Virus record (IMG/VR): IMGVR_UViG_2585427590_000001
Coordinates: 5,971 to 69,970 of that record
DNA length: 64,000 nucleotides
Origin: a virus
Lineage: Duplodnaviria > Caudoviricetes
Reading direction: 5' to 3' (one strand)
This document shows positions 1-64,000 of the stretch, piece after piece. The position numbers and the translations under genes are program-made. Under the pieces are notes generated by a model that was given only the letters and a program-made list of their open reading frames with translations, had not been told where the DNA came from and did not search any database. Position 1 is the first letter of the stretch. Each line of letters starts with the position of its first letter.

Positions 1-59
1 GCCGCGCTTCGCTTTCCACCTAGCGCGCACCGTCTGCGGCAATCATTGGAGAAAAATCA

Positions 60-512
60 ATGGCGCTCATTCAGAGCAAATATGCGAAGGGCATCATCAT
101 CCCGCCGTTCCCGGCCTTTGCCGGAGCGGTTGTTGCACATCGCTTCTTCCACGACTTTGCGTCGGCACCGGCCCTCAACGATATCCTTGAGCTCGCGGTG
201 ATCCCCGCCGGCGCTCGTGTCGTCGATATGATCGTCGATTGCGACGACATGGACAGCGGCACTGCTCTCCTCTTCGACATCGGCATTATGTCGGGTGCTT
301 GGCAGGAAAATAGCGGCAGCCGGACCGTTGGCGCGGAGTTCTTCTCCGGCCTGAACCTCGGTCAGGCTGGCGGCATCGCCCGCCCCTCGCTCAAAACTGC
401 GGTCCGAACGGTGAGGACTGGCGCCGATCGATCCATCGGCGTGAAAATCGCAACGGCGGCCGGGACGTTCGTCGCCGGGCAGCTCGGCTTGACCCTTCTC
501 ATCGAAGGCTAA
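60..512 (+). CDS. Virion structural protein, probable capsid decoration/cement protein
   Basis: GGAG RBS; 150 aa beta-rich protein (DILELAVIPAGARVVDMIVDCDDMD) of the type that follows major capsid genes; followed by a terminator. Confidence 0.65.
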   Translation: MALIQSKYAKGIIIPPFPAFAGAVVAHRFFHDFASAPALNDILELAVIPAGARVVDMIVDCDDMDSGTALLFDIGIMSGAWQENSGSRTVGAEFFSGLNLGQAGGIARPSLKTAVRTVRTGADRSIGVKIATAAGTFVAGQLGLTLLIEG

Positions 513-537
513 GCGGAACCCGCTTTCAGTGCTGAAA

Positions 538-571
538 GGGGGCTCTATTTCTGCGAGCCCCCTATTTCTTT
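538..571 (+). terminator. Rho-independent terminator
   Basis: GGGGGCTC-N9-GAGCCCCC followed by TATTTCTTT. Confidence 0.65.
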
Positions 572-583
572 CAGGGGAGACAC

Positions 584-838
584 ATGCCGCTTATTCAATG
601 CAAGCTTGGTCCGGCCCAGCCCGTCGTTGGCGACAACACCTACGATTTTCGCGTAGACAAGCACGGTCGCTACGTGGCCGAAGTCCACAACATCACTCAT
701 ATAACGGTGCTGCTCTCGGTCGAGCATTACATCATTGCCCCCGAGATCAACGAAGAGCCCGCCCCGCCACCGGCTGCTGACCCTATTCCAGTTCCTGCCC
801 GCGCTCCTGTAGTTCGCCGCGACAAGCGCCGGAGCTAA
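584..838 (+). CDS. Phage hypothetical protein
   Basis: GGGGAG RBS; 84 aa; tightly packed in the operon. Confidence 0.7.
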   Translation: MPLIQCKLGPAQPVVGDNTYDFRVDKHGRYVAEVHNITHITVLLSVEHYIIAPEINEEPAPPPAADPIPVPARAPVVRRDKRRS

Positions 839-840
839 AG

Positions 841-1524
841 ATGTACGCCAGCGCCATCATGTCGAGTGCTGCCATCCTTCTTCTAGATGAGGAGCATGTG
901 CGGTGGCCGCTGGCCGAGCTCGCCGGCTGGCTGGATGAAGGCGTGCGCGCAATCGTCGTCGTGAAGCCTTCAGCGTCGAGTGTCACAATGGAGCTGTCTC
1001 TGGAAAAGGGCACGAAGCAGAAGCTCCCCGATGACGCCAGCATACTGCAGCTTCTCGATATCCTTCGAAACGTCGAGGGCATCAACGGCGCAGCCGGCCG
1101 CGCCATTCGCTCGGCGTCCCGTGCCGAGCTCGATTCCAATCAACCGCGCTGGCATGATCCCGCATACGTGCCTTTCCGGAGAGAGGTTCGCCAGTTCGTT
1201 TTCGACGCCGGATTGCCGCGGGAGTATTTCGTCTACCCCGGGAACGACGGCACCGGCAAAGTGGATGCAGCTGTTGCCAAGCTCCCTGAGACCGTCTCTG
1301 AGCGGCAGACTGGCGATAAGACCTCGCTCGCCACCTGGGAAATCGAAATTGGCCTGGCAGACCAGTATCAACCTGCTCTGCTCGACTACGTGATGTATCG
1401 GGCCTTCAGCAAGGAAGATCCTGCCGCTTCACCCCAACGTGCCATCACGCACTATCAGGCGTTCGCAACTGCCATTGGCCTCCGGTCTCAGGTCGAGAGC
1501 TCGACTAGCCCAGGGAGGAAGTAA
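841..1524 (+). CDS. Probable head-tail adaptor / virion structural protein
   Basis: VRWPLAELAGWLDEG...ALLDYVMYRAFSKE pattern of podovirus adaptor proteins; position after head genes. Confidence 0.65.
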   Translation: MYASAIMSSAAILLLDEEHVRWPLAELAGWLDEGVRAIVVVKPSASSVTMELSLEKGTKQKLPDDASILQLLDILRNVEGINGAAGRAIRSASRAELDSNQPRWHDPAYVPFRREVRQFVFDAGLPREYFVYPGNDGTGKVDAAVAKLPETVSERQTGDKTSLATWEIEIGLADQYQPALLDYVMYRAFSKEDPAASPQRAITHYQAFATAIGLRSQVESSTSPGRK

Positions 1525-2148
1525 ATGACGCGGATGACCGACATCGACGACTTCTTGCCAGAGGTCCTGCGTTATGCGCCGAACGCGAGCGATATCGTCG
1601 CGCAGCGTCATCTCCTGACTGCGGCAAGGGAACTTTGCTCTCGCCTGAAAATCTGGCGCGAGACCGATCGCTTCCCAATCACGGCACCGGACATGCAGGG
1701 TGTCTGCACCATCCGTGACGCGGACATTGAGCGCATCGAGGCGGCATTTCTCGATGGCGTATCCCTTGTGCCTACCACCGTTGCCTGGCTCGACGCGAAC
1801 GATCCCACTTGGTCGATCACAGAGGATTCGGGGAGCGCCCGCTACGTGACGCAGTTGGAGCCGAACACGGTTACTGTCGTCCCACGCGCCACCGGGACGA
1901 TGAATATCCGCCTCGTTCTAAAGCCTGCCCGTGACGCTCTGTCCCTGCCGGCATTTCTGCTCGACGACTACGCCAACGAGATTGGCCGTGGTGCGGCCGC
2001 CGCGATCCTGACGGACCCAAACTCCGACAATCCGCAGCTCGGCCTTGACCATCGCTCATGGTTTGAGGGCCGACTCGACTATCTGGCAACCAAGGCAGCC
2101 AAAGGCCAGCAAGGCGCCCGGCTCCGCACGAAGGGAGCTTATCTCTGA
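1525..2148 (+). CDS. Virion structural protein (adaptor-like)
   Basis: 207 aa; abuts both neighbours; structural operon context. Confidence 0.6.
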   Translation: MTRMTDIDDFLPEVLRYAPNASDIVAQRHLLTAARELCSRLKIWRETDRFPITAPDMQGVCTIRDADIERIEAAFLDGVSLVPTTVAWLDANDPTWSITEDSGSARYVTQLEPNTVTVVPRATGTMNIRLVLKPARDALSLPAFLLDDYANEIGRGAAAAILTDPNSDNPQLGLDHRSWFEGRLDYLATKAAKGQQGARLRTKGAYL

Positions 2149-2564
2149 TGCCCGCAAGCACCTACCTTGGCAACGCTCTGCTCAATCAGTTTCTGCGCGG
2201 CGTCGCGGTGACACCCCCGACGAGCATCTACGTATCCCTTCACACTGCCGATCCCGGCAATGACGGCGTGAACGAAGTCACAACAGTTGCTTGGCCCGCC
2301 TATGTCCGGCTCAATGCCGCCCAGGGCGGCGCAATCGGATCCGGCTTTGGTGCTGCTGCGGCCAAGCTCAGCGCCAACTTAAAGGAACTGCTCTGGCCCG
2401 CCAACAACGGCGCCGGCCCCGTGACTGTGACGCATTTCGGAATTTGGGATGCCGCTACAGGCGGGAACCTCCTTTTCCATGACGCACTCACCTCGTCGAA
2501 AACCTACCAACCATCTGATGAAGGCGTGCTGCATGCTGGCGCGCTCGAAGTCGAGGTGAATTGA
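2148..2564 (+). CDS. Tail-fiber-associated virion structural protein
   Basis: YLGNALLN...YVSLHTADPG...THFGIWDAATGGNLL family pattern; TGATG coupling. Confidence 0.7.
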   Translation: MPASTYLGNALLNQFLRGVAVTPPTSIYVSLHTADPGNDGVNEVTTVAWPAYVRLNAAQGGAIGSGFGAAAAKLSANLKELLWPANNGAGPVTVTHFGIWDAATGGNLLFHDALTSSKTYQPSDEGVLHAGALEVEVN

Positions 2565-3076
2565 TGTTTTCACGCGGTTCGATCAATGGCAGCGAAATGA
2601 ATGTGCTCGCGATCAACGCCGGCACTTTCGTCCTTGAGATGGATTCAGACGTTACAGTCTCAATTGCCTCGACGGGCGTCGTCCTCCCACGCAGAGGCAT
2701 GAGCGCTGACGTTACCGCGTCTCTCGATTCCCAGGCCGGGTTACTTCGGAGGGTGACGCCACACGCTCACGGTGTCACCTCTATTAACGGTCGGTGTGTG
2801 CTGGTTCGCCGGCCCGTATTCGTCGGGAAGCTCAATATCGAAGCTAACATTGAGATGTTGTTTCTCCGACGGGTATCGCACGAATTTACCGCCTCGGTCA
2901 GCTTCGTCGGCAGAGCGACACCGGCTTGGCGGGCACTACACCCAACCCAACCCGCTCGTATCGTGGTGATTACCGACTACCGACGCATCGCGGTCATGCG
3001 CGAGGATCGCCTAGTAGCTATCGGCCCGGAGCGACGCCGGATTGTCGTTCCTCGCGACCGGGAGGCAATTCAGTGA
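2564..3076 (+). CDS. Phage structural/hypothetical protein
   Basis: ATG overlaps the upstream stop; N-terminal INGSEMN motif; operon context. Confidence 0.6.
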   Translation: MFSRGSINGSEMNVLAINAGTFVLEMDSDVTVSIASTGVVLPRRGMSADVTASLDSQAGLLRRVTPHAHGVTSINGRCVLVRRPVFVGKLNIEANIEMLFLRRVSHEFTASVSFVGRATPAWRALHPTQPARIVVITDYRRIAVMREDRLVAIGPERRRIVVPRDREAIQ

Positions 3077-3354
3077 CTACCGATGTCATCACGAAAACTC
3101 CGGCCGACGTTCTCGACTACGATTTCGAATTTGCACGGTGGCTGCCATCTGGAGACCGCATCGCCAGCGCCACGGCGCAACTCGGCGAGGGCACGACCGC
3201 AACTATAGACCACGTTGACACGTCCGACACGGTTGCCCGTGCGTGGCTTACCGGTGGCGTTGCAGGCGAGTACAGCACAGTCACCGTCACAATCACCACT
3301 GTTCAGGGCCGGATCAAACAGGTCTCCGCAGCCCTCAAAATCAGGGAGCCGTGA
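3073..3354 (+). CDS. Fiber-tail adaptor-like protein
   Basis: GGAGG RBS and GTG at 3073; KTPADVLDYDFEFARWL motif. Confidence 0.65.
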   Translation: MTTDVITKTPADVLDYDFEFARWLPSGDRIASATAQLGEGTTATIDHVDTSDTVARAWLTGGVAGEYSTVTVTITTVQGRIKQVSAALKIREP

Positions 3355-3355
3355 A

Positions 3356-4630
3356 ATGGCTTTAAAGGTTACCAACAACGCCATTTCAACCTTAGCCGGC
3401 GCGATAGCATCTGGCGACACAAGCCTAAGCGTCGCTTCCGGGGATGCTTCAAAGTTCCCGACACTCGGAGCGGGCGATTGGTTTCCGCTGACTATTGTCG
3501 ACGCCAGCGGAAACTTGGAAATTGTAAAGGTTACGGCACGTAGCGGCGCAGTCCTCACCGTTGTCCGTGGACAGGAAGGTACCGCCGCACGGTCCTTTGC
3601 AGCTGGCTCGAGGTGCGACATACGGCAGACGGCAGCGGTTTTCGATGCAAAGCTGGATTCAAGCCAGCTTGACACTGACGGTGCCCTGGCCGCGAACAGC
3701 GATACTAAAATCGCAAGTCAAAAAGCGATCAAGACTTACGTCGACGGCACCGCAGCGAGCAAGCTCGACAAAAGTGGTGGCTCCGTATCTGGAGACATCG
3801 ACATGACTGGCCACCAGATCAAGAACGCCGGCGACGCTGGAAAGGTCGATTTCTTCGCGATCCGTTCCGCTCCGACGGGATGGTTGAAAGCGAATGGCGC
3901 AGCTGTATCCAGAACGACTTATGCCGCGCTATTCGCCGCTCTAGTCACCAATGAAAACTTTACGTCTCAAAACTTCACGGTGACGGTCGCGGCACCTGGC
4001 GTTGTGACAAAGACGGCGCACGGCTTCGTCGGTGGAGAGCGCCTACGTCTCAGCACAACAGGGGCTCTGCCGACGGGGCTGAATACCACGGCGGATTTCT
4101 TCGTCATTTTCGTGGATGCCAATACGTTCCGTCTTGCAACTAGCCAAGACAACGCGATCGCGGGAACAGCAGTTACGACGACAGGCACGCAGAGCGGCAC
4201 GCATTCGTATATGCAGAGCCTTTGGGGCTTGGGCGACGGATCAACGACGTTCAATCTTCCTGACCTCAGGTCTGAATTCATCCGCGGCCTCGACGATGGC
4301 CGTGGAGTGGATACAAACCGTACCATGGGTTCCGCGCAAAGATCACAGAACCTTGCGCACGCCCACGGCGTCACCGATCCGACGCACGTTCACGGTGTTG
4401 GCGACCCTGGGCACTCTCACCCCGTTATCGGCTCATCCGGTACAGCAACTTTCGCATCTGGTCTTGTTAGCGCCAACAAAGGGAATGTGAACGATGTGAA
4501 CGGCACCGCAGCCGCTGTTGGAACAGGTATTTGGATCGGCGGCGCTGCAACCGGCATCTCCATTCAATCGGCAGGTGGCGCGGAGGCGCGTCCGCGTAAC
4601 GCTGCGCTCCTCGCTTGCATCAAGTACTGA
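3356..4630 (+). CDS. Tail fiber protein with phage tail collar domain
   Basis: APTGWLKANGAAVSRTTYAALF...GDGSTTFNLPDLRSEFIRG collar motif, HxH repeats, C-terminal EARPRN..LLACIKY; start re-called at ATG 3356. Confidence 0.88.
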   Translation: MALKVTNNAISTLAGAIASGDTSLSVASGDASKFPTLGAGDWFPLTIVDASGNLEIVKVTARSGAVLTVVRGQEGTAARSFAAGSRCDIRQTAAVFDAKLDSSQLDTDGALAANSDTKIASQKAIKTYVDGTAASKLDKSGGSVSGDIDMTGHQIKNAGDAGKVDFFAIRSAPTGWLKANGAAVSRTTYAALFAALVTNENFTSQNFTVTVAAPGVVTKTAHGFVGGERLRLSTTGALPTGLNTTADFFVIFVDANTFRLATSQDNAIAGTAVTTTGTQSGTHSYMQSLWGLGDGSTTFNLPDLRSEFIRGLDDGRGVDTNRTMGSAQRSQNLAHAHGVTDPTHVHGVGDPGHSHPVIGSSGTATFASGLVSANKGNVNDVNGTAAAVGTGIWIGGAATGISIQSAGGAEARPRNAALLACIKY

Positions 4631-4641
4631 GGTTTACGGCC

Positions 4642-5253
4642 ATGCAGATTTATCATTATGACGGCACTACAAGCATTTATCTCGGTCCGGGATATGCAGA
4701 TCCCGATCCAATCGAAAACCCGGATGGCGATATCAACGGCGTCTGGTTGATCCCGGCCAACTCGACTTCAATCGCGCCGCCAGCAGAGGCGGAAGGGAAC
4801 CTTCGCATCTTCCGCGACGGCGCATGGGGCTATGTTGCGATCGACTCGCCGGGAGATAATCCACAGCTTGAACCGCTGCCGCCGAGCGCCACCGACGTTG
4901 ATTTGGAGCGGGACCGACGGATCTCCGCGGGGTTCACTTTCGGTGGGGCCTTCTACCAATCACGACCACAAGATCGCGAGAACATCATGGGTGCTTCGAC
5001 GGCGGCACTCGCGGCAATGATTTCAGGCGCACAACCGGGTGATTATCGTTGGGATGGAGAGAATAGCGATTTCCAATGGATTGACGCCTCCAACGCGACG
5101 CATCCCATGGATGCACAAACGATGTTTGCGCTCGGTAAAGCCGCGATGGCGCATAAGCAGGCGCACATCTTCGCTGCCCGCGCGATCAAGGACATGTCGC
5201 CGATACCAGCCGATTTCGCAACAAACCCCGCCTATTGGCCTTCGGTGGTCTAA
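4642..5253 (+). CDS. Tail fiber assembly chaperone-like protein (DUF4376-like C-terminus)
   Basis: IYHYD..T..YLG...ADPDP...WLIPANST..APP N-terminus; ERDRRI..GF.F.G..YQ and W.DA.N..HPM motifs; follows the fiber gene. Confidence 0.75.
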   Translation: MQIYHYDGTTSIYLGPGYADPDPIENPDGDINGVWLIPANSTSIAPPAEAEGNLRIFRDGAWGYVAIDSPGDNPQLEPLPPSATDVDLERDRRISAGFTFGGAFYQSRPQDRENIMGASTAALAAMISGAQPGDYRWDGENSDFQWIDASNATHPMDAQTMFALGKAAMAHKQAHIFAARAIKDMSPIPADFATNPAYWPSVV

Positions 5254-6999
5254 ATGCCGGTCGTAAAGATTGCTGCCTTTGCCGGTGAAAAGCCACTAAT
5301 TACGCCGCGGCTACTGCCGGAGACGGCGGCCAAGGCAGCATTCAACACCCGTCTGAATGACGGCGCCCTCACGCCGGCGAACAAGCCGACCAGCAGCGGG
5401 GCTTCAGCCAGCGCACCTAGCGACCGTTCGATCTATCGCCACCAAGGAACTTGGCTCTCTTGGGCTGCAGACGTTTCGGCAGCTCCGGGCCCTGTAGCAG
5501 ACGATCGCCTCTACTACACCGGCGACGGCGTTCCGAAGGTCCGCATCGCCGCCACCGTCTATCCACTTGCTGTTGCACGTCCGGTAGGAGCGTTGACCTC
5601 CGCCCTGGGGGGAACCGGCTCCGGAGACACTCAAAGCAGAACCTACGTCTACACCTGGGTAACAGACTTTGGCGAGGAATCCGCGCCATGCCCTGCGTCC
5701 AACATCATCGACTGGAAACCCGGGAACACAGTGACCCTGTCCGGTTTTGTGAGTGCTCCCGCCGGCAGAGCGATTACGAAGCAACGCATTTATCGCTCGC
5801 AGACCGGCTCTAGCGGGACGTATTTTTACCTCATCGCCGAGCGAGCCGCTTCGAACGCGAATTTCTCCGACACCATCGCGGTCGACGCCTTTCAGGAGCC
5901 ACTTCCGTCTGCAGATTGGACGCCGCCGCCAGATACACTTTCGGGGCTTATAGCCATGCCCAACGGCATGATGGCTGCCTTCTCAGGACGCGACGTCTAT
6001 TTCTGCGAACCTTATCGCCCCCACGCATGGCCGGAAAAGTACGTCATGACGTGCGAGAGCGAGATCGTGGCTGTCCGCGCCATCGGCACCTCTCTGATCG
6101 TCATGACGAAAGGCCAGCCCTACCTTATGACCGGCTCCGCACCAGACACGATGCAGAGCCTAAAGCTGGAAGCGAACTTCCCATGCATCAACGCCCGCGG
6201 TGTCGCTGATCTTGGGTTTGCCATTTGCTATCCATCGAATCTCGGGCTAATTGCCGTTCGTGCTGACGGCTCGATTGCGCTTGCTACGGGCGACCTGTTC
6301 GACCGCGATGCCTGGTTGGCCCTTTCCCCCAGCACAATCCTCGGCGCCCAACACGCCGGCAACTACGTTTTGTTCTACAACACCTTCGATGCGTCGGGCT
6401 CTCGCTTCCAGGGAGCGCTCTTAATCAATGTTAACGCTGCCCAATACCTTGTCAGGGCGAACATCATTGCTGACGCGCTGTTTTATTCACTCGAAGACGA
6501 GGGTCTCTATTTCAAACGGCCCGACGAAGCCGCAATCCAGTGCTTCGATTCGCCTGACGGCTCGCCTGAAACCTACTATTGGCGATCAAAAGAATTCTGG
6601 TTGACGCAGCCCGTAAATTTTGGGGCCGCGCTGATTGATCTTGGCAATGGCGTATCGCTTAAATCGCAAGCCAACATAGAGGCCGAGCGAACGGAGATCA
6701 TAGCTCACAACTCCGCCCTCATCGCCTCCGGCGCTCTCGTGTCATCGATCAATGACTACGCCATCAACGACCAGGCGGTTAACGAAGACGCGCTGCTCAC
6801 AATCCCGGAGTATGGTGAGGTCACATTTAACGTCTATGCGGATAAGAAGCTGATCTATTCGGGGCACGTTGCCGGACGAGTTTTGCGTCTCCCGGCCGGC
6901 TTCAAGGCTCGTTGCTGGGAGATTGATGTCACCGCCAACGTCCAAATCACGCAGATCATCATCGCCGGCACCGTCGACGAGTTGAGGAGCGCGGCATGA
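5254..6999 (+). CDS. Tail nozzle / packaged-DNA stabilization-like protein
   Basis: 581 aa beta-rich; YVYTWVTDFGEESAP, FCEPYRPHAWP and YYWRSKEF motifs; podovirus tail context. Confidence 0.7.
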   Translation: MPVVKIAAFAGEKPLITPRLLPETAAKAAFNTRLNDGALTPANKPTSSGASASAPSDRSIYRHQGTWLSWAADVSAAPGPVADDRLYYTGDGVPKVRIAATVYPLAVARPVGALTSALGGTGSGDTQSRTYVYTWVTDFGEESAPCPASNIIDWKPGNTVTLSGFVSAPAGRAITKQRIYRSQTGSSGTYFYLIAERAASNANFSDTIAVDAFQEPLPSADWTPPPDTLSGLIAMPNGMMAAFSGRDVYFCEPYRPHAWPEKYVMTCESEIVAVRAIGTSLIVMTKGQPYLMTGSAPDTMQSLKLEANFPCINARGVADLGFAICYPSNLGLIAVRADGSIALATGDLFDRDAWLALSPSTILGAQHAGNYVLFYNTFDASGSRFQGALLINVNAAQYLVRANIIADALFYSLEDEGLYFKRPDEAAIQCFDSPDGSPETYYWRSKEFWLTQPVNFGAALIDLGNGVSLKSQANIEAERTEIIAHNSALIASGALVSSINDYAINDQAVNEDALLTIPEYGEVTFNVYADKKLIYSGHVAGRVLRLPAGFKARCWEIDVTANVQITQIIIAGTVDELRSAA

Positions 7000-7253
7000 A
7001 CACGAAATTCGAAGGTGCCCGCCTGCAAGAGATGCTCGAGGTTCTCGCGGGCGTCCGAGCTGGCGATCGCAGCAAGGCTGCGGTCCGGATCGAGGACTTC
7101 ACCGAAATCCTAAAGATGCCCGAAATGCAGACAGACACCATCACGGCGGCGCCGACGATGGATCAATTCAACTCTCTCGTCCGCGATGTGCGCGCGATCA
7201 ATGCCGCTTTGAACGCTCTTGCCCTGGCAATCCAGAAGAGGCAAATCCGGTGA
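6996..7253 (+). CDS. Phage hypothetical protein
   Basis: ATGA overlap; GAGGAG RBS; 85 aa helical. Confidence 0.7.
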   Translation: MNTKFEGARLQEMLEVLAGVRAGDRSKAAVRIEDFTEILKMPEMQTDTITAAPTMDQFNSLVRDVRAINAALNALALAIQKRQIR

Positions 7254-7705
7254 AGCAAGTCGTATATGACCATCCCGACGAGATGATCGCCTGGGCAGAA
7301 GCAAAGATCGGGCATGACTGCCGATTTCGCGACGATGCGCGGGCGATAGGCCTCCGAAACGAGAACGGCTATCTCGGCGTAGTCGTGTTCGACGCGTTCA
7401 CGACAACAGGTTGCTGGATTAGTGTCGCCTCTGACGGCACCGGGAAATGGCTCACCCGCGAATTCATCCTGCGCGTCTTTGCTTATCCCTTCATCCAGTG
7501 CGGGCACCCTCGCCTCAATGCGTTCGTGTCGGCTGGGAACCAAACATCGGCAGCTTTTTGCCGTAGCTTCGGGTTTACTGAAGAGGGCCGAATGCGCGAA
7601 GCCGGCTTCAATCGCGAGGACCTGATTGTGTTCGGGATGCTCCGCGGCGAATGCCGCTGGCTCCCCGAGCGCTTCTCTGGAAAACTAGGCCGGGCTTTGC
7701 TATAA
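7250..7705 (+). CDS. GNAT-family acetyltransferase (T7 gp13-like position)
   Basis: V..GN..S..FC..FGF.EEG..R motif; precedes ejection proteins. Confidence 0.8.
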   Translation: MKQVVYDHPDEMIAWAEAKIGHDCRFRDDARAIGLRNENGYLGVVVFDAFTTTGCWISVASDGTGKWLTREFILRVFAYPFIQCGHPRLNAFVSAGNQTSAAFCRSFGFTEEGRMREAGFNREDLIVFGMLRGECRWLPERFSGKLGRALL

Positions 7706-7736
7706 AGCCCCGAAACACGTCGCGCACGAGTGCGGC
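7681..7736 (+). promoter_or_regulatory. Putative late promoter plus GCGCACGAGTGC leader hairpin
   Basis: AAAACT..CGGG.TTTGC-TATAAA (7701-7706), then CGCA-CGAG-TGCG; same architecture upstream of the giant gene. Confidence 0.6.
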
Positions 7737-7758
7737 CTCCATCACGAGGTTGGCACAC

Positions 7759-8919
7759 ATGGGCAAGTCGACGTCCTCCGCACCAGATCCAGATCCGAAA
7801 ATCGGCGAATCCGCCCTGCTGCAAGCGCAGACGGGTGAGAAGTGGCTCAGCTTTGCGAAAGATGCCTTCGCGGTCTCTCAGGATCGCCAGAAGGAGCTCG
7901 ATGCTATCACGAAGCAGGTCAGCCAGCAGCAGCTCGGACTTGCCACAGATCAGGCGGATTGGGCGCGCGAGGACCGAAACCGCTACAACACCACGTTCAA
8001 ACCCATCGAAGACGATTTCATCAAAGAGGCGACGAACTACGCCAGCGAGGATAAACAGGCAGAGGCCGCGGCGGAGGCCCGTGCCGACGTCTCCACGGCC
8101 GCCGCCAATGCGCGCGCGGCCAACGAACGCAATGCCGCTTCGATGGGTATCAACCCGGCTTCTGGCCGGTTCGCCGGCATCGCAGCCACCACTGACATGA
8201 ACCAGACACTGGCGGAGGCTGGGGCCGCTAATACGGCTCGTCAAGCCGTGCGAGACAAGGGCCTTGCTCTGAAAGCGGACGTTGTCAACCTCGGCAAAGG
8301 CCTGCCTGCTACCGCAGCTGCGGGCGCGGCCGGTAGCGTCTCGGCTAGTGGTACCGCCCTCAGTGGCAATCAGGCGACCAATGCTCAGGCGCTGGCCGCC
8401 CCCAGCATCGTATCTCAGGGCTACGGCGGCGCAATGCAGGGCTATGCCGGTCAAGCTTCGACGCTCAATCAACAGTATGGCCTTCAGCTTGATGCCTGGA
8501 AGGCGCAGCAGCAGGCTAACGCACAGGGCGCGGCCGGTATAGGCAGCTTCTTGGGCGGCATCGCCTCTATGTTCACCTTCCCCTCCGACGAGAACGTCAA
8601 GCACGACAAGGCGGAGATCGAAGACGGCAAAGCGCTGGATGCGGTCAACAACATGCCGGTCACTGAATGGACCTATGATCAAGGCGTCGGTGACGGCGGT
8701 CGTCACGTCGGGCCGATGGCGCAGGACTTCCAGCGCGAGACCGGAAAGGGCGACGGCAAGTCTATCGCCGTTCAGGATGCAATCGGCATTCTGATGAAAG
8801 CCACGCAGGATCTTGATCGGAAGGTCGACCGAATGGCCGACGTCATCGGCCTTGGAGACGCCCCAGTAGCGCGCCCGAAGGCAAAGCAGCAACAGTCTGA
8901 TGTGAGGATGGCGGCATGA
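7759..8919 (+). CDS. Ejection/DNA-transfer-like protein with C-terminal S74 intramolecular chaperone domain
   Basis: GAGG RBS; MGKSTSSAP start; Ala/Gln/Gly-rich helical body; SDENVK...WTY...HVGPMAQDF S74 motif. Confidence 0.75.
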   Translation: MGKSTSSAPDPDPKIGESALLQAQTGEKWLSFAKDAFAVSQDRQKELDAITKQVSQQQLGLATDQADWAREDRNRYNTTFKPIEDDFIKEATNYASEDKQAEAAAEARADVSTAAANARAANERNAASMGINPASGRFAGIAATTDMNQTLAEAGAANTARQAVRDKGLALKADVVNLGKGLPATAAAGAAGSVSASGTALSGNQATNAQALAAPSIVSQGYGGAMQGYAGQASTLNQQYGLQLDAWKAQQQANAQGAAGIGSFLGGIASMFTFPSDENVKHDKAEIEDGKALDAVNNMPVTEWTYDQGVGDGGRHVGPMAQDFQRETGKGDGKSIAVQDAIGILMKATQDLDRKVDRMADVIGLGDAPVARPKAKQQQSDVRMAA

Positions 8920-10154
8920 GCTTGGCAGGTATCGGGATCGGCCTCGGTGGCTTTATGGAGGGCTATCAAAGGGGCACCGAGCTCCGGCAGCAGAAAAAGC
9001 GCGCCGAATATCTCGACCAGCAGGCCGAGCGGCAGAAGATCATCGACGCTCGCGAGGACGAACAATACGCGCGCACTGAAAAGCAGCGTCAGGATATCGC
9101 CGCCATCGGGACTGAGGCTCAGACAAGGTTCGACTCGGCGGTAAAATCTGGCACTCAGCAGCCGGGCGACTTCGATACCTTCTGGTCGACCTATGCCGTT
9201 CCGAAACTCTCGCAAACTTACCTCGCAAACGGGGATCTCGATAATGCACGTAAGGTGCAGGAGTGGGGCGACAGCGCCGAGGCCAAGGCAGGTGGCAAGC
9301 TTGCCATGGGAGCACTGCTGAAGGCTCAGACCGGCGATACGGATGGCGCGTTGGCAGATGTGATCAAAGCCGGCCAGATGAAGGGCTACATTGATCACGG
9401 CTATGAGGTTCTCGGCCACGACAGCATCGCCGCCCCCGACGGTTCAGTTGCAGGCTATCGCCTTCGCCTAAAAACCCCCGATGGCAAAGAGGTGGAACAG
9501 GACGTCCAGAAGGCAGATATGCCGCGGCTGATCGCGACCTTCCTTAATCCAGAGGCCGCATGGGACAGCCAGGTCAAAGCACGCGCCGAGACTGCGAAAG
9601 ACGCCAAAGAACTCGACCAGTACGAGGCCAAGAAGAAGATCGACAAGCAGTACGGCACTGGCGAGAACAAGACCCGTGGCGATGCCATTGCGGCGCTTCG
9701 CAAGCGCATGGACGGCGGTCTAGCCGGCAACGAAACGAAGTTCGACGATCTGCCGCGTCAGGAGCAAGAGAAGCTAATTGCTTCGGAAATCGATCTACAG
9801 GGCGGTCAGCCTGGATTGTCGGCAGACGGTCCCGTGGCATCTGCTGCACCAAGCGGGCCGTCTCGGAAGGTTATCGTCGACACTGCGACCGGCAAGCCGG
9901 TTGCCGACGAGCCCCCACGGCAGCCGGCGCCGACACAGAACGCCTCCGCGCAGCAGCCAGCTCCTCCGCAAACGCGCGAAGATAACGTCGCCTACCTGCT
10001 CCAGTCGGCTGACCAGGCCGTGAAATCCGGCGAGAACCCACAGCGCATCGCCCAGGATCTTCTCAACAATGGCGTTCCGCGGGAGCAGTGGCCCGAATCC
10101 CTCGCGACGGCGCTAGCCGTTTCGGAGCGAAACCAGATCGGCCTTGGCCGGTAA
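8916..10154 (+). CDS. Probable ejection / internal virion protein
   Basis: N-terminal GIGLGGFMEGYQRG followed by coiled coil; last gene of the + strand structural operon. Confidence 0.65.
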   Translation: MSLAGIGIGLGGFMEGYQRGTELRQQKKRAEYLDQQAERQKIIDAREDEQYARTEKQRQDIAAIGTEAQTRFDSAVKSGTQQPGDFDTFWSTYAVPKLSQTYLANGDLDNARKVQEWGDSAEAKAGGKLAMGALLKAQTGDTDGALADVIKAGQMKGYIDHGYEVLGHDSIAAPDGSVAGYRLRLKTPDGKEVEQDVQKADMPRLIATFLNPEAAWDSQVKARAETAKDAKELDQYEAKKKIDKQYGTGENKTRGDAIAALRKRMDGGLAGNETKFDDLPRQEQEKLIASEIDLQGGQPGLSADGPVASAAPSGPSRKVIVDTATGKPVADEPPRQPAPTQNASAQQPAPPQTREDNVAYLLQSADQAVKSGENPQRIAQDLLNNGVPREQWPESLATALAVSERNQIGLGR

Positions 10155-10193
10155 TCCCAGCGCCTAAGTGATTAGCGGCCAGAGGGCAAAACG

Positions 10194-10225
10194 AAGCCGC
10201 GCGGAGAAACCCAGCGCGGCTTTTT
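10194..10225 (+). terminator. Rho-independent terminator, possibly bidirectional
   Basis: AAGCCGCGC-N11-GCGCGGCTT followed by further Ts, between convergent genes. Confidence 0.75.
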
Positions 10226-10255
10226 ACATTTTCAACAACATTATTCTAAGCGAAT

Positions 10256-10432
10256 TCAGGTCGCCTGCTTAAGCTCTTTTGTCTTGCCCCGCCGCTTTAG
10301 CTCTCGCTCAATCGCCGCGCGTATAAAGTCCAGTCTCACCTCACCTTTTTCCAAAGATGCATCTATTCGTTCCGTTGTCCCTTCGGTCAACGGCAACTGA
10401 ATACGCTCGGTGAACTGTTTCTTGCGCCCCAT
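10256..10432 (-). CDS. Ribbon-helix-helix (Arc/CopG-like) DNA-binding protein
   Basis: MGRKKQFTERIQLPL...RIDA.L..GE.RLDFIRAAIERELKRR; TTGACA upstream on the - strand. Confidence 0.75.
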   Translation of the reverse strand: MGRKKQFTERIQLPLTEGTTERIDASLEKGEVRLDFIRAAIERELKRRGKTKELKQAT

Positions 10433-10493
10433 TTTAGAGGGACTTACATGTATACGAAAGTCTGTCAAGCGCCACCCTTTAACGTGTATACGC

Positions 10494-10539
10494 ATTGACT
10501 AAATAACATGTATATCTTATCTGTTCAATCAGATACACG
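10494..10539 (+). promoter_or_regulatory. Promoter/operator, copy A of a 46-bp diverged repeat
   Basis: TTGACT-N17-TATCTG with TGTATA boxes; 35/46 identical to 26669-26714. Confidence 0.6.
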
Positions 10540-10565
10540 ATTGGACTTAAGCTTTGACCGCGCCC

Positions 10566-10922
10566 TCACCCTGGAAGGTACTGCCTTTCCTTCAACCACT
10601 CGGCCAGCATGTCGGCAACAGCGGACCCTCTGTCTACAGACTGTGGGAAGCACTCTGTTCTCGCCTTGCAAAACGCTTGGAAGGTTTCCCGGGGAAGCAT
10701 CACGACGATCGGCGCACCGTTTTCCCTGTTCTTGCTATCGATCAGGTCAGCGGATTCCGCCCAAAGGGTGAAGATTTGTTTAATGACCTGCGGCCGCGTT
10801 ACGCCGATCGAGCTCGCGAAATTTTCGAGCGCATCATACAAATCTTCGTGGAGGCGCACCTGAACGGGAATTCCCTTCCCGGTTGGCGGGCGCCCACGCT
10901 TCTTAGGTTGCATTTTTTCCAT
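10566..10922 (-). CDS. CopG/RHH-type transcriptional regulator
   Basis: KKRGRPPTGKGIPVQVRLHEDLYDALE...TRPQVIK motif; start codon uncertain. Confidence 0.7.
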   Translation of the reverse strand: MEKMQPKKRGRPPTGKGIPVQVRLHEDLYDALENFASSIGVTRPQVIKQIFTLWAESADLIDSKNRENGAPIVVMLPRETFQAFCKARTECFPQSVDRGSAVADMLAEWLKERQYLPG

Positions 10923-11023
10923 TGTGGGGACCCTTAATTTGTGCAACCAATAAATTACAACTCGAGAATAACGACAAGTTTTACTCGACCGTAGTTAGAG
11001 CCCGTGCTGGGGGAACGCCGGAA

Positions 11024-11344
11024 ATGCCAGATAGTGCCAGTATCACGCGTAGAATGCTTCTTTCGGCAATGCCTCCAGCAGGAATAGCCCTTTTAGCTCC
11101 AGCAAAAGCTTCCGCCTCCGTTACGAACGAACCGGTGATCGGATTACTTCTGCAGCACACAATGTCGCTAGAAAACGACACGGATGAGTGGAAGGAGATA
11201 GAGCGGGAAATCGTGTCGTCTCCGCCAAGTATTCTGACACGCGAAGGTGCGCTCGAGTGTCTGCGGAGTGCGTTGCGGGTCGACGGGATGGGCAAGTTTG
11301 AAAACGCCCTCGTCACTGCCGCGCTGAAGTATTTCCAGGCATAG
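11024..11344 (+). CDS. Hypothetical protein with twin-arginine-like N-terminus
   Basis: ITRRMLL...APAKASA; divergent from the RHH gene. Confidence 0.55.
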   Translation: MPDSASITRRMLLSAMPPAGIALLAPAKASASVTNEPVIGLLLQHTMSLENDTDEWKEIEREIVSSPPSILTREGALECLRSALRVDGMGKFENALVTAALKYFQA

Positions 11345-11493
11345 TTAAAAACACGGACCGCTGACCAAGGTCGTCGACCAGTTCCGACCTCGGCTGTCCA
11401 TACCGATAAGTGCTGCAGCGGCGATCGATTTCAACATCTCCCCTTTCGCGTTGCGGGCAGAAGATGCTTGTTTCCGCATCGGTTGTAAAGCGG

Positions 11494-14400
11494 TCAACGA
11501 TACACGGGGTCAGACAAGCTCTCTCGCAGGCGAAGGCTGAGGATCTTGTTGCGGATCAGGACGCCGTCCTCCCGTTTTGCCGAATTGCTGGCCCGGGTTT
11601 TCAGCGATCGTTGTAGGGTCTCCTTCGTGATCGGCACCCCACCATGTACCGGCAACGCGTTGAACTTCTCAATCGCCCTCACCGCGTCGTCGATGGCACC
11701 ATCATCCTGAGACATGGCCGCCATCGCGAACTTGTTGACCAGGCGCTGACGCTCACCGAGAACGCGTCGCTCCGCGTTCTTCAATGCCGTGTTTCGGTCC
11801 CACGTCTCCGCCACCCTCGCCGGGTTGAAGCCGAGCGCCTGGGCAACGATGTCATCATAGCCCATCTCATCGGCCGGCAGCACCTGATCCCCGCCGACGG
11901 TAGCCAATCCTTCGCTAGCGTACCGGTAGGATTTCATCAGGTCTCGGACCGCCTTGGGCGCCATCATCTCGATGCCACGGGCAACCTCACCATCATAGAT
12001 CAGGCTGGCACCCGTGTAGAGCGTTTCCCCAAGCCCCGCCGTCGCGCCGAGCGTCTGCGTGAGCCAATACTGGTACTCGTCCTTGCCCTGAAGGTCGCGA
12101 GACGGAGACCGGAACCACAAATCTGGCATGCCGATGCGGCTCGACAGATCAATGCCGAGGTAGTGACCGGGCACACCATTCAACACCACACCGCCGAGCT
12201 CCGGCCCGAGAATGTCAACGACGTTGGCCTTGAACTGCGTTTCGAAGTCCATCGGATCGTCATCGTCGCCGAACACCATGCCGGCCAGCCCCATCAGCAG
12301 ATGGAAGCCAACGGTGCCCGAAACGCCCGCCATAAGCGACATCATGCCGACGACGCCGGCGAGCTGATACCGTGCCTCCTTCCGCGCCTGCGCGGTTTCA
12401 CCCTTCATGGACTGGTGAATATCCCGGAACAGCCGATAGAGCATGTTGATGTTGTGCTGGCGGAAGACGAGAGCGACCTTGGCAAGATCGTTCTGCAGGA
12501 CAGCAGGCCGCGACGAGTTCGCATAGTCGAAATGCGTCTTCCAGGTGAGATCGTGCGCGGTGTCGATCGCCGCCGACATCGTTTCGCCTGCGTCACGCGC
12601 CATGCGATAGGCCGCCAGCGCCGTCACTTCGCGGTTCCAGACTTCAGCGCGATGGAACGCCCAGGAGATGACACCCATCACCCGCGCCCGCAGTGGCGTA
12701 TATTCCACGCCGGTTTCACCCACGCCGGCAAGGTCATGGCTCTGGGTCCGGTCGATCAGGCCCGATTCATAGAATGCCTTGATCGCTGTCTTTTCGTCCT
12801 TCGAGAGGTTGCCGTTGACGATCGAGCCGCGGCCCCTGACCGTATCCATGGACGCTTGCGCCAGCGCGGCGCCTGCCTTGGCGAAGCTACCGAACTTCGC
12901 AGACAGGATCGGAAGGCCTAGCATGACAGTCTGCGTCATGTTGACGACGGCAGCGGCCGGTGAGGCCGCGAGGAACCACACAAAGGCAGTGCTTGTCATG
13001 GTCTGCGCGGCCTTGCTTCCGGTCGGGTTCATCACCCACTCGTGTCGCTTGGATAGCTCGTTGGCGAGGGTGACGCCACGTGTCTGATCGTCGCTCTCCT
13101 TTGCCTGATCCATCGCCTGACCGGTGAGCTCCTGCAATTCGAGCCCATATTTCAAGCGCGCGATCTGGTGCGCGCTGTGGAACATGTGCGACGAGAACAC
13201 CCGCAGTGCGTCGCCGGTGAACCCTGCTGTGCCCTGGCGATGGATGAAGCGCTTGCGAGCCGATAGATCCGGCATGCTTTCCAGATATCGCTGCCAGATC
13301 TGATCCATGATGTCGTTGCCAACGCCGGCGCCGCCAAGGATTTCCTCGATCTCGGCAACAATGCGTGGATCCATGGCCTTGCGTAGATCACTCCCCGCCT
13401 CCATGACCCCCACCTCAACCTTCGCGCCGCCAGCCCCGCGGCGGAGCTCCTCGGCAAAACGATCACGGGCGGCAGCCGTTTCGAACTTCGAGAAGCTCAG
13501 CACCTTCCCGTCGATATCCCGCTGGGTGACGAAATACCGCCCGAAGCGGCCGAGCGGGAAATACGGCTCTTCGACACGGCTTGCCTCGAAGGCGATACGC
13601 ATCTTCGTCAGCCGCGCCTTTGCCGCCCATGTGGCCTTGGTGGTTTCCGCCTTATGCGCGCTCGCCGCATCCTCTTCGGCATTGCGCCGATCGATGCCCG
13701 TCAAGCCGCTATCTCTGATCTTCTCCATCGTCTTGCGATAGCGAGCCTCTGCGCGATCGTGGGCGATCTGCTGCGCCTTCCTCACGTTATCGAGGAGGAT
13801 GTCGTCGAGCTCGAGCGCCTGCTTTTTGTAGGCGTCCCGGACGCGCTGATAGAGCTCCCTGCCCTTGACCGGCATCGCCATGTACTGCTTCCGCAGCAGA
13901 TCATATCCGGGCTTTTTCGTGGTCTCCTCGTCAGTCTTGCTCGGATCGACGCCAGCAAGGGTGCTGTTGTGCATCAGGTTCGCCAGTTCCTGGGCCCGGC
14001 TCTTGTCCTTGCCGAGGAAGCCGAGGCGGGCATATTTCAGCCATTCGCCGGCGATCTCGTCGGCGGCGGCATGCTTCGTGCCACGGTAGGCGTCCATGAG
14101 GCGCTTGACGCGAAGATAGTCGCCGACGGCGGTCATGTTTGGCCGGGCGAGTTCCGTGAAATAGTTCAGCGGGATCGTCTTCAGGAGTGCCGGCTGGATG
14201 TCGACGAGCTTGCCGTTCAGCTCCTTGATGACACGGCTCTCGCTTATGCTTTTTCGGCTGCTGACTTTCGCTGAATCATCTGGCGCGCCTGCTTCAGATA
14301 GACCTGACGCTGAGGATCGCTGGGAGGCCACTTGCTGACCGACTGGGCCCAGTTTTTCCATTCCTGCAACGTGTCGAATGGCGTTGGAGGATCGATTAGC

Positions 14401-17400
14401 CCCTGTACTGCTTGGATCTGGTTTTCCATTTTTGAAGAATGCCCTCATGAGTTTCAGAGCGGCTTCGTCAATTTTCCGATCAAGCCCCGGAACAACTGAA
14501 GTGTCATAGGGCTTACTAGCGGAAAAGTCGATAATGCCGGCTCGATTAGCCACAATTGCTGCGAAGTGGTGGAACGCATCTTTCGCCTGGGCATCCGTGA
14601 TCTTGCGATCTTTAACCAGGCTGTCGAGGAAAGGTTCAATCTCGTACGACAGGCTGGCGAGATTGTTGCCGAAAACGTTGCTGTCGCGGCTGATATTCTG
14701 GCTCGCGGCGAGGTAGTCTCGAGCCGTCTGCGTTATGCCGCCGACGGTGTTGTAGCCGTCATGTCCCATTGCATAGATCGAGTGAACCCCGGGATAAAGC
14801 GTTGCTGCTATATCCGGCGCGCTCAGCGGCGTGTTGGCGGGATGGTTATGATAGAGCACCATGCTGCGATCGGGGTTCGCCATTGCCGAGGCGAGCTTGT
14901 TGCTCATCCCGGTATAGCGCGGGTCGCCTGCGGTGCCGAAATCGATTGTAGAACCGTCATCATCGATCGCAACGAGATACTCGTGCCCGCTAGCTTGACC
15001 CTTCTCCAAGACGATGCGGCGGGCCCAATCGGCATAGCTCTCATCTTCGCCGCGCTCGGGAGCTTGGGCCTCCTTGAACCGGCCGTCGCCACGAACAACA
15101 GGATCAGGGCGCTTGGCCACGGCAGCGTTTGCAGAACCCTTCTGCTTTGGCTTCAGTGCATCGAGAATGCGGCGATGCCGCGCCGACGTCTCCGTGAGCT
15201 CTTCAGAGTGCTCCCATGGGCCAAGCTGTTTTTCAAGCGATGGGATCTGCTCCCTCGCCTCGGCGACGCGCTCGCGGTCCAACTGGGGCAGCGTAGAGAG
15301 CTTCTTGACGGTGTTGATCACGCGCATGCCGAGACCGGTCGCGTCTACGTCGGCAGCGTCCTGTACGTGCACCTGATAATCACGGTCGCCAGAGACTGTG
15401 ACTTCGAACGCCCGATCATACTGGTGCTCGATCGACAACGTGAAATCGCCGTACTTGCCGAGTTCCGTGTCGCCGGCGTGGTCGATCAGTTCCTTGCGCA
15501 TGGCCGCTGCTATTGCGGCCCCGAACTCCTTTGGCTTGTCGAAGGTCTGGCCGCCGATTGTTGCCTCAAATGGCTTGTCGGCAATTGCCTCTGCCCGCTC
15601 TGCATCCTTCTGGACGGAGCTCGAGCGCGCTTCGATCTCGTCGGCTTCCTGTTTAAGAGACCTGATCTTGCCCTTGATACGGTGCTGTTCGCGATCGTGT
15701 TCAACCGACTGGCCTTCCAGCTGGCGCAGCTTGCGACGAGTTTCCATCTCTTCAAGAATGAGAGGGTTGCCCGAGGCAGCGGCCTTCATCTCGGCGGCAT
15801 TCGCAGCCTCGCCGGCAATATCCTCGATCTCGCGGGTTTTCAGATTGCCCTTACGAACCTGCTGGATGAATCGGGCCTTCGCTTCGATGCCCTGCCACTG
15901 GCGCGCATCAAGGGTGTTCTTCGTCGCGTAGCGTAGGATTTCGATTTCGAAGTTGTCCGGATCCTCGCCATAGAGCTCGTTGCCCTGGCGGATGCCACGG
16001 CCGTCACGCTGCTCGAGGTCGGACGGACGCCACGGCGCATCGAGGTGATGGAGCGCTACCAGGCGGTTCTGCACGTTGGTGCCGGCGCCCATCTTCGGCG
16101 TTGAGCCGAGAAGGACTCGGACGCGGCCTGATCGAACCTTTCCGAACAGCTCTTCCTTCTGCGCCTCGGTGTTGGCGTCGTGAATGAAGGCGATCTCATC
16201 GGCAGGGATGCCGCGCGAGATCAGCTTTTCGCGAAGATCATCGTAGACCGAGAACGTGCTCTGCAGCGCGAGGAAGTCATCGGGCGACATATTGTCGAGC
16301 TTTTCCTGCGCCGCCTCGTCGCCCTCGTCCGCCTTCTGGATCAGGGCGCGGAGCGCGGCCTCTTCGCGGGCGCGCGCCTTCTTCGGCGTCGACAGGTCGA
16401 TAAACACCAACTGCGTGCCGCGGCTCGCGTGCCAACGATCGTAGACGCGCTTAATATTGTCGGCAGAGACGTGGACCTTTGAGCCCGGATGATCCGAATA
16501 GGCGGGATCGATCAGGCGCATGTCGAGCGCAGCCTTGCGGGCATCCGACATGACCTTCAGCATGTTGTCGGCGCCCTTTTCCACCTTCTTCGGCAGATTT
16601 TCAGCGCGCCAGACGAGAGAGCCCTTCGGGAACTCAAGATTTCCGTTATCGTCAGCCTTGCCTTCGCCAATAAAGGCTGCCTGATCCGGAGAGCGCTCGA
16701 CGGTGATATTGGTCGGCTTGCCGCCCTTCACCTTCGGCAGCGGGAGCTTCTTGCCGATCGCGGCCAGCTGCGCCTTGATGTCGTCATTGGTGATGACGTC
16801 GGCGAAGCTGAGATAGCGCTGCATCAGCTCGGGCATGTTCACGAACTTGGCAAACCGGCTGTTCAGCTTGTACTGACCGCTCGGCGAAAGCTCCCAGTCG
16901 CTTACTACCTCGCCGAACACCCTCGCCCAGGCGTCGAAATGCGCGACACCGAGATTGCGAAGCGCTTTCTCGTCGAGATACCGCTGGACCGTGAACATTT
17001 CGGCCATCGTATTGCTGAGCGGCGTTCCGGTTAGGAAAACAACGTTGTTGCCGCCGGTCTTTTCGAGAATGAACCGGCTCTTCATGTAGAGGTCGGACGC
17101 CTTCTGGCTGCCCGCTTGATTGCCGAGACCAGCAACGCGGTTCATCGATGTGGCAAAAGCGAGGTTCTTGAACTCATGCGCCTCGTCGACATAGAGCGCG
17201 TCAACGCCGAGCTCGTCGAACGTGAGGCCATCATCCTTCTTTCCGGCATCCAGCAGCCGTTCCATCTTGGCCTTGAGGTTGTCGCGCCATTTGGTGAGCT
17301 GAGCGACGTTCCGCGACTTCTCGCCAGTGTTACGGCGCAGCTCCCCGATGGACTGCTCGAGATCGTCCATCTGCTGCTGGATGAATCGGCTTTCATAGTT

Positions 17401-20400
17401 CGCGTCGATGCCGATCTTGCCGAAGGAGGAATGCGCGACGATGACGGCGTCCCAGTCACCGGTGGCGACTCGGGCAAACAGCCGCTTTCGGTTCTCCTTC
17501 TCGAAATCCTTCTTCGTAGCGGCCAATACCTTCGCGCCGGGATAGAGGCGGACGAAGTCAGCCGCCCATTGCCCAACGAGATGGTTCGGCACGACAAACA
17601 TAGGCTTGCGCGCCTGGCCGATGCGCCGCTTCTCCATCGCAGACGCGATTGCCGCAAAGGTCTTGCCTGCACCCACGGTATGGTCCGCCAGCGCAGTTCC
17701 CGATTGCAGCGACCGCCACACGAAATTCTTCTGGTGCGGCCGGAAGGAGATGATGTCATCCCCAACCTTGCCCGGTAGCGTGAGGTGGCCACCGTCGAAG
17801 CTACGCATGACATCGGTGTTGAAGGTGTCGTTGTAGAGCCGCGCCAGTTCATCACGGCGGGCGTCATTATCCCACAACCACCTGCGCCATTCCGCCTTTA
17901 CGCGCTCCGCCTTCTCGTTTGCTGCATCAGTTGCTGGTTGATTGAGGACCGTCGACCCATCGCCCATGCGGTCAGAGATCGTGATCGACTGGCCGTTCAT
18001 GACCGCACTGAGAATGGTATCGACGCTCGCGCGATCGGTTCCCCACTGCGTCTGAGCCGCCGCGGCCGGCGTCGGCACGTCGAGCACCCACTTGGCATTC
18101 GCTGCGGAATAGTAGGCCTTCGGCTTCACTGAGGACTGAGCTATGTGTTTTACGAAGTCCTCGATGTGTTTTGCCGGTACCCAGGGAGATCCGGGCTTAA
18201 CATCGATGTCGATCGCCTCGATGTCGGCCGGCTGGACGTCGCGAAGGGCGTTGACGTTTCGCCGGAAGTCCGAATCCTGCTCTGCGGCGCGCTCCGCCTC
18301 GGCGAGCTTCTGCTTCACATTACCGGACAGATAGGCGTCCGCAGTCTCATACGCGCCCGACGGTGTCTTATAGACAAGTGGTCCAAGCTCGCTGACGATC
18401 GCGCCCGTGGGCTTGCCATAGAGCCGAGACATTGCGTCCAGATCAACGCGCCCGAGATCGTTAAGGACCGTCGCGAGAGCGTCCTTGGCACTGCTGGCCG
18501 ACGTGGGGCGACGATATGGCTGCTGGGTCCGCTTCGTGAAGATGGCGGCCTTCTGCGCCGATGCTGGCTTTGTCGTCTCGCCAGTCGCCTTGGCAACGGT
18601 CGCGCTGATACCCTTATCGAAACCCTGTTCCAGTGCCGAAATCTGCGGCCAAGTGGGATCATCGCGGAATAGCCGCTTATTGGCGTCCGCATTGATCGGG
18701 CCGTGTTTCTTCACGAATCCGTCGTAGAGCGTGTTGAGCCGGTTGCGGAGGTTCTCGATCTGCTGGTCGCTGGCCTTCTCGTCGATCTGCGCACGACGCA
18801 GCCGGGCGAAGGCGTCACGCACGCGCACCATGCCCGAAACACGTTCCTTGGCAGTCTCGTTCGGGAAAGCAATAGCAGAAGACTGCGCTTGCCCGATCGA
18901 ATCGGACAGGCGCTGGTGGATGGTTCCATCCGGAGCCGCAAACATGGAGCCAACCTGCACGTCGTTGACCGTTTCAGGCACTGCAACGGTCTCGGTAGCG
19001 ACGTGACCGGGCTCCACCATGATGTTTTCGGGCAGGCTGCGGATTGCCTTGGCAAGCTCGGCCGGTGTGTCCTGACCGCCACGCGCGATCAGCGCGGGCT
19101 CATCTGGCCCATACATCGACCCGAACGCGCCGAACTCGCCGAGCATCATCTCGGGGTGAGCAATGAAGTAGTCGTTGAGCGGGACCACTTTACCGTCACG
19201 CCCGCGATAGTCGGACACACCAAGCCATTGGCTCGACGATGGTGCCTCGCCGGCAAGGCGTTTGCGGAGAATGACGATATCCGTGGTTACCTCGGTACCG
19301 GCATTCTTGAGGAACGCGTTATTCGGCAGGCGAATTGCCGCGACGAGATCGGCCTGTTTCGCAATGAGGTTTCGCGCCGCGGCGGACTGACCATCGAGGA
19401 AACGGTTGGTGACAACCATCGCCAACACGCCACCCGGGCGCAGCGCTTCGACACTCTTCGCGAAGAAGAAATTATGAATCGAGAGCTTGTTTAGATGACG
19501 ACGGTCCTTGTCGTAGACCTTCTCACTGCCGAAGGGCGGGTTGCCGATCGCGAGATCAAAATAGCCATCCGGCACCGAAAGCTTCTCGAAGCCCATGGGG
19601 GTCTGGATGTTGGCGCTTGGATAGAGGTTCTTTGCGATGCCGCCGGTGATGCGATCGAGCTCGACGCCAGTCACCTTCGCCGCATCCCTGACTTCGCCCG
19701 GCATCAAGCCGAGAAAATTGCCCGCACCGACGGACGGTTCCAGCACCTGCCCGCCCTTGAAGCCAAGCTTTCGCGCGATGTCCCAAACCGCAGACACGAT
19801 TTCCGGCGCCGTGTAATGCGCGTTGCGAGTCGAGGACTCGGCGGCGCTGTATTCTTCCGGTGAAAGCAGCGCTTTCAATTCGGCTGCCTGCTTCTCCCAG
19901 CCCTTCGCTACAGAACCGTCCTCACGGGCGAATGCCTGGCGCAAACCGCCCCACCCTACCCACTTGGCGAGCACGGACTGTTCGTCGCGCATCGCCGGCC
20001 GCTTCTGTTCGTCGAGCGTGCGAAGAAGCCTGATCGCGGCAACGTTCCCAGCGAATTTCGTCTTCTGGCCGCCTTCGCCGAGATTGTCATCGGCCGACAA
20101 TGTGTAATCAACCGCACGATGTTGAGCGGGCACCGCTGCGGATTGGACATCGCGAAGTTGATCCGATATATTCTCATCTGCTCGCGGCGGGGTTGACGCA
20201 GCCCTGTCACCCCACAAAGCGCTGAGAGGGCGTGAACTTCTTTCGGTGCGCCGCGAGCCATTCTCAAAAGCAGTCAGCAGCCACGTTTTGGCGGTGCCAT
20301 CATAGTCAAGGCGCACGCCAGCAGAACCACTTTCGTCGCGGAGCTGGATACGGCGAGTGGTGCTGCGATCTTTGTCGACGCGAAGGCGATCGATGAAACC

Positions 20401-23400
20401 TTGGAGATCCCCGAGCACTTCCGGGTGCCAAGCAAGCAGCTTGGCGAGACCAGCTCCATTGCTCGCGTTTGTGCCGGCGTTCCCCCACACCAGATCGATC
20501 GGACCAATTTCAGGATGAGAAAGAGCGCCGATAGCATCGCCGCTCTGGCGACGCTCAAGCTCAAGTGCCGCCTCACGCCACTTACCCTCGTAACCGCGCA
20601 GAATCGGGCCAAACGGACCCTGCTCTAGATCTTCATCGTCCGCTGACCGGCCGCGACGGCTTTCATCGCCTCGTGACTGATTGAAGAGGTCGGCTTCTCT
20701 GCCACGCTCCCCTCTTCCGGAAGCAGGAGATAATTCTCTCTCGCCATCTGCCACGCCTCGTCCGGACTGTACCCGCTCTCCTCGAGCTGGCTTGTCTCGC
20801 GATACGTCTGTTCGGCTGCGTCCGTCAGCGCCTGGTCGAGCTTCCCGCTCTGCTTCAGCTCCCGATACCGGGTCGGAAGGTGTTCCTTCCAGTGCTGGCG
20901 ACCCAGCTCGATCCAGTTCTGCAGGTTCACTCTCGTCTCCCGTGATCGTCGCAACGTCGAAGGCGTCCACATCGGCTGCACTCGACATCCCATCGAAGGC
21001 GGCCGCGCGCGGATCGTACTTTACACCCATATACCACGATTTCAGATATGGGCGCGCGGCCTCGCCGAGATCGCCGAGCATTGCGCTGGCGTAGGCTGCG
21101 AAGGTGCGGGCGCCCTTTTCAATGTGGTAACCGGCAAGGGTGATACCGGCTTGTAGAAGCTCCGGATCGACGCCCGAGTTGAGCTGCGATCCGTTCAGCT
21201 TCCTCCGGAGCAGCTCTCGCGCCTTGGCAGCAGCGTCTTCGGTGAAGATCTTGTTCTCGGATACTACAGGGGCAGGCTTGAGCACTGTCGGCGAAGCTGG
21301 AGTACCGGCGACAGGGCTGCTCTTCTCCCACTGCGCGAGCTCGCGCTCGCTGGGCGACGTCTGGTGGGTACGTTCACGATCAAGCGAACCATCTGGCCTG
21401 ACTTCGGCTACGCGAACACTCCAACCGCCGGCGCCGCCACGATTGAAAGCAAGCACGCGGTCCTTGCCGCCGCCGTAGGCGCCAACCTCCCGCCCAGGGC
21501 GGAAGTAATTTTCGAGCCGGTCGAGAAGCGGCGCCTTCTTCGGCTTTTTCGGCGGCGATGGTGGAGTTGCCTCCCTCGCCGCGTCAATGGCTCGCTGTCT
21601 ATCGGCTCGAAGCTTGGCTGCCTCAGCCTCTTTCCTTTCCTCCGCCGCCCGCTTCATGTCGCTGAGCGACTGCTGGAACTCCTTGCGGATAGCGTCGGCA
21701 AGCTCTTTGCCCCTGAGAACAATGCGCTGCTTGCCATCGTCTTTAAACAGCGTGAAGGTGACAGCCGGCCCCGGTCGCGTTTCAACCATGTATTTGTTGC
21801 CGCTCGCGCCGCCGACACCCCAGCGAGCGTCGATCAGATCGAGAAGCTCCTTGTTGGTAGCGTTGGCCTGGACGGCATCAGCGATGGGCTGGTCGCCGCC
21901 GTTGATCGTCGATAGGCGGCTAAGGGCATCCGACATAGCATCCCAGTCGCTACCCCAGACATCATCCCAAGGATGCTGGTCGGCATCGAAAACCTTCTCT
22001 GATGCCGGGGCCGCCGTCTTCGCCTTCTCACGAACTTCGAAGCGCTTGCCATTCTCGACCACCTCATGAGACGTGCCGAGCGATTGCTTCGCGATATGCG
22101 CCTCAGCCTTTTCGCGCGAGCCGAACCACTTCGGCGCGAACGGCTGGGCCGTCGTGCCGGACTTGAGCCATTGCTTGAAATCGCCCATCGTCGTGGAGCT
22201 GAGATCGCCGAGGCCCTTCCAGCCCGGAGCGTAGTTCTCCAGGTAGGCAGCGCGGGCCGAATCCTCGCTATCGAAACCGAGCATCACCTTGTGCTCGTCG
22301 AATCGACCATTGGCGCTCTTCTGGTCGACGACAAAGACCAGAGAACTATCGTCGAGCTCATTCACGCCTGGGCGAACGAAGGTATCGATATGATCCTTGT
22401 CGCGACCTACGGTCCCGCGGATGTAGCCATAGTGGCTCTTCATCTTCACGGACCATGGAGTGCCGTTAGGATTGACGCCCTTCCGCTCGGATCCTTCCGG
22501 GTTCTCGACAGAAATATCGAGGCCAGCGAGCTTTAGGCGACCAACCTTGTAGTTGCCTGCCTCTTTCTGAGCCTGCGTGGGCTCGGGCAGGTCATTGTTG
22601 GGAGACGTCGCCGCGTCGTGTGCGGAAGAATCTGCCGCTCGGTCTGTCCTTTGTCCTGGGACCGCGGACGCAGACACGACGCCCTGGGACATCTCGGGAA
22701 CCGGCGTGACGTCCGCCGGCGTCGACTTTGGCGTCTCGGGCGTCCGAACCGCCTCGAGCTTCTTCCGGATCGCGGGCGTGAAGCCAGCCCACTTCGATTT
22801 CTCGCTACGCTTGACGCCGGTCTCGGCGAGGATGCGCTTGCGGGCGAGATCGTCTAGTGTCAGGTCCCACCAGTCGGCGAAACTATCGCCTTCGGCGGTG
22901 ACGTCAGGCGCTGCGTTCTCTGCGGCCTCCTCGTTCTTGCGATCACGCTGCCACTGGCGGAGCCGCGTGTCATTGACCGGATGCATGTGCACAGGCAGCG
23001 CAGACCGAGCTTCCTTCGCCGCGCGATCGACGCGATAGCGGTAATCATCCGCCATCGAGGTGACGGCGGTCGTCGAGACATTGAAGGCGTCGGCTAGCCG
23101 CTTCACTTCGGCGGCACTAACCCGTTCAAGGTCCGTGTGAGCTTCCCTTCCCAACTTCTTCGCAATAAAGCGAGATTTGGCTAGATCGAACAACGCGGCG
23201 TGGTTCTCGTCCGGAAGAACGACGGTCTTTCCGATTACCTTGCGGCTATTTGGACCAGCATCACCGATTTCTCGCTCGATCAGCGGATTTCGCTCAAGGT
23301 CCTGCTTCTCGACCTGCGCCGGCGTCAGCTTGTCGACATAGAGGCGATTGACCGGCACCTGCAGAACTTCGCCATCATCCGTGCTGACAACGGCCTCGGT

Positions 23401-26400
23401 TTCGCCTTCCTCGTAGCTCTCGACCTTCGCCGCAAACCTTCCGACCTTGGAATCATCGACGATGACGCGTTGACCAGGCGACGGGCGGCCGCGCAAGCGC
23501 TCGCTCGCCGCCTGCATGTCCTTCTGAGGCGGAAGTGGCTCATTCTTGATCTCGCTGGCGATCGGCGCCTGCGGCTCCAACGCAGGGTCTTTCGAAAATT
23601 CAGGTATGCTGTCGTTGATCGGCACCGGGCCTTTCTCAATCGGGTTTTCCCGGTTGAGCTGCTCGGGCGACTTGGCGATCTGCGAGATGCTCGCGATCGG
23701 CACCTGATAGACTTCGCCGCTACCGCCATCGATGACGACTGCCTCATCGCCCTCGTAACCGTCCACGCGGGCCATGAACGGGTCGACGCCCTCGTGATCG
23801 ACACGAACAGTCGCGCCGACGGCTGGGCGGCCTTCCTGCTCACGCTGGATGTCAGCAGCGGCAGCTCGCCCCATCTCGTCGATGTGTTCATCGGCAGTCT
23901 TCCCCTGCCGCGCCATATCGAGCATCCAATCAGGCGTCTTGTACGGATCAACCGCCTGATCTTGCCGGCTCCGGATTTGCTCCTCGGCATGCTGCACCGA
24001 GCGCCCGATCGGACCCTTGGGTTGAGGCGCGACCTCCGGTGCCGGCGCTGCTGCGGCAGGTGCCGCTGCAGAGTGTTCGGGGGAGGCTGGGCTAAACGCG
24101 CCGCCTGCGCCGCCCATGCCTGCACCCATGGCACCGCCAGCCGCGATACCGGATGCAACCGCCTCCCCCACGCCTTCCGTCAGAGACTGGTTTGGATCAG
24201 CCTTCTGAACGGCCGCGTTTTCCGCAATGGTCTGTAACGCGCCCTGTGGCGCTTCTTCGAGCAGGCCCTCGCCCACGAAACCACGGGTGGCTCCGGCGAC
24301 AACGCGCTTAACGATGTTGCCACCGACACCCTCGGCGATGATCTTGGCGAGCGCCCGATCGCCCATACCGCCAAACATGCCGGTGGCAACACCTGCTGTG
24401 AGGAACGCTTGGGAGGCGGCGTCCTCGGTAAGAGCCTTGATGGCATCGTCCTCCGACATGCCACTCTGCACCATCGCCCGCACGGCGTCGGTCTGCGCCA
24501 GCTGCTCGCGGGGAAGCTTCCCGATCTTTTCACGCACATTGCGCGCTGAATCGGCTCCGCCCATGGTGCCTTCGGTGATAGCGCCGGCGAGCGTTGCCGT
24601 TCTGGCAGCAGCCGCGGCGGCCACACGTTCCGATGCGCCACCCGCAAGAGCACGCAGATATGCGCCGCGCGCCAACACGCCGCCTGGCAACATCGTGACG
24701 ACGGTACCGGGAGCACTTTCGCCGACGGTGCGGAGATAGCTGCGGGGATCGCGCCACGCTGGGCCGAAAGTATGCTTCTTATCGTCCCACCAGTTCTTGG
24801 CGTCGGCTTCCTGCTGGCGCTCGGTCACGCTCGCATTCGCCAGTTGCTGGGAATCGGCCATCTTCTGGTCGAGGGTCTTGCCCATCACCCAACGATCGAT
24901 GTCGTCGGACGCTTTCAAGAAGTCGTCACCGCCGGGCAGTTTGTGGAAAACGGTGTCGGCGAGCGACGATAGCGACTGTCCAACGCCAATCGTACCGGAT
25001 TTCAGGATGCGGGCGATGTCGCCACCAATGCCGCCGGAGCGGTTATCGGCTTCCCACTGCTTCTGCCAGTTCGGGAGCTCGCTCTCGTCGATCGCAACAT
25101 AGCGGCCCGGGTTCTGCGCCTCGAGCTGCTGCTGCCGATCGGTCACACCGGCGTTGTGCTCCTCGGTGAAAGCTCGCATCCGGTTTTGTTCAGCCTGGGC
25201 GCTAGCGTCTGCCTGCCGCCGATCGGCAGCCGCCACCTGCGTATCCACCGTCTGCTGAATCGGATTGCTGTCGGGGTAAAGCCCCATTGGGTCCTTGGCC
25301 GTGAACTGAGCATCGGCCACGATCGTGGGCGCGTCTGATTTCGTGGCAACCGCCGGCGCATCATCATGACCGTCACGAGCGTCCACCGTCTCGATATGCC
25401 AGTTTTCGTTCTTGAGCGGAAAGCGCATCCCGTACTTGCCGGCATTCGCGTGCACCCAATCGACGACTTCCTTCGGCGCCGATGAAAATTCGCCTCCGTT
25501 CCAGCCGAGATCGGCCGCATCGCCATGCTGGTGGCGCGATCCACCGGGGGCGCCGATGTTGGCGGACATGCCAGACTGCTTGAAAATCGGCTTCCACTTC
25601 TGACCGGCAGCAACCGGGCCCATGGCGTCAACGTCAGCCAGCCATGCCTTGCGGTCGATCCCGTACTTGCCGGCGTTGTCCGCGATGATCTGCGCCTGCC
25701 GCTCCGGAGAGCGCGCGCCGGAAAGGATGTCGAGGCCGGATTTCACAAAGTCCGGCGCATCGTTGAACATCGCAGTGAGACCAGACTGAAGGCCCGGCTT
25801 CATATTGCTGATGTACTCGGCGGGCTTGCCTGGCTGAAGCTTGCTCAGCAGCATGGAGCTGTCGGCGCTGGCGTCCTTCGGCTGCTCCGCCTTCTTCGGG
25901 TTCAGGATTGCCTCGAACGGATCGACGACGTTGCCATCGAGGCCGGGTGCAAATGCTGTCTTGGCGGAAGGCTTGCCCTGCCCGGACTTGTAGAAGACGT
26001 GGCGACCGCGCTTTGTCGTCTCCTGCATTGAGCTCGCCCAATCGGGCATGACGGAATCGGCGTGGTAATGATCTGCGCCGCCGGTCTCATCAGGGAGTGC
26101 GCCGGAGAACACACCATCGATGATCGCCTCGGCACGCTGGCGAATGGCTGGATCCTGCTGGGCGCGCTTGGCAGCCTCGCCCGGGGCTTCGTATCCAGTG
26201 AACTGGCTTTTCTGGCGCACAACGTCGCCGGGGCTGATGCCTCTCTCAGAAGAGCGGTTGCGAATAACGGATGCAACGTCGGCCATGCCGGCGTCACCCT
26301 CGCCCGCGGCTTCAGCAATCACCGTGTTGACGAGATCGCTTCGGTCGGCATCACTGAACGATGGTCGCGTTGATGCGCTCGACTCACTGGTCTTTGGAGC

Positions 26401-26478
26401 TTCAGGGGCTTTGCCGCCGTAGAGATTGAGAGGATCTTTCCAGCTATCGTCTCGGCCAAGGCCAATCACCAGAGGCAT
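11494..26478 (-). CDS. Giant DarB-like polyvalent virion protein (~4990 aa): SleB-type hydrolase, M15 peptidase, InPase-like, BECR-like nuclease, N6-adenine MTase, SNF2 helicase, JAB/MPN-like and PLxRFG domains
   Basis: Motifs TVIAEA.GEG/HYHADSVMPDW/HVFY; SRHQHGDAAD/ENWH; HYGYIRGTVGRDKDHID; IDLVWG/WLLTAFE; EPSVGAGNF/GNPPF; VGAGKT/DEAH/TGTP; HNHP..S..D; PLGRFG. GGAG RBS favours ATG 26478 over 26511. Confidence 0.9.
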   Translation of the reverse strand: MPLVIGLGRDDSWKDPLNLYGGKAPEAPKTSESSASTRPSFSDADRSDLVNTVIAEAAGEGDAGMADVASVIRNRSSERGISPGDVVRQKSQFTGYEAPGEAAKRAQQDPAIRQRAEAIIDGVFSGALPDETGGADHYHADSVMPDWASSMQETTKRGRHVFYKSGQGKPSAKTAFAPGLDGNVVDPFEAILNPKKAEQPKDASADSSMLLSKLQPGKPAEYISNMKPGLQSGLTAMFNDAPDFVKSGLDILSGARSPERQAQIIADNAGKYGIDRKAWLADVDAMGPVAAGQKWKPIFKQSGMSANIGAPGGSRHQHGDAADLGWNGGEFSSAPKEVVDWVHANAGKYGMRFPLKNENWHIETVDARDGHDDAPAVATKSDAPTIVADAQFTAKDPMGLYPDSNPIQQTVDTQVAAADRRQADASAQAEQNRMRAFTEEHNAGVTDRQQQLEAQNPGRYVAIDESELPNWQKQWEADNRSGGIGGDIARILKSGTIGVGQSLSSLADTVFHKLPGGDDFLKASDDIDRWVMGKTLDQKMADSQQLANASVTERQQEADAKNWWDDKKHTFGPAWRDPRSYLRTVGESAPGTVVTMLPGGVLARGAYLRALAGGASERVAAAAAARTATLAGAITEGTMGGADSARNVREKIGKLPREQLAQTDAVRAMVQSGMSEDDAIKALTEDAASQAFLTAGVATGMFGGMGDRALAKIIAEGVGGNIVKRVVAGATRGFVGEGLLEEAPQGALQTIAENAAVQKADPNQSLTEGVGEAVASGIAAGGAMGAGMGGAGGAFSPASPEHSAAAPAAAAPAPEVAPQPKGPIGRSVQHAEEQIRSRQDQAVDPYKTPDWMLDMARQGKTADEHIDEMGRAAAADIQREQEGRPAVGATVRVDHEGVDPFMARVDGYEGDEAVVIDGGSGEVYQVPIASISQIAKSPEQLNRENPIEKGPVPINDSIPEFSKDPALEPQAPIASEIKNEPLPPQKDMQAASERLRGRPSPGQRVIVDDSKVGRFAAKVESYEEGETEAVVSTDDGEVLQVPVNRLYVDKLTPAQVEKQDLERNPLIEREIGDAGPNSRKVIGKTVVLPDENHAALFDLAKSRFIAKKLGREAHTDLERVSAAEVKRLADAFNVSTTAVTSMADDYRYRVDRAAKEARSALPVHMHPVNDTRLRQWQRDRKNEEAAENAAPDVTAEGDSFADWWDLTLDDLARKRILAETGVKRSEKSKWAGFTPAIRKKLEAVRTPETPKSTPADVTPVPEMSQGVVSASAVPGQRTDRAADSSAHDAATSPNNDLPEPTQAQKEAGNYKVGRLKLAGLDISVENPEGSERKGVNPNGTPWSVKMKSHYGYIRGTVGRDKDHIDTFVRPGVNELDDSSLVFVVDQKSANGRFDEHKVMLGFDSEDSARAAYLENYAPGWKGLGDLSSTTMGDFKQWLKSGTTAQPFAPKWFGSREKAEAHIAKQSLGTSHEVVENGKRFEVREKAKTAAPASEKVFDADQHPWDDVWGSDWDAMSDALSRLSTINGGDQPIADAVQANATNKELLDLIDARWGVGGASGNKYMVETRPGPAVTFTLFKDDGKQRIVLRGKELADAIRKEFQQSLSDMKRAAEERKEAEAAKLRADRQRAIDAAREATPPSPPKKPKKAPLLDRLENYFRPGREVGAYGGGKDRVLAFNRGGAGGWSVRVAEVRPDGSLDRERTHQTSPSERELAQWEKSSPVAGTPASPTVLKPAPVVSENKIFTEDAAAKARELLRRKLNGSQLNSGVDPELLQAGITLAGYHIEKGARTFAAYASAMLGDLGEAARPYLKSWYMGVKYDPRAAAFDGMSSAADVDAFDVATITGDESEPAELDRAGSPALEGTPSDPVSGAEAEREARPGADGRSRTDVSRDKPARGERVQSGRGVADGERELSPASGRGERGREADLFNQSRGDESRRGRSADDEDLEQGPFGPILRGYEGKWREAALELERRQSGDAIGALSHPEIGPIDLVWGNAGTNASNGAGLAKLLAWHPEVLGDLQGFIDRLRVDKDRSTTRRIQLRDESGSAGVRLDYDGTAKTWLLTAFENGSRRTERSSRPLSALWGDRAASTPPRADENISDQLRDVQSAAVPAQHRAVDYTLSADDNLGEGGQKTKFAGNVAAIRLLRTLDEQKRPAMRDEQSVLAKWVGWGGLRQAFAREDGSVAKGWEKQAAELKALLSPEEYSAAESSTRNAHYTAPEIVSAVWDIARKLGFKGGQVLEPSVGAGNFLGLMPGEVRDAAKVTGVELDRITGGIAKNLYPSANIQTPMGFEKLSVPDGYFDLAIGNPPFGSEKVYDKDRRHLNKLSIHNFFFAKSVEALRPGGVLAMVVTNRFLDGQSAAARNLIAKQADLVAAIRLPNNAFLKNAGTEVTTDIVILRKRLAGEAPSSSQWLGVSDYRGRDGKVVPLNDYFIAHPEMMLGEFGAFGSMYGPDEPALIARGGQDTPAELAKAIRSLPENIMVEPGHVATETVAVPETVNDVQVGSMFAAPDGTIHQRLSDSIGQAQSSAIAFPNETAKERVSGMVRVRDAFARLRRAQIDEKASDQQIENLRNRLNTLYDGFVKKHGPINADANKRLFRDDPTWPQISALEQGFDKGISATVAKATGETTKPASAQKAAIFTKRTQQPYRRPTSASSAKDALATVLNDLGRVDLDAMSRLYGKPTGAIVSELGPLVYKTPSGAYETADAYLSGNVKQKLAEAERAAEQDSDFRRNVNALRDVQPADIEAIDIDVKPGSPWVPAKHIEDFVKHIAQSSVKPKAYYSAANAKWVLDVPTPAAAAQTQWGTDRASVDTILSAVMNGQSITISDRMGDGSTVLNQPATDAANEKAERVKAEWRRWLWDNDARRDELARLYNDTFNTDVMRSFDGGHLTLPGKVGDDIISFRPHQKNFVWRSLQSGTALADHTVGAGKTFAAIASAMEKRRIGQARKPMFVVPNHLVGQWAADFVRLYPGAKVLAATKKDFEKENRKRLFARVATGDWDAVIVAHSSFGKIGIDANYESRFIQQQMDDLEQSIGELRRNTGEKSRNVAQLTKWRDNLKAKMERLLDAGKKDDGLTFDELGVDALYVDEAHEFKNLAFATSMNRVAGLGNQAGSQKASDLYMKSRFILEKTGGNNVVFLTGTPLSNTMAEMFTVQRYLDEKALRNLGVAHFDAWARVFGEVVSDWELSPSGQYKLNSRFAKFVNMPELMQRYLSFADVITNDDIKAQLAAIGKKLPLPKVKGGKPTNITVERSPDQAAFIGEGKADDNGNLEFPKGSLVWRAENLPKKVEKGADNMLKVMSDARKAALDMRLIDPAYSDHPGSKVHVSADNIKRVYDRWHASRGTQLVFIDLSTPKKARAREEAALRALIQKADEGDEAAQEKLDNMSPDDFLALQSTFSVYDDLREKLISRGIPADEIAFIHDANTEAQKEELFGKVRSGRVRVLLGSTPKMGAGTNVQNRLVALHHLDAPWRPSDLEQRDGRGIRQGNELYGEDPDNFEIEILRYATKNTLDARQWQGIEAKARFIQQVRKGNLKTREIEDIAGEAANAAEMKAAASGNPLILEEMETRRKLRQLEGQSVEHDREQHRIKGKIRSLKQEADEIEARSSSVQKDAERAEAIADKPFEATIGGQTFDKPKEFGAAIAAAMRKELIDHAGDTELGKYGDFTLSIEHQYDRAFEVTVSGDRDYQVHVQDAADVDATGLGMRVINTVKKLSTLPQLDRERVAEAREQIPSLEKQLGPWEHSEELTETSARHRRILDALKPKQKGSANAAVAKRPDPVVRGDGRFKEAQAPERGEDESYADWARRIVLEKGQASGHEYLVAIDDDGSTIDFGTAGDPRYTGMSNKLASAMANPDRSMVLYHNHPANTPLSAPDIAATLYPGVHSIYAMGHDGYNTVGGITQTARDYLAASQNISRDSNVFGNNLASLSYEIEPFLDSLVKDRKITDAQAKDAFHHFAAIVANRAGIIDFSASKPYDTSVVPGLDRKIDEAALKLMRAFFKNGKPDPSSTGANRSSNAIRHVAGMEKLGPVGQQVASQRSSASGLSEAGAPDDSAKVSSRKSISESRVIKELNGKLVDIQPALLKTIPLNYFTELARPNMTAVGDYLRVKRLMDAYRGTKHAAADEIAGEWLKYARLGFLGKDKSRAQELANLMHNSTLAGVDPSKTDEETTKKPGYDLLRKQYMAMPVKGRELYQRVRDAYKKQALELDDILLDNVRKAQQIAHDRAEARYRKTMEKIRDSGLTGIDRRNAEEDAASAHKAETTKATWAAKARLTKMRIAFEASRVEEPYFPLGRFGRYFVTQRDIDGKVLSFSKFETAAARDRFAEELRRGAGGAKVEVGVMEAGSDLRKAMDPRIVAEIEEILGGAGVGNDIMDQIWQRYLESMPDLSARKRFIHRQGTAGFTGDALRVFSSHMFHSAHQIARLKYGLELQELTGQAMDQAKESDDQTRGVTLANELSKRHEWVMNPTGSKAAQTMTSTAFVWFLAASPAAAVVNMTQTVMLGLPILSAKFGSFAKAGAALAQASMDTVRGRGSIVNGNLSKDEKTAIKAFYESGLIDRTQSHDLAGVGETGVEYTPLRARVMGVISWAFHRAEVWNREVTALAAYRMARDAGETMSAAIDTAHDLTWKTHFDYANSSRPAVLQNDLAKVALVFRQHNINMLYRLFRDIHQSMKGETAQARKEARYQLAGVVGMMSLMAGVSGTVGFHLLMGLAGMVFGDDDDPMDFETQFKANVVDILGPELGGVVLNGVPGHYLGIDLSSRIGMPDLWFRSPSRDLQGKDEYQYWLTQTLGATAGLGETLYTGASLIYDGEVARGIEMMAPKAVRDLMKSYRYASEGLATVGGDQVLPADEMGYDDIVAQALGFNPARVAETWDRNTALKNAERRVLGERQRLVNKFAMAAMSQDDGAIDDAVRAIEKFNALPVHGGVPITKETLQRSLKTRASNSAKREDGVLIRNKILSLRLRESLSDPVYR
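14244..14429 (-). CDS. Nested 61-aa ORF in the +1 frame of the giant gene
   Basis: ATG with upstream GAGG; protein-like helical sequence (DPPTPFDTLQEWKNWAQ); the giant's own frame here is a low-complexity linker. Confidence 0.55.
   Translation of the reverse strand: MENQIQAVQGLIDPPTPFDTLQEWKNWAQSVSKWPPSDPQRQVYLKQARQMIQRKSAAEKA
20144..20172 (+). promoter_or_regulatory. Sigma70-like promoter antisense to the giant gene
   Basis: TGGACA-N17-TATATT. Confidence 0.6.
20180..20260 (+). ncRNA. Candidate structured, tRNA-sized antisense RNA
   Basis: Starts ~7 nt after the -10 box; GCTCGCGGCG pairs with CGCCGCGAGC; internal GGGTTGAC/GTCACCC hairpin; ends in GCCA. Confidence 0.45.
20625..20930 (-). 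CDS. Nested 101-aa ORF in the +1 frame of the giant gene (weakly TnpV-like helical protein)
   Basis: GGAG-N7-GTG; NWIELGRQHWKEHLPTRYRELKQSGKLDQAL...AWQMARENYLLLPEE; the giant's own frame here is an R/G/S/D/E-rich linker. Confidence 0.7.
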   Translation of the reverse strand: MNLQNWIELGRQHWKEHLPTRYRELKQSGKLDQALTDAAEQTYRETSQLEESGYSPDEAWQMARENYLLLPEEGSVAEKPTSSISHEAMKAVAAGQRTMKI

Positions 26479-26500
26479 GCGCGCGGGCTCCATCGTAAGA

Positions 26501-26555
26501 GCCGCACTCATGCGCGGTAAATGACAGGCGATTTATAGGCAATCCCGACAGTTTT
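26501..26555 (-). promoter_or_regulatory. Putative late promoter plus GCGCATGAGTGC leader hairpin of the giant gene
   Basis: AAAACT.TCGGGATTGCC-TATAAA, then 16 nt, then the hairpin; matches 7681-7736. Confidence 0.6.
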
Positions 26556-26668
26556 TGGAAGCGCAGATTGGCCTTAGCCGAGGTGCTCTTCAATGTGATC
26601 AATGGAATACCGGCCGAAATATAACTGAAACGGGCATGGCCTGATGACGTCGGCCTCGGCTCCAACGT

Positions 26669-26714
26669 ATTGACGTCATATCGTGTATACGTTATCGCTT
26701 CAATCATATATACG
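26669..26714 (+). promoter_or_regulatory. Promoter/operator, copy B of the 46-bp repeat
   Basis: TTGACG-N17-TATCGC with TGTATACG; homologous to 10494-10539. Confidence 0.6.
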
Positions 26715-26743
26715 TTTGGCGAAACGGAAAAGGCAGGGCATTC

Positions 26744-26887
26744 ATGACCGATACAGTAGTTGCTTTGGGTCAATCGCACGATATGAGCGCACTATCCGAC
26801 ATTCTCGTCGCTTGTGGAGCGCTCTTCGTCACAGGTCTCGTTATGTTCCTAGTCAGCAGGAAGCCTGAAATCAAGGACCGTAGCTGA
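26744..26887 (+). CDS. Small single-TM membrane peptide (47 aa), moron-like
   Basis: Manual translation MTDTVVALGQSHDMSALSDILVACGALFVTGLVMFLVSRKPEIKDRS; promoter upstream, CCGGCGC/GCGCCGG hairpin downstream. Confidence 0.5.
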   Translation: MTDTVVALGQSHDMSALSDILVACGALFVTGLVMFLVSRKPEIKDRS

Positions 26888-26937
26888 ACTAAAACCATGA
26901 CCGGCGCTGGCTTGTGCTATGACGCGCCGGTATCCGC

Positions 26938-28308
26938 TCACGACGGAGCTGACCAGTTCAACAGCGTGCGCGGGTCCGTGACCTTGCGCAACTCGACCTC
27001 GCCGCACTTGACGATTGGCGTTCCAGAAACGTTGGCGTCAAAGGTAATTTCAGTACGCCAGCGGCCGTTTGGAGCTGCGCCGATGATCTGGAAAGGTGGC
27101 GTCTCTAGATAGCCGGCCCGCGCCTGCGCCGCCCATTTCTCGTTCGCTGAACCACTGTTATACGGCTCCATCGCATACGAGATGATGCCCCCCGATGTCT
27201 GGTCGGAAGCATACAACGCGACACCGGTGAACCCGGCGTAGTTGTTCGTTTCGATCTTGCAACGAGCCTGTATCCAGTCACCGACAGCCATCCCGCTAAG
27301 CGCGGTATCTGCGGCGTTGGTGCGGAAATAGAACTTGTCTTCCGCTGTACCTGCCGGAGTGAAAGTCATCACCTGATATTCGCCGAGACCATCGGCCCGG
27401 GCCTCTTTCGAAGCGACGACAGACGATCCGCCCGCAGACCGCTCCACGCGCATGCCGGTTGCCACGGTCCCGGTAGCGCCAGTTCCAAGCGTTCCTGTAG
27501 TGCCGAGGCAGAGAGGGTTTACCAACCGGTTGCCAAGCGGGTTATTTGTCGCGTCATACAGATCGTCAGGGTATGCGGTGAAGCCCTGCGCTGCAGGGAG
27601 GATCGTCGCGAGGAATTGAGCCAACGCATAGCCGACAGCCTCGCCGCCCTTCGGGTTGAAATGGATCGCGTCAGGCGAATAACCGCTCTTTGGCTCGCCG
27701 TAGGTGGACGCGAAATCAACCCAAGAAAGGTTCCAGTCGAAGAAATAGCAGTTCTTCTTCGTGCGGCAGAACTCGCGCGTCTTGCGGTTGATCCAGTTGG
27801 CCTTGGCGCGCTCCGGGCCGCCTCCCGTCCAGGATCCGACGCCACGCGCAAGGATTGGCATGAGGATGACGATCTTGCCGAACGAGAGATAGTAGTTCGC
27901 GAGGCTTTCGCGTGCGGCCTGTATATCCTCTTTCGTCTGGGGCCCCATGTCGTTTGTTCCATCATCGATAACGACGATGTCGCAATCTACCTTGGTAGCG
28001 AGATACGACTTACGCGCCTCGATCTGCGCGAACGTCTGGCCGCTGACGCCTGCATTCAAGCCTTGAAAATAGCGAGTTGCACCCCCGACACCGGAAGGCT
28101 CCCAACCTGCGTAGACGGTGCTGTCAAACCATATCGGGCAAGAGAACAAACGGCTGCCGTAAAACCGCGCCCACGACAACCAACCACGTGACCAGTGGCT
28201 AATCTTCGGGCTGATCGTCCCGTTCTCACAGTGCTGAACGAGCGACGTGCCGATCACGCCGAGGCGGTAGCCGCGAGCGGGTACAACATTTTCAAGATTG
28301 AGTGTCAT
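26938..28308 (-). CDS. SGNH/GDSL hydrolase-domain protein, probable virion-associated polysaccharide esterase
   Basis: Blocks IGTSL, NAGVSG, DDGTND, DAIH; C-terminal beta-sandwich-like region. Confidence 0.8.
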   Translation of the reverse strand: MTLNLENVVPARGYRLGVIGTSLVQHCENGTISPKISHWSRGWLSWARFYGSRLFSCPIWFDSTVYAGWEPSGVGGATRYFQGLNAGVSGQTFAQIEARKSYLATKVDCDIVVIDDGTNDMGPQTKEDIQAARESLANYYLSFGKIVILMPILARGVGSWTGGGPERAKANWINRKTREFCRTKKNCYFFDWNLSWVDFASTYGEPKSGYSPDAIHFNPKGGEAVGYALAQFLATILPAAQGFTAYPDDLYDATNNPLGNRLVNPLCLGTTGTLGTGATGTVATGMRVERSAGGSSVVASKEARADGLGEYQVMTFTPAGTAEDKFYFRTNAADTALSGMAVGDWIQARCKIETNNYAGFTGVALYASDQTSGGIISYAMEPYNSGSANEKWAAQARAGYLETPPFQIIGAAPNGRWRTEITFDANVSGTPIVKCGEVELRKVTDPRTLLNWSAPS

Positions 28309-28511
28309 GCTGCTACCCTCAAGACGACGGGTTCATAGTTTCCGGTGACAGGATTTCGGGCCATCACCGGCTCATAGTTGCCGGTGGATGGATTGCGAGC
28401 TGTGGTGAGAGCGAAGCCAGCAGGCACCCGGATGCCTATGCGCCGGGGGCCGAGGCCAACAATGTTCGACGGCAGCCGAAGCCGTCGCTTCAAGCTACTG
28501 AGCGCGCCCAT
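28305..28511 (-). CDS. Small phage protein with tandem ARNPxTGNYEPV repeat
   Basis: Start and stop overlap both neighbours; two 13-aa repeats. Confidence 0.6.
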   Translation of the reverse strand: MGALSSLKRRLRLPSNIVGLGPRRIGIRVPAGFALTTARNPSTGNYEPVMARNPVTGNYEPVVLRVAA

Positions 28512-28834
28512 CAGGTGGCAGCCGTCCAGACAAAGGCGTCGCCAGGCGTCACGTAGAGATCGTGGGGGCCATCGGCCGCGCGGAGAAGATGAAGCTTCCC
28601 GGTCCCGATGTTTGGAGTTTTGCCGTCGTGGCAGCAGAAGATGTCGATCTTGTTGGTAATGCGGAAGATCGGCAGCAGTCCATCCTTGTCGATGGCGGTG
28701 TTCGTGGTCACGGCGCCGTCAGCTGGCTCTTCGAACCATTGCGGCAGCTTCATGAGAGCCTGCTTATCGGGCCCGCGGCCATCACCGCCAGCATAGCCCT
28801 GAATAACGTGAACGTTCGGAATTGCACGCGCCAT
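28511..28834 (-). CDS. Phage hypothetical protein (possible virion accessory)
   Basis: AAGGA RBS; ATG at 28834; preceded by the GCGCAAGAGTGC hairpin. Confidence 0.65.
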   Translation of the reverse strand: MARAIPNVHVIQGYAGGDGRGPDKQALMKLPQWFEEPADGAVTTNTAIDKDGLLPIFRITNKIDIFCCHDGKTPNIGTGKLHLLRAADGPHDLYVTPGDAFVWTAAT

Positions 28835-28858
28835 CTCGATTCCTTTCAAGCGAGGATG

Positions 28859-28890
28859 GCACTCTTGCGCCTGAAAGATGCCGCACCATA
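28859..28890 (-). promoter_or_regulatory. -10-like TATGGT plus GCGCAAGAGTGC leader hairpin
   Basis: Third copy of the hairpin, 14 nt downstream of a -10-like hexamer. Confidence 0.55.
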
Positions 28891-28922
28891 TCGCACAATT
28901 AAGCGATGAGAAAGATCCACGT

Positions 28923-29050
28923 TTGCCGCCGGAATACGTACCAAAATACAAGTGGACGCCCGACGTGGCCGGGTGAAACCGGCCTCGACGGCAAGCCACT
29001 ACAGGATTTCCAGGGCTGGGACGGCGAGGACCCGGTCGGAGCCGGCCGAC
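28923..29050 (+). pseudogene. Frameshifted, truncated remnant of a small rhizobial hypothetical gene
   Basis: PEYVPKYKW in one frame continues as TWPGETGLDGKPLQDFQGWDGEDPVG in another. Confidence 0.35.
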
Positions 29051-29094
29051 GAGAGCTGGCTGTTAGCGCATTACTTGAGAGCGCCTGCCTTACA

Positions 29095-30372
29095 TCACTT
29101 TCCTAGCTGTCCGAGTTTATCCGAGCAACGCAGATAAAATAGGAAGTAAGGTTCCACAAAATCAAGGACATCTTCGTCCCATTCAATCGCTGGCGCGCTT
29201 GCGTTTGACTCCTTGGACAACTCGGTCATTTGCTGCAGAGCGGCATTCACACTCGAGCCAGCGGGTGCCTCATCGACGCAGACGTTTTTAATTCTGAAAA
29301 GTATTTCGTCGTAACGAAGCGCCAATTGAGCAGGCTCACGGGCCATCGCCATCAACACTGCCCGATAAACGTCGCCGGTGCTCCCGTCGTCCAACCTGAA
29401 AGTTTTCCTTTCTGTGCCGCGCTGCCGCGGGCCAGCATGAATTTTCTCCAGTAGTGATGACCAATCTGTAAACGTCGAGGTTTGGAGAAATACTGCCTTA
29501 ATGTCATCTTCTGACACGTCCACTCGCACGTGCTCGGGCAAAGGCCGTCTGATCCCTTTTTGAAAGCATAAGTTCAGGCAAAGACTCTGCATCAGCTGTG
29601 GCGAACCAAACGCCTCGTCCGCGAGCCGTTCGATCACTGACGGCGCTAAATCCACATTAAGCACCGGGAACCCATTATTGGCGATCATTTTCAAATGATC
29701 TTTCGACCAGTATCCCAGATCTACCGCCGCGAGCCTGCCTCGCAATTCTGGATTTGATCTAACGACGTCGTCGGAGCGGTGCGGCACCGATGCAGTGCAG
29801 ATTTTAACCCCGTTCTCGATCGCGGCCTTGATGTTCTTTCCGATTTCTTCTTGGTGCTCGGGCGGAATGTAGTGAAAGTCATCAATGAAGACAACAAAGT
29901 CACTGCCACCGATCTCGTTGATTACCGCCGGCAACCCTCTCTTCGCAAACGTCTTGGTTACGCCTGAGACAGTCTTTCGCTCTACCTTAAAATCACCACT
30001 GGCATTGCCCTCGGCGATTAAAGGGATGCCGACCTTCCCGCCTGCGTTCGCCCCAGCACCGAACATGAGCTCCTTTTCGCCAGAATGCTCCTCAGCATCC
30101 GGCACATCCATCCATCTCAAAATTGTCTGCCATAGGTCGTCGGCTGATTTCAACGATGCGCCGTTGATGTTGATAAGCAAGTTAGGATCGATGACTTTTT
30201 TAAGCAGCACCGTCTTACCCGACTTAGATGGCCCAGAAACAGAGACTGCCATGTTCTTCATGGAGAACGCGTCTTGTAGCCGTTGTTCGAGCTCCAGCTC
30301 GGCACGATCTACGTAGGTATATACCGGGCTGCTGTTCGGCGTAAAAACGTCAGTAGCGGTGATTGTTGCCAT
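29095..30372 (-). CDS. P-loop (AAA+/STAND-like) ATPase, moron
   Basis: Walker A VSGPSKSGKT, Walker B VVFIDDFH; AT-richer than neighbours; GGGAG RBS. Confidence 0.85.
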   Translation of the reverse strand: MATITATDVFTPNSSPVYTYVDRAELELEQRLQDAFSMKNMAVSVSGPSKSGKTVLLKKVIDPNLLININGASLKSADDLWQTILRWMDVPDAEEHSGEKELMFGAGANAGGKVGIPLIAEGNASGDFKVERKTVSGVTKTFAKRGLPAVINEIGGSDFVVFIDDFHYIPPEHQEEIGKNIKAAIENGVKICTASVPHRSDDVVRSNPELRGRLAAVDLGYWSKDHLKMIANNGFPVLNVDLAPSVIERLADEAFGSPQLMQSLCLNLCFQKGIRRPLPEHVRVDVSEDDIKAVFLQTSTFTDWSSLLEKIHAGPRQRGTERKTFRLDDGSTGDVYRAVLMAMAREPAQLALRYDEILFRIKNVCVDEAPAGSSVNAALQQMTELSKESNASAPAIEWDEDVLDFVEPYFLFYLRCSDKLGQLGK

Positions 30373-30560
30373 TGATTCCCAGACTCCCATTTCAATCTAA
30401 GGGTGAAACCATATCAGCAATGTTGTGACAAGATGCTATCTCAGGATGTTTCGCATATAGACTGCTGAACTGTCCTTTTTGTAACGCAGCCCCTTAGTCC
30501 ATGCATGTTATCGGGACCAGCAGCGAGGCGGGTCAAATTTCCTTGCGGCTTTGACGTCGG

Positions 30561-30995
30561 CTAGATCTTGTCGGGGTCGAAATCGGGCCCCGTTACCCAC
30601 CTCTTGATCAGCGCCTGGTACACGGCGCGACCATTCATCCGCCGCATGATCCGGCTCCGGTCGCGCAACGTCACCTCATGCGTTGGCGGGTTGTTGCGGA
30701 CGATCATCCGGAACGCCTCATTTGCCGCCCACGGATCGTTAGCGCCACCGACGGTCTCGGGGTATCGAGCGAAGGGCGGACGAACGTCGATCGTGTGGAT
30801 GAAGTGATCGCCGTGGAAATCGGGCGGACCGCTGTCGGGAATGACCATGACGTCATCCTGTTTGCCGACTTCGCACAGCTCGAGCCGCTCTTTCCCATAA
30901 ATCCATACGACTACCAGCTCGCCGTCGCGCATGCGCCGCGCCTTCGAGCAAACCTGCCACTCACCCATATAGCTGACCAGCCGGCATTCGCGCAT
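30561..30995 (-). CDS. Hypothetical protein, probably SOS-regulated
   Basis: GGAG RBS overlapped by a LexA-type box. Confidence 0.6.
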   Translation of the reverse strand: MRECRLVSYMGEWQVCSKARRMRDGELVVVWIYGKERLELCEVGKQDDVMVIPDSGPPDFHGDHFIHTIDVRPPFARYPETVGGANDPWAANEAFRMIVRNNPPTHEVTLRDRSRIMRRMNGRAVYQALIKRWVTGPDFDPDKI

Positions 30996-30998
30996 TTT

Positions 30999-31013
30999 GT
31001 TCTCCGTTCGTTC
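30999..31013. promoter_or_regulatory. Alphaproteobacterial LexA (SOS) box
   Basis: GTTC-TCCGTTC-GTTC, exact GTTC-N7-GTTC. Confidence 0.7.
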
Positions 31014-31063
31014 TCATCGCAATTAGCGCTGACCGCGCTATCTGTCCAGAGTCGGAGTGCATC

Positions 31064-31378
31064 ATGACCGACAACCCCTCACCGATTCCCATCACACCAC
31101 TCGGTGCGGTAATGCCGCGCTCGAAGGGCGCCAAGATCGTGTACAGCGTTGCCGATCTCGCCCATCTGTTGCTGCATGAATGGCCCACTGAAAAACGCGG
31201 TGACGCCTGGTACGCGGCCCAGTCCGCTTGCCTACGAGCTCTGGAAGCTCAGTCGAACGGATATGCTGCACGCGCTGCGTTCGTGATGGCTGCCAGAGAT
31301 GCTGGCATTTCGATTGTGCAGGGCGATGTTCTGCCATCGTGGCAATCGAAGCACACGAAAAAAACCGCTCCCGAATGA
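31064..31378 (+). CDS. DUF982 family protein
   Basis: SVADLAHLLLHEWP...AQSACLRAL...ARAAFVMAARDAGI. Confidence 0.8.
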   Translation: MTDNPSPIPITPLGAVMPRSKGAKIVYSVADLAHLLLHEWPTEKRGDAWYAAQSACLRALEAQSNGYAARAAFVMAARDAGISIVQGDVLPSWQSKHTKKTAPE

Positions 31379-31417
31379 CGGAAGCGGGTCAAGCGTGAAC
31401 CCATAGCGGGGCTAATT

Positions 31418-32032
31418 TTACGCCGCAACCGCGGTGGCATCAACACCCTTCGGCCCGTCAATGATGTAGCGGTAGAGTTCCTCTGCGTGCCGCGTCACAT
31501 CGGTCGGACCTGTCATCGGCAGTGTGAGCTCAACGCAATAGAGCCGCAACTGCTCGGGGCTCCAATAACAGGGGTTTGCGTGGCGTGAGGTTACGATACC
31601 AGTATCCGGCTCCGGCACCTCACAACTCTCGCAGTCCGTCGGCGGCTCGCTGTTGACGAACTCCCGCTCAAACGTCCCCTCATCGTATACGGCAACTACG
31701 CCCAGGCTGTCGCGGGCGATGTAGTCTTCCGGCCGCGCCTTGGCATCCTCTGGCACCTGAAGCAGCGTGACGCCGTCGCCAGCAATCACCATCTGGCCGC
31801 ATGCATAGATCTCGCGGACCCAGCTCGGCAGTGTGCTCCAATCGTCCTCCGGAGAGGCGATAATCTCACGTGCCTGCACTGCCTCGACCCGCACGGGTAT
31901 CTTCAAATATTCGCGCATTGCTTTAACGCTCTCCTTCAAGCCTATGGTCCTGCTGATGTTTGTAACGGTATGATGCTCGAAATTATGCTCTAAAATCTTG
32001 GCGATCTCGTCAGGCGTCCACTGATCGCTCAT
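31418..32032 (-). CDS. Phage hypothetical protein
   Basis: 204 aa; AAGGAG RBS; ATGA overlap; YLKIPVRVEAVQ motif. Confidence 0.7.
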   Translation of the reverse strand: MSDQWTPDEIAKILEHNFEHHTVTNISRTIGLKESVKAMREYLKIPVRVEAVQAREIIASPEDDWSTLPSWVREIYACGQMVIAGDGVTLLQVPEDAKARPEDYIARDSLGVVAVYDEGTFEREFVNSEPPTDCESCEVPEPDTGIVTSRHANPCYWSPEQLRLYCVELTLPMTGPTDVTRHAEELYRYIIDGPKGVDATAVAA

Positions 32033-32412
32033 AGTGACTCCTTGACCTCTTCTGCAGTGACCTTGTGGAAAATGTAGCCGGTCAGCGCGAACCGATTGCG
32101 ATACTCGATAGCGAGCAGTGCTGGATCATGCTGGATACACAGGGTGTCCAGTTTGGCGTCCATAGGGTATGGCAAAACTCGAGCCGTCGAAACGAGACGG
32201 ACGGGATAGTCCATCATCGTCGGCTCGCCTGACCGCCCAAAACCAAACAGGCGCCCGAATTGATCGAACTTCCTCACTAGGCTGAAGGTTTCATGGTCCA
32301 GCACCCAGCATACCGGCTCGCAATCTCTAGCATGCACCCGATGGAGCATTTCGCCCAATAGATTGGTGACGTGGTTCTCAGCCTCTTTGAGGTGCTTGAT
32401 AAGCTCGTGCAT
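32029..32412 (-). CDS. Phage hypothetical protein
   Basis: Coupled to both neighbours. Confidence 0.6.
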   Translation of the reverse strand: MHELIKHLKEAENHVTNLLGEMLHRVHARDCEPVCWVLDHETFSLVRKFDQFGRLFGFGRSGEPTMMDYPVRLVSTARVLPYPMDAKLDTLCIQHDPALLAIEYRNRFALTGYIFHKVTAEEVKESL

Positions 32413-32645
32413 TAGAACGGAATCCCATCATCGCCGCGCGCTGGCTTCTTGATCTTCACGCTCTCGACGACAGGTTGGGCAGCGGAGAAAGCGTCCACGG
32501 CAGCGAGCACAACGAACGTTGCGCCGGGATTCAACCTTGCAAGGCGTTCCGCCTCTGCCGTAGCCTGGGCCTTGGATCGGTGCTGATACGTCGAGCCGCG
32601 CTGGCCGACGCCATAGACCATCCAGAATTTCGAAATTTCACTCAT
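32412..32645 (-). CDS. Phage hypothetical protein
   Basis: FWMVYG...H.S...A..EAERLA..NPG..F.VL motif; GAGG RBS. Confidence 0.7.
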   Translation of the reverse strand: MSEISKFWMVYGVGQRGSTYQHRSKAQATAEAERLARLNPGATFVVLAAVDAFSAAQPVVESVKIKKPARGDDGIPF

Positions 32646-32857
32646 TCGCACCTCGTAACAATCTGCGACCCGGCAAGCTTCAGCTCGCCCTCGGCCGTCT
32701 TCACCCACCACTCAAGTCGGAAAGACCTGCACCGGGGGGCGCTCTCGTCATGCTGCGTCTCAATCGTCGGACGCTCTGGCTTCAATGGCTCCTGCTTCGC
32801 CAACGCCGCACCTGTAGCGACGGAACCAACCAGAGCGCCGACGATCGCCGCCCTCAT
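32642..32857 (-). CDS. Small exported phage protein
   Basis: Signal peptide MRAAIVGALVGSVATGAALA; two Cys. Confidence 0.5.
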   Translation of the reverse strand: MRAAIVGALVGSVATGAALAKQEPLKPERPTIETQHDESAPRCRSFRLEWWVKTAEGELKLAGSQIVTRCE

Positions 32858-32859
32858 CT

Positions 32860-33105
32860 TCAAAATCCGCAAGCGAAGATGATGATTGCCCAGGCAGCGG
32901 CAGAAAAGCCGATCCACGAAACCCAAAAATGGAAGAATTTCGCTTGATCGTCCTGCGCCGAAAACTGAGAGATGACTGCAAGGAGCGCCGCGAACAGCGC
33001 TGCTACCCTCGCCCAATGGCCGCCGTATTGAATGATTGTCAGGAGAAGCAGCAAAGCGAACAGCGTTGCAGCGATCGCACTTGCGGTACGGCGTAATTCA
33101 CTCAT
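32860..33105 (-). CDS. Small 3-TM membrane protein
   Basis: 81 aa with three hydrophobic segments. Confidence 0.65.
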   Translation of the reverse strand: MSELRRTASAIAATLFALLLLLTIIQYGGHWARVAALFAALLAVISQFSAQDDQAKFFHFWVSWIGFSAAAWAIIIFACGF

Positions 33106-33220
33106 GCCCTAATGATCCTGCTGGTAGGCAGATTGGGGCGCGGTAACGTCCACGAACACAGACGCGCGTTGCTTCTTTGCATACCGCGCCCCGGTCCGCT
33201 CGGGGGTTATGGGAGACGAC

Positions 33221-33297
33221 TGGTTGCGGGAGCTGGATTTGAACCAGCGACCTATAGGTTATGAGCCTAACGAGCTACCGGGCTGCTCTACCCCGCA
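33221..33297 (-). tRNA. tRNA-Met(CAT), initiator-like variant
   Basis: TGCGGGGTAGAGCAGCCCGGTAGCTCG-TTAGGCTCATAACCTAT-AGGTCGCTGGTTCAAATCCAGCTCCCGCAACCA; cloverleaf with encoded CCA. Confidence 0.92.
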
Positions 33298-33376
33298 TCA
33301 GTCGATAATTGTGACAAGAAAGTTGGCTAGGATTTTTGTCAACGGGGATCGGCAACATTCACAGATGCCGGAGCGG

Positions 33377-33388
33377 GCACTCTTGCGC
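33377..33388 (-). promoter_or_regulatory. GCGCAAGAGTGC hairpin directly after the csrA-like gene
   Basis: Fourth copy of the motif; no CDS follows it. Confidence 0.55.
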
Positions 33389-33399
33389 CCGTGCGTCCG

Positions 33400-33573
33400 T
33401 TACTTCGTGACCAGCTCACGGTCCGCCCCCGGGATCGGGAGCAGCTTGATCTCTTGATCTGTGTTGACGTCGAAGGCGAGTTTGGCGCAACGGCCGCTCT
33501 TTTCCTTCAGAATGATCCTCCCGACGCCCGGGATATCGACTGCCTGTCCGATCTTAACCGTGAGATGGAGCAT
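33400..33573 (-). CDS. CsrA/RsmA-like small protein (57 aa; absent from the ORF track)
   Basis: GAGG RBS; MLHLTVKIGQAVDIPGVGRIILKEKSGRCAKLAFDVNTDQEIKLL aligns with the CsrA beta-strand pattern; sits after the scaffold gene. Confidence 0.7.
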   Translation of the reverse strand: MLHLTVKIGQAVDIPGVGRIILKEKSGRCAKLAFDVNTDQEIKLLPIPGADRELVTK

Positions 33574-33579
33574 TGTGCC

Positions 33580-34539
33580 TCACTGAGCCAGGTATTGTTC
33601 GCGCTTGGCTTCCGGCAAGGCGGCGAGCGCCTTCTCGTAACCAAGGGAATCGTTCTTCGACAACATGCGGTCGAGGTGCGCGAACTCGCCACCATCATCC
33701 GCGTCCGTTGGATCAGAGGCAGGCACATGCGCCAGCGTCGGCGGAGGATCGTCCCGCTTCTTCGCTGGCTTCCCCGGATCCGCCTGCTTGCCCGTGGGCT
33801 TCCCGGCCGGGTTCGGATCGGTAGGCTTGAACGCCGACGTGATCTCGCCGGAGATCTTCGCATGCGCCTTCGCGAGGATCTTTGGATTGAGCGGGTTTAC
33901 CGCCTCCGACTGAAGCTGACGTACCTCGGCGTCGAGCGCATTACGCAGGAACTTCGACTTGGCGTATTCCGGATGCTCGCCCATGAAGGTGGCGACATCA
34001 TCCCTCCAAGTGTCGATCGCGGTATCACGCGCGACGTCCGCCCTGATCTTGAGGCTCTTCAGCTCATCGCCTTGCTTATCGAGCGCCTTCATCTGCGCAC
34101 GATACTCGGCGCCGGTCAGCTCGCCGTCGTCGAACTTCTCGGTGAGCGCGTCCTTCTGCGCCTCGATGCCGTCTATTTTCGTCTGGTGGTCTGCCGGCAG
34201 TATCCAGCGTGGGGCCTGCTCCTCCGGCTCTTCCTCAGTCGTCTGTTCGACAACTGGCGGTTCCACTGCTGCGGCGGCCTCGGCTGCCTTCGCGTCCGGA
34301 GCTGCAACAGCCGCAGCTTCTGCGGCAGTGACATCATCACCGTTGTTTTCGCCGTCTTCATCGTCCCCACCTGTGTCGTCGTCGCCGGTTTCAGCACCAG
34401 CGGCGGTGGCAGTCGTATCGTCAGCGCCGTCATCGCCGCCGTCTTCATCGCCTTCGCCCTCGTCGATCTCCTCGAGGAGGCCTTCGCGTTCTTCGTCTGT
34501 GAGCAGCGCGAGCTGCTCCGCACTCATTTTGTCGATCAT
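33580..34539 (-). CDS. Capsid scaffolding protein
   Basis: Highly acidic, coiled coil, C-terminal PPTLAHVPAS...YEKALA; follows portal. Confidence 0.8.
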   Translation of the reverse strand: MIDKMSAEQLALLTDEEREGLLEEIDEGEGDEDGGDDGADDTTATAAGAETGDDDTGGDDEDGENNGDDVTAAEAAAVAAPDAKAAEAAAAVEPPVVEQTTEEEPEEQAPRWILPADHQTKIDGIEAQKDALTEKFDDGELTGAEYRAQMKALDKQGDELKSLKIRADVARDTAIDTWRDDVATFMGEHPEYAKSKFLRNALDAEVRQLQSEAVNPLNPKILAKAHAKISGEITSAFKPTDPNPAGKPTGKQADPGKPAKKRDDPPPTLAHVPASDPTDADDGGEFAHLDRMLSKNDSLGYEKALAALPEAKREQYLAQ

Positions 34540-34552
34540 TTCGCCCTCGTCG

Positions 34553-36838
34553 TTAACCCAGTCCTATCGGAGCTGGCCTGTTGTCCGCCGGTGCGGCTGC
34601 TCCGGGCGGTATCTGTGGTTGCTGCTGTTGCTGTGCCTGCTGGGCTGCCGCCTGTTGCTGAGCGGCGACGGCCAGTTGCTTGAGATTGTTCTCCTGCTCG
34701 GTGCGGGATACGAATCCCGCCTCGTGCAGCAGATGATCGGCCACGTCGGCGAGCGCCGGTGCGATCGCAACCTTGCCGGCGGCATCGAGCGCGGTGCTCT
34801 GCGTGGTGACGTTGGTAGAGGCGACCTTCGCGCCGATCTCCTCGGCCTGCGCCTTGCTCTTCGCCGCATCGGCCTCGGCCTTGGCTGCATCGGCGACCAT
34901 CTTGCGCAGCTGCGCCATGACAGTCTGCATTTGCAGTTCCGCCTGCTGGGCCTTCGCCTGGTTCTGCGCCTGCATCTCCGGGCTGTCTTCTTCAGCGTCG
35001 GGGTCCTGCATGCCGGTAACCTGCCGAATCCGCTTTACGATCTCGTCGCCGTTCGGGATGTCCATCGACTCGACCAGCAGATCGAGCGTGACGATAGCCG
35101 CCTGGGGGGCGACGGGAGCGAGCTTCGCCATCAGCTCCAGCAGCTTGTCCACCTGCGCCTGACGGACGCTCGCGCGCCAATCCTCTTCGGAAATGACATA
35201 GTCCGCCTTGGTGCGGATGATGTCGTTCTCCGGCAGGCCATCGTTGATGCCGATGTATTCAGGTGAGCCGCGCTTGTTCGTGATGCGAAACTGCTTCTTC
35301 TGATCCATGAACTGTTCGGTCAGAGAGAGCTTCTTCTCGCCGCGGACCTGCTGGGCAAGCCGGTGGTTGTCGAACAGGCCCGACGTCGCCAACGCGCCTT
35401 GAGACTGCCGCGCCTCGATCGCCACGCCTGAAACAGCGTTCGTCGAGCGCCCGAGGTTCTCGTCCGTGACGCCGCCCACCTGCTGCAGCATCTGGATGTT
35501 GCGCGACATGAGCTCCAAATGCCACTGCGACAGATCGCGATCGGCATCGATGCGGAGCTCCTTGCCAGACTTCTTGATGATGATGGCGTCTGGTCGCGCC
35601 ACCTCTTCCCTGAACTCTTCGATGTCATCAATGGCACCATCGTCCATGACAACCTTGCTCGACGAGAGGATGTAGAGGGCCTTGCTGGCGCGCTTGTTGA
35701 TGTCCGCCTGGATATCGCGGACGTTGCGCACCAGCCCATATGGCATTCCATCACGGCCACGACGCTTGTACCAGATCGGCGTGAACGGGAACTTGTTGTG
35801 CCGATATGGCGATGGCGAGAGCCAGAGCAGGCCCGCTGACGTGAACAACGCGACATAGGTCCGCATCGCCACCCTCTTGACTACCTCGGCCTCGCCGTTC
35901 TCGACGTCCTCGGTGTGCCCAGGCGAATACTCGTCGAAGAGCTCGCCGGCAAAGACACCGCCGCGGACTTTCTCGACTTCGGCCGGCATGCGGAACCAGA
36001 GCTCAAAAATGCGGGTGCGCATGCGGCGATAGCCGGTGACCTGGTCACTGGTGTAGCCGCTCTCGCCCTTGCCTTGGCTTTCGAGCTCGAGCTGGTCCAT
36101 CGGCAAATCGCCGTAAGCGTCGAGCATCGCGAAGTTGTCGGCCTCATCGACCGAGCGCCGCAGTATCGACTTGCGCTTGGGGAAGATGGCGCAGGCAACA
36201 TCGAGGTCTACCCACTTCGAGCGCCCGACATAGCGACCATCCTCGATGTCGAGCTGCGTCGCGGTGCTGTCCCACAGCATGTTGCGCCAGTTCTCGTAGC
36301 GGGAATAGATCGGCTCGCCTTCCTCGTCGCCCTGCCAACCGTCCTCCATCCAGCCGATGCCCACCTTCGCCGCATCAGCAAAGGCGCGGCTGACCTCGAA
36401 GGGCTCACGGTTGGCGTCGGAAAGGTATTTCAGCAGTTCGGTTTTTCGCTCCGCCGGTTTTCCGTCTTCCTTCCGCCGCGGCAGGACCTTGAAATCGGTC
36501 CTGTTGTTCTTCTCCGTGCCGATGACCCAATCGACCGTGGTGGCGGTGACGTTGAAGACGAGCGGCATCTGACCGCGATCGCGCAGCGTCTGCGCATCGT
36601 CCTCGGTCCACTGGATGCTGTCGTAGAAATCCTCGTCGATCGCCTGATCGCGGCGATTGTCCGCCTGTCGATCGAGCTCGCGCTGCCAGATGTCGAGCAG
36701 GCGGAGATGCAGCCGCTGCATTGGGCCGCTGTCGAGCTTGTTGCCCGCGACCTGGCGCATTGGCGCCGGGGTGTCCGGTATGGGGGACTTGTATTTCTTC
36801 TTTCGGACGGAGCCGTCATCCGCCTGAAGATCAAACAT
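34553..36838 (-). CDS. Portal protein (P22-like)
   Basis: DFYDSIQW..L..RGQ.PL.FN, PYRHNKFPF.P, YGLVR..RD.Q..IN, SGVAI..RQ.QG; C-terminal helical barrel. Confidence 0.92.
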   Translation of the reverse strand: MFDLQADDGSVRKKKYKSPIPDTPAPMRQVAGNKLDSGPMQRLHLRLLDIWQRELDRQADNRRDQAIDEDFYDSIQWTEDDAQTLRDRGQMPLVFNVTATTVDWVIGTEKNNRTDFKVLPRRKEDGKPAERKTELLKYLSDANREPFEVSRAFADAAKVGIGWMEDGWQGDEEGEPIYSRYENWRNMLWDSTATQLDIEDGRYVGRSKWVDLDVACAIFPKRKSILRRSVDEADNFAMLDAYGDLPMDQLELESQGKGESGYTSDQVTGYRRMRTRIFELWFRMPAEVEKVRGGVFAGELFDEYSPGHTEDVENGEAEVVKRVAMRTYVALFTSAGLLWLSPSPYRHNKFPFTPIWYKRRGRDGMPYGLVRNVRDIQADINKRASKALYILSSSKVVMDDGAIDDIEEFREEVARPDAIIIKKSGKELRIDADRDLSQWHLELMSRNIQMLQQVGGVTDENLGRSTNAVSGVAIEARQSQGALATSGLFDNHRLAQQVRGEKKLSLTEQFMDQKKQFRITNKRGSPEYIGINDGLPENDIIRTKADYVISEEDWRASVRQAQVDKLLELMAKLAPVAPQAAIVTLDLLVESMDIPNGDEIVKRIRQVTGMQDPDAEEDSPEMQAQNQAKAQQAELQMQTVMAQLRKMVADAAKAEADAAKSKAQAEEIGAKVASTNVTTQSTALDAAGKVAIAPALADVADHLLHEAGFVSRTEQENNLKQLAVAAQQQAAAQQAQQQQQPQIPPGAAAPADNRPAPIGLG

Positions 36839-37259
36839 CTCTCATCTCCGTTTCCACAGTCCTGCCGGTGCTGTGGTTGATCATGGTTGCTTCCGCGACC
36901 ACGGGCGTTGTGTCTGGCTGGTACGGGGGGATGGACAGGAGATCGCCGAGCATGTCGTTGATGAACGACGCGATGAAAATCAGCGTGCGTCTGTCATGCA
37001 GGGAAAGTCTGAGGCAGTCGGCGAACTGCATCGCGGTGCGGGCGGCTTCGATGGGATCGCCAATCTCTTCAGACCAAACCCATGCGCGGTCTTGCGTGAC
37101 CACACACGGTATCAGCCCGTCCTCCAATTCGCTGCCCGCTCGAATTAGGACCATGCAGGGCCGGAAAGAGCCATCCAGCCGCAACCATGTTCCGATAGCG
37201 GTAATTGGCCCTCGGGTTTTTGTCCACTGGCTACGATTTAGGTCTAGGTCGGGTGTCAA
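36831..37259 (-). CDS. Conserved phage protein between terminase and portal
   Basis: GGAGG RBS and TTG start; overlaps the portal start. Confidence 0.7.
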   Translation of the reverse strand: MTPDLDLNRSQWTKTRGPITAIGTWLRLDGSFRPCMVLIRAGSELEDGLIPCVVTQDRAWVWSEEIGDPIEAARTAMQFADCLRLSLHDRRTLIFIASFINDMLGDLLSIPPYQPDTTPVVAEATMINHSTGRTVETEMRDV

Positions 37260-37319
37260 GGTTGTCCTCCTGAAAGATGGAGGACGTCTTGCCCAAGGGT
37301 GAAAACTGCTGTGATGGCG

Positions 37320-38867
37320 TCATGCTGCCATCCCTGATCTGTTGCCGCGACGCACACGGGTTCTACCGCCGCCAGTGACTGCAAGGCGCCGCACCTCGTC
37401 GCGGGCCTGCGCCTTCTGGCGAAGCGCGTCCGCTGCGTGCTGGTGACCGTTGTTGTGCGGCCGGTCAGACCAGACGCCCATATTCTCGTTCCAAGCCTTG
37501 CGGTAGTTTTCGAGATGGATGATGCCAGGCGCGCATTTCACCTCGTCGAAGTAGTACGTCGAGAAGTCGTCCCGCAGCTGCTGGATGCCAACGTTCACGA
37601 GATCGGGGGTGCGATCGACAATCTCGATGTTCTTGAGGCCAAGCCCCTCGAGCATGTCCTTCGGCGTCTGAATCATCACAGCACCCGGGCGCCGCTGATT
37701 GCCGTCGTGCGGCAGGTAGTGATGCCCGAAGACATAACCACGCTTGTCGAACTCCCGCACGATGAACGAATAGGGCTCGCCGCTGCACTCGAAGTAGTCG
37801 ATGAAATGATCTGCCATGCCGACGGCTTGATGAAACCAGATGGCGATATCGTCGTTCACGCCAAGGTCCCAAAAGGTGTTGACCGGGATGCTCGGCATGT
37901 ACGGCACTTTGGTGATGCGCCCATCGAGGCGGCAGCGCTCTAGCTGCTTGGCGAGGTACACGCCCTCAGTCGAAACCTTGAACGCCTCTTCCAGCGTCGT
38001 CGGGTACTCCGACCACATCTTCTCGTCTTCGTCGGCGAAGGTATTGCGGCGCGTCGCCACGTACCAAGCGCGCTTGCGAGCAGATAGCGGGCGGCCGATC
38101 TCCCGCTCCATGCGGTCGAAATAGTCGTGATCCTTCTTGCTGATCAACGTAGCTTCGGGATCTTCCTCATACTCCTCGGCATCCCACCACGATGCGAAGT
38201 GCAGTCGGTATTCCTTCTTCGACAGCTTCTTGCCGAGATCGGCGTTGTTCTTCGCCTCGGTCACCATCTTGTAGTAAGCGCCATCCCTGCCCTTGGCAGT
38301 CGACTCGATGAAGATGATGCCTTGCTCGGCGGCCGGCAACGCGCCCGTGACGATCTCGTCAGCCTTCAACGGCGACTGGTAGCAGATGATGCCGAACTCG
38401 GAGACGTGCAGCCAATTGAGCGTGGTGCCGCGTGCTGACGTCGAAACGGAGATCGACGAGCCGTTCGCGAATACCTTCTCCTTCACGTTGTCGGTCTTGA
38501 TCGGGATCATCGCCCGGATCGGCGGCGGCAGCTTGTCATAAGCGAACTCGATCTTGTCGCGCATGATCTTGGTCGCCGTGTCCTGATCCTGGGCGATGAT
38601 GGCGCCGGTCTGGTTTTCATTCCAGAGGCAGGCATCGAGGATCATGATCTGGATCAGCGTCGAGAAACCGCGCTGGCGGGCCTTTGGCACGATATTCCGG
38701 TACCAGAGGTTTTGAATGAGGCGTTCCTGCACCTCATTCGGCACGAACAGGACCGTGTTCTTGTCCTTGTCGAGGATGTAGTAGAGGTTCCGGATGCGCC
38801 AATGCGGATCTTTGAGCTTCTCTTTGAGCTCCGCCTCCGTAATGCCCGCAAGGTGTTTATACAGCAT
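37320..38867 (-). CDS. terL: Terminase large subunit
   Basis: KARQRGFST Walker A, LHVSE Walker B, ESTA motif III, WDLG nuclease motif, HAADA; start re-called to MLYKH. Confidence 0.95.
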   Translation of the reverse strand: MLYKHLAGITEAELKEKLKDPHWRIRNLYYILDKDKNTVLFVPNEVQERLIQNLWYRNIVPKARQRGFSTLIQIMILDACLWNENQTGAIIAQDQDTATKIMRDKIEFAYDKLPPPIRAMIPIKTDNVKEKVFANGSSISVSTSARGTTLNWLHVSEFGIICYQSPLKADEIVTGALPAAEQGIIFIESTAKGRDGAYYKMVTEAKNNADLGKKLSKKEYRLHFASWWDAEEYEEDPEATLISKKDHDYFDRMEREIGRPLSARKRAWYVATRRNTFADEDEKMWSEYPTTLEEAFKVSTEGVYLAKQLERCRLDGRITKVPYMPSIPVNTFWDLGVNDDIAIWFHQAVGMADHFIDYFECSGEPYSFIVREFDKRGYVFGHHYLPHDGNQRRPGAVMIQTPKDMLEGLGLKNIEIVDRTPDLVNVGIQQLRDDFSTYYFDEVKCAPGIIHLENYRKAWNENMGVWSDRPHNNGHQHAADALRQKAQARDEVRRLAVTGGGRTRVRRGNRSGMAA

Positions 38868-39771
38868 CCGTCGTGTCCTGCTCGTCGTCACGCGGAGCGA
38901 AAGCAGTGTTTCGCGGTGCGTCCGAAGATGCAGGACCGTCTTGGTCCTTGGGGGTGAAAGCGTGGCCGCTGATGTCCTTCAGCCAGGAGCCGAGCGCGCT
39001 GTCCTCTTCTACATCATGTTTGATGTGTTTGGTATCCCGCCAGATGCCGGGCCTACGGTTCTGAAGCCAGAACATCGCTGCCTTTGTATCCGGCGGCACG
39101 TGCTCGATCGTCTCGACGCGCTGCAGCTCCTTGTCGACGACAACAATCTTCTCGGAATCGAACGTGTAACCGACGGCTCGACGATAGAGGGATTCCTCAA
39201 CCTTCTTGTCGGCCTCTTCCTTGCCCATCTCCAGCGCTTCGCGGAACTCGGGGTGCTCGACCTTCCAGCGATGGATGGTGCGCAATGCGACCCCGAAGAA
39301 CTGCGAAATCTCAAGATCTGTAGCGCCAAGCTTGGCGAGGAGCTTCGCCTGCTCGGCGAACTTCTCCTCGTAAGTCGTTGGCCTTCCACCGGCATCGCCG
39401 CTGACATCGAAAGCCCGATCGAACTTCCAGTGCTCGATGCGCCACAACACGAGCGTCTCGATGTCGACGCCCAGCGCAACAGCAACATCCTCCTCGGTCT
39501 TACCGGCGCGCGTCATGATGTGAGCGAGGCCGCAGAAGCGGTCCTGGAACGACACCGGCTCGACCGGCTCCACCGAAGTTGCATTCTTCGCAACTTCCTT
39601 TGCGGCCTTCGTCGCCCTCGCCTTCCGCGTCACCTTTGGAGCGCTCTCCCCCTTGTCAGTCACGGGTTTCGTCGCTTTGGCCTTCCCCCGCTTCACAGCC
39701 GACTTGTCCTTTAGGGGTGACAAAACCTCCCCGGGCTGCTGCGGCAGGGTTTTCCTCTTCCTGCCTGCCAT
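38857..39771 (-). CDS. terS: Terminase small subunit with two HTH repeats
   Basis: GRPT.Y, GATD.EI..FFGV...TI..WK..HPEF, VE.SLY.RA.G, PPDT.AA.FWL.NR. Confidence 0.85.
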   Translation of the reverse strand: MAGRKRKTLPQQPGEVLSPLKDKSAVKRGKAKATKPVTDKGESAPKVTRKARATKAAKEVAKNATSVEPVEPVSFQDRFCGLAHIMTRAGKTEEDVAVALGVDIETLVLWRIEHWKFDRAFDVSGDAGGRPTTYEEKFAEQAKLLAKLGATDLEISQFFGVALRTIHRWKVEHPEFREALEMGKEEADKKVEESLYRRAVGYTFDSEKIVVVDKELQRVETIEHVPPDTKAAMFWLQNRRPGIWRDTKHIKHDVEEDSALGSWLKDISGHAFTPKDQDGPASSDAPRNTAFAPRDDEQDTTDAV

Positions 39772-40229
39772 TACGACCGCACCTCGCGACCCGCTGCTAA
39801 CACCTCACGCGCCTTTCTGAAATCGCCCACGGTCAGCTCCTGCGACGGGCTGAGATATCCACGACGACGCTCGTCTTCCCAGTCTGGGTGGATTCGATCA
39901 GCTTCATCGGCGAACGGTTCCAGCGCCTTCGCCAGCTTTTCGCATGTGGCTTGGAGGTAGGCGTTGTGGCTGACCAATTTGAATACATAATCCTGCGCAT
40001 AGTCGATGTTGAGGCCGAAATCCTCAACGACGTTCGCCAGTCTATCCCGTTCCGCTTCCGCCTTCTCGGCTCTGGAGCGGAGCGATTCGAGGCAGTCGAA
40101 CAAAGCATTCGGCTTGATACTTCGGCTCGGGTCTCCCCTTACAAGGAGTTCCTGAATATCCGAAGGGATGCCAGCTTCGGCCAGAACCACCAATGCGGCG
40201 ACAAAGTCGTCTACAGTCACCTCAGTCAT
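39771..40229 (-). CDS. Phage hypothetical protein
   Basis: GGAGG RBS; ALEPFA motif; coupled to terS. Confidence 0.65.
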   Translation of the reverse strand: MTEVTVDDFVAALVVLAEAGIPSDIQELLVRGDPSRSIKPNALFDCLESLRSRAEKAEAERDRLANVVEDFGLNIDYAQDYVFKLVSHNAYLQATCEKLAKALEPFADEADRIHPDWEDERRRGYLSPSQELTVGDFRKAREVLAAGREVRS

Positions 40230-40232
40230 GGA

Positions 40233-40892
40233 TCACCCCTCCTGCGTTGAATGAAGGGCGGCGCGGGCGGCTTGGAGGTTTGGCCGGTAGTTTTCCGGGT
40301 GATCATCACCGTCAGGGCAGACCAGCAATTGCACGAACAGCCGATGCTTCTGCCCGTCCATGACACTGGCGAGCTTGGCGAACGGCTTCAGCGCCCTCTC
40401 GAGCACACCAACCCGCAGCGTGAGATCGATCCACTCCTCGGCGGCTTTTGATCGTGCTTCCAGGATGCGGAAGAGATCGTCGAGTTGATACCCGATGCCA
40501 TAGCCCGCGCCGAGCATATCGCGTACCCGCTCAGTGAACTCGTGGCACTGCTGGAGATAACCAGCCTCGTCCATCTTGTCGGTGATTTCACTCGTGGGGT
40601 GCCTTCCGACAGAAAAATTACGACAATGTACGGATATCGCCTCATCCTCGGCTGTCGTAGCTTCACTGGGCAGCGATCTCGGGTTCAGCTGACCGCGTTG
40701 TAGGGCACTGTCCTCGGCCGGGTGCTGCGTGGAAACGGCACCCGGTCGGCCGCCAGCGTCAGGGAGGGCTGATATGAGTTCTCGGCGAGCGGATTTATAC
40801 CTCTTAATGGTCCTGCCGGTCTCCATGATCAGTCGAGCGCAAATCGCCTTCTCGAATGCATCAACCAGAGCGCTCATCTTCTCGTCACGCAT
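40233..40892 (-). CDS. Phage hypothetical protein
   Basis: Coupled ORF; ALKPFA...ARAAL motif. Confidence 0.65.
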   Translation of the reverse strand: MRDEKMSALVDAFEKAICARLIMETGRTIKRYKSARRELISALPDAGGRPGAVSTQHPAEDSALQRGQLNPRSLPSEATTAEDEAISVHCRNFSVGRHPTSEITDKMDEAGYLQQCHEFTERVRDMLGAGYGIGYQLDDLFRILEARSKAAEEWIDLTLRVGVLERALKPFAKLASVMDGQKHRLFVQLLVCPDGDDHPENYRPNLQAARAALHSTQEG

Positions 40893-41527
40893 CAGCTGCT
40901 CCCCCGCTTCTGTCGCTGCCCACGCAACAACGCGTCCAGATCAGCACGGCCTTGTGGCCGCCCTTTCAGAGCTTCGATCAGCTTGACGTTTCCGGTGAGC
41001 GCCTCGATGGGAATGGGAGGAGAGGCAGAGACCGATGTCGCTCGCTTCTCCGGCTGCGCCGTATCCTCATCCACCATAGGGTTAATATTATCTATATATG
41101 GCTCTGGTACTGGTATTACAGAGCTATTGCTTTGCATTTGCTCAGGCTTTTCGTTGATTTTATTGCGGAATTTCGCGTTATCGCCATCATCTCGCTTTGG
41201 TTTCGTCGCGACTTCAGCGCGTTTTCGCGAGATTTTCAGCGCGTCTGCGATCTCGGACTCGGCCCGGTGATTGCTGATCTGACCCTGAGTGTTAATGAAA
41301 ATCTTACGCAGGGTAAGTAGCTTTTCGAGTAGCACGCGGACTTTGCGGAGCGAGCAATTGAGCTCGCCTGCGAGCCAGCGTTCGTTGTTGTCGATCGGTC
41401 CCCCGTTGTCATAGATCAGGTCGAGGATCGTCGTGTACGCGCCTCTCTCTTCTAGCTGAAGCTTGCGATAGCCCTGCAGAGCGTCGCCGTGGTAGCGGCG
41501 ATGATAGGGCATGGTTCTACGGCTCAT
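40892..41527 (-). CDS. DUF1376 (YdaU-like) replication-initiator-like protein
   Basis: PYHRRYHGDAL...L.LEERGAY..ILDL.Y...N.RAE.E. Confidence 0.8.
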   Translation of the reverse strand: MSRRTMPYHRRYHGDALQGYRKLQLEERGAYTTILDLIYDNGGPIDNNERWLAGELNCSLRKVRVLLEKLLTLRKIFINTQGQISNHRAESEIADALKISRKRAEVATKPKRDDGDNAKFRNKINEKPEQMQSNSSVIPVPEPYIDNINPMVDEDTAQPEKRATSVSASPPIPIEALTGNVKLIEALKGRPQGRADLDALLRGQRQKRGSS

Positions 41528-41598
41528 GCAGCCCTCCGTTGCGAAGATGCCATAGCCGTGCTTATTTCACGGAACCAAGGGTTGAAGGGTTTTAGTGC

Positions 41599-42306
41599 AT
41601 GCGGGCGAGTAACAGTTTCATGGCATGGTTCGGACCACTGGTCATAATGGGGATCTTTCTTTGGTTCCTTTTCGGCAACACCAGCACCCACCAGCTTCTC
41701 TGTGATGGCTCGAAGAGCTGCTTTCGGGATTGGATCTTCGGTTTGAGCGGTTGGGCAGCGGCAGGTGCTGCCGCTGTCACTATCGGCAGTCTCTACAAAC
41801 AAGCGAACGCTCAGCAGAAGCAGACGGATTTCCAGCTTGGCGATGCAGATCCTACCATCGATGCCGTACAGCATACGGAGTTCAAGAAGAGAGCAGTCCT
41901 GCGGATTAGAAATTGGAACCGACGGTCTATGATCATCCGCGAAGTTCGACTGTTGCACAGAGAGGCAATCTCGGTGATCTACGTCGCATTCGATAAGAAG
42001 GGGCTCGAAAGAGAAGGCATGCTGCAGCATAAGTCCAATTGGGCCTCTGATTTCAGTGAAACGATGAGGTTTACCCCGGCGATTATGTTGGAAGGTTGGG
42101 TTCGACGTGATCAGGAACCGCCGCTGCTGAAACTCCGCGTAACTGCCAAAAAGCAAGGTGGCGTAGACATCGAGGACGATTGGAGGACAACTCCTATCGT
42201 CGTCATCTATGAGTTGGTTGGCCTCGGAGAGATTTTTACACAGACTGTGAGCGTTCATCTCGCCAGCTCGGTCGTCGACCTTGGTGGGGATGCCGGATTT
42301 GAATAA
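41599..42306 (+). CDS. Membrane-anchored moron protein, opposite strand to its operon
   Basis: Two N-terminal hydrophobic segments; AT-richer; start uncertain. Confidence 0.6.
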   Translation: MRASNSFMAWFGPLVIMGIFLWFLFGNTSTHQLLCDGSKSCFRDWIFGLSGWAAAGAAAVTIGSLYKQANAQQKQTDFQLGDADPTIDAVQHTEFKKRAVLRIRNWNRRSMIIREVRLLHREAISVIYVAFDKKGLEREGMLQHKSNWASDFSETMRFTPAIMLEGWVRRDQEPPLLKLRVTAKKQGGVDIEDDWRTTPIVVIYELVGLGEIFTQTVSVHLASSVVDLGGDAGFE

Positions 42307-42324
42307 GCTAGGAAGTTCCACTCG

Positions 42325-42726
42325 TCAGCCCTCCGGGGGGGCTTCGATCATGCCGAGCGCGTGCAAGTAGGTATCGAGGATCGCGTCCTCTTCCATCCGC
42401 TCCTGCTCGTCCTTCCTGCGCAGGGCGACAACCTTCTTCAGTATCTTGGTGTCGAAGCCCATGCCTTTGGCCTCGCCGTAGACATCCTTGATGTCGTCGG
42501 CGACGGTCTTCTTCTCCTCTTCCAGGCGCTCTATACGCTCGATGAAGGCACGGAGCTGGTCGCGCGCAACACCGTGCGCGTCTGCGGCACCCGTTTGGCG
42601 TGGCGTAAAGGCCTCTATCTGCCGCTTGTCAGCGGGAACGATGGATTTGCCGATCGCCTCGGCACTGGCTGACTTTGCGCCAGCCCTAATCATCCCGGCT
42701 GAAGCACCGGATATTCCACTATGCAT
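42325..42726 (-). CDS. gapR: GapR (DUF2312) nucleoid-associated protein homolog
   Basis: [48 protein letters not shown]. Confidence 0.9.
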
Positions 42727-43177
42727 TTTCTACCCCTTCCTCGTCGAGGTGCGCCTTCAGTCCTGCGACCGTTGGTCTGCGTTTCTCTTTTCTCCGGACG
42801 CGTTGAGCCTTCCTCGCGAACTCGCGTTCGGAAAGGAGCTTCAGGCGGCCGTATTCTTTGGGGCGCGGCGGAAAAATCGTGACGACGGCACCGCTGGCGG
42901 TTTCGATCAGCGCCAGGAAATGCCCGTTATCCACGCTCGGAAGCCCCATGCGGACGGCCAGCGCTAGGCCAGGCGTCCAGATGATCTGGCGAACCTTTCG
43001 GATAGTGAGGCCAACGGCGCGGCAATGAGCCCTCGCCTCGTCCCTCGCGCATTCGAATGGCCCGTCAAGCTTTGTGTGCAAGATACGCTGCACGTACCGG
43101 GTCACCGCATGATTGGTGACGGCCAACGCCGGATCGACGAAGGCAACGCTTACTGCCTCAAGTTGGAGGTCCTGCAT
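42719..43177 (-). CDS. Phage hypothetical protein
   Basis: [12 protein letters not shown]...VVTI motif; GAAGGG RBS; start re-called to MQDLQ. Confidence 0.65.
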
Positions 43178-43439
43178 GCGCACCCCTTCCGAGAACACGG
43201 TCGTAGGCTTGAACCAAAACGGCCAACTCGTGCCGGCGCGATGCAATCTCTTTGGCGGGCTTCTGGTTGCCGTGGGAAAACTTCTCCAGCCACCAGAGCT
43301 TTGTTGTGATGAGCTTTTTCAGCCCAATTGCGATGTCAGCGACGGAAAGGATCGGCGTTCGCGCCGCTGCCATTCCGACCGTGATCTTCCGCTCTTCGGC
43401 GCGACGAATGATGTTGTCGACCGACGTGTATGTCTTCAC
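43158..43439 (-). CDS. Phage hypothetical protein
   Basis: 93 aa; operon context. Confidence 0.6.
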   Translation of the reverse strand: MKTYTSVDNIIRRAEERKITVGMAAARTPILSVADIAIGLKKLITTKLWWLEKFSHGNQKPAKEIASRRHELAVLVQAYDRVLGRGAHAGPPT

Positions 43440-43451
43440 GATGCGCTTCCC

Positions 43452-44147
43452 TCATCCTGCCACCTGCTGTCGTTCACCCTGCAGCTTGGCTATCTGCTCG
43501 TCGATTTCCCTCGCGCGCTCGTGCTTGGCCGCCTGTTCCACCCACCCCGGCTTTTGGCGGAGGCAAGCATTGAGAAGCGCTGGACCAAATGCGGTGAGAA
43601 GGATCATGAAATGCTCCACCGAGGGCTGAGAGCGCCGGTGAAGCCAGTTTTCCACGCTGGCTGCGGGAATGCCGGTTTCTGCTTCGACATGATGGATCGT
43701 CGATCGCGGAAACCTATCCCGCAGCCAGGCGGTAAGCCCCTCTACGTCAAACAGGAGTGCTGCGTTCTTCCCGTAAAGTTGCGGTCTGTTGCGGGCAGAA
43801 CCGCGCCAGCCTCTTGGGCCATATTCTAGGCACTGAGGCTCGTCTTCCGACAAACCCACGCATTCGGGCCGTAACTCCCAACAAGGAATGGAGTTCGGGC
43901 CGTGCGGGATGTAGGAGGACTGGCGAGGCAGCAGGGCAATCAAGTGCTGGATGCGGACAGCGTTCACAATCATGGCCTGCTGGCTCACCCGCATGGGTGC
44001 GGGTTTTCTGAAGCGATCGGCGAGGTAGCTAAGAAGCTTGTCGATCGTCTTCGGGAGGATCGCTGGAACGGGCCTGACACCCGTTCCAGCGACAGTCAGG
44101 ATCCGGCTGGTGCCGAAACCCCGGGGGTTGGATATGGAATGGTTCAT
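43452..44147 (-). CDS. CII-like HTH regulator (start uncertain)
   Basis: C-terminal HTH VEAETGIPAASVENWL..RSQP; follows cro. Confidence 0.6.
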   Translation of the reverse strand: MNHSISNPRGFGTSRILTVAGTGVRPVPAILPKTIDKLLSYLADRFRKPAPMRVSQQAMIVNAVRIQHLIALLPRQSSYIPHGPNSIPCWELRPECVGLSEDEPQCLEYGPRGWRGSARNRPQLYGKNAALLFDVEGLTAWLRDRFPRSTIHHVEAETGIPAASVENWLHRRSQPSVEHFMILLTAFGPALLNACLRQKPGWVEQAAKHERAREIDEQIAKLQGERQQVAG

Positions 44148-44386
44148 TGAGCGAGCGCCTCCGGGATTTTCGACAGGTCGAAAACGTCAGGGCGAAGAAC
44201 GTACCGGGAGATGCCGGTGGCTTCCTCGACCTCAAGGCAGCGCTCAAGGGGAACACCCTCACGCTCCCACTTCAGGATCGTGCTCTTATTGAACGCAGGA
44301 TCGAACATCGCGCCGAAGGCCTCTAGGCTCATGTGGCGGTCAGAACGGAACTGCTTGATCGGTGAAAGGGGCGTGTCGTGCTGCAT
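44144..44386 (-). CDS. Cro-like repressor
   Basis: HTH plus VP.ERCL.VE.ATGI....LRPD.F; divergent from cI. Confidence 0.85.
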   Translation of the reverse strand: MQHDTPLSPIKQFRSDRHMSLEAFGAMFDPAFNKSTILKWEREGVPLERCLEVEEATGISRYVLRPDVFDLSKIPEALAQ

Positions 44387-44395
44387 GCTCCAAAT

Positions 44396-44489
44396 GTTGC
44401 GTTAAAAACAACTTTCGTCAAGAGCCAAGGTTGCTTTTCACGCCAACTCATCAAAACAAGCCCGCTGGTAGGGTTGCGTCATGAACAAC
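44396..44489. promoter_or_regulatory. cro/cI operator region
   Basis: GTTG-N9-CAAC at 44396-44412 and 44473-44489; N10 variant at 44430-44447. Confidence 0.75.
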
Positions 44490-44508
44490 GTTAAGCAGGA
44501 CAGACGGT

Positions 44509-44847
44509 ATGTCCTCAGATAGCAAAAGGCATTTTATCCCCGAGTGGACGGAGCGGCGGCACCTTAAGCAGGCCGACATCGTGCGCGAACTCGATGTGGA
44601 TAAAGGCGTGGTTTCTCGCTGGTTCTCTGGCGTCATCCCCTCCGACAAATACCTAGAGCCCCTGGCGGGCCTCCTTGAGACGTCAGTGACCGGATTGTTC
44701 CGGCATCCGGACGACGACTGGATCGCCAAGATGTTCCGCGATAGAACCGAGGAACAGAAGGAAGGCGCGATCCGGATGCTCCAGGCATTCTTCGAGACAA
44801 TGGACGCGCAGACCGGCAGCCGGCCATCGGAGAAGGCAAAGGGATAA
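44509..44847 (+). CDS. CI-like XRE repressor without S24 peptidase domain
   Basis: LKQADIVRELDVDKGVVSRWFSG HTH; 112 aa. Confidence 0.8.
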   Translation: MSSDSKRHFIPEWTERRHLKQADIVRELDVDKGVVSRWFSGVIPSDKYLEPLAGLLETSVTGLFRHPDDDWIAKMFRDRTEEQKEGAIRMLQAFFETMDAQTGSRPSEKAKG

Positions 44848-45512
44848 TGGGCAAGCGCCGGGGCGCACTGATAGCTGCTCTAGCCGTTGGCACCGGCCTC
44901 CCTGCCCGCGCCGAGATCGACATTTCCCGCCACACGACGCCCCGCGGCCTTCAATACCTCTACGTCAGCGGTGAAATCACGTCGCAAAGCCCGCAGAGGC
45001 TCCAACGCTTTATTTCCGAGCAGCCGCATGCCCCGGCTGTAATCGTGCTCGACTCGCCCGGTGGGTCGCTCGATGGGGGTATCGCCCTTGGCAAGCTCAT
45101 CCGTGCCAACGCCATTCGCACCATGATCTTAGAAGACGGCTCCTGCCTCTCCGCCTGTAGCTTCGCCTTCATTGGCGGCACCGAACGGAAAGTCGTCGAA
45201 GGCGGCCGCCTGGGCATGCACCAATTCCGATTCAACGGCTCGATCGACGGCGCCCATGCGATGGAAACCTCGCAGGCCTACAGTGGCACGCTGCTTTCCT
45301 ATTTCCGGACCATGGGCGTAGATCTCGAAGCCCTTGAGCGTGCGATGCAGACGCCTTCGACGCAGATGTACGTCTTCGATCCAACCGAGCTCGCCGCGTT
45401 TCGCCTGGTCACACCCGATCGCGCGACCGAATCGAGCGCATCGGCGGATTGCCCATTCCCCAAGGGCCTGAAGATCAGCGATCCCCTCGGCCTCTACCCT
45501 GCCTGCAAATAG
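44847..45512 (+). CDS. Exported ClpP/crotonase-like (COG3904-type) protein
   Basis: Signal peptide; LDSPGG, CLSAC..AF.GG, LGMHQ; TAATG-coupled to cI. Confidence 0.75.
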   Translation: MGKRRGALIAALAVGTGLPARAEIDISRHTTPRGLQYLYVSGEITSQSPQRLQRFISEQPHAPAVIVLDSPGGSLDGGIALGKLIRANAIRTMILEDGSCLSACSFAFIGGTERKVVEGGRLGMHQFRFNGSIDGAHAMETSQAYSGTLLSYFRTMGVDLEALERAMQTPSTQMYVFDPTELAAFRLVTPDRATESSASADCPFPKGLKISDPLGLYPACK

Positions 45513-45571
45513 CTGAAAAGTCGCAATCAAGGGATTGATGGCGTTTTGCGCTAACACGTGCCTTTTCGTTG

Positions 45572-45622
45572 GTTGTTTCAAAAACAACTTTTTCTCTTGA
45601 CTTGCGTTGTTTTAAACGCAAC
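45572..45622 (+). promoter_or_regulatory. Early promoter with two repressor operators
   Basis: GTTG-N9-CAAC at 45572-45588 and 45606-45622 flanking CTTGAC. Confidence 0.75.
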
Positions 45623-45675
45623 CATGAGAGCGTAAACAACGGCTGCGTCGCCGTTGGGGCACGGAGCAACACCAC

Positions 45676-45804
45676 ATGAAAAGTATGGCCGCTTTGGCGA
45701 GCGTGATTGCGCTCGCGCTCATTTCCTCATTCCAGTCGCAGGATATGACGACGTGCCTCGCCGGGCACACGTTTGATGTCTGCCACTACGCGCTGAACCG
45801 CTAG
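45676..45804 (+). CDS. Small exported 2-Cys peptide (42 aa; absent from the ORF track)
   Basis: GGAG RBS; MKSMAALASVIALALISSFQSQDMTTCLAGHTFDVCHYALNR. Confidence 0.55.
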   Translation: MKSMAALASVIALALISSFQSQDMTTCLAGHTFDVCHYALNR

Positions 45805-45813
45805 GAGGCGCCT

Positions 45814-46008
45814 GTGGCTAACGATCCAACCACAGACGAGCTGACCGGCGAAGCAACCGACATGGCCGATGTCGCATCGATCATCGAGCTCTGGCACGCC
45901 GGCATCGATCTCAGCGTCAAACAGCTCGAAATCCTCCACGAGCTCATGCTCGGCAACCGCGTCGACCTGATGAGCCAATCCTACGAATTCATTGGGAGCG
46001 CCGCATGA
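45814..46008 (+). CDS. Phage hypothetical protein
   Basis: AGGAGG RBS, GTG start. Confidence 0.65.
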   Translation: MANDPTTDELTGEATDMADVASIIELWHAGIDLSVKQLEILHELMLGNRVDLMSQSYEFIGSAA

Positions 46009-46307
46009 GCTTGGCAGTCCATTCCACGGGCGGCCTGGCCGCTGAAATCTTCGCTCGAGCCTTGTCGGCAGCGGCTGCGGCCCAGCCGAACGTCCGCCGC
46101 GCCCGCCATGTGGCTTTCGAGGCGCTGTCGGTCCTCTACCCTGACTACGGCAACACCCGCCTCGGGATCCGCCTTGGTTATTCCAACCCCGCCAACGCCG
46201 GCGCCATGGTCGCCGATGCCAAGTATGCCTTCTGGTGGAACGATTGCCACGTCGACGAGGTGATTGGCGCCCTGGTGGCCGATCAGTACGGCGAGAGGGC
46301 CGCCTGA
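46005..46307 (+). CDS. Phage hypothetical protein
   Basis: ATGA overlap. Confidence 0.65.
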   Translation: MSLAVHSTGGLAAEIFARALSAAAAAQPNVRRARHVAFEALSVLYPDYGNTRLGIRLGYSNPANAGAMVADAKYAFWWNDCHVDEVIGALVADQYGERAA

Positions 46308-46859
46308 GTGAGTAAGTATTCCGATTTTCCGCGCAATAAGCACGACGAGTATCTTACCCCGTTTCGCGCGGCATTGCCCCTGAAGCCGTTCCTGACGGGT
46401 GTCCGGACCTTTGTGGAGCCTTGCTGCGCGAACGGGCAGCTGATCAATCACATCGAGTCTTTCGGACCGCTCTGCGTTTACTCCGGTGACATTCAGACCG
46501 GCACCGATGCTTTGACCGATGTCGTGCTGGCGCGGACGATCGCCGATGCCATCATCACCAATCCGCCCTACACATGGGAACTGCTTGAACCGATGGTACG
46601 GCGCTTTGCGTCGATCGCGCCAACATGGCTGCTCCTCGAGGCAGATTTCAAACACAAAGTCGAGGCCGCACCGCTGATTCCGATGTGCTCGGACATCGTT
46701 AGCGTTGGGCGCATCAAGTGGTTTCAGGACACCAAGCACCAAAGCAAGAGTAATTACGCCTGGTACCGCTTCCACTCGCAGCACAGCCGCGGCCCCATCT
46801 TTCACCCCCGCCAGAAACTCCCACCCGCACCGCGCACAAAGGCGCTGATCGCGGCCTGA
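46308..46859 (+). CDS. Small SAM-dependent (N6-adenine-type) methyltransferase
   Basis: Y.TP, FVEPCCANG motif I, IITNPPY motif IV. Confidence 0.8.
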   Translation: MSKYSDFPRNKHDEYLTPFRAALPLKPFLTGVRTFVEPCCANGQLINHIESFGPLCVYSGDIQTGTDALTDVVLARTIADAIITNPPYTWELLEPMVRRFASIAPTWLLLEADFKHKVEAAPLIPMCSDIVSVGRIKWFQDTKHQSKSNYAWYRFHSQHSRGPIFHPRQKLPPAPRTKALIAA

Positions 46860-46889
46860 GTACACCGCTTTATCCACCAGCCAAGGAGA

Positions 46890-47321
46890 ATGATTATGCT
46901 GGATACCACCAACGCCACCACTGCGACCATTTACAAGGTAAAGACGCCTTCGCCCGTCGATGTCGAGATCGGCCGCCGCATCCGGATGCGCCGCAAGATG
47001 CTGAGCATGTCGCAGACGAAGCTCGGCACCGCCCTGGGCGTCACCTTTCAGCAGGTCCAGAAATACGAGCGTGGCGTGAACCGCGTTGGTGGCAGCCGCA
47101 TGCAGCGGATTGCCGAGGTTCTTCAAACCAACGTTTCGTTCTTCTTCGACGAGGTGCCGGACCATGGCAGCACCAAGGAAGAGAACGAAATCCTGGCCTT
47201 CGCTGCGACCACTGAGGGCCTGCAGCTGATCCGCGCGTTCTCGAAGATCCAGAGCGCCGCTGCGCGCAAGTCGATCATCGGCATAGCCGAGACCGTCGCC
47301 AACAAAGTCTCCGCTCACTGA
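46890..47321 (+). CDS. XRE-family HTH regulator
   Basis: VD..IGRRIR.RR....MSQ..LG..LGVTFQQVQKYE.G.NR. Confidence 0.92.
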   Translation: MIMLDTTNATTATIYKVKTPSPVDVEIGRRIRMRRKMLSMSQTKLGTALGVTFQQVQKYERGVNRVGGSRMQRIAEVLQTNVSFFFDEVPDHGSTKEENEILAFAATTEGLQLIRAFSKIQSAAARKSIIGIAETVANKVSAH

Positions 47322-47334
47322 TCGCTTCTGGTTT

Positions 47335-47359
47335 CCGCCCGCAGGCCGGGCGGTTTCTT
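47335..47359 (+). terminator. Putative terminator
   Basis: CCGCCC-N7-GGGCGG followed by TTTCTT. Confidence 0.5.
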
Positions 47360-47386
47360 GAAACGATCGCAAGAGGGATCAATCAC

Positions 47387-47896
47387 ATGAACGACACTGC
47401 AATTCCCGCGCGCCCGAGGTATGGATCAAGCGAGGTTCGCGCCCTCGCAGTTGAAGGCATTCTCGATGACGTCATCGACTGGCTGGAGGAGTCGGGAGTA
47501 GACCGCGATCGCGTCTATCACCAGCTCTCCACGTCGTTCGACAACAACGGCTACGATTTTTCCCGTGCGCTCGAGCGCCGGCACGGTTGGGAACCGGATG
47601 CCCGCCTGGTGGAAATCCTCGACAGCGCGGACCTCTCGTCGGCGCATCGCAAGGTCCAGTCTGACTGGGTGAAGGCACACGGCATCGCCGTGCCATTCAA
47701 GGTAGGCGATCAGGTCTCCACCGCCAGCTACCCGAAAGCTTGCGTTGCCGCCATTTGGGATGCGACGGCTGAGATCGTCGTGCAGCCCGAGCGCGAAAAG
47801 GAACGCTGGGCCGATCAGCCAGGCTGCGGCTACGTCGTTGCCTTCGAGCTGGCGACGGCTCTTGTCGGCACGATTGGCGAAGAGGTGTCGGCATGA
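47387..47896 (+). CDS. Phage hypothetical protein
   Basis: GAGG RBS; operon context. Confidence 0.7.
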   Translation: MNDTAIPARPRYGSSEVRALAVEGILDDVIDWLEESGVDRDRVYHQLSTSFDNNGYDFSRALERRHGWEPDARLVEILDSADLSSAHRKVQSDWVKAHGIAVPFKVGDQVSTASYPKACVAAIWDATAEIVVQPEREKERWADQPGCGYVVAFELATALVGTIGEEVSA

Positions 47897-48282
47897 GCGC
47901 GGCACCGATTACTACGTTCGATCAGGCGCTGAAAATCACCAAGGGGATTACCCAGCGCGCGTTTTTGACGATGGGCCTGACCGACAGCCCAGTTCTGCCC
48001 TCCCTCAGAGAGGTCTCCCTCGCTGACATGATCGCAGCGGTCCATGCGGTGCGCGACCACAACGAACATGCTCAGCCGGTTGACGGCGTGAGGCACATCT
48101 ACGTGGTGCCGGATGATCGGCTGATTGCGGCGGTCTACGTCGCGATCCACTACAGCGTTGACACAGAACAGCCGATTGTCATCGAGCCCGAGAAGAACGA
48201 CTTCGACCAGTGGGTCATGAAGGCCGTCGCTATCGTCGATGTGACCGAGAAGGCCGAATTGCGTGGGGTCGAAGCGCGATGA
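47893..48282 (+). CDS. Phage hypothetical protein
   Basis: ATGA overlaps. Confidence 0.7.
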   Translation: MSAAPITTFDQALKITKGITQRAFLTMGLTDSPVLPSLREVSLADMIAAVHAVRDHNEHAQPVDGVRHIYVVPDDRLIAAVYVAIHYSVDTEQPIVIEPEKNDFDQWVMKAVAIVDVTEKAELRGVEAR

Positions 48283-48599
48283 CCCCAGCTGATCGTGAGA
48301 AGTTCTACGACGACGTGATCGCGCCAGCTCTGATGGCGCTCGGCAAGCAGTGCCAGGACAACGGCTTATCTTTCCTTGCGACCGTTGAGTGGGAAAGGGG
48401 CGAAGGCGGAACTACGCTTTCTCTTCAGGCTGACCGGGGCCTTGCCATCGAGATTGCCGCAGTGGCGGCCCGTTCGCGCAACAACGTCGATGACATCATT
48501 TTCCATATCATGCGTCACGCTAAGAAGCATGGGCACTCCTCTATCTGCCTGAAGCAGTTGGGCGTCGCGCTCACGCCTGGGGAGGTTTCAAATGGCTGA
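48279..48599 (+). CDS. Phage hypothetical protein
   Basis: ATGA overlap; EKFYDDVIAPALM motif. Confidence 0.7.
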   Translation: MTPADREKFYDDVIAPALMALGKQCQDNGLSFLATVEWERGEGGTTLSLQADRGLAIEIAAVAARSRNNVDDIIFHIMRHAKKHGHSSICLKQLGVALTPGEVSNG

Positions 48600-49365
48600 T
48601 CACGGCGCTCTGTTCTCCGGGCCAATGGTGCGCTCCATTCTCGCCGATCTGAAAACGCAAACCCGCCGCGTGATCAAACCGCGCGGGAAGAGACGGCCAA
48701 GCATTTTCAGTGGCGGATGGTCCGATAGCTACATCCTCGACGCCGGCAACGAAAGCTGGCGCCAACAGGATATCCCGTGGAAGGTTGGTGACCGGCTATG
48801 GGTAAGGGAAACTTGGCGCACACACGGTTGGCATGCCGACTGTGTGGAGGTTGCCTACGCGGCGCAGCGTGGGATGGTTGGTTGGACGGAGCAGCACCAG
48901 CAAATCCGCTATCCCGCCGGCGATAGAAACGCCTTCAAATATTACCCGCCGAAGGGTCCCGATTTCTGGCGCCCTTCTCTTCTGATGCCTCGGTGGGCTT
49001 CCCGCATCACGCTTCTGGTCAAAGACGTTCGAGTTCAACGCCTACGCGACATTAGCGACGAGGACGCGATCGCTGAGGGTGCGACCTGTCGGCCGAATTG
49101 TAGCGGTTTCGGAAGCCAGTATTCGGGCTGGAGTATGGATTGGTCAGATGTTGGCACCTTTTGCAAGGCGTTCCAGCGGCCATTGGGAGAGAGTGACGTT
49201 AGCCTCGGAGATCCCGTCGCCGCGTTCGCCAACTTCATCAACGAGCTTCACGGCGGCCCGCACTGGAACATGAAAAGCCCGAGTCTTTGGGACCTAAACC
49301 CATGGGTCGTTGCCTACACCTTCACTTCAATATTTCAAAACATTGACAGGATTTCCAATGGCTGA
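48592..49365 (+). CDS. ASCH/PUA-like phage protein
   Basis: FSGPMVR.IL...KTQTRR, GDRLWVRETW, WRPS..MPRWASRI, ISDEDAIAEG, NPWV. Confidence 0.8.
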   Translation: MADHGALFSGPMVRSILADLKTQTRRVIKPRGKRRPSIFSGGWSDSYILDAGNESWRQQDIPWKVGDRLWVRETWRTHGWHADCVEVAYAAQRGMVGWTEQHQQIRYPAGDRNAFKYYPPKGPDFWRPSLLMPRWASRITLLVKDVRVQRLRDISDEDAIAEGATCRPNCSGFGSQYSGWSMDWSDVGTFCKAFQRPLGESDVSLGDPVAAFANFINELHGGPHWNMKSPSLWDLNPWVVAYTFTSIFQNIDRISNG

Positions 49366-50341
49366 ACGCTCCGCAATCGAGTGGTGCGACGGCACCGTGA
49401 ATTTCTGGTGGGGGTGCACGAAAGTCGGCCCCGGCTGCGACAACTGCTATGCCGAGGATTACAACAACTTCCGTGGCAACAAGCTGTGGGGACCGAACAC
49501 AGAGCGGCGCGCGATCAAAGGCGCGCCCAGCCTCCTCGCAAAGCTTCATCGCTCGGCAGCGGACTTCCATGCTCAGTATGGGCGCCCTCGCCGCGTCTTC
49601 ATGCAGTCAATGTCTGACACTTTCGACAATGAAGCCGACGACGCTTTGCGCAGCGAGCTGTTCGCCCAGGCGGCTGCGGCCGACGCTGTGCGGATAATCT
49701 TCCTGACCAAGCGCATCAGCAATGTTTTGAAGATGATCCCGGCCGCGTGGCGCGAAGGCGGTTGGCCGCAGCACATCGGCCTGATGGTGACTGTTGTCAC
49801 GCAGCGGGAGGCAGAGCGCGACATCGTTCGCCTGCTCGAGCTCAAGAAGCAGCTCGGCATCCCGTGGGTAGGCGTCAGCATCGAGCCGATGCTTGAGCCG
49901 ATGAAACTCCGCCAGCTCCGCGTCGGCAAATTCATCTTGGACGGCATCGCTGGTACGTGGTCGACCTCGAGCGTTCTTCGCAATGGCAGCCTGCCCGAGC
50001 GCCTTCCCGGCCTCGACTGGGTGATTGTCGGCGGCGAAAGCGGCAAGAACGCCCGCCCTATCCATCCGAATTGGGTGCGGAATATTCGGCGCGACTGCTC
50101 TGTTCTCGCTGCGTTCTTGTTCAAGCAGTGGGGCGAATGGGCGCCGGATAGCGACCTGCATCCGGCCGTGCGTGCGAATTTCATCAAGCGTCGCGTCGAG
50201 CGACGGGAGCTGCACCGCGACCCCAGCGCCTTCGCGACGGTCCAGCTCGAAATCATGACCATGTACCGCGTCGGCAAACATGCCGCCGGCCGCCTACTCG
50301 ACGGCAAAGAATACCTGGCATTTCCAAAGGCGCTCTCATGA
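49358..50341 (+). CDS. DUF5131 (Gp37/Gp68) radical-SAM-like protein
   Basis: IEW.D...N.W.GCTKVGPGCDNCYA, SMSD.F, LTKR, SIEPML, WVIVGGESG, FKQWG. Confidence 0.9.
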   Translation: MAERSAIEWCDGTVNFWWGCTKVGPGCDNCYAEDYNNFRGNKLWGPNTERRAIKGAPSLLAKLHRSAADFHAQYGRPRRVFMQSMSDTFDNEADDALRSELFAQAAAADAVRIIFLTKRISNVLKMIPAAWREGGWPQHIGLMVTVVTQREAERDIVRLLELKKQLGIPWVGVSIEPMLEPMKLRQLRVGKFILDGIAGTWSTSSVLRNGSLPERLPGLDWVIVGGESGKNARPIHPNWVRNIRRDCSVLAAFLFKQWGEWAPDSDLHPAVRANFIKRRVERRELHRDPSAFATVQLEIMTMYRVGKHAAGRLLDGKEYLAFPKALS

Positions 50342-50649
50342 TCCTCATGCTCAAGCACCTGATTGTCGCCTGGGAGCGGGATGTGTACCTCAATTCGCGG
50401 CACCGCTCGCTCTTTGTCGAATTGCTTCGCCGCCCCAACGCCCCGGAAGGCGAGCACGTGTTTCGGCTGCGTCTTCGGATTTCCCTGCTTCGCGAACCGC
50501 GCATCTCGCGCCCGTGGTTTGATCTTCAGACCATCCCGGCTTGGAGCGAAGTCCCGTCGGTTCTCGCCGAGTACCAGCGGACGATGAAGCCATTCGAAAT
50601 TCCTAGAATCCCATGGTACTTGCGGGAGCGCCGAAATGCCGTCAACTGA
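50338..50649 (+). CDS. Phage hypothetical protein
   Basis: ATGA overlap. Confidence 0.5.
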   Translation: MILMLKHLIVAWERDVYLNSRHRSLFVELLRRPNAPEGEHVFRLRLRISLLREPRISRPWFDLQTIPAWSEVPSVLAEYQRTMKPFEIPRIPWYLRERRNAVN

Positions 50650-51322
50650 ACGCGCCTATGTCGTAGTGGAAGCCAGCGAGAACACCGGCGGCATTGTCTT
50701 CGCCAAGAGCGCTAAGCAGGCCCGTCGCCGCGGAGCGTGTGAATTTGCTGACGGCGAGCCAGAGCACGTCCTCGCCTACCGCGCCAAGTGGGCTGACTGG
50801 TGCGCTCCCTCCGGCATCGTCCATGCAAGCCTCATGATTGAGTACGGTTGGCACTTCGAATGCCACGGCTGCGCCAACAAGATCGATCTCGATTGGTTGG
50901 CGGAAAACAGCCTCTCCACCCAGGACGTGCTCGGCATCCAAGGCAGCGTTGTCTACTGCTGCGCCGAGTGCAAAGCCGCAGACGATCGTGTCGAAGCTGA
51001 AAAGCGGCGCGTCGGCGAAGCCTTCCTTGAAACGATGCGCGCAGTGGTACGGCAGCGGTTCGGCGACGTGACGTTTCACGGTGCCACCGACGATTTTAAA
51101 CCCAGCGCCTACGTGCTGGCCCAAGACGGCGCCTATGGCATCGGCAGCGCCGCCCTCCATTTCGACTTCCCCGGAATGACGATCGCACCGGCCAGTATCG
51201 AATTTCGGTGGCCGTACAGCTCCCGCTGGGACGGCATCGGACCTGTGAACCTCATCTATCGCTGCTGTGTCGGCGACAAGGGAGCGTTCGAAAACTTTGC
51301 ATCCACCAGAAAGAAGCACTGA
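50636..51322 (+). CDS. Phage hypothetical protein with Cys motifs
   Basis: GGIVFAK..ARR.GA, GW.FEC.GC, YCC..C. Confidence 0.7.
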   Translation: MPSTERAYVVVEASENTGGIVFAKSAKQARRRGACEFADGEPEHVLAYRAKWADWCAPSGIVHASLMIEYGWHFECHGCANKIDLDWLAENSLSTQDVLGIQGSVVYCCAECKAADDRVEAEKRRVGEAFLETMRAVVRQRFGDVTFHGATDDFKPSAYVLAQDGAYGIGSAALHFDFPGMTIAPASIEFRWPYSSRWDGIGPVNLIYRCCVGDKGAFENFASTRKKH

Positions 51323-51792
51323 TGAGCAAGAAATCACCGGCCCGTTCCGGAAAAATCAAGATCCCGACTGCCGACGTCCTCGCCGAGCACCTGAAGGCTG
51401 GCATGTCCTTGAAGGAGATCGGCACCCGATACGGCTGCGCGGCCGAATCCATCCGGCATAAGGTTGTGGTCTACGGCCTTAAGCACCTCGTCAACTATAA
51501 GACGCCGGTGAAGCCTGACCTCCCTCGTGAAGTCATCGCTGCGGATCGCAAGGCCGGTCTCAGCTTTTTCGCAATCGATAAGAAGCACGGTGTCGCCTAT
51601 GGCACCGCGAAGCGCTGCGCCATCGTAACCGGTCTCGAAACTGAGTTTGAGGCGATCACTTTCCGCGAAGACAAGATGATCATCGGCAAGCGCATGTACA
51701 ACGGAGAGTACGGCACCTCCTCCTTTATGCGCATCAGTCTCCCCCTGATCGCGATGCACGTCCGGCATATTCAGGAAAGGACGGCGTCTTGA
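51322..51792 (+). CDS. HTH-containing phage protein
   Basis: GMSLKEIGTRYGC..ESIR; TGATG coupling. Confidence 0.65.
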   Translation: MSKKSPARSGKIKIPTADVLAEHLKAGMSLKEIGTRYGCAAESIRHKVVVYGLKHLVNYKTPVKPDLPREVIAADRKAGLSFFAIDKKHGVAYGTAKRCAIVTGLETEFEAITFREDKMIIGKRMYNGEYGTSSFMRISLPLIAMHVRHIQERTAS

Positions 51793-52259
51793 GCCCGAAA
51801 GAACAGATCCTCCACTTGGTAGGCGACTATTGGGACCTCGCCTATGCCGAGGGCAAAGCCCAACGCGACCACGATACCCACGAAGGCTCCGCACAGCAGA
51901 AGCTCTCTGCGATCGCGACGGCTCTCGATAAGGTTTTCAGCGACACGGACAAGCTCCGAACGATCCTGAGCGAGAGCGCCGCCGCGATCGGCAACGGCGC
52001 CTGGTGCTCCCCACACGCCTCGATCGAGTTCATGAGCAACATCCCACAGGAGATTGCCATGCAACGCGCGTCGGTCGCGGCAGCGCTTGAACCTCTCCGG
52101 CTCATTCACGAGTGCATCGTGCGCGAACGCCAAGGCTGGACCAACGAGGCATTCATCGTTTTCGAGAGCAGCCTCGACGAACGCGTTCGCTTCACCTTTG
52201 GCCAGCTCGACATGATCGTGCGCACGTTCACTGAGCCCAAGACGGCGGCAGCGGCGTAG
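51789..52259 (+). CDS. Phage hypothetical protein
   Basis: AAAGGA RBS, TTG start overlapping the previous stop. Confidence 0.6.
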   Translation: MSPKEQILHLVGDYWDLAYAEGKAQRDHDTHEGSAQQKLSAIATALDKVFSDTDKLRTILSESAAAIGNGAWCSPHASIEFMSNIPQEIAMQRASVAAALEPLRLIHECIVRERQGWTNEAFIVFESSLDERVRFTFGQLDMIVRTFTEPKTAAAA

Positions 52260-52293
52260 CCAGATTTACCACCCTTCACAGAGGAAACACGCG

Positions 52294-52806
52294 ATGACCA
52301 ATGAGCCTATAAAGTTAACTTCTACCCACATTTGGAGCGTGCTTAGCGGCCTTGCGTTTCTAGCGCGCGATCGTGAGCTGGCCTCCCAAACGTTAGGAGC
52401 GGCGCTCGATGACGCTGCATGGGAGCGATTGAGCGGCGATCCCATTCGCTTCTACATTTTTGCGCCCAGGGCGGTGAGAAGGCCAATTGCAGCCTACATC
52501 AATGAGAACGCGCCCGGGGTTTATTACGGCCACACCTTTCACCGGATCGAGGGCCCAGTGCCGGGTCTAGCCGATGACGGATTCTTCCGCGGAAGGGCAC
52601 ACTCCATAGAGACCTCCGCGGATTTCTGCGGCTGGGAAGGCGCGAAGATCGTGTCGGTCGAATTCATCGAAGATGAGCGGTTCCGGATTGACCTTGTTGA
52701 AGCAGAAGGTCCGCTTTCGGGGAAGGACTTCGAAGAGAGATATATGGAGGACTTCGAAGAGAAATATATGCAGGCCAAGGCGCTCCACGATGCTGCCAAC
52801 GCCTAA
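52294..52806 (+). CDS. Phage hypothetical protein
   Basis: GAGGA RBS. Confidence 0.65.
   Translation: MTNEPIKLTSTHIWSVLSGLAFLARDRELASQTLGAALDDAAWERLSGDPIRFYIFAPRAVRRPIAAYINENAPGVYYGHTFHRIEGPVPGLADDGFFRGRAHSIETSADFCGWEGAKIVSVEFIEDERFRIDLVEAEGPLSGKDFEERYMEDFEEKYMQAKALHDAANA
52724..52771 (+). repeat. 24-bp tandem duplication
   Basis: AGGACTTCGAAGAGAGATATATGG / AGGACTTCGAAGAGAAATATATGC (DFEERYM / DFEEKYM). Confidence 0.8.
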
Positions 52807-53140
52807 CCGCATCTGCTGCCTCAACCCCAACTGCAACCGCACCGCGGCGGCCGAGAAGCATCCCGGCTCGACCTATATCGTCTGCGCGATGTGCTGGAAG
52901 ACCATGCCTCGCGAGTTCAAGGGCCGGTGGAAGACGCTCAATGCCCGCAGCCGCAAGCTCGATCGCATGTTTCGCAAGCCGTCGTTCAACCGGCCGGAGC
53001 GCGCACCCCAATGGAACCGCCTCGCCGATATCTATGACCGCGCCTGGGCGGCCCTAACCATGGCGATCAAGCACTACTACACCGCAGGCGAACGCCCGAT
53101 CGGTATCGAAGATTTCTTGAAGGAGAACGGCATTGTCTGA
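52790..53140 (+). CDS. Zn-finger-like phage protein
   Basis: RICCLNPNCNRTA...VCAMCWK. Confidence 0.65.
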   Translation: MLPTPNRICCLNPNCNRTAAAEKHPGSTYIVCAMCWKTMPREFKGRWKTLNARSRKLDRMFRKPSFNRPERAPQWNRLADIYDRAWAALTMAIKHYYTAGERPIGIEDFLKENGIV

Positions 53141-53876
53141 ACCATACGGCTACGCGTTCCAGCACGAGGAAACCGGCTTGCAGCAGGTTGTGGATGTGCA
53201 GCAAGTTGAGTGGGGGTTTGAAAAGAATAACCCGCGCTGGCAGAAGCTCGGACCTGTTTATCTCCACCCGCCCGTTCCGCATGTGGTTGGGGATGCCGTC
53301 GGCAGATACAGACCTTGCAAGGTCGGTCAGCGAAGGGATGGCTCGATGTGGATTTCGTTCGGAGATCCGAAGAGCGGGCCTCACTACCAAACAGACTTCG
53401 GAAGCAATTTCGAAATAGCCAAAGCAGTTGAAACAGCTTTCAACACGGCAGTATCCGCTCCACCGCCCGCTCCCCAGCCTAATGTGGTGGGGTCGTTCCA
53501 AGATCGCGTTCAGCCATGGATGATGGAGTGCTTCGGCGAAATGATTGCCGGCGATCGCCAGGAGCGAAACCACCGCTTCCTTGAGGAAGCCCTTGAGCTT
53601 GTCCAATCCACCGGTTGCACCGCTGATGAGGCACACCAGCTCGTCGACTATGTTTACGGTCGTGAGATCGGCGATCCCCACCAGGAGGTGGGCGGCGTTA
53701 TGGTCACGCTCGCGGCTCTGTGCCTGGCCAACGCTCTGAACATGCACGATGCGGCGGAAACGGAGCTCGCCCGCATCTGGACGAAGGTTGAGGCCATTCG
53801 CGCAAAACACGCCGCGAAGCCGAAGCATTCGCCATTGCCGGGACCGACCGCGGCGGGCGCCCATGGCCGCCTCTAG
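53133..53876 (+). CDS. Phage protein with C-terminal MazG-like (all-alpha NTP-PPase) domain
   Basis: FQ.RV..W...CFG...ER..RFLEEALEL...EVGGV..TL. Confidence 0.6.
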   Translation: MSEPYGYAFQHEETGLQQVVDVQQVEWGFEKNNPRWQKLGPVYLHPPVPHVVGDAVGRYRPCKVGQRRDGSMWISFGDPKSGPHYQTDFGSNFEIAKAVETAFNTAVSAPPPAPQPNVVGSFQDRVQPWMMECFGEMIAGDRQERNHRFLEEALELVQSTGCTADEAHQLVDYVYGREIGDPHQEVGGVMVTLAALCLANALNMHDAAETELARIWTKVEAIRAKHAAKPKHSPLPGPTAAGAHGRL

Positions 53877-54081
53877 AGACATGGATGGCCAACCAGTCGC
53901 CGCCGGCGATATCATCGTTTTCAGCTACGGCATCCCTCCGGTGCGCGTTGAGGCCAACCTCGCAGAACTGAATGGCTCGCTGTGGGCGATGACGCCAGGG
54001 CATACTCCCGACAAGTGCAAGCTCGATCAACTGCAGAAGCACGTCGGCGATTTCTACAAACTTGGGAGGATTCACAAGTGA
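53863..54081 (+). CDS. Phage hypothetical protein
   Basis: Overlaps both neighbours. Confidence 0.55.
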   Translation: MAASRDMDGQPVAAGDIIVFSYGIPPVRVEANLAELNGSLWAMTPGHTPDKCKLDQLQKHVGDFYKLGRIHK

Positions 54082-54455
54082 CTGAGACCGAGCTTAAGCC
54101 ATTCCTCGACGACATGATTTCAATGTCGACCGGCACTGACGGCCATACCCTCCAAATAAACTTTTGTCGTCCCGTTACGAAGGCTGACCGGCAAGCGATC
54201 GCCGACGCACACAACGCGATCGTACGCGGGCAACTCACCCCCGCGCCCCAGCAGCCAGGAGAGGAAATGAGGGCCGAGCTCGAAGGGCTTCGCATTGCTG
54301 CTGCTTCCATCAGAGAGTGGATGCCGGAAACACTTCCAGAGAATGAGCACGGACAAATCCACTTCGCGCGTGCTCTCGCGGAAAGCGCAGCGGCGGCCAT
54401 CGAGCAGCTCCTAGCCGCCACAGACAGCACTTCAGAGGGCCGCCCCAGTGCGTAA
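54078..54455 (+). CDS. Phage hypothetical protein
   Basis: GGAGG RBS, GTG at 54078. Confidence 0.6.
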   Translation: MTETELKPFLDDMISMSTGTDGHTLQINFCRPVTKADRQAIADAHNAIVRGQLTPAPQQPGEEMRAELEGLRIAAASIREWMPETLPENEHGQIHFARALAESAAAAIEQLLAATDSTSEGRPSA

Positions 54456-54717
54456 TTGGTTCCTCGACGCTCCAAACAGGATCAACGGCTACTGGATCCG
54501 CGAAAGCAACGCGATGGTGGTCTGCATCGGCGAAGACTGGTCGAAGGTTCGCTCGCCAGCTCGCGCCCGGCGCCGTAGGCTGAAACATCGGCAGAACATC
54601 AAGCCAATATACCGGCCTTCAGAGGAATTCATCGTCGATGAGCGTCTTATGGAGATCCACTGCCACCCAGTGATGGCCGCGAAGCTAATTGCGGCAGCGG
54701 TCAAGGTGCGGCCATGA
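54448..54717 (+). CDS. Phage hypothetical protein
   Basis: EDWS.VRSP.RARRR motif. Confidence 0.65.
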   Translation: MRNWFLDAPNRINGYWIRESNAMVVCIGEDWSKVRSPARARRRRLKHRQNIKPIYRPSEEFIVDERLMEIHCHPVMAAKLIAAAVKVRP

Positions 54718-55277
54718 ACATCGCAAAAAACATCATCCACTACGGCGCGATGCCCGTACCTTACGCTGCCCTTTGGTCATCCGAGCAAGGCCGGATGACG
54801 GTTGGCGTCTGCGAACACATCGGCCGGCAAGCTATCTGCGAACCGAGCAGCCGGGCCGTCGGGAAACCGATCTTTGGCAAGCCTCACATGGGGCGGCAGC
54901 GGGAAGCGATCGTGAAGGACTGGTGCGACCTTTGCGCTAGGCCTCTCAAGGGCCGAACCAAGGTTTCACTCTCTCACGCGCGGCCCGTCGTCAGCGGCGG
55001 CGGTGGAATGTGCGTGATGCAGGTCGAGCCAATGGTGCACAAGGATTGCGCTGTCGTATGCCTGGAACACTGCCCCTCGCTGAAGCGAGATATTCGAACC
55101 GGCGCGTTATTCGTTCGGCAGGTACTGAAGCATCGACACCAAATCGCCCTACTGACATCGGCAGCGGTTGAGGAGTTCACAGGCGAGCGTCGGGAGGGAA
55201 TCTCAGGTCATGCCAAGGTCGAGCTAGTTCGCTGGATTGATCGCGATCTCACGTGGCTCACCCGGGCTCAAGAGTGA
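54714..55277 (+). CDS. Cys/His-rich phage protein
   Basis: VPY.A.WS.E, P.FG.PH..RQR, CDLC, EP.VH..CA...CP.L. Confidence 0.7.
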   Translation: MNIAKNIIHYGAMPVPYAALWSSEQGRMTVGVCEHIGRQAICEPSSRAVGKPIFGKPHMGRQREAIVKDWCDLCARPLKGRTKVSLSHARPVVSGGGGMCVMQVEPMVHKDCAVVCLEHCPSLKRDIRTGALFVRQVLKHRHQIALLTSAAVEEFTGERREGISGHAKVELVRWIDRDLTWLTRAQE

Positions 55278-55474
55278 AACCCTGCCACTGGGTCAGAGAC
55301 AAGGACGTGCCAGGCGGCAGGTTTCTTGTCCCCGGCTGCTGGAGCCGCGCGCTCAACGACGACGCGGACTGCCACTGCAAAACAAGACGTAACTCTCTGA
55401 TGGATTTGTACGCAGCGGCAATGCGCCGGATAGACGACTTAGAAGAGAGATTAGAAAGACTGGAAGATCGATGA
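55274..55474 (+). CDS. Small Cys-rich phage protein
   Basis: GTGA overlap; CHW...VPGCW...CHC. Confidence 0.55.
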   Translation: MKPCHWVRDKDVPGGRFLVPGCWSRALNDDADCHCKTRRNSLMDLYAAAMRRIDDLEERLERLEDR

Positions 55475-55547
55475 CGCCAAGGCCATGGCATCCCTTGCGT
55501 ATTTCGGGATTCGCGTGTTAGTCGATATCAACTTAATGGGGTACTAA

Positions 55548-55748
55548 ATGTTTGCACACTTCACCGTCGACGATGCGGAGCGACCCGTCGCCATTCGTAT
55601 CAATCCTAACCACGTGACCTCAATTTCAGAGGTGGGGCCGAAGAAAACCAAAGTCGTTTCAGTTTGCGGAACGGAACACATTCTCACCGACCCTGTCGAT
55701 GTAGTCACCCGCCGCCTCGAAGAAGCTTACGGTCCTATTCATATCTAA
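55548..55748 (+). CDS. Small hypothetical protein (FlbD-like fold possible)
   Basis: IRINPNHVTSI.E...T.V pattern; own upstream AT-rich region. Confidence 0.55.
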   Translation: MFAHFTVDDAERPVAIRINPNHVTSISEVGPKKTKVVSVCGTEHILTDPVDVVTRRLEEAYGPIHI

Positions 55749-55786
55749 CTGCTCGCAGATCGCAGAAGCCGCGCTCAACTATTTCA

Positions 55787-55803
55787 GTTGTTTTTTAAAC
55801 AAC
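55787..55803. promoter_or_regulatory. Repressor operator upstream of alpA
   Basis: GTTG-TTTTTTAAA-CAAC, same consensus as the switch operators. Confidence 0.65.
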
Positions 55804-55926
55804 CCTCCTTGCATCCATTCGCATGCTATCGCATATTGCTGATGCGGACAGACCGACGGCGAGCACATCGCCATTCCCCAAATCAGATTGATTGCGGCCA
55901 GCTACATCGAGCGGCCGGAGGTCTAA

Positions 55927-56130
55927 ATGTCCGAGTTTTCCAAAGTCCCGGTTGATCCATATTTGACCCTGAAGGATATCAGGGCAATCACGCAGGTGAA
56001 CCCGAGCACCATCTATCGATGGATCGAGGCAGGCACCTTCCCTCGCGGCAAGCAGCTCGGCGCGAACTGCGTTCGCTGGCGTGCGTCCGACATTCAGGCA
56101 TGGCAAGAAGGCCACCAGGACGCCGCATGA
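55927..56130 (+). CDS. alpA: AlpA-family regulator / excisionase
   Basis: L.LKDI...T.V..STIYRWI..G.FP....LG...VRW....I..W; close to att. Confidence 0.88.
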   Translation: MSEFSKVPVDPYLTLKDIRAITQVNPSTIYRWIEAGTFPRGKQLGANCVRWRASDIQAWQEGHQDAA

Positions 56131-56913
56131 ATGGATCGCTTTTTTACAGGGCTGCATCAGCCCTCTGACGCTCGGTTCTTTCGACGAGCGTGCATCAGCA
56201 TTAAGAGACTGTGGGGTCGAAAGAAGCCTGTCGAATGCGAGGAGGTTCTCGTTGACAGTGGTGCCTTCACGGAGCTTCTGCTTCACGGGAAGTATCGGGC
56301 CAGCGTATCCGTCTACGCCCTTGAGCTTTATCGGCTGTACTCGACTGGCGTGGTCAAGATCGTGGCTGCTGTCGCACAGGATTACATGTGCGAGGCGTTC
56401 ATGCTTGGCAAAACCGGGCTGACTGTTTCCGATCACCAGCGGCTGACCATTGAGCGATACGACGCTCTGGTGGCTGAACTGGACAGGCTGTTCGGAGGTC
56501 GGTGTCCTTTCCCGGTTATGCCCGTGCTTCAGGGCTACGACCCGGCTGATTACGTCCAGCACCTGCGAGCTTACGGTGACCGTCTGAAGCCTGGCATGTG
56601 GGTGGGTGTCGGTAGCGTTTGCAAGCGTAACGGGACGCCGGAAAAGATAGTTGAAGTGCTGGAAGCCATCCATGCTGTACGGCCCGATCTGGAATTGCAT
56701 GGCTTCGGAGTGAAGCAGACATCCCTGCTTCATCCGGCGGTTCGTTTTCTCCTCGCGACGGCGGATAGCATGGCGTGGTCGTTTGCAGCTCGGAAGCAGG
56801 GGAGAGATGGAAACTCGTGGATCGAGGCAAAGGCGTTCTGCGACAAGATCGAGCGAACAGCCTCGGTGCGCAATCAGCCGTGGCAGATGTCACTACCGCT
56901 GTTCGCAGCATGA
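56131..56913 (+). CDS. DpdA/TGT-like (deazaguanine transglycosylase-like) protein
   Basis: VDSGAFTE, QDYMCE, PVLQG, VGVGSVCKR, LHGFGVK, ADSMAW. Confidence 0.7.
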   Translation: MDRFFTGLHQPSDARFFRRACISIKRLWGRKKPVECEEVLVDSGAFTELLLHGKYRASVSVYALELYRLYSTGVVKIVAAVAQDYMCEAFMLGKTGLTVSDHQRLTIERYDALVAELDRLFGGRCPFPVMPVLQGYDPADYVQHLRAYGDRLKPGMWVGVGSVCKRNGTPEKIVEVLEAIHAVRPDLELHGFGVKQTSLLHPAVRFLLATADSMAWSFAARKQGRDGNSWIEAKAFCDKIERTASVRNQPWQMSLPLFAA

Positions 56914-56972
56914 TTGGCGTTCTATTATCTCTGTAACTGCCCGAATCGGGAGCAAATTCCAGCAAATGAAAT

Positions 56973-56992
56973 TGCGGGCACAGATGCGGGCA
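56973..56992 (+). repeat. Integrase arm-type direct repeats
   Basis: TGCGGGCA-CAGA-TGCGGGCA, ~65 bp before the att core. Confidence 0.65.
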
Positions 56993-57057
56993 TCCATGGA
57001 CATTCGAACCGCGCTTCACCTGTAAAAACAACCGTTTAAACCTCTGAAATCGACTGA

Positions 57058-57071
57058 CACCTCTTCCGCCA
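57058..57071 (+). other. Probable att core (duplicated 3' end of a tRNA, likely tRNA-Ser)
   Basis: CACCTCTTCCGCCA; phage genes stop here. Confidence 0.7.
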
Positions 57072-57174
57072 AAATTCCCCTCCATGCCATTGATTTTGTT
57101 CCGTATTTCAAAGAACAAAAGTAGGCTTCCCCCTTTTCTCCCCACTCCATTTTGTCGATAGAATGCTCTGGCGG

Positions 57175-57217
57175 GTGCCCGCCCGCTTCATTCGCGAAGC
57201 GGGCGGGTACAGTTTTT
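57175..57217 (+). terminator. Strong hairpin / terminator
   Basis: GTGCCCGCCCGCTTC-N6-GAAGCGGGCGGGTAC followed by AGTTTTT. Confidence 0.65.
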
Positions 57218-57288
57218 CTCGTCGTTCAGGCTCCGCGCGACCGGTACGACTTCGCCAGGTCAAAGGTCAAAGGCCAGCGCGCTCTAGT

Positions 57289-57558
57289 CTAGTCGCAAAC
57301 GGTCCTATATCGCACCACGCGGTGGCCATACCTGTATCTGTAGTATTTCTGTGTCCAGCACCGTTGGCCGTAACCATATCCCGGGTCGCCATCGTCGTCA
57401 TCGTATGCGTAGCGTGGCGGGTAACGATAGTATCGTGGTGCTGGCCGATCATCGTAGTAGCGAGGTCCAGCGCCGTACTCAAAGTAGATCTGAGAGGATG
57501 CCGGCGACGCTGACAACGCAGTCGCAAACGCCAGCGCTGCGATAGCGAACTTTTTCAT
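57289..57558 (-). CDS. Exported Tyr/Arg-rich small protein
   Basis: Signal peptide; C-terminal RC...R.VC. Confidence 0.75.
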   Translation of the reverse strand: MKKFAIAALAFATALSASPASSQIYFEYGAGPRYYDDRPAPRYYRYPPRYAYDDDDGDPGYGYGQRCWTQKYYRYRYGHRVVRYRTVCD

Positions 57559-57947
57559 GTCTTATTCCCATTCCGATTTTCACACGGTCGTCTGCAAGGC
57601 TGTGTCTCAGGCCTCGAATATTGATACCATTGGCGTTGTTTCGGAACATTGGACCTAAGTCCGATCAATCAGGGACTTCGGCTCTGATGAATTCAGGACT
57701 TTGGTCCAACTGTTCAAGCCGGCCCGGCCCTGCATAACTTATGCTGTCCCAACCCCTCGGACACCGGAATGCTCCGGGCGTGCCCTCGCATGCTACACCC
57801 CTCGGAGCATTCCGGATCTGATGACGGAACAAATCGGCGGTTACGGCGTGGTTTCAGCCAGTTGGAACGAAACACAGCGAGCCGCGTTGAGCGAATACAC
57901 GGTAGGTTCTGACACACCTGCCGTTCCTTTCCACGTCACTCTTCCTC

Positions 57948-57976
57948 GCCCCGCTTGTGCCCATGCGGGGCTTTTT
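57948..57976 (+). terminator. Rho-independent terminator
   Basis: GCCCCGC-N10-GCGGGGC-TTTTT. Confidence 0.7.
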
Positions 57977-57991
57977 GTAGCAGAGCGATAA

Positions 57992-58189
57992 TCAGGCGGA
58001 ATTACTGGCGGACGGGACGCCGGAACGCTCAGCGCGACTAGCCGGCCGTTTGATCCCGAGCGGCATCAGGCAGAGACAAATCAATAACACGAATAGCCAT
58101 CCCGCGACACAAAGCATGATGCCGATTGCCGTGAACCCCACCGCTATCCGGCACCAAATTGCGGCAAAGGCCGTCGTCACCATTCTCAT
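57992..58189 (-). CDS. Small hydrophobic membrane protein
   Basis: 65 aa with a long hydrophobic stretch. Confidence 0.4.
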   Translation of the reverse strand: MRMVTTAFAAIWCRIAVGFTAIGIMLCVAGWLFVLLICLCLMPLGIKRPASRAERSGVPSASNSA

Positions 58190-58367
58190 TAAAACTCTGG
58201 CTGAGGAGGATAAGGAGCCAATGCCGGGCGACGCTATACGGTTTAGCTCGGAAACGAAAGCGCTAGCATTGCGTTGATTTTACTCATCTCCCGCTAGGCG
58301 CTGCGGAGTTTTTTTGAAAGAGAGCAGGAACAAAAGACCTTCCGAAGGTTTTCACCACCGCTTTGAG

Positions 58368-58825
58368 ATGAAACCATTGGAAGGTATTCGATGGCGGCCA
58401 GCGGCGCGCTTTACATCCTGCTCACGCCGAGCGGGTCAAAGCTCTGGCGCTTGAAATGCCGATACAATGGGTCGGAAAAGCTTCTTTCGATCGGGCCCTA
58501 CCCCGAGATTTCCTTGCTGGACGCGCGAAGCCAATGCGATTCCGCGAAAGCTCTTCTGCGTGCAGGCAAAGATCCGGGGACAGAAAAAAGCTACAAAAGC
58601 TCAGTGCGGTTCAAAATGTAGAAAATACCTTTGAGGCCGTTGGCGCACGAATGGTTCCGGTTGAACAAATCAACATGGGTCCCACGTCACGATGATGTGA
58701 TCGGCAGCCTTAAATAAAATGGTCTTCCCGCACTTAGGAGGCGTCCAAATCCGAGAAATTACGGTGCCGAGCCTTGTCGGCGTTCTGCGATTAATTGAGG
58801 CGCGGCCGGCGATAGAGATCGCGCC
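58368..58825 (+). pseudogene. Degenerate P4-type tyrosine integrase N-terminal fragment
   Basis: GALYILLTPSGSKLWRLK.RY.G.EKLLSIGPYPEISL.DAR arm domain; frameshifts and stops; later IREIT...VLR.IEAR fragment; no catalytic domain. Confidence 0.85.
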
Positions 58826-58879
58826 TCCGCGGCCCCCGTGTCGTGTGTGTTCCCAGTGAAGGAATAGTCCGTGGTCCGG

Positions 58880-59065
58880 TCAGTAACTGCATGAGCGGTC
58901 GTTACTCGGCCTGAAGCCGTCGGCACAAGCCGGGTTTACGGAGTTCCTGGGTTGGTATTGATAATCAGGCGGGTTTGGATTTCGCGGTGTCGTCGTACAC
59001 GCTGAAGTAATCGCACCCAGACAGATCAGCATTCCGGCTGCTATCATTGCCTGAAACCTGCTCAT
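58880..59065 (-). CDS. Small lipoprotein, paralog 1
   Basis: GAGGAG RBS; lipobox TSAC; C-terminal CADGFRPSNDRSCSY. Confidence 0.7.
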   Translation of the reverse strand: MSRFQAMIAAGMLICLGAITSACTTTPRNPNPPDYQYQPRNSVNPACADGFRPSNDRSCSY

Positions 59066-59335
59066 GTGGGGTCTCCTCGCCGTTGAGACTTTGCGTCCTA
59101 GACGCAAAAATGCCGCACCATCAAGCAGATGCGAGAGCTATCACGAACACTTGACCGCCCTCGCCCAACTTCGCCTAGCGTCTTATCGCGCTTCACCGAT
59201 CCGCATTCGTTCCGTCACCACCGGACAGTCACAGCCTTCGGCACTCCCGCCGCCGGCTGCAGCACGACTCGGTGGTACGGGATAAAGCCAAAAAATCAAA
59301 GCGCCGCCCTGGTGAGCATCCTTCGCAAACCTGCT

Positions 59336-60373
59336 TTACGGCCTCAGGCATTTGCAAATGACAGTCGAACCGCGCACCGAACATGACGGGTCTTTCACAG
59401 GTGTCCACTGCGATAGTTCTCCAGAGAAGGTGGATTTCACGAAGTCCCGAATTTCATCCTGAACAGGACTGACGTCGCGTGGGATGCTGAAGCAACTCCC
59501 AGTTTGACCAGATGTGAAGCCCAGGTAGTCAAACGTGGTCCAGCCTCCGGCCTTTTGAAGAAGGGTATCCCCCTTAAACCCCGGCGAATGGACGGCGGCT
59601 TCAATCTTCCTCAACCTGGCGGGATCCTCGTTGCAAAACCAATTTGGATTGTCTTCCTGCCAACTCTCCACCGTGCAATTGGCCCCAGCGTATACGCTCG
59701 TAATGGTATTTCCCCACGCATCGGCCTCATTCACATCAATTATTTTAAGAAGATACGGCCAAGTGGCCTCCAAGCCAGTATCGAAAACTCGCACCATCTT
59801 GAGCGTCCCGTTGCGAAATTCTCCCTTCAGGTCAATTCCATCGGCGGCCAACTCGTCAACGATGGAGATGAAGTCTGGGTAGGGAAGCCCGTTAACTGAA
59901 AGGAGACTTATGTTCTCTTTCACCCCACGGATATGTTCGAACTTTTTACCCCTTAGCGCCCTGATGATCCGAACCGTAGATTCAGCACCGCGTCTTTTGA
60001 TTCCTCCGACGGCGACAGCATAGGCACTCGAGTAACGACCGGCGAAATAGTCCCATCCCTGTTGGTCCGCGCCGTTCTCCATCAGCAGGTCAATCAAACG
60101 ATCATCAGCCTGCGCCAGCAGAGCTTCCTTCACAAAGCTCCGCTTGAATCGCCCATCGGCAAATCCATTTCCGTCGACATTGCCGCGACGTAAGATAGTG
60201 CGAGCGCTAAGAAAATCGTTCTCCCCTATGGCCGTTATCAAGGCGCGGCCATCATCGGTAACGGGATCTGCGATTGCAACCTTTGGCAATCCGCAATTAA
60301 GAAAGAACGGCACTAGCGTCATTGCGATGAAAAGCGGCCGCCGTCGCGTGATACGTCGAGGAGCGACAATCAT
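59336..60373 (-). CDS. Hypothetical exported protein with ankyrin-like helical repeats (start uncertain)
   Basis: ALITAI..ND...AR.IL..G.V, IDLLMENGAD, DVNEADAWGNT. Confidence 0.55.
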   Translation of the reverse strand: MIVAPRRITRRRPLFIAMTLVPFFLNCGLPKVAIADPVTDDGRALITAIGENDFLSARTILRRGNVDGNGFADGRFKRSFVKEALLAQADDRLIDLLMENGADQQGWDYFAGRYSSAYAVAVGGIKRRGAESTVRIIRALRGKKFEHIRGVKENISLLSVNGLPYPDFISIVDELAADGIDLKGEFRNGTLKMVRVFDTGLEATWPYLLKIIDVNEADAWGNTITSVYAGANCTVESWQEDNPNWFCNEDPARLRKIEAAVHSPGFKGDTLLQKAGGWTTFDYLGFTSGQTGSCFSIPRDVSPVQDEIRDFVKSTFSGELSQWTPVKDPSCSVRGSTVICKCLRP

Positions 60374-60395
60374 GTGCTTACCTTGGACCCGCCTT

Positions 60396-60749
60396 CTATG
60401 AGGCGTACTTTCCGACGCCGCCCGCTTTAGGGCGCTGCTCATCATTTCTTAAGCCCCGCCCTCTGCGGGGCTTCCTTTGCAAAGCCTCGCCATCGTCCGG
60501 CAAAACGCGCAGCCCCGCTTCGTGTGCCGCAATTACGAAAGCGGCCCGAGCCGTCGCTGCATCAGTGTAGAATTCCAGGGCCTCCAAGGAGGCCACAAGT
60601 GCACGGTGGAACGATGGGCGGCTTTTCGGCCATTTGCTGCTTAGGAGCATGGCGGCGAGATCCGCGACTGTATCAGCATGTCGATATCGGCCGTTGCCTT
60701 CAATTTCGACGTCCATCGGGTTGATAAAGACGGGGATTTCGCCATCCAT
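60396..60749 (-). CDS. DUF982 family protein
   Basis: TVADLAAMLL..KWP...ARAAFVIAAHEAGL; GGAGG RBS. Confidence 0.75.
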   Translation of the reverse strand: MDGEIPVFINPMDVEIEGNGRYRHADTVADLAAMLLSSKWPKSRPSFHRALVASLEALEFYTDAATARAAFVIAAHEAGLRVLPDDGEALQRKPRRGRGLRNDEQRPKAGGVGKYAS

Positions 60750-61145
60750 ACTTCTAACCTCCCTTGACTTTTCCAATTATGATAAATGGAAACCGATTCG
60801 CTTTCGTCCAGAGCTTTGGCGGGTTTGTTGTAGTTCGCAGCTACCAGGCTTCCGGAATCGGTAACCGTGGGGCGCATTGCTGCCGCGTCGTTGAGCTTTT
60901 CGAAGCCGGCCGCAGACCTGTGGCAAGATTTTGTCGTGGATCATTGGGCGCAGCGCCGAGGCCTGGAAATGGACCGCCTGAGTGCGAAAAGATGTGAGAA
61001 TGGGCATGTGTTTTCACCACTCCTTTCTTGATCAGACTGCTGGGTTGGCAGCGTGCTGAACGGCGAACAAAAGCCGTCACGCGACACCGTCATTGGACTC
61101 TGAGCTCAACTTGCATTATGCTTCTAGTAGAAAAACAATAAGGAC

Positions 61146-61373
61146 GTGCAAGTGAACATTGTACTATGGGATCGACCGATCCGCGCCGGCGGCAATTTGA
61201 TCTTTGGACCGCTGGCGGCAAAAGAGTTCATGATCACCAGTTGGCCAGAAGCAAAAGATCGTAACTTCGACAAGGCCGTGGCGGCGATCCTCGCTGCAAT
61301 CCGCGGCCGAGGATCGCCTGATCTCGCGCGCGAGCGCTTTGAGAAGGCGCTGCTGTCGGCAGAGCTTGTTTAG
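61146..61373 (+). CDS. DUF982 family protein
   Basis: WDRPI...GPLAAKEFM...WP...ARERFEKAL; AAGGA RBS. Confidence 0.75.
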   Translation: MQVNIVLWDRPIRAGGNLIFGPLAAKEFMITSWPEAKDRNFDKAVAAILAAIRGRGSPDLARERFEKALLSAELV

Positions 61374-61812
61374 ACCACTGATGCAGGTTAGCCGTTCAAA
61401 AATTCCTCGGGCACGATCGGGATGTTGCGCAGGTGATGGTCAAAACCGAACCCTGGTTCTCCATTCTCTTGATATGCCATTGACCCTCCTTTTCGATCGC
61501 CATTGCCACGTTGCCAACACACTACTTTCCATCTGGTAGCTCATGCACAAGGCGACTGTCCTTTGATCATTCAGCCGAGCAAACTTGGCATCCCTTCTCC
61601 GGCGCCTTAGCCTGACCAGGAACGAACTCTTTGCGAACTCGCGCAGGATCAGGCGTTGCTCGCCCCATGCCCACAGTGCAAGCGGCGCAAACCCGTCGAC
61701 GGTGGGAGATACAAAGGAAGTTCGAAAAGGATTGACGCGAGGCCAGGTCGCAGGTCTGATGCGATGCGAGTGTGGCCATAAGGGCGCGCGATTGATGTAG
61801 GAATCTGTCGCG

Positions 61813-62004
61813 ATGAGCATCGAAAACCACTCGAAGGCACCTGGCGCCAACATTCACGTAAACCACTACTGCTGTGTGGAGGGATGCGGGAAATGGGGAG
61901 GCTTCGGCCACGCCTCTTCCAAGGGCGTTGAAACGCGATGGTGGTGTGCCGAGCATTATCCGTATTGGGATGCCATCAAGAAAGCGGATGGAGGAGATCA
62001 GTGA
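61813..62004 (+). CDS. Small Cys/His-rich hypothetical protein
   Basis: HYCCVEGCGKWGGFG...WWCAEH; AGGA RBS. Confidence 0.65.
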   Translation: MSIENHSKAPGANIHVNHYCCVEGCGKWGGFGHASSKGVETRWWCAEHYPYWDAIKKADGGDQ

Positions 62005-62040
62005 TTTGCCAGTTATCTGCTTACCATGCGCTACCGCCCG

Positions 62041-62223
62041 TCAGTAACTGCACGAGCGGCCGTCGCTGGGCCTGAAGCCATCCGCGCAGGCTCGATTCAT
62101 TGAATCTCCAGGCTGATAGCCTGATGCGGAGCCCATCGAATTCGGGGGAGTCGCGCATGCCGATGAGAGCGCCGAAAGACTAATCATCGCTCCGGCTGCT
62201 ACTAAAGCACGAAATCTGCTCAT
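62041..62223 (-). CDS. Small lipoprotein, paralog 2
   Basis: GAGGAG RBS; lipobox SSAC; C-terminal CADGFRPSDGRSCSY. Confidence 0.7.
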   Translation of the reverse strand: MSRFRALVAAGAMISLSALSSACATPPNSMGSASGYQPGDSMNRACADGFRPSDGRSCSY

Positions 62224-62668
62224 CTTTGCTTCTCCTCGCCCGGGGCGGTTTACGCTGCAGGCAGCAATGTATCGCGCCATCAGATAGATGCGAGGGGCAT
62301 TACGCAGGGAAGTGGAAATAAATGACCGCCGACAAACGCTCAGCAGATCTATGCGCTGCAAGTGCGGGCACAGGGAGCCAACTGATGATGAGGAACCTGT
62401 CGCAATGAGCGTTCTCTCGTGGTGGACTGTCGTAGCCATATCGCGACGTTCTTTCCTCAAAAGTCGAGAGCGGTGCAGAAGCCGAGAGTTTGTTGAGCCC
62501 TCGTGCCAAGTCGTTCCCCACTTTGGGAGTTCATTGCAGGCGCAATTATAGCGAATCCGCACGGATTATTGAGATAAAATTACTATTATTTTCAATATGA
62601 TATCGGAAATTCGCGGACGCGGCGTACAGCACAATTCGTCCGACATCTCTTCCGCCATCTATCGCGGT

Positions 62669-64000
62669 TCAGGGACTTGCAAAAAATCTGTTGGTGGGTC
62701 GAGGAAGGCCAAGGTGCTCACGCAGTGTCGTGCCCTCGTAATCCTGCCTGAAAATCCCTCGCCGCTGCAGCTCGGGTACGAGCCGATCGACGACATCGCA
62801 GAGACCTTGGGGAAGATAAGGGAAGACGACATTGAAACCGTCGCTACCGCGCTCCACCAGCCATTTCGTCATCTGGTCGGCAATCGTTTCGGGCGTTCCT
62901 ACGAACGCAAGGCCGGAGTAGCCGCCATAGCGCTGCGCGAGCTGGCGAACCGTCAACTGTTCTTCTCGGGCAAGCTTCAGCACCTGCGCGCGGCCAGTCT
63001 TGCTGGCATTCGTCTCCGCTATATCAGGCAGCGGCCGATCCGGATCGAAGCCCGAAGCATCGTGACCAAGAGCGATCGAGAGCGAGGCGATGGCGCTGTC
63101 ATAGTGAACGAGGCTATCGAGACGCGCCCGCTTCGCGCGCGCCTCCTCAACGCTGTCGCCGATAACGATGAAGGCGGCCGGCAGAATCTTGAGGGTGTGA
63201 GGATCCCGGCCGATCGCGGTCATGCGCCCCTTGATATCGGCATAGAGAGCCTGCGCGGCCGGTAGGTCGCGCGGCGAACAGAAGACGACTTCTGCTGTCT
63301 CGGCGGCAAGCTGGCGGCCCGGCTCGGACTGCCCCGCCTGCACGATCACCGGCCATCCCTGCGGCGGGCGGGCGATGTTGAGCGGGCCGCGCACGCTAAG
63401 CTCCTCGCCCTTGTGATTGAGGACATGCATTCTGGCTGGATCGAAGAACTGGCCACTTTCCACATCGCGCGTAAAAGCGTCGTCGGCGAAACTGTCCCAG
63501 AGGCCAGTGACGACGTCGTAGAATTCGCGGGCGCGGTGATAGCGCTCGCCATGCTCGACATGTTCCTCGAGGCCGAAATTCAGCGCGGCATCGGGATTGG
63601 CCGTCGTTACGATGTTCCAGCCCGCCCGCCCGGCGCTGATATGGTCGAGAGAGGCGAAGCGGCGAGCAACGTGATAGGGCTCGTCGAAGGTCGTCGAGGC
63701 CGTCGCAATGAGGCCAATCCGGTCAGTGACGGCGGCAAGCGCCGACAGCAGCGTGAACGGCTCGAAGGAGGTTACCGTCTGGCTTCTCTTCAGAGCCTCC
63801 ACGGGCATGTTGAGCACGGCCAGGTGGTCAGCCATGAAGAAGGCGTCGAATTTCGCCGCCTCCAGCTTTTGCGCAAGCTCCTTCAAGTGCTTGAAGTTGA
63901 AGTTCGCGTCTGGATAGGCGCCGGGGTAGCGCCAGGCCCCTGTATGCAGGCTGACAGGGCGCATGAAGGCGCCGAGGTGCAATTGCCGCTCCTGTGCCAT
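62669..64000 (-). CDS. NtaA/DmoA-family FMN-dependent (LLM class) monooxygenase, host gene
   Basis: AKFDAFFMAD, TASTTF.EPY..AR.FASLDH.S.GRAGWNIVT, PVIVQAG.S, VPELQRRG.F...Y.G.TLRE.LGL. Confidence 0.95.
   Translation of the reverse strand: MAQERQLHLGAFMRPVSLHTGAWRYPGAYPDANFNFKHLKELAQKLEAAKFDAFFMADHLAVLNMPVEALKRSQTVTSFEPFTLLSALAAVTDRIGLIATASTTFDEPYHVARRFASLDHISAGRAGWNIVTTANPDAALNFGLEEHVEHGERYHRAREFYDVVTGLWDSFADDAFTRDVESGQFFDPARMHVLNHKGEELSVRGPLNIARPPQGWPVIVQAGQSEPGRQLAAETAEVVFCSPRDLPAAQALYADIKGRMTAIGRDPHTLKILPAAFIVIGDSVEEARAKRARLDSLVHYDSAIASLSIALGHDASGFDPDRPLPDIAETNASKTGRAQVLKLAREEQLTVRQLAQRYGGYSGLAFVGTPETIADQMTKWLVERGSDGFNVVFPYLPQGLCDVVDRLVPELQRRGIFRQDYEGTTLREHLGLPRPTNRFFASP

Follow-up and report, generated by a model that had tools for sequence, protein, structure and literature searches.

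The DNA analysed here is a 64-kb window, a term that we use for the whole stretch examined, from a provirus of a temperate podophage of the Atu_ph08 / PBC5 / POI1126 / Bcep22-like family. Four exact copies of the 12-mer GCGCANGAGTGC are present in the window, at the positions given in an initial annotation of this sequence and all in the sense orientation relative to the neighbouring genes (Table 1). The mean number of copies in 100 dinucleotide shuffles was 0.07, and none of the shuffles reached four. The sole site with one mismatch (17170-17181) is located within the giant ORF. When up to two mismatches were allowed, 28 sites were found, fewer than the 45.7 expected. The provirus contains two additional copies of 13 nt, which lie just beyond the left end of the window: GCGCAAGACGTGC precedes the capsid ATG, and GCGCAGGACGTGC precedes the lysis module's first gene. 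Thus, the initial count of four is correct for the window but incomplete for the provirus, which harbors six copies.

Copy 1 leads two virion structural protein genes, copy 2 the giant gene, for which both Atu_ph08 and POI1126 have a homologue carrying the annotation DarB-like antirestriction, and copy 3 an operon encoding a lipase/SGNH-like protein. As initially proposed, these three copies follow -10-like hexamers at a spacing of 14 to 16 nt: TATAAA 15 nt upstream from copy 1, TATAAA (26537-26532) 16 nt upstream from copy 2, and TATGGT (28890-28885) 14 nt upstream from copy 3. The ATG codons at 7759, 26478, and 28834 follow 25, 25, and 24 nt downstream, respectively. Transcription may start at the -10-like boxes. 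A scan for the sigma-70 consensus did not call these hexamers before the copies, and the promoters therefore remain putative. Copy 4 differs in its location, since the 12-mer begins 11 nt, and its hairpin 8 nt, past the stop codon of a 57-residue CsrA-like ORF, and no Shine-Dalgarno (SD) sequence or ATG partner was found downstream. It is conserved in L006, L008, and L009. Copy 4 controls no translation start, which does not fit a role as a translational operator. The only late operon devoid of the motif is the one encoding the CsrA-like protein. Together, these locations support the motif as a mark of late-unit leaders, comprising those of the capsid operon, the virion proteins, the giant DarB-like protein, the SGNH-type operon, and the lysis genes.

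Table 1. Location of the leader motif, its pairing partners, and neighbouring genes in the 64-kb window.
Feature	Coordinates	Strand	Remarks
Hairpin CGCGCA-CCGTC-TGCGGC	24..40	+	Small, variable; after the capsid-gene terminator
-10-like TATAAA, copy 1	7701..7706	+	Putative promoter; shares bases with the stop codon of acyltransferase-like ORF 7250-7705
Copy 1, with flanks	7719..7736	+	12-mer 7722-7733, exact match; covariance model 21.1 bits
Leader 1, closed-form partner strand	7730..7764	+	MFE -20.9, z -1.3; start codon 7759-7761
Two virion structural protein genes, led by copy 1	7759-8919, 8916-10154	+	phrog_8003 6e-152; phrog_9667 3.2e-88
Giant virion-protein gene	11494..26478	-	About 4,994 aa from ATG 26478
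Leader 2, partner strand	26474..26503	-	MFE -30.0, z -4.27; 0/200 shuffles as stable
Copy 2, giant-gene leader	26504..26515	-	Exact match; covariance model 26 bits
Operon led by copy 3	26938..28834	-	107-aa ORF, 68-aa ORF, 456-aa lipase/SGNH-like protein; phrog_6102 4.3e-54
Copy 3	28859..28870	-	Exact match; covariance model 21.2 bits
tRNA-Met (CAT)	33221..33297	-	3' of copy 4
Copy 4, hairpin	33374..33391	-	12-mer 33377-33388, exact match; covariance model 21.7 bits
CsrA-like protein gene	33400..33573	-	57 aa; last in the terminase-portal-scaffold operon

The motif forms a conserved local hairpin

Alignment of 66 leader copies yielded the consensus 5'-GCGC-A-N-G-A-(Y)-GUGC-3', a 4-bp stem containing an invariant G.U pair and closed by a loop of 4, 5, or 6 nt. 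The four pairs of the GCGC/GUGC core are present in all 66 copies, so that the register initially assigned to the hairpin, a GCA/TGC stem with an NGAG loop, is wrong. Eight columns of the alignment are invariant and three others are conserved in at least 90% of the copies. A fifth stem pair is found in 46 of the 66 copies with six types of pairs, and the outer pair changes from G-C to A-U in GP4, C-G in L111, and G.U in PBC5. The covariation score of the local hairpin was 0.192, versus 0.095 following shuffling (reached by none of 500 shuffles) and at most 0.124 for slid controls. Local hairpins of 7 bp are formed by copy 1 with its flanks (GUCGCGC-ACGA-GUGCGGC) and by copy 4 (CGGGCGC-AAGA-GUGCCCG), the latter being stable. 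Loop positions N and Y are mostly uniform across unlinked leaders of one genome and different between clades, with AUGA in all Atu-type records, AUGAY in POI-type records, and AGGAC or AGGA elsewhere.

The hairpin at 24-40 had been regarded as a variant with the same stem and a different loop. Relatives whose capsids are 95-98% identical have a different stem here, and the covariance model of the motif gave no hit at this position with E values up to 10, the best hit besides the four copies scoring 12.9 bits versus 21-26 bits. This hairpin was therefore rejected as a member of the family.

The motif is conserved, mostly at a set distance from start codons

Conservation among relatives, which the initial annotation had singled out for verification, was clear: leaders in 36 related phage records contained 143 sense matches, versus 8 for the reversed control, with at least one match in every record. 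Five relatives harbored five or six copies each (26 altogether, versus none for the reversed control). In 120 of 130 distinct contexts from the loci covered, an ORF starting with ATG begins 10-60 nt, mostly 19-31 nt, downstream from the motif. The capsid gene is preceded by the motif in phages of alpha-, beta-, and gammaproteobacteria, including BcepMigl (Burkholderia), Itty13 (Pseudomonas), Parlo (Serratia), PEp14 (Erwinia), and, in the form ACGC-AGGA-GUGU, GP4 (Ralstonia). The strict pattern was matched by 56 of 60 distinct IMG/VR capsid leaders, the four others being near variants on inspection by eye. Upstream promoters differ according to the host, TTGCGT-17-GATAAT in gamma phages and CTATAAA-type in alpha phages, whereas the motif is constant, and the distance between the motif and the -10-like box varies from 8 to 17 nt. 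The orientation of the motif always follows that of the gene, including at the divergent capsid/lysis pair.

The motif also pairs with the SD-to-AUG region

Among 51 distinct capsid leaders, 27 contain 7-10 contiguous pairs between the motif and the 17 nt that end in AUG. This long-range helix is limited to 4-6 bp in the 24 remaining leaders, including that of the provirus itself. The partner strand follows the loop type, as found for the pairs CAUGAGUG:CACUCAUG, CAUGACGUG:CACGUCAUG, GGAUGUGC:GCACAUCC, and GGAGUGUG:CACACUCC, and gains one matching base if the loop contains 6 nt. The mean helix length in the 51 leaders was 6.53 bp, a value reached by none of 2000 permutations, versus 5.01 bp for cross pairs, although the permutation and shuffle controls leave shared descent in place. 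The position of the partner, at 19-47 nt, follows that of the start codon. Its sequence varies and often pairs poorly in the capsid leaders, and several of the helices require G.U pairs, which are mismatches in DNA or on the opposite strand.

In leader 1, the closed form combines pairing of GUGC (7730-7733) with GCAC (7753-7756) and of the anti-SD GGCCUC (7734-7739) with the SD GAGGUU (7746-7751), with a stability that is not significant. In leader 2, the anti-SD GGCUCU pairs with the SD GGAGCC (SD 26491-26488), CCGCGC with GUGCGG, and the start codon (26478-26476) with CAUG of the motif. In leader 3, GUGCCAUC pairs with GAUGGCGC, which contains the start codon 28834-28832 (MFE -20.2). Folding z scores for the closed form were -4.27 (giant), -2.63 (lysis), -2.57 (capsid), -2.10 (copy 3), and -1.30 (copy 1). 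Blocking the motif in silico increased the mean unpaired probability of the SD-to-AUG stretch from 0.17-0.36 to 0.37-0.48 in four of five leaders, with no gain for copy 3 (0.42 to 0.41). The anti-SD:SD hairpin survived this block. The leaders contain two mutually exclusive RNA pairings, the local hairpin and the pairing of the motif with the SD/AUG region, and both covary. The steady spacing of 19-31 nt to the ATG that most leaders keep, together with the covarying SD/AUG pairing, points to translation.

A CsrA-like protein is encoded next to the motif

The 57-residue protein encoded upstream from copy 4 is, by family profile and predicted fold, a member of the CsrA family. The profile of the phage family matched RsmE/CsrA chains (best E value 1.6e-5, the top nine matches all being CsrA), and seven of nine family members matched Pfam CsrA (best 8.8e-8). 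The protein of the window itself gave no Pfam CsrA match, even at E values up to 1. The 11 best PDB matches of its structure model (pLDDT 81) were all CsrA/Rsm chains, with TM scores of 0.61-0.72 and rmsd of 1.1-1.6 Å. In the region of the key Arg44, the protein contains EIKLL rather than VHREE, which, like the missing Pfam match, speaks against the reading favoured below.

Relatives of this protein were detected in 35 of the 36 phage records, and in G030, where the profile found nothing, a weakly similar ORF occupies the syntenic position. The co-occurrence with the motif, also put forward for verification, is uninformative because both are nearly universal in the family, with no clean loss of either and hence no informative negative set. 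The gene is directly upstream from the capsid leader in BcepMigl, Itty13, Parlo, PEp14, and most family members. In two reports, homologues of the same family, likewise encoded between the scaffold and capsid genes, are annotated as 'morons' in Bcep22-like phages (JC1 gp47, Bcep22, DC1, GP4, Parlo, and PEp14) and treated as host-directed accessory genes of unknown role and unnamed target, and the leader motif is not mentioned in the passages covered (PMC9144972, PMC7366521). The same sources state that virions of JC1 yielded one peptide of its homologue (PMC9144972) and that Burkholderia and S. meliloti are without chromosomal csrA (PMC7366521).

Based on synteny, co-occurrence in 35 of 36 records, the likeness of the loop to CsrA sites, and the same motif across very different hosts, the CsrA-like protein is a candidate ligand of the motif, a link that is circumstantial. 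We infer that it binds the motif and that control is exerted by activation.

Discussion

We tentatively favour a translational operator of late mRNAs that opens when the motif is captured, the most likely factor turning translation on being the CsrA-like protein. The motif would act in cis at the 5' end of the late mRNA. In the closed form, its loop and 3' half can pair with the SD-to-start-codon stretch, often including the AUG, and with the anti-SD:SD hairpin at the tip of the helix, the ribosome-binding region is buried. In the open form, the motif can fold on itself into a hairpin of 4-7 bp containing the invariant G.U and displaying the A-N-G-A-(Y) loop. Recognition of this hairpin by a phage-encoded factor, most likely the CsrA-family protein whose gene closes the terminase-portal-scaffold operon, would pull the motif from the closed helix, turning on translation of the capsid, virion proteins, giant protein, SGNH-type operon, and lysis genes.

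Such a mechanism would be akin to that of CsrA on E. coli ymdA, activation by melting of an SD-sequestering leader hairpin, which admits the ribosome (PMC7492729). In contrast to ymdA, a host gene controlled by canonical CsrA through GGA sites, the phage carries its candidate site, a conserved hairpin of non-GGA type, on five or six operons. It would also be akin to phage Mu Com, a small protein that binds a short hairpin beside the translation-inhibition structure of mom, prefers the hairpin to the duplex form, and activates translation of this late gene (PMC6483171). Unlike Com, a zinc finger protein acting on one gene, the candidate has a predicted CsrA fold and a single cysteine, and its putative target is common to the late operons across a phage family. 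The motif resembles CsrA/RsmA-RsmE sites (PDB 2jpp, RsmE-hcnA; GGA-loop leader hairpins) as a short leader hairpin near the SD with a loop, A-N-G-A-(Y) closed by C-G, similar to A(N)GGA. The likeness to the CsrA ANGGA site noted in the initial annotation is retained to this extent, although the canonical GGA core is absent from the four copies of the window and from most copies (AUGA, AUGAC, AAGAC), being found in BcepMigl (AGGAU), GP4 (AGGA), and the lysis leader of the provirus (AGGAC). The motif also departs from host CsrA sites in the invariance of the GCGC/GUGC stem sequence itself, including its G.U, in doubling as a strand of the start-burying helix, and in a regulon that would be private to the phage.

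Location of the motif 8-17 nt past -10-like boxes, its short inverted repeat, and its very exact sequence would also suit a signal read in the DNA, either within a late promoter or as the operator of a DNA-binding regulator. This is highly improbable, since the distance to the box varies, the promoter type changes with the host, loops of 4, 5, or 6 nt would be intolerable to a dimeric DNA binder, and both orientation and the partner at 19-47 nt follow the gene and its start codon. In DNA, the stem G.U (66/66) and the G.U pairs of the long-range helix would be mispaired, with C.A on the opposite strand, and they therefore favour a sense-strand RNA. Antitermination, which the initial annotation had considered, is not supported by these data, and we consider it very unlikely. 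In this reading, the hairpin would be a nut/boxB-like loading site at which a phage protein makes RNA polymerase resistant to terminators. In lambda and P22, boxB is a small stem with a purine-rich loop of 4-5 nt, read in nascent transcripts by the small phage protein N. A small hairpin with a conserved purine-rich loop of 4-5 nt is likewise present close to the 5' ends of a number of long operons, copies 4 and 1 lie within co-directional gene arrays in which read-through matters, and a terminator-like hairpin follows the capsid gene. However, the spacing is kept to the ATG and to nothing else, and covariation links the SD/AUG region to the loop and 3' half, a link not required for antitermination. 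No boxA-like companion was seen on reading the leaders by eye, and no N- or Q-like protein was identified.

It is doubtful that the leader RNA acts independently of the CsrA-like protein, through an intrinsic structure that would set a low, fixed translation rate and protect the 5' end, or through conserved bases read by another phage protein, a host RNase, the ribosome, or a conserved host RNA such as rRNA. The RNA alone explains both pairings, the motif is within a few nt of the putative 5' end, where a hairpin can guard against decay, the link to the protein is circumstantial, and a universally conserved host partner would also explain an identical motif in hosts of three proteobacterial classes. 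In contrast, a motif used solely for pairing could drift with compensation, yet eight columns are invariant in 66 copies while the partner varies, and copy 4 retains its hairpin though it has no partner. The N and Y loop bases, mostly uniform per genome and clade-specific, fit a phage-borne reader, and no other nucleic-acid-binding candidate emerged among the ORFs of the late module, although most of these are of unknown function. It is also unlikely that the CsrA-like protein is a repressor whose dimer would bridge the motif hairpin and a GGA- or GAG-containing SD located about 18-21 nt downstream, thereby blocking the ribosome. The optimum inter-site distance of CsrA is about 18 nt, and the loop-to-SD distance also suits a repressing dimer bridging two sites. 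An SD with GGA or GAG (GAGG, GGAG, AGGA) occurs 12-14 nt past the motif in each leader, but such sequences are found in the SD of most genes anyway. The SD context of copy 1, ACGAGG, echoes its loop ACGAG, copy 4 could act as a decoy site, and presence of the protein in virions, as for the JC1 peptide (PMC9144972), would permit action soon after injection. Canonical CsrA mostly represses, by blocking 30S access (PMC7492729; PMC13443453), which counts against activation. Repression would result in feedback shut-off of late translation or silencing of leaky late messages. Against it, the motif is one strand of the closing helix, the usual layout for activation by strand capture. A repressor is also redundant because the leaders bury their own SD/AUG without any protein and, being encoded in a late operon, would repress genes made simultaneously.

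The private protein-RNA regulon initially proposed for the virion genes is thus partly supported: the position in late leaders, the conservation, the action at the RNA level, and the tie to the start codon stand, with binding by the CsrA-like protein as its circumstantial component. For this phage family, translation of the late messages is probably switched through the hairpin by a factor of the phage, for which the CsrA-like protein that it encodes is the most plausible candidate.

Distribution of the motif in the provirus and its relatives

The window covers positions 5971-69970 of an IMG/VR provirus record of 69,970 bp. The initial annotation had placed a 12-nt leader motif at four positions of the window. 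All four occurrences are exact, against 0.07 expected, with nearly no degenerate halo in the window. No further copy was detected there with a generalised pattern or with a covariance model of the motif. Two 13-nt versions containing one added loop base are located just to the left of the window in the same record, one before the capsid gene and, divergently oriented, one before the gene that opens the lysis module. The provirus harbors six copies in total. The presence of an ATG within the loop was ruled out as a general feature, since the loops AAGA and ACGA do not contain one; the ATG in the loop of copy 2 is in frame with the giant ORF. A small hairpin near the left end of the window, initially listed as a variant of the motif, was discarded from the family: it does not match the covariance model and is a variable structure located behind the capsid terminator. 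The terminator-like hairpin itself is present in the window clade (L062-L066), and equivalent GC-rich hairpins are found downstream of the capsid stop codon in most relatives. Such a hairpin would lead to higher expression of the capsid gene than of the downstream genes.

Coordinates of the motif copies and of associated features (window positions unless a record is named)
Feature	Position	Strand	Remarks
Motif copy 1 (virion-protein genes)	7722-7733	+	Loop ACGA; 15 nt after TATAAA; 25 nt before start codon 7759
Motif copy 2 (giant gene)	26504-26515	-	Loop AUGA; 16 nt after TATAAA; 25 nt before start codon 26478
Motif copy 3 (SGNH-type operon)	28859-28870	-	Loop AAGA; 14 nt after TATGGT; 24 nt before start codon 28834
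Motif copy 4	33377-33388	-	Loop AAGA; begins 11 nt past the stop codon of the CsrA-like ORF; tRNA-Met gene downstream
Divergent capsid/lysis intergenic region	4704-4852 of the complete record (L024)		Capsid promoter TTGCAA-17-TATTTA, lysis promoter TTGTTG-17-TATTGA; a 13-nt motif copy after each
CsrA-like ORF (57 aa)	33400-33573	-	Last gene of the terminase-portal-scaffold operon
In-frame ATGs of the giant ORF	26476-26511	-	26511 (within the motif), 26493 and 26478
Terminator-like hairpin	1-59		GCGCGGC-tctc-GGGCCGCGC, then T-rich sequence; 3' of the capsid stop codon
Discarded variant hairpin	24-40		Behind the capsid terminator
431-aa ORF	29095-30390	-	Between copy 3 and the tRNA region
Block without counterpart in Atu_ph08	29095-33105		Three opposite-strand genes in Atu_ph08 instead
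tRNA-Met (CAT)	33221-33297	-	Between the csrA-like gene and the next ORFs
TTGACA box	within 33298-33373		About 35-40 nt upstream of the tRNA-Met gene
Published start of Atu_ph08 gp36	L001 40370		GTG within the motif; ATG with SD 32-33 nt downstream
Published start of POI1126 gp26	L056 18530		GTG within the motif; ATG with SD about 40 nt downstream
BcepMigl genes with a common upstream sequence	L057 17332, 29998, 33857, 48626		TA(T/G)A(G)AAT, then directly CGCACC, CGAACC or GGTGCG
128-aa ORF of record G030	L123 1114-1500		At the csrA-like position

Matches to PHROG families were obtained in the window for the terminase small and large subunits, the portal, a tail fibre, an internal virion protein and two virion structural proteins. 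The portal shares 68% identity with its counterparts in Agrobacterium phage Atu_ph08 and Sinorhizobium phage PBC5, and 52-58% with those in Ochrobactrum phage POI1126 and in Bcep22-like phages infecting Burkholderia, Ralstonia, Pseudomonas, Serratia, Klebsiella and Erwinia. Relatives were found through their proteins, after a megablast search of window positions 26300-34600 against the phage collection returned no match. The window and Atu_ph08 have the same gene order, in which a small gene encoding a CsrA-like protein closes the terminase-portal-scaffold operon and the capsid-to-virion-protein block adjoins a divergently transcribed lysis module. The giant gene comprises about 5,000 codons and is annotated as DarB-like in relatives. 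The 431-aa ORF of the block that has no counterpart in Atu_ph08 gave only weak, sub-threshold AAA-ATPase matches (PF13401, 8.1e-4). The arrangement of the tRNA-Met gene beside the csrA-like gene is unchanged in the four relatives L006-L009.

The motif is kept across the related phages, in keeping with the regulatory role initially assigned to it. Atu_ph08 contains four exact copies at homologous sites (giant gene, virion-protein gene, capsid and endolysin), POI1126 contains five, and five IMG/VR relatives contain 5-6 each, the reversed control pattern giving none. In 36 relatives (contigs of at least 40 kb), 143 matches were found, against 8 for the control, with at least one in every record; record G030 has a single copy. 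An ATG-started ORF begins within 10-60 nt downstream in 120 of 130 distinct motif contexts, most commonly at 19-31 nt, in a set biased by the choice of loci around late genes or motif matches. In the wider family, the motif is present in the capsid-gene leaders of BcepMigl (GCGC-AGGAU-GUGC), Itty13 and Parlo (GCGC-AAGAC-GUGC), PEp14 (GCGC-AUGAC-GUGC) and GP4 (ACGC-AGGA-GUGU). Of 60 distinct capsid leaders from IMG/VR, 56 conform to the strict pattern, and the other four are near variants (U.G at pair 4, C-G outer pair, 6-nt loop). In BcepMigl, only the capsid leader bears the hairpin; the common sequence upstream of four late genes of this phage may be a separate, promoter-proximal signal.

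The motif as a probable element of the transcript

Several features argue for action of the motif in the sense-strand transcript, and not as a promoter element or operator. The G.U pair of the core stem is invariant and G.U pairs also occur in the long helices, the loop varies in length, the orientation strictly follows that of the gene, including at the divergent capsid/lysis pair, and the partner strand, at varying distances, follows the start codon. The motif appears to be transcribed; copy 1, situated in an array of co-directional genes, would be transcribed in any case. A sigma-70 consensus scan called no promoter upstream of copies 1 to 4. Promoters preceding the motif differ by host, TTGCGT-17-GATAAT in gammaproteobacterial phages and CTATAAA-type or TTGCAA-17-TATTTA in alpha phages, and the motif is constant. 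Our own scan for -10 boxes was dropped as evidence because the rule was too strict, a TAnnnn box being detected in just 48 of 120 leaders. The two sigma-70-like promoters of the divergent capsid/lysis region share an overlapping -35 palindrome, ATTGCAACAAT, which many relatives retain and which might serve as the operator of a DNA-binding regulator.

Alignment of 66 leader copies revealed eight invariant columns and three more conserved at 90% or above. The register that uses all conserved columns has a GCGC/GUGC stem and an A-N-G-A loop to which a fifth base, usually C or U, may be added. This replaces the GCA/TGC stem first assigned to the motif, since the GCGC/GUGC core forms in all 66 copies, with G.U as the third pair throughout. 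Outside the core, the adjacent pair forms in 46 copies with six pair types, and the pair beyond in 41; copies 1 and 4 form 7-bp versions of the hairpin. The covariation score of the hairpin is twice that of column shuffles, none of 500 reaching it, and exceeds that of all slid controls. Loop positions N and Y are mostly uniform over the unlinked leaders of one genome and differ between clades. GGA is present in the loop of 29 of 120 leader-like copies (AGGAC, 17; AGGA, 8; AGGAT, 3; AGGACG, 1). Among capsid leaders, the loops of Itty13, Parlo and PEp14 (AAGAC, AAGAC and AUGAC) lack GGA and those of Burkholderia and Ralstonia phages (AGGAU and AGGA) contain it. The host genera of Itty13, Parlo and PEp14 presumably have their own CsrA/Rsm, and this sample is far too small to call GGA-less loops an insulation from host CsrA.

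Predicted pairing of the motif with the translation start

In single-sequence folds of the window leaders, the small hairpin gives way to a long helix that joins the motif to the region of the translation start. The predicted minimum free energy structure buries the SD, the AUG or both in all five start-linked leaders (z of -1.3 to -4.27). In the giant-gene leader, the motif contributes CAUG to a pairing with the start codon, GUGCGG is matched by CCGCGC, and the SD (GGAGCC) is covered by an anti-SD (GGCUCU); none of 200 shuffles was as stable (z of -4.27). The capsid, lysis and copy 3 leaders fold alike (z of -2.6, -2.6 and -2.1), and the fold of the copy 1 leader is weaker (z of -1.3). The closed helix and the local hairpin draw on the same bases and are mutually exclusive.

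This pairing was examined in 51 distinct capsid leaders. In 27 of them, the motif forms 7-10 contiguous pairs with the 17 nt ending in AUG; the other 24, including that of this provirus, form 4-6 pairs only, usually GUGC:GCAC. The partner strand changes with the loop type, giving at least six combinations of the two, and where one loop has 6 nt, the strand opposite has an added base. The helix mean was 6.53 for own pairs versus 5.01 for cross-pairs, and none of 2000 permutations reached the observed mean. Because shared descent inflates the permutation statistic, more weight attaches to the independent compensatory classes. The anti-SD:SD hairpins shift in step by clade, GGCUCU:GGAGCC in the window and Atu_ph08 versus UCCU:AGGA in POI1126. 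RNAalifold applied to 10 giant-gene leaders recovered the 4-bp core hairpin only and showed no covariation, since the anti-SD:SD helices do not occupy the same alignment columns; these helices were judged by eye and from single-sequence folds.

The motif also corrects start-codon calls in published relatives. The annotated GTG starts of Atu_ph08 gp36 and POI1126 gp26 lie within the motif, the downstream ATGs fit the N-termini of homologues, and the published starts are probably set too far upstream. For the giant gene, mechanical ORF calling selects the ATG at 26511, and the SD GGAG together with the N-termini of relatives (MPLVIGLG...) point to 26478.

The CsrA-like protein

The CsrA likeness initially ascribed to the small protein is borne out by the family profile and the predicted fold, the window sequence alone falling below Pfam detection. 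The 57-aa protein had no match to PF02599 at E up to 1, and gp17 of Atu_ph08 scored 20.4 bits, under the 27-bit cut-off. PF02599 matched seven of nine aligned phage homologues at E up to 1 (best 8.8e-8). A single-sequence search retrieved only two close relatives, versus 79 database clusters for the profile, many of which carry PF02599 or are named carbon storage regulator. In a search of the PDB, the best match of the phage-family profile was RsmE (2jpp, 1.6e-5), and the nine top matches were all CsrA. An AlphaFold2 model (30-row alignment; pLDDT 81.1, pTM 0.57) had CsrA, RsmE or RsmA chains as its top 11 Foldseek matches in the PDB (TM 0.61-0.72, rmsd 1.1-1.6 Å, 37-45 columns, probability 1.00); the E-values were only 0.04-0.2 because the protein is short. 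The protein is accordingly modelled as a CsrA fold, with its five-stranded beta subunit. We take the RNA-binding residues of CsrA to be Leu2 and Leu4 of beta1 and the Arg44 region. The MLxLT of the N-terminus is retained. The stretch equivalent to VHREE, which includes Arg44, has diverged (EIKLL in the window, KRDE in the Atu type, PIxR in the Burkholderia type), with a basic residue present in a part of the alignment that is uncertain.

A relative of the protein is encoded in 35 of 36 related records. The exception, G030, has a 128-aa ORF that reads through the capsid leader and resembles the family over its first 33 residues only (hhalign probability 31%). Co-occurrence of gene and motif was set aside as a test, the records offering no negative set. 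In BcepMigl, Itty13, Parlo and PEp14, the csrA-like gene is directly upstream of the capsid leader. Published reports describe phage csrA-like genes as 'morons' of unknown role (PMC9144972; PMC7366521), count homologues in 30 of 2,517 phage genomes surveyed and note that chromosomal csrA is absent from Burkholderia and S. meliloti (PMC7366521); one peptide of the JC1 homologue was detected in virions (PMC9144972).

Proposed mode of action and comparison with known systems

A closed leader would have the motif as one strand of a helix burying the translation start, and capture of the motif hairpin by a reader should therefore open the helix and expose the start site. Blocking the motif in silico increased the unpaired probability of the region from SD to AUG in four of five leaders, the small anti-SD hairpin persisting. 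Only the CsrA-like protein stands out as a candidate for this reader. It is conserved with the motif, encoded adjacent to the ancestral capsid site, endowed with a predicted RNA-binding fold and a member of a family that reads A(N)GGA loops; its binding is a prediction. The operon encoding it is the sole late operon devoid of the motif, which fits a cascade in which the portal, scaffold and regulator would be produced first, followed by the capsid, virion proteins and lysis functions. We tentatively propose, as a serious possibility that falls short of probable, that in Bcep22-like, Atu_ph08-like and related podophages the CsrA homologues act as the master translational switch of the phage's own late genes and not as host-directed 'morons'. 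A private CsrA variant would read the GGA-less, G.U-obligatory hairpin GCGC-ANGA(Y)-GUGC and unzip the helix formed on the ribosome binding sites of capsid, virion, giant-protein and lysis genes, orthogonally to the Csr/Rsm system of the host, in a regulon that would have spread from the capsid leader to five or six operons in the alphaproteobacterial clade.

Two other modes of action were weighed. The CsrA-like protein might repress translation by bridging the hairpin and the SD, which we regard as unlikely. The leader RNA might also work independently of the CsrA-like protein. The predicted structure hiding the SD or the start codon is intrinsic to the RNA. The motif is nevertheless invariant where pairing alone permits drift, copy 4 retains the hairpin without a partner strand, and loop positions N and Y are mostly uniform within a genome and vary by clade, all of which point to a phage-borne factor reading the hairpin; independence from the protein is likewise improbable in our judgement.

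Opening of the leader by the CsrA-like protein would follow the same logic as activation of ymdA by CsrA (PMC7492729) and of Mu mom by Com (PMC6483171). The element resembles both in having a predicted intrinsic structure that hides the SD or the start codon; the partner strand of this structure covaries in capsid leaders. Unlike the zinc-finger activator Com, the candidate protein has one cysteine and a predicted CsrA fold. The GGA core that defines canonical CsrA sites is absent from the loops of all four window copies, and the motif therefore does not count as such a site. It shares with such sites its display on a short hairpin loop close to the SD within a 5' leader (core stem in 66 of 66 copies; ATG mostly 19-31 nt downstream). 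No boxA-like companion of a lambda-type nut site was noticed when the leaders were read by eye. Rfam returned only tRNA over the whole window at gathering thresholds and no match for positions 26300-29000 at E up to 1. The literature searched, whose scope excluded the founding Bcep22 paper (Gill et al., 2011) and supplementary files, described no target for phage CsrA homologues. Titles and abstract openings on CsrA, phage and Lessievirus named none, and a search for CsrA with a phage capsid-leader hairpin gave no match. We would classify the element among the protein-operated translational leaders of the CsrA or Com type, with the CsrA-like protein as a candidate ligand. It differs from known leaders of these types by its GGA-less, stem-specific site, built-in strand exchange and reuse over a phage late regulon.

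To our knowledge, post-transcriptional late control has rarely been documented for temperate phages, and phage CsrA homologues are widespread, lack an assigned function or target and tend to be dismissed as accessory. The element provides them with a concrete putative target, a hairpin of 12-13 nt found in phages of three proteobacterial classes. It is placed to open or close the ribosome binding site of the capsid gene and, in the window clade, those of all remaining late units, lysis included. Leaving the protein link aside, the RNA switch still represents a new, well-supported family of cis-regulatory elements that is missing from Rfam. If the proposed reading is true, the CsrA-like protein would be a natural member of the CsrA family with an altered, GGA-independent specificity, the pair would offer a compact orthogonal protein/RNA system for synthetic translational control, and these phages would possess a phage-wide post-transcriptional late switch.

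What the first reader, a model, noticed from the sequence alone, without database searches (positions are those of the whole stretch)
14244..14429. Second nested +1-frame ORF directly after the JAB/MPN-like domain
Seen in sequence: a 61-aa ORF (MENQIQAVQGLIDPPTPFDTLQEWKNWAQSVSKWPPSDPQRQVYLKQARQMIQRK) in the same alternative frame as the first nested ORF, with GAGG upstream. It fills the linker between the HNHP..S..D domain and the PLxRFG region. The domain and ORF together are visibly AT-richer than their flanks. Inference: an effector-plus-small-partner cassette (toxin/immunity-like) was captured in frame into the polyprotein while the partner gene stayed intact.
Basis: partly seen in the sequence, partly recalled or inferred. 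Interest (0 to 1): 0.78.

Follow-up and report, generated by a model that had tools for sequence, protein, structure and literature searches.

The report
Conserved gene hidden inside giant phage gene
A 61-codon gene lies in a second reading frame inside a 5,005-codon phage gene, directly after a protease-like domain, and evolution has preserved it as that domain's partner gene, which standard annotation has missed even in cultured phages.

Summary
GAGGG lies 12 nt upstream.

An ORF of this size is unremarkable here. Its conservation is not. All 38 JAB-bearing relatives examined keep an ATG-started +1 ORF of 58-69 aa, down to 38% host-frame identity.

- In the overlap the alternative frame has dN/dS 0.12-0.64. 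The host frame has about 1 or more in 13 of 14 pairs.
- Codon-position variability switches to the alternative frame only here within 6.5 kb.
- The host-frame linker "motifs" are shadows of the nested protein.

The peptide belongs to an unnamed family of small proteins (258 profile hits). In other phages these are separate genes that abut or overlap the stop codon of MuF-type head genes ending in the same JAB-like domain.

- JAB-like domain followed by the small gene: 22 of 23 loci.
- LPD39 relatives without the JAB domain: 0 of 20.

The best reading is an effector-plus-partner cassette engulfed by the giant ORF, with the partner still expressed by internal initiation. Inhibitor/immunity-like action is inferred. 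Expression and binding are untested.

The parts
14244..14429 (-). Nested small gene: 61 codons plus TAA, in frame +1 of the giant ORF. The product is a predicted helical hairpin preceded by an extended DPPxPFDTL motif.
   Evidence: ORF and translation. Conserved in 38 of 38 JAB-bearing relatives. Alt-frame dN/dS 0.12-0.64. AF2 pLDDT 78.8, helices 21-32 and 39-60.
14442..14446 (-). Shine-Dalgarno-like GAGGG, 12 nt upstream of the nested ATG. It overlaps the alt-frame stop TGA at 14447-14445.
   Evidence: Sequence. A purine-rich AGGA/GAGG/AAGG motif stands in the roughly 20 nt upstream of the start in the upstream strings printed for the 30 distinct nested peptides and for the 8 nested loci of the second JAB subfamily. 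This was read by eye, not scored.
14431..15084 (-). JAB/MPN-like (RadC-like HNHP) domain of the giant protein, aa 3810-4027. The presumed partner of the nested gene's product.
   Evidence: Invariant E35, H79, H81, S88, D91 in 20 of 20 aligned sequences. AF2 pLDDT 95.6. Foldseek PDB top hits are JAMM/MPN enzymes (best E 0.012, prob 1.0). VIA Z 8.5-6.2 to BubCD, PfJAMM1, RadC and AMSH. No Pfam, NCBIfam or PDB sequence hit.
14812..14850 (-). Metal-site motif HNHPANTPLSAPD (H-x-H-x6-S-x2-D) of the JAB-like domain.
   Evidence: Translation. Invariant columns H79, N80, H81, P82, S88, D91.
14247..14430 (-). Host-frame linker (about aa 4028-4088) read across the nested gene. It is kept open but otherwise weakly constrained.
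   Evidence: Host-frame dN/dS is 0.97-2.46 in 13 of 14 pairs. Host-frame GC by codon position is 0.63/0.60/0.40 here, against 0.66/0.46/0.72 gene-wide. No stop in any of the 38 rows. The equivalent frame of free-standing homologues is open in only 1 of 14.
13687..14235 (-). LPD39 domain (PF18858), starting 9 nt after the nested gene's stop.
   Evidence: Pfam E 1.9e-61.
11542..13566 (-). PLxRFG / 'tail-700' C-terminal domain (NF032893).
   Evidence: NCBIfam E 7.5e-282.
11494..26511 (-). Host gene: a 5,005-aa polyvalent ('DarB-like') virion protein. Domains found: cell-wall hydrolase, VanY, InPase, PBECR1, N6-methylase, SNF2 helicase, JAB-like, LPD39, PLxRFG.
   Evidence: It lies among phage genes, including portal, terminase, internal virion proteins and tail fibre.

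Best explanation
The 61-codon ORF is a genuine protein-coding gene nested in frame +1 of the giant polyvalent virion-protein gene.

Shown: it is conserved and under purifying selection in its own frame. It belongs to a wider family of small phage proteins. That family is genomically locked to one JAB/MPN-like (RadC-like) domain, either as a separate gene abutting the stop of MuF-JAB head genes or nested just after the JAB-like domain of giant proteins.

Inferred mechanism. The gene is transcribed on the giant late mRNA. Ribosomes start internally at ATG 14429 using the GAGGG at 14446-14442. The product is a helical hairpin with an extended, proline-rich N-terminal motif. It binds the JAB-like domain as its cognate partner, most likely holding the enzyme inactive in the producing cell or virion (immunity- or inhibitor-like), by analogy with the small ORFs that follow MuF toxin domains.

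Inferred history. A JAB-plus-partner cassette was engulfed when the JAB gene lost its stop and read through the partner gene in another frame into LPD39/PLxRFG. On this view the host-frame linker is the newcomer and the small gene is the older one.

My odds: real selected coding gene 0.95; functional partner of the JAB-like domain 0.8; specifically an inhibitor/immunity-like partner 0.45.
For: 1. Conservation. 38 of 38 rows (32 distinct DNA sequences) keep an ATG-started +1 ORF of 58-69 aa at host-frame identities down to 38%.

2. Selection.
- 14 pairs give alt-frame dN/dS 0.12-0.64 (13 of 14 at or below 0.38).
- The host frame over the same bases gives 0.97-2.46 in 13 of 14 pairs (one pair 0.22).
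- The LPD39 flank gives 0.06-0.27.
- Site diversity at host codon positions 1/2/3 is 0.41/0.31/0.26 in the overlap core, against 0.24/0.17/0.50 (LPD39) and 0.46/0.37/0.63 (JAB).
- Alt-frame identity exceeds host-frame identity in 313 of 325 gap-free pairs, with means of 62.5% and 48.6%.
- In a 6.5-kb scan (11494-18024) the only two 120-nt windows where host position 3 varies less than position 1 are those starting at 14424 and 14364.

3. Family. A profile of 20 nested peptides finds 258 proteins at E<=1e-3 among 1.84 billion representatives, mostly 50-80 aa. A profile built from 30 of the small (54-81 aa) divergent proteins found hits the nested ORF at E 2e-19 to 9e-14 in 5 of 5 host genomes, and nothing else there. 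Two of those 30 were confirmed free-standing (L069, L077).

4. Linkage to the JAB-like domain.
- Small gene to JAB: 12 of 12 viral loci.
- JAB subfamily 2 to small gene: 22 of 23 loci, of which 14 are free-standing and 8 nested in +1. The one miss is cut by its contig end.
- LPD39 relatives without JAB: 0 of 20.

5. Own start. The ATG is conserved. In L007 an alt-frame stop lies directly before it, and in the window one lies 5 codons before it. An SD-like motif is present. In 6 of the 11 free-standing copies whose start I located, the start overlaps the JAB gene's stop by 4 nt.

6. The host frame is kept open in all nested loci, whereas the equivalent frame is open in only 1 of 14 free-standing genes.

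7. Precedent. Small ORFs following MuF toxin domains are proposed to be immunity genes (PMC5576092, passages read).
Against: There is no evidence of transcription start, translation or protein. No RNA run was listed for this DNA, and the peptide has no named family in Pfam, NCBIfam, PHROGs or PADLOC.

The SD-to-ATG spacing of 12 nt is long. No promoter-like site or outstanding RNA fold lies upstream.

The JAB-like domain is not known to be toxic. RadC-type JAB domains in polyvalent proteins have been proposed to process nucleic acids (PMC5512222, passages read), so 'immunity' is an analogy only.

The direction of evolution is not settled. The JAB tree is unrooted and needs 2 changes of state, with 1 not excluded.
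Confidence: 0.55

Rival explanations
1. The nested gene is real and works with the JAB-like domain, but as a positive partner rather than an inhibitor. It could be a cofactor, a substrate adaptor, a folding or packaging chaperone, or a factor that times self-processing of the polyvalent protein.
For: The same linkage data apply. Stop/start overlap with the JAB gene fits any stoichiometric partner. Tandem 2-3-repeat and fused versions of the small domain suit a binding or adaptor module. RadC-like JAB domains are not established toxins (PMC5512222, passages).
Against: Nothing tested here tells activator from inhibitor. The only published precedent I read for small ORFs after MuF C-terminal domains is immunity (PMC5576092).
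Confidence: 0.27
2. The small protein is a real gene but has nothing to do with the JAB-like domain. The two merely travel together, for example as a head-assembly or host-takeover factor that happens to lie at that junction.
For: Linkage alone does not prove interaction. In the MuF-type loci the next genes are head-tail connectors and tail genes.
Against: The pairing survives three different architectures and two different downstream partners: LPD39 in the window's family, another domain in L076-type proteins, and tail genes in MuF-type phages. It is absent from 20 of 20 LPD39 relatives without the JAB domain.
Confidence: 0.1
3. The alternative frame is reached by programmed +1 ribosomal frameshifting on the A-run (C AAA AAT GG). 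This would give a truncated giant protein with a 61-aa alternative tail, not a separate small protein.
For: A run of five A stands at the junction, and the alt frame is +1. In some relatives the alt frame is open for tens of codons upstream.
Against: The start codon is conserved in 38 of 38 rows as ATG, and as ATG or GTG in the 8 other nested loci. In L007 an alt-frame stop directly precedes the ATG, and in the window one lies 5 codons before it. The A-run is not conserved; relatives read ..AGCGATG..TTCAATG or ..CTCGATG. Free-standing homologues begin at the equivalent methionine.
Confidence: 0.04
4. The ORF is not translated. The pattern reflects a nucleic-acid element or host-frame constraint.
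For: Depressed synonymous variation extends about 100 nt upstream of the ORF among the close relatives. There are no expression data.
Against: Substitutions are concentrated at alt-frame third positions, with alt-frame dN/dS near 0.2. The peptide matches an independent protein family that includes free-standing genes. No significant RNA fold was found (z -1.5).
Confidence: 0.03

Closest known systems
MuF polymorphic toxins with a small downstream immunity ORF (Jamet et al. 2017, PMC5576092; passages read)
   Same: A variable C-terminal enzymatic domain on a phage head (MuF) protein is followed at once by a small ORF. The free-standing relatives of this pair have exactly that layout, with Pfam Phage_Mu_F in L077 and L069 (the L069 match, 28.1 bits, is just under Pfam's 29.6-bit cut-off). 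In 6 of 11 located starts the small gene overlaps the stop codon.
   Different: In the window no MuF domain was detected in the giant protein. The domain is internal, not C-terminal. The small gene is nested in another frame instead of lying downstream. The paper's main text does not mention JAB or MPN (0 occurrences). Toxicity and immunity are untested here.
Polyvalent / DarB-like giant virion proteins of PBC5-, Atu_ph08- and Bcep22-like podophages (Iyer et al. 2017, PMC5512222; Attai & Brown 2019, PMC6630229; passages read)
   Same: The host gene is a member: many effector domains in one polypeptide (methylase, SNF2 helicase, RadC/JAB, LPD39), located among phage genes that include portal, terminase and virion structural genes.
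   Different: Neither paper's main text contains the word 'overlapping' (0 occurrences each). The records of PBC5, Atu_ph08 and Ruegeria phage 45A6 do not annotate the nested gene, although all three carry it.
Lambda Rz/Rz1 spanin genes
   Same: A small gene wholly embedded in the +1 frame of a larger phage gene, with the two products acting together.
   Different: Rz1 is a lipoprotein with a signal sequence and a lipobox cysteine (recalled). The 61-aa protein here has no cysteine at all and is predicted to be a soluble helical hairpin. The host gene here is 5,005 codons, and the overlap is confined to a linker.
Overprinted (de novo) overlapping genes of viruses (search listings only: PMC8227390, PMC3494269)
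   Same: Two proteins are read from one stretch of DNA in different frames, and one frame carries most of the constraint.
   Different: Here the small nested gene looks like the older, independently occurring family (258 profile hits, with free-standing copies). The host frame across it is the poorly constrained part. That is the reverse of the usual overprinting picture.

Membership tests
Nested (overlapping) protein-coding gene | ORF with start and stop conserved across divergent relatives | tested here: met
   38 of 38 rows (32 distinct DNA sequences) have an ATG-started ORF of 58-69 aa. It is also present in 3 of 3 cultured phages examined.
Nested (overlapping) protein-coding gene | Purifying selection in its own frame, stronger than in the host frame | tested here: met
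   Alt-frame dN/dS is 0.12-0.64. The host frame gives 0.97-2.46 in 13 of 14 pairs. Codon-position variability switches to the alt frame.
Nested (overlapping) protein-coding gene | Evidence of transcription and translation | not testable with these tools
   No RNA run was listed for the stretch. No ribosome-profiling or proteome data are at hand.
JAB/MPN (JAMM) superfamily (the neighbouring domain) | Glu ... His-x-His ... Ser-x-x-Asp metal-site motif | tested here: met
   E35, H79, H81, S88 and D91 are invariant in 20 of 20 sequences. The His-to-Ser spacing is 6 residues. That this is one shorter than the textbook motif is recalled, not tested.
JAB/MPN (JAMM) superfamily (the neighbouring domain) | JAB/deaminase-like fold | tested here: inconclusive
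   The model has pLDDT 95.6. Foldseek PDB's top rows are JAMM/MPN enzymes, but the best E is 0.012. VIA gives Z 8.5 (BubCD), 7.7 (PfJAMM1) and 6.6 (RadC), with cytidine deaminases near 6. BFVD gives 15 hits at E<=1e-3; MPN-, RadC- and metalloprotease-named rows appear only further down the list, above that E-value.
JAB/MPN (JAMM) superfamily (the neighbouring domain) | Match to curated sequence models (Pfam JAB/RadC families) | tested here: not met
   No Pfam family at E<=0.1, none in NCBIfam, and no PDB sequence-profile hit below E 0.46. I therefore call it 'JAB-like'.
MuF toxin-immunity module | Small ORF immediately downstream of the variable C-terminal domain | tested here: met
   This is met in the free-standing relatives. 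All 14 hits lie just after the JAB gene. The 11 located starts lie between 37 nt before and 4 nt after the JAB gene's stop. In the window the equivalent gene is nested, not downstream.
MuF toxin-immunity module | N-terminal MuF head-morphogenesis domain | tested here: not met
   The window's giant protein has no Phage_Mu_F hit at E<=0.01. The domain is present in L077 and, marginally, in L069.
MuF toxin-immunity module | Toxicity of the domain and its neutralisation by the small protein | not testable with these tools
   This needs expression assays.
Polyvalent / DarB-like virion protein (host gene) | Many unrelated effector domains in one polypeptide, encoded in a virion or packaging gene neighbourhood | tested here: met
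   Hydrolase_2, VanY, InPase, PBECR1, Eco57I-type methylase, SNF2/helicase and LPD39. PLxRFG. Portal, terminase, virion structural and tail-fibre genes lie elsewhere in the window.
Programmed +1 frameshift site | Conserved slippery sequence, with no need for a start codon in the new frame | tested here: not met
   The A-run is not conserved, the ATG is conserved, and alt-frame stops lie directly upstream in some loci.
Rz1-type embedded lipoprotein (o-spanin) | Signal sequence with a lipobox cysteine | tested here: not met
   The 61-aa product has no cysteine. The defining feature itself is recalled.

The most novel reading that the evidence does not exclude
Giant polyvalent phage proteins can grow by engulfing whole two-gene cassettes. 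The enzyme gene loses its stop and reads through its still-functional partner gene in another frame into the next domain. The 'linker' of the giant protein is then the evolutionary newcomer, and a fully functional older gene survives hidden in the +1 frame. That is reverse overprinting.

The hidden 61-aa protein would be a pseudo-substrate-type inhibitor. Its extended DPPxPFDTL segment would occupy the groove of the JAB-like enzyme until the polyprotein is ejected into a new host.

If this is general, other linkers of giant phage and plasmid ORFs may conceal partner or immunity genes.
Probability: 0.4. Interest if true: 0.85.

Novelty: new variant of a known kind. Interest (0 to 1): 0.72.

Why it matters
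Same-strand genes nested wholly inside a bacterial or phage gene, and backed by clear evolutionary evidence, are few. Annotation pipelines discard them. Here one is conserved across phages of Rhizobium, Agrobacterium, Sinorhizobium, Shinella, Ciceribacter, Ruegeria and others, yet it is unannotated even in three cultured phages.

It defines a new small-protein family and ties it to an uncharacterised JAB/RadC-like domain. That gives the domain its first handle for function, since a cognate binder or inhibitor can be used to probe it.

It also suggests a way in which polyvalent 'DarB-like' injected proteins are assembled from effector cassettes, and how their activities might be kept in check in the producing cell.

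The case is directly testable in a harmless system, phage PBC5 on Sinorhizobium meliloti, because the nested start can be removed by a change that is synonymous in the host frame.

Tried and rejected
Searches with the peptide or the region:
- tblastn of the peptide and blastn of the region against plasmids gave no match.
- blastp of the peptide against 120 full-length homologues in their annotated frame gave nothing below E 0.37. The stretch is therefore not a compensated frameshift of the host protein.
- Pfam, NCBIfam, PHROGs and PADLOC give no named family for the small protein. The best PHROG match has E 0.03.
- Foldseek PDB with the small protein's model gave nothing at E<=1e-3; the hits are helical-hairpin look-alikes only.
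- The protein atlas gave no usable hit.

Searches for more genomic contexts:
- The free-standing-family profile matched in 1 of 401 genomes sampled from the phylum, and that one is the genome that already holds the nested copy. The family was not found in the others searched.
- The metagenome-contig scan gave no answer twice.
A 9-row subset worked.

Expression and regulatory signals:
- No sigma-70-like promoter or terminator lies in 14150-14800.
- The RNA fold of 14400-14530 has z -1.5.

Literature: I found no description of this nested gene in searches on MuF toxins, polyvalent proteins, 'PLxRFG', overlapping or embedded genes, Atu_ph08 and PBC5.

Other same-strand ORFs inside the giant gene (17142-17867, 14454-14639, 14904-15098) show ordinary third-position variation and were rejected as coding.

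Full report
**What is in the sequence.**
The window belongs to a 69,970-bp provirus record. It carries a phage portal, a large terminase, internal virion and structural proteins and a tail fibre. On the minus strand, 11494-26511 is a single ORF of 5,005 codons.

This ORF has Pfam matches to Hydrolase_2, VanY, InPase, PBECR1, an Eco57I-type methylase, SNF2/helicase and LPD39. It also matches the NCBIfam PLxRFG 'tail-700' domain. Homologues of 2,800-5,900 aa are common in Rhizobiaceae and are named 'PLxRFG domain-containing protein'. In the cultured phages PBC5 and Atu_ph08 the gene is called 'DarB-like antirestriction' (PMC6630229, passages read).

- It spans 14244-14429 on the minus strand, with 61 codons plus TAA, in frame +1 of the giant ORF.
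- GAGGG lies 12 nt upstream of the ATG.
- It sits between a domain with the motif HNHP..S..D and LPD39, which starts at 14235.
- The surrounding stretch is somewhat AT-richer than its flanks, with GC 0.53-0.58 against 0.63-0.64.

An ORF of this length is not remarkable in this G+C-rich gene. There are 19 same-strand ORFs of at least 50 aa inside it between 12000 and 20267.

**First hint from composition.**
Across 14250-14430 the host frame has GC 0.63/0.60/0.40 at codon positions 1/2/3. The gene as a whole has 0.66/0.46/0.72. Read in the +1 frame the stretch gives 0.60/0.40/0.63, which is the normal coding pattern.

I first tested whether the stretch is simply a compensated frameshift of the host protein. 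It is not. The peptide has no match below E 0.37 to any of 120 homologous giant proteins in their annotated frame.

**Conservation.**
I collected DNA of relatives from viral contigs and from bacterial genomes. All 38 rows that carry the HNHP domain have an ATG-started +1 ORF of 58-69 aa at the same place. These rows comprise 32 distinct DNA sequences, with host-frame identity to the window from 87% down to 38%.

The peptides share the pattern G-[FL]-[IV]-D-P-P-x-P-F-D-T-L-x-x-W ... Y-L-K-[QE]-A-R-x-x-I-x-x-K.

The host-frame 'motifs' that seemed to be conserved in the linker (..VRHVAE.EG.. and ..GLSE..) are the same bases that encode PFDTLQxW and YLKQA in the +1 frame. They are shadows of the nested protein.

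**Selection.**
Site diversity across 32 sequences was measured at host codon positions 1/2/3:

| Region | Position 1 | Position 2 | Position 3 |
|---|---|---|---|
| Overlap core | 0.41 | 0.31 | 0.26 |
| JAB-like core | 0.46 | 0.37 | 0.63 |
| LPD39 start | 0.24 | 0.17 | 0.50 |

So in the overlap the most variable position is the third position of the nested frame.

Nei-Gojobori estimates for 14 pairs give the following:
- dN/dS in the nested frame is 0.12-0.64, with 13 of 14 pairs at or below 0.38.
- Over the same bases in the host frame it is 0.97-2.46 in 13 of 14 pairs, and 0.22 in one.
- In the LPD39 flank it is 0.06-0.27.

Amino-acid identity is higher in the nested frame than in the host frame in 313 of 325 gap-free pairs, with means of 62.5% and 48.6%.

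I also scanned 11494-18024 against three close relatives. Host third positions vary less than first positions only in the two windows that start at 14424 and 14364. The other same-strand ORFs in that range (17142-17867, 14454-14639, 14904-15098) show ordinary third-position variation.

**The host frame is nevertheless kept open.**
No host-frame stop occurs in any nested locus. In the 14 free-standing relatives of the small gene, described below, the equivalent frame is open in only 1 and carries 1-7 stops in the other 13. Both frames are therefore used. The nested frame carries the sequence constraint, and the host frame only has to stay open.

**A protein family with free-standing members.**
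A profile of 20 nested peptides found 258 proteins at E<=1e-3 among 1.84 billion cluster representatives.
- Most are 50-80 aa long.
- Some have two or three tandem copies of the domain.
- A few are fused inside larger proteins.
- None has a name in Pfam, NCBIfam or PHROGs.

A second profile, built from 30 of the small (54-81 aa) divergent proteins found, hits the nested ORF at E 2e-19 to 9e-14 in five of five host genomes and hits nothing else in them. Two of those 30 were confirmed free-standing (L069, L077). It matched none of the other 400 genomes sampled from the phylum, so the family is rare in bacterial chromosomes.

AlphaFold2 predicts an extended N-terminal segment carrying DPPxPFDTL, followed by two helices at 21-32 and 39-60, with pLDDT 78.8. 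No informative structural neighbour was found.

**Linkage to the JAB-like domain.**
Searching viral contigs with the small-protein family returned 12 loci.
- Eight are the known giant genes.
- Two (L076, L078) are further giant ORFs with the small gene nested in +1 just after an HHNHP..S..D domain. In L076 the sequence that follows is not LPD39.
- Two (L069, L077) are truly free-standing. The other frames there are closed, and the small gene starts 4 nt after, or 20 nt before the end of, a gene made of a Phage_Mu_F head domain plus the same JAB-like domain. Head-tail and tail genes follow.

I then ran the reverse test. Searching with this second JAB subfamily gave 23 loci, and 22 have the small gene right after the domain.
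- In 14 it is free-standing behind MuF-type genes of 467-641 aa.
- In 8 it is nested in +1 inside ORFs of more than 1,000 aa.
- The one miss runs off its contig.

In 6 of the 11 free-standing genes whose start I located, the ATG or GTG overlaps the JAB gene's stop by 4 nt. That arrangement is typical of translational coupling, which is established knowledge rather than something tested here.

By contrast, none of 20 LPD39 relatives that lack the JAB-like domain has the small ORF within the DNA held.

The nested copies cannot be coupled by termination. Instead they have a purine-rich AGGA/GAGG/AAGG motif in the roughly 20 nt before the start (read by eye).

**The neighbouring domain.**
It has no Pfam, NCBIfam or PDB sequence match. 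Even so, E, H-x-H, S and D are invariant in 20 of 20 sequences, and the model is confident, with pLDDT 95.6.
- Its best PDB neighbours are JAMM/MPN enzymes and RadC. Foldseek gives a best E of 0.012 at probability 1.0. VIA gives Z 8.5 for BubCD, 7.7 for Pyrococcus JAMM1 and 6.6 for RadC, with cytidine deaminases near 6.
- In the viral structure library, 15 proteins match at E<=1e-3. Seven of them are 'minor capsid proteins', six of which are 522-577 aa long.

I call the domain JAB-like. Iyer et al. argue that RadC-type JAB domains of polyvalent proteins may act on nucleic acids rather than as peptidases (PMC5512222, passages read).

**How it most likely works.**

*Shown:* a conserved, selected coding sequence in the +1 frame; membership of a small-protein family; and tight two-way linkage to one JAB-like domain in three architectures.

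*Inferred:*
- The gene is translated from the giant late transcript by internal initiation at 14429.
- Its product binds the JAB-like domain.
- It restrains that domain in the producing cell or virion. This is by analogy with the small ORFs after MuF toxin domains, which are proposed to encode immunity proteins (PMC5576092, passages read).
- An activating or chaperoning partner is the main rival reading.
- Programmed +1 frameshifting is unlikely. The start codon is conserved, the A-run is not, and alt-frame stops lie directly upstream in some loci.

**History.**
On a tree of the JAB-like domains, nested and free-standing states need two changes, and one is not excluded. 13 of 14 free-standing loci fall on one side, and all 40 nested rows fall on the other together with one long-branched free-standing row.

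The tree is unrooted, so direction is inferred from other facts. The small family is broad and occurs on its own, whereas the host-frame linker has no constraint of its own.

**Novelty.**
The components are known kinds: polyvalent DarB-like proteins, MuF effector-plus-small-ORF modules, and embedded phage genes. This particular small-protein family, its lock to a JAB-like domain and its nested, conserved position inside giant ORFs are not described in the papers I could search.

The gene is unannotated in phages PBC5, Atu_ph08 and Ruegeria 45A6, all of which carry it.

Expression and binding remain untested.

Noticed in passing
window 14430-14545 (minus strand, upstream of the nested ATG): Among the window and three close relatives, host-frame third-position variability is already depressed in the ~100 nt upstream of the nested start (0.38 and 0.18, against about 0.6-0.8 elsewhere). 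No promoter-like site or outstanding RNA fold was found. In the wide family the effect is weak. It could be an internal translation-initiation region or a recent recombination tract.
   Followed up: partly
window 17142-17867, 14454-14639, 14904-15098 (minus strand): Other same-strand ORFs nested in the giant gene (241, 61 and 64 aa; the first two are in frame +1). They show ordinary third-position variation in the host frame, so there is no sign that they are coding.
   Followed up: partly
P0127, P0128, P0129, P0131, P0135; P0130, P0136, P0198: The small domain also occurs as two or three tandem copies in one protein, and inside larger proteins of 161-390 aa that have no known domains. One of these (P0130) has a hydrophobic N-terminus. 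Their genomic contexts could not be read.
   Followed up: no
L103 (AF448724.1, phage PBC5), L104 (NC_070876.1, Atu_ph08), L105 (KT820175.1, Ruegeria phage 45A6): All three cultured phages carry the nested +1 gene after the JAB-like domain, and none annotates it. The 2001 PBC5 record instead annotates long ORFs on both strands inside orf23 (orf25-orf30), which look like G+C-rich chance ORFs.
   Followed up: yes
all nested loci (38 rows, L078, 8 loci) against the free-standing loci: Every nested copy lies in frame +1 of its host. Free-standing copies follow the JAB gene in +0, +1 or +2. This fits a single origin of nesting, but a mechanistic constraint is not excluded.
   Followed up: partly
window 26941-28308 (minus strand): The gene just upstream of the giant gene matches a PHROG annotated as lipase (phrog_6102, E 4e-54).
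   Followed up: no
window 14812-14850: In the JAB-like motif HNHPANTPLSAPD the second His and the Ser are 6 residues apart. As I recall, the textbook JAMM motif has 7. This spacing holds in all 20 aligned sequences.
   Followed up: no
L076 / L096 (IMGVR_UViG_2936028420_000001) and L092, L095, L097, L099-L102: A second kind of giant ORF (over 1,400 aa held, open at both ends) carries the JAB-like domain plus the nested gene. In L076 it continues into a different downstream region, not LPD39. This shows that the cassette moves between polyvalent proteins. The downstream region was not identified.
   Followed up: partly

Follow-up and report, generated by a model that had tools for sequence, protein, structure and literature searches.

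A candidate small-RNA gene opposite the spacer behind the PBECR1 domain of a giant phage gene

The window, meaning the whole stretch of 64,000 nucleotides from a Caudoviricetes genome that was analysed (positions 5,971 to 69,970 of IMG/VR record IMGVR_UViG_2585427590_000001), carries a giant gene for a DarB-like polyvalent protein (Table 1). The product contains Hydrolase_2, VanY, InPase, PBECR1, Eco57I-type methylase, SNF2 helicase and LPD39 domains, and its named relatives come from Sinorhizobium phage PBC5 and Agrobacterium phage Atu_ph08. By the account of polyvalent proteins with PBECR domains in the main text of Iyer et al. 2017 (PMC5512222), the combination of InPase, LPD39, PBECR1, methylase and SNF2 makes it a typical member. 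PBECR1 is described there as a predicted RNase; that main text makes no mention of antisense, noncoding or small RNA, of a linker or of TnpV.

A preliminary description of this DNA had placed a short antisense RNA beside a putative BECR-type nuclease domain. The domain can now be named as PBECR1 (Pfam PF18809), which is matched by all 12 of the 12 aligned homologues. In the window, the isolated 136-aa segment scores 27.6 bits, equal to the gathering score of 27.6, and the score drops to 21.3 bits when the segment is profiled within a 2667-aa piece. Two His, one Arg and two Lys residues are invariant in the domain alignment (A2), and a sequence search of the PDB with the domain profile found no solved relative. 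The proposed RNA site follows directly on the codons for the final motif of the domain, WLLTAFE (20283-20263), and lies inside the giant frame, as had been claimed. It spans codons 2085-2111 of the 5005, about 6.3 kb from the start codon.

Table 1. Features at the locus, in window coordinates
Feature	Position	Strand	Remarks
Giant ORF	11494..26511	-	5005 aa, DarB-like polyvalent protein
PBECR1 domain	20257..20520	-	residues 1998-2085; predicted BECR-fold endoRNase; C-terminal WLLTAFENG
-35-like hexamer	20144..20149	+	TGGACA (extended TTGGACA from 20143)
-10-like hexamer	20167..20172	+	TATATT, built on codons AAT ATA
Predicted transcription start	20179..20180	+	7-8 nt past the -10, inferred from spacing
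P1, 5' strand of closing helix	20180..20188	+	pairs with 20250-20258
P2 hairpin	20189..20213	+	20189-20193 with 20209-20213; 20195-20198 with 20205-20208
Junction ACAAA	20214..20218	+	with preceding CCCC forms the conserved CCCCACAA; columns (nearly) invariant
P3 hairpin	20219..20249	+	20219-20230 with 20238-20249
P1, 3' strand of closing helix	20250..20258	+
Tail	20259..20271	+	CAUUCUCAAAAGC; weakly U-rich
Full match to covariance model R2 (type B)	20173..20271	+	114.3 bits; only R2 match in the window

A promoter-like site and a foldable segment

The + strand motif TGGACA-N17-TATATT (20144-20172), reported in the preliminary description, is present inside the giant gene and is sigma70-type by its hexamers, which match the consensus at 10 of 12 positions. 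Six promoter-like sites occur in the giant gene, as compared with 3.2 +/- 1.9 in shuffles, and this one is the sole 10/12 match. Its conservation is far more telling than its score. A promoter-like site stands at this one alignment column in all 13 of 13 non-redundant homologues, while the runner-up among sites shared over 4 kb on either strand is found in 4/13. The pentamer TGGAC is retained in 13/13, and so, at the same place, is the antisense -10 (TAnnnT), which the preliminary description had proposed to look for in homologues.

The codons beneath the hexamers are frozen. Synonymous conservation was measured as observed over expected changes for each pair of sequences. Under the -35, the V and Q codons (GTC CAA) show 0 synonymous changes against 69.6 expected. 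Of 615 columns only 17 are zero-synonymous; they include the I, V and Q codons under the two hexamers, with VQ as the sole adjacent pair. The Ile codon ATA accounts for 7 of the 200 Ile codons in the giant gene and is the rarest fixed codon among the 61 fixed-codon columns; outside an overlapping-gene region, ATA and CAA are the two rarest. Other subfamilies build the -10 on different codons (AAT ATA, ATT GTA, ACT ATA, AAG ATA) at the same distance, and the spacing from the -10 to the closing helix is identical in both linker clades and in the type A loci described below.

Two other causes of frozen codons were considered and rejected. Rare-codon translational pausing leaves the invariant common codon GTC and the fixed hexamer spacing unexplained, and other subfamilies assemble the same site from other codons. 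An overlapping protein gene is contradicted by the synonymous rates, which show no depression past the ATG inside GATGTCCAA (20145 to 19956; observed/expected ~0.7-1.4). There is likewise no depression in the antisense of PBECR1 (~1.0-1.3), and the frames of the + strand ORFs 20401..20628 and 20681..21094 are not conserved.

About 7 nt past the -10 begins the ~80-nt segment of the preliminary description. Its ends pair perfectly over 10 bp (GCTCGCGGCG, 20180-20189, with CGCCGCGAGC, 20249-20258) and are followed by CA, so that GCCA stands at 20257-20260, all as reported. The single internal hairpin of that description was an undercount: there are two, and the predicted fold is a three-way junction. 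It is no canonical cloverleaf, as had been recognized, having three helices and no T-loop. Several G-U pairs in P3 are impossible on the - strand. The sequence immediately after P1, CAUUCUC, with 3 U in 7, would make a poor terminator.

For the window sequence taken by itself, the + strand folds at -46.0 kcal/mol (z -4.2), as good a value being reached in 0/200 shuffles, and the - strand has a z of -1.66 (9/200). A whole-window scan of both strands in 85-nt segments finds 9 window-strands with a composition-corrected z <= -4.0, and the window holds 39 inverted-repeat pairs of >= 10 nt within 120 nt. Single-sequence evidence against chance is thus only moderate, and the comparative evidence is decisive.

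Conservation and covariation of the type B fold

An RNAalifold scan of a 4-kb gene alignment, unfitted to any structure, ranks the site first among 682 window-strands, both by consensus energy (-30.3, the runner-up having -24.4) and by SCI (0.79, against at most 0.59 outside the region). Shuffling of alignment columns gives a z of -6.8 for the + strand (0/200) and -2.9 for the - strand.

A covariance model of the window's fold, designated R2 (type B), recovers it in 11 further distinct loci; its match in the window holds by construction, as the window is a seed sequence. The resulting model alignment comprises 22 distinct sequences, 11 of them non-seed, and 88.1% of its cells are paired. The preliminary description had also suggested a search for covarying stems, and these are present: double changes occur in 19 of the 27 type B pairs, against 9.2 +/- 1.6 in shuffles (0/500) and 4-8 in slid controls. 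Both sides have changed in 6/8 pairs of P1 (helix 2), 7/9 of P2 (helices 3 and 4) and 5/9 of P3 (helix 5). G-U cells outnumber A-C cells by 58 to 18. The model alignments (A6 and A7) are fitted to structure, as the RNAalifold scan is not, and the model E-values are rough. The counts taken from alignment A1 are conservative for one row, since locus L046 is misaligned there by 3 columns. The distant type B sequences were aligned under guidance of the model instead of by plain MAFFT, whose alignment (A4) failed to recover P1 because the helices were out of register.

The type A sister RNA and linkage to PBECR1

A sister RNA, type A, has the same topology and two conserved GUGUC loops. Its model, R1, has matches in 72 of the 80 metagenome loci and in 63 of the 80 viral loci, in every case antisense and directly behind PBECR1, except for one extra sense-strand match in L235; R1 and R2 together place an RNA in 77/80 and 78/80, respectively. 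The window has zero R1 matches. For type A, RNAalifold on a plain MAFFT alignment detects compensatory changes in 21/24 pairs. In 40 distinct sequences, 90.1% of cells are paired as compared with 63.7% after shuffling, and G-U cells exceed A-C cells by 124 to 12. The loops hardly vary, whether in low-GC gut elements or in GC-rich proteobacteria. Read on the other strand, however, they encode the conserved peptide motifs T-R-T-D-T and D-D-T-A-R(L), so part of their conservation could come from the protein.

The promoter-like site recurs at a set position across the family, as judged by a simple consensus match. An antisense sigma70-like site lies 90-119 nt after the W codon in 50 of 98 distinct loci, against ~5 in typical other bins and 2/98 on the sense strand, and is present in 22 of 32 clusters formed at 70% identity. 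A secondary peak inside the domain (bin -120; 24/99 antisense, 18/99 sense) shows that peaks at fixed positions can also arise from conserved coding sequence. A run of U4-U7 follows P1 in many type A members. Tandem RNA pairs occur in some relatives, namely L038, L226 and the long-linker clade, in which type B is separated from the promoter by a type A RNA, so that transcription may not stop at the U-rich tract behind type A.

That the putative RNA travels with PBECR1, and not with the downstream methylase, when neighbouring domains change is supported by several sequence arrangements. None of the 34 loci that have just the methylase in common contains the motif. It is still present where another domain follows PBECR1 (L026), is retained where PBECR1 is in tandem (L079), stands behind each of two PBECR1 copies in L212, and occupies the tail of a solo PBECR1 ORF of 236 aa (L110). 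Loci were gathered by way of PBECR1, and sampling is therefore good only from domain to RNA. R1 run against 151 Rhizobiaceae genomes gives 3 type A matches, none adjoining PBECR1, which argues against strict co-dependence. R2 run against two whole genomes, with part of the candidates scored, matches only at the PBECR1 locus. Free-standing copies are few, and some fall outside any long ORF. To illustrate, one is preceded, at 7 nt, by TTGACA-16-TAAAGT and is crossed by no ORF.

Rfam 15 returns no family at the window site at E up to 10 and none at the RNA sites of 16 loci at E up to 1, the only real match being a tRNA at L115:212-298. The RNA family (types A and B) thus appears to be uncurated in Rfam. 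Judged by its sequences, it stands as a family of predicted RNAs behind PBECR1, spread over the phages and mobile elements of several groups of bacteria. Its location within ORFs, on the opposite strand and in a supposedly disordered protein spacer, would explain why it was missed, and a position inside ORFs is presumably one that intergenic-region screens would skip.

Readings of the locus

Comparison of aligned homologues establishes that the promoter-like site and the predicted fold are under selection, on the + strand, and linked to PBECR1. From this we infer that an RNA is produced and has a function. The reading that we favour, with a probability of roughly three in four, is that a small-RNA gene lies on the strand opposite the giant gene and shares its DNA with the codons for the spacer that follows PBECR1. 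A housekeeping-type promoter at 20144-20172 would start transcription at ~20180, and the first ~80 nt would fold into a three-way junction, closed by P1 (20180-20188 with 20250-20258) and bearing hairpins P2 and P3. The RNA module would move with PBECR1 during domain shuffling. The folded RNA may be the cognate partner of the neighbouring RNase domain, as pseudo-substrate or inhibitor, and would protect the cell producing the giant protein from the nuclease.

Type III toxin-antitoxin systems, of the ToxIN type, pair an endoRNase toxin with a folded RNA antitoxin, which is encoded as a tandem RNA repeat array upstream of the toxin on the same strand, and which binds and inhibits the toxin and gets processed. 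The present locus resembles them in that a predicted endoRNase and a structured small RNA sit side by side, inherited as a unit, the RNA having its own conserved fold and loops. Unlike the type III arrangement, the RNA is on the opposite strand, overprinted on coding sequence downstream of the domain; the window has no tandem array but a single R2 match; and the 'toxin' would be a single domain in a presumably injected protein of 5005 aa. By this analogy, a type III-like role of the RNA as partner of PBECR1 is a tentative proposal that we rate at somewhat under even odds, and actual binding of the RNA to PBECR1 is conjectural. We are more doubtful of a wider proposal, in which each PBECR1 would have its own RNA antidote, a structured inhibitor or decoy, overprinted antisense on its C-terminal spacer, the pair would shuffle between polyvalent proteins as one DNA module, and free-standing copies in bacterial genomes would confer immunity against injected PBECR1 effectors.

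A pure cis-antisense regulator, whose sole action would be to base-pair with the giant mRNA opposite it, is an unlikely reading that nevertheless deserves serious attention. The mRNA would then be cleaved, or ribosomes would be halted ahead of the methylase-helicase part, and the stem-loops would act as kissing loops. A stem-loop RNA with its own promoter inside a gene is the classic form of cis-antisense regulators, complementarity to the giant mRNA is perfect, and, with leaky termination, transcription from 20180 would enter the antisense of PBECR1. Lambda oop, P22 sar and hok/sok exemplify the cis-antisense RNAs of phages and of type I toxin-antitoxin systems, and the site shares with oop, sar and sok a short antisense RNA, a sigma70-type promoter of its own inside or against a gene, and stem-loops. 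Unlike those RNAs, it lies in an interdomain spacer ~6.3 kb inside the ORF, with no overlap with a ribosome-binding site or leader ORF, and at that distance from the start codon the RNA cannot mask translation initiation. It also differs in forming a three-way junction, with loops conserved across distant lineages, and in being tied to one protein domain through shuffling while having free-standing copies. Any sequence would serve a regulator of this kind, whereas the type A loops hardly vary, although the peptide constraint could explain part of this. Two further points speak against it: in tandem PBECR1 each copy retains its own RNA, and there are free-standing copies that have a promoter without an opposing ORF.

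Far less probable is an element acting as DNA, either a folded single-stranded signal (an origin, a packaging site or a single-strand promoter) or a protein-binding site. Single-strand promoters are known on conjugative plasmids. G-T pairs form in DNA too, and some PBECR1 proteins are carried by conjugative elements that transfer single strands, according to the main text of Iyer et al. 2017 (PMC5512222). Nevertheless, the hexamers stand outside the helices at a promoter-to-start distance, and no hairpin makes them double-stranded; many members have a U/T-rich tail after the closing helix; and the carriers include double-stranded DNA phages.

Selection on the linker peptide as a processing or flexible-spacer motif, with the promoter-like site and the fold as codon by-products, is scarcely tenable. 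It would account for the peptide motifs opposite the type A loops and for the core of P1 in the window, which comes from Arg-Arg and Pro-Pro codons. It is largely refuted by covariation: paired positions in the stems change together even where this alters the amino acid, and between its conserved motifs the peptide is free to vary. G-U outnumbers A-C, as befits the non-coding strand, rare codons and synonymous positions are fixed precisely where the hexamers lie, the -10 arises from different codons in different subfamilies at the same distance, and there are copies outside any long ORF.

The preliminary description had drawn the segment as a 7-bp acceptor stem with a 3' CCA, and a tRNA-like mimic serving as decoy substrate for a tRNase can be given hardly any credence. 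The likeness consists of a length of ~80 nt and a GC-rich closing helix, followed in the window sequence by CCA. Whereas a tRNA has four helices, the fold has three, and it lacks a T-loop; ARAGORN reports only a tRNA-Met in the window (33221-33297), and Rfam has no tRNA-like match at the site at E up to 10. The CCA is replaced in close homologues (CCC, UCC and others), being found in the window, L002, L003, L005, L006 and L013, as CCC in L007, L008 and L026, and as other triplets in L046, L171 and L115. Finally, a meaningless promoter match beside a stable fold, for which one could cite single-sequence statistics that are unremarkable in a 64-kb GC-rich window, is refuted by the conserved promoter position, the frozen codons, the rank of the fold and the double changes, and its probability is negligible.

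If the RNA is made, it would belong to a widespread, uncurated family of structured small RNAs, and it would mean that an RNA gene can dictate the 'linker' sequences in giant effector proteins of phages and plasmids. For PBECR1, a predicted nuclease, there would then be a first experimental handle, in the form of an RNA with two conserved GUGUC loops. Should the antidote reading be true as well, a protein domain and an RNA gene on shared DNA would form a toxin-antitoxin pair. The carriers include two well-known dsDNA phages, Bordetella phage BPP-1 (gene bbp10), a type A carrier, and Sinorhizobium phage PBC5, which has the window's type B, and the idea is therefore directly testable.

An antisense promoter-like site and three-way junction behind PBECR1

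The finding lies wholly within one ORF of a provirus record of 69,970 bases, where it occupies codons ~2084-2123, the spacer between PBECR1 (PF18809, a predicted BECR-fold endoRNase domain; residues 1998-2085) and an Eco57I-type methylase. The remaining Pfam domains of this giant ORF are Hydrolase_2, VanY, InPase, SNF2 helicase parts and LPD39. It fits the polyvalent protein class as set out by Iyer et al. 2017 (PMC5512222). Its nearest named relatives, DarB-like giant proteins, come from Sinorhizobium phage PBC5 and Agrobacterium phage Atu_ph08 (PMC6630229).

The elements named in the preliminary description, including the promoter-like site and the stem, were all found in place. The site scores 10/12 and is the best of six in the giant gene (shuffles, 3.2 +/- 1.9 sites). 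The + strand segment following it folds at -46.0 kcal/mol (z -4.2, 0/200 shuffles as good), versus a z of only -1.66 for the opposite strand. The closing stem was borne out, but the single internal hairpin gives way to two hairpins that fold into a three-way junction, and the tRNA-like drawing found no support, as neither ARAGORN nor Rfam returned a match at the site. Judged by its single sequence alone, the finding is not exceptional, because an 85-nt fold scan of the window yields nine window-strands with corrected z <= -4.0 and the window holds 39 short inverted repeats. The top folds by composition-corrected z (-6.0 to -4.2) outscore it on this count.

Searches with the PBECR1-linker-methylase segment gave 18 full-length matches from viral contigs and Rhizobiaceae genomes. 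Rates were computed on 13 non-redundant sequences, with duplicates (L004, L009, L041, L042, L045) left out along with L007, whose reading frame is broken upstream. In these sequences the V-Q codons of the site (GTC CAA) show 0 synonymous differences versus 69.6 expected and the I codon (ATA) 0 versus 32.1; the per-codon synonymous observed/expected ratio of the RNA body is ~0.7-1.0 over most of its length. ATA accounts for 7 of 200 Ile codons in the giant gene, and CAA for 26 of 204 Gln codons. Among 615 conserved-residue columns outside the overlapping-gene region, 17 lack synonymous change; three are the I, V and Q codons, with VQ the sole adjacent pair. This ATA is the rarest of the 61 fixed codons and the CAA, outside the overlap region, the second rarest. 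The antisense -10 box anticipated behind the domain in homologues is kept in 13/13, and a per-sequence scan places the promoter-like site at the same alignment column in all of them (runner-up shared site, 4/13), with -10 variants TATATT, TATCTT, TACATT, TATGTT and TATACT that keep TAnnnT throughout. Comparison shows a promoter-like site under selection at the nucleotide level.

In the short-linker clade, the three-way junction recurs in single folds of the homologous segments (z -5.0, -3.2, -3.2, -2.4, -2.2, -1.2, -0.8 and -0.2); z is about 0 when two long-linker sequences are folded over their full length. An RNAalifold scan of a 4-kb codon alignment (8 sequences, 100-column windows, both strands, 682 window-strands) ranked the finding's + strand first by consensus energy (-30.3; second, -24.4) and by SCI (0.79; best outside the region, 0.59). 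Column shuffling gave z -6.8 for the + strand (0/200) versus -2.9 for the - strand. The comparison shows a conserved antisense-strand three-way junction that begins at promoter-to-start distance.

Coordinates of the features discussed (window positions unless a record, locus (L) or genome and contig (G:C) is named)
Feature	Position	Strand	Remark
Giant ORF	11494..26511	-	5005 aa
Finding	20144-20271	+
Folded segment	20178-20262	+
Fixed CAA codon	20145
Fixed ATA codon	20169
Overlapping gene	20625-20930	-	~101 aa, +1 frame
Near-fixed AAA TCG TGG TAT	21033-21042	-	within 21018-21045
Top 85-nt fold	24311-24395	-
Top 85-nt fold	43651-43735	both
Top 85-nt fold	32761	-
Top 85-nt fold	57731	-
tRNA-Met (CAT)	33221-33297	-	sole tRNA of window
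Weak R1 match	L047:2778-2861	- of locus	24-27 bits
Weak R1 match	L044:2799-2889	- of locus	24-27 bits
Weak R1 match	L181:2499-2571	- of locus	24-27 bits
Free-standing type A-like RNAs (L247/L249)	G038:C17:30032-30127, 31366-31457		36-60 bits
Free-standing type A-like RNA (L248)	G074:C1:878049-878132		36-60 bits
ORF near free-standing copy	L249:1854-2294		146 aa
PBC5 segment (L007; L243)	record 24524-26154

Two related RNA types

A profile (A2) covering PBECR1 and the linker served to fetch 80 metagenome and 80 viral loci. The two sets share origins and contain many near-duplicates; once identical flanks had been collapsed and loci lacking the W motif dropped, 99 of 160 remained as distinct. 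Of 98 loci, 50 have a sigma70-like site on the antisense strand that ends 90-119 nt past the WLLTAF W codon, and 13 more have one in the following bin. Other bins typically hold ~5, and the sense strand of the 90-119 nt bin 2/98. As a caveat, a lesser peak occurs within the domain on both strands (24 and 18 of 99). The promoter-like site occurs in 22 of 32 clusters at 70% identity, and the codons that compose it differ between lineages.

Read from 7 nt past each -10, many loci share a three-way junction, which we call type A, in which the sequences of the closing helix P1 and hairpins P2 and P3 vary and compensate while the loops, CGAGCUGUGUCAU and GUGUCUGUCCUCG, are nearly invariant; a U-rich tail is common after the junction. 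Given 23 such sequences, picked for diversity among promoter-hit loci and aligned with plain MAFFT, RNAalifold predicted 24 pairs, 21 with compensatory changes. The derived model, R1, matches 72/80 metagenome and 63/80 viral loci, many of them non-seed, and additionally L038, L076 and L080. Across 40 distinct type A sequences, 90.1% of cells are paired versus 63.7% when shuffled, double-change cells number 294 versus 99.8 +/- 9.7, and the covariation score is 0.772 versus 0.271 shuffled and <=0.178 slid. The RNA of the window, type B, shares the type A topology; its loops differ, and its junction, CCCCACAA, is conserved. Its model, R2, built from 11 close sequences with an analyst-supplied structure, detects further members outside the seed, scoring 27-53 bits (L010/L178/L179, L011/L180, L046, L034, L115, L086/L182, L141, L188, L190 and L191). 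Covariation in homologues, which had been proposed as a check, is present, with double changes in 19 of 27 pairs among 22 distinct type B sequences. G-U cells exceed A-C cells in both types (124 versus 12 in type A, 58 versus 18 in type B), which marks the strand opposite the protein as the one on which the fold is under selection.

One or the other type is found in 77/80 metagenome and 78/80 viral loci; among the five unmatched, L117 and L208 are one short contig that ends right past the domain. Long-linker loci (L010, L011, L044, L174, L178-L181) carry A then B in tandem behind one PBECR1. The clade of the window has lost type A, so that the promoter adjoins type B there. Neither type has a match in Rfam 15.

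Several loci show further variation. L038 and L226 hold two successive type A copies. In L094, L095 and L186 a stop codon breaks the linker frame within the RNA region, the RNA scoring 80 bits; in L106, where the RNA scores 62.8 bits, stops come after the linker region. L123, L109 and L219 are PBECR1 loci without an R1 or R2 match; L123 carries TTGACA-17-TACATT, and its downstream sequence can be drawn by eye as another putative three-way junction. The weak R1 matches of L047, L044 and L181 share a position ~1 kb further on, within the methylase-coding part, where the window has no R1 match at E up to 0.01.

Linkage to PBECR1 and possible role

The RNA motif is found in 0/34 loci that share the methylase alone. 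In L026, the RNA and a weakened site are retained though another domain follows PBECR1; in L079 (43% identity), two PBECR1 copies flank a retained TGGACT-17-TATATT, carried on the codons AAT ATA and GTC CAG; in L212 there are two RNAs as well as two PBECR1 stretches; and in L110, a solo PBECR1 ORF of 236 aa, the tail holds both RNA and site. Among candidates scored by R2 in two whole genomes, the PBECR1 locus is the only match. Comparison of loci shows that the RNA element is co-inherited with PBECR1. In the direction from RNA to PBECR1, linkage is not absolute. To illustrate, R1 finds three places in two of 151 Rhizobiaceae genomes, none adjoining PBECR1 or any giant-protein relative. One of these copies has TTGACA-16-TAAAGT 7 nt upstream, and a 146-aa ORF (L249:1854-2294) lies nearby. 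No long ORF spans any of the three, and the existence of such free-standing copies speaks for the RNA rather than the peptide as the unit.

On the reading we favour, the putative RNA would be the cognate partner of the nuclease domain beside it, serving as inhibitor or pseudo-substrate. We put the probability of such a type III toxin-antitoxin-like role at roughly 0.4, because loop conservation exceeds what self-complementary antisense pairing requires, every domain copy retains its own RNA, and copies occur without an opposing gene; that the loop sequences may owe their conservation to peptide constraint is a real confounder. A pure antisense role, in which the RNA would simply pair with its complement, is somewhat less likely than this, and other roles share the remaining belief. 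The main text of Iyer et al. 2017 (PMC5512222) contains none of the terms antisense, noncoding, small RNA or linker, and in the carrier-phage literature no title or abstract among the matches listed mentions such an RNA. The well-studied Bordetella phage BPP-1 (L203/L244) carries PBECR1 with a type A RNA (87 bits) in the structural-cassette gene bbp10 and offers a convenient test system.

An overlapping TnpV-like gene

Upstream in the giant gene, ~450 nt from the finding on the + strand, lies an overlapping gene. Over giant-frame codons ~1858-1932, synonymous observed/expected is 0.05-0.15 while residues vary, and 19/19 sequences (the window and 18 loci) have an open +1 frame whose stop is conserved. 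The encoded protein is highly conserved, and its variation is wobble-dominated (of 66 columns, 38 vary at codon position 1, 34 at position 2 and 55 at position 3). A Shine-Dalgarno-like GGAG (GGGAGA in the window) stands 6-10 nt before the start codon, which is ATG in 11/14 and GTG in 3/14, the window included. Six of seven sequences match TnpV (PF14198) weakly, at E 0.001-0.09 and all below the gathering score.

In PBC5, the upstream frame enters the TnpV-like frame directly and ends at its stop (gp22), splitting the giant gene, and the annotated start of gp21 comes only within the methylase; its PBECR1 and RNA therefore fall in an unannotated gap. A frameshift, a sequencing error and a genuine split are all possible causes of the break. 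In the window, ~90 nt upstream of the overlapping gene start, stand four near-fixed codons (table) and a weak sense-strand promoter-like sequence, CTGAAA-16-TAAAGT, a candidate internal promoter present in 4/13 homologues.
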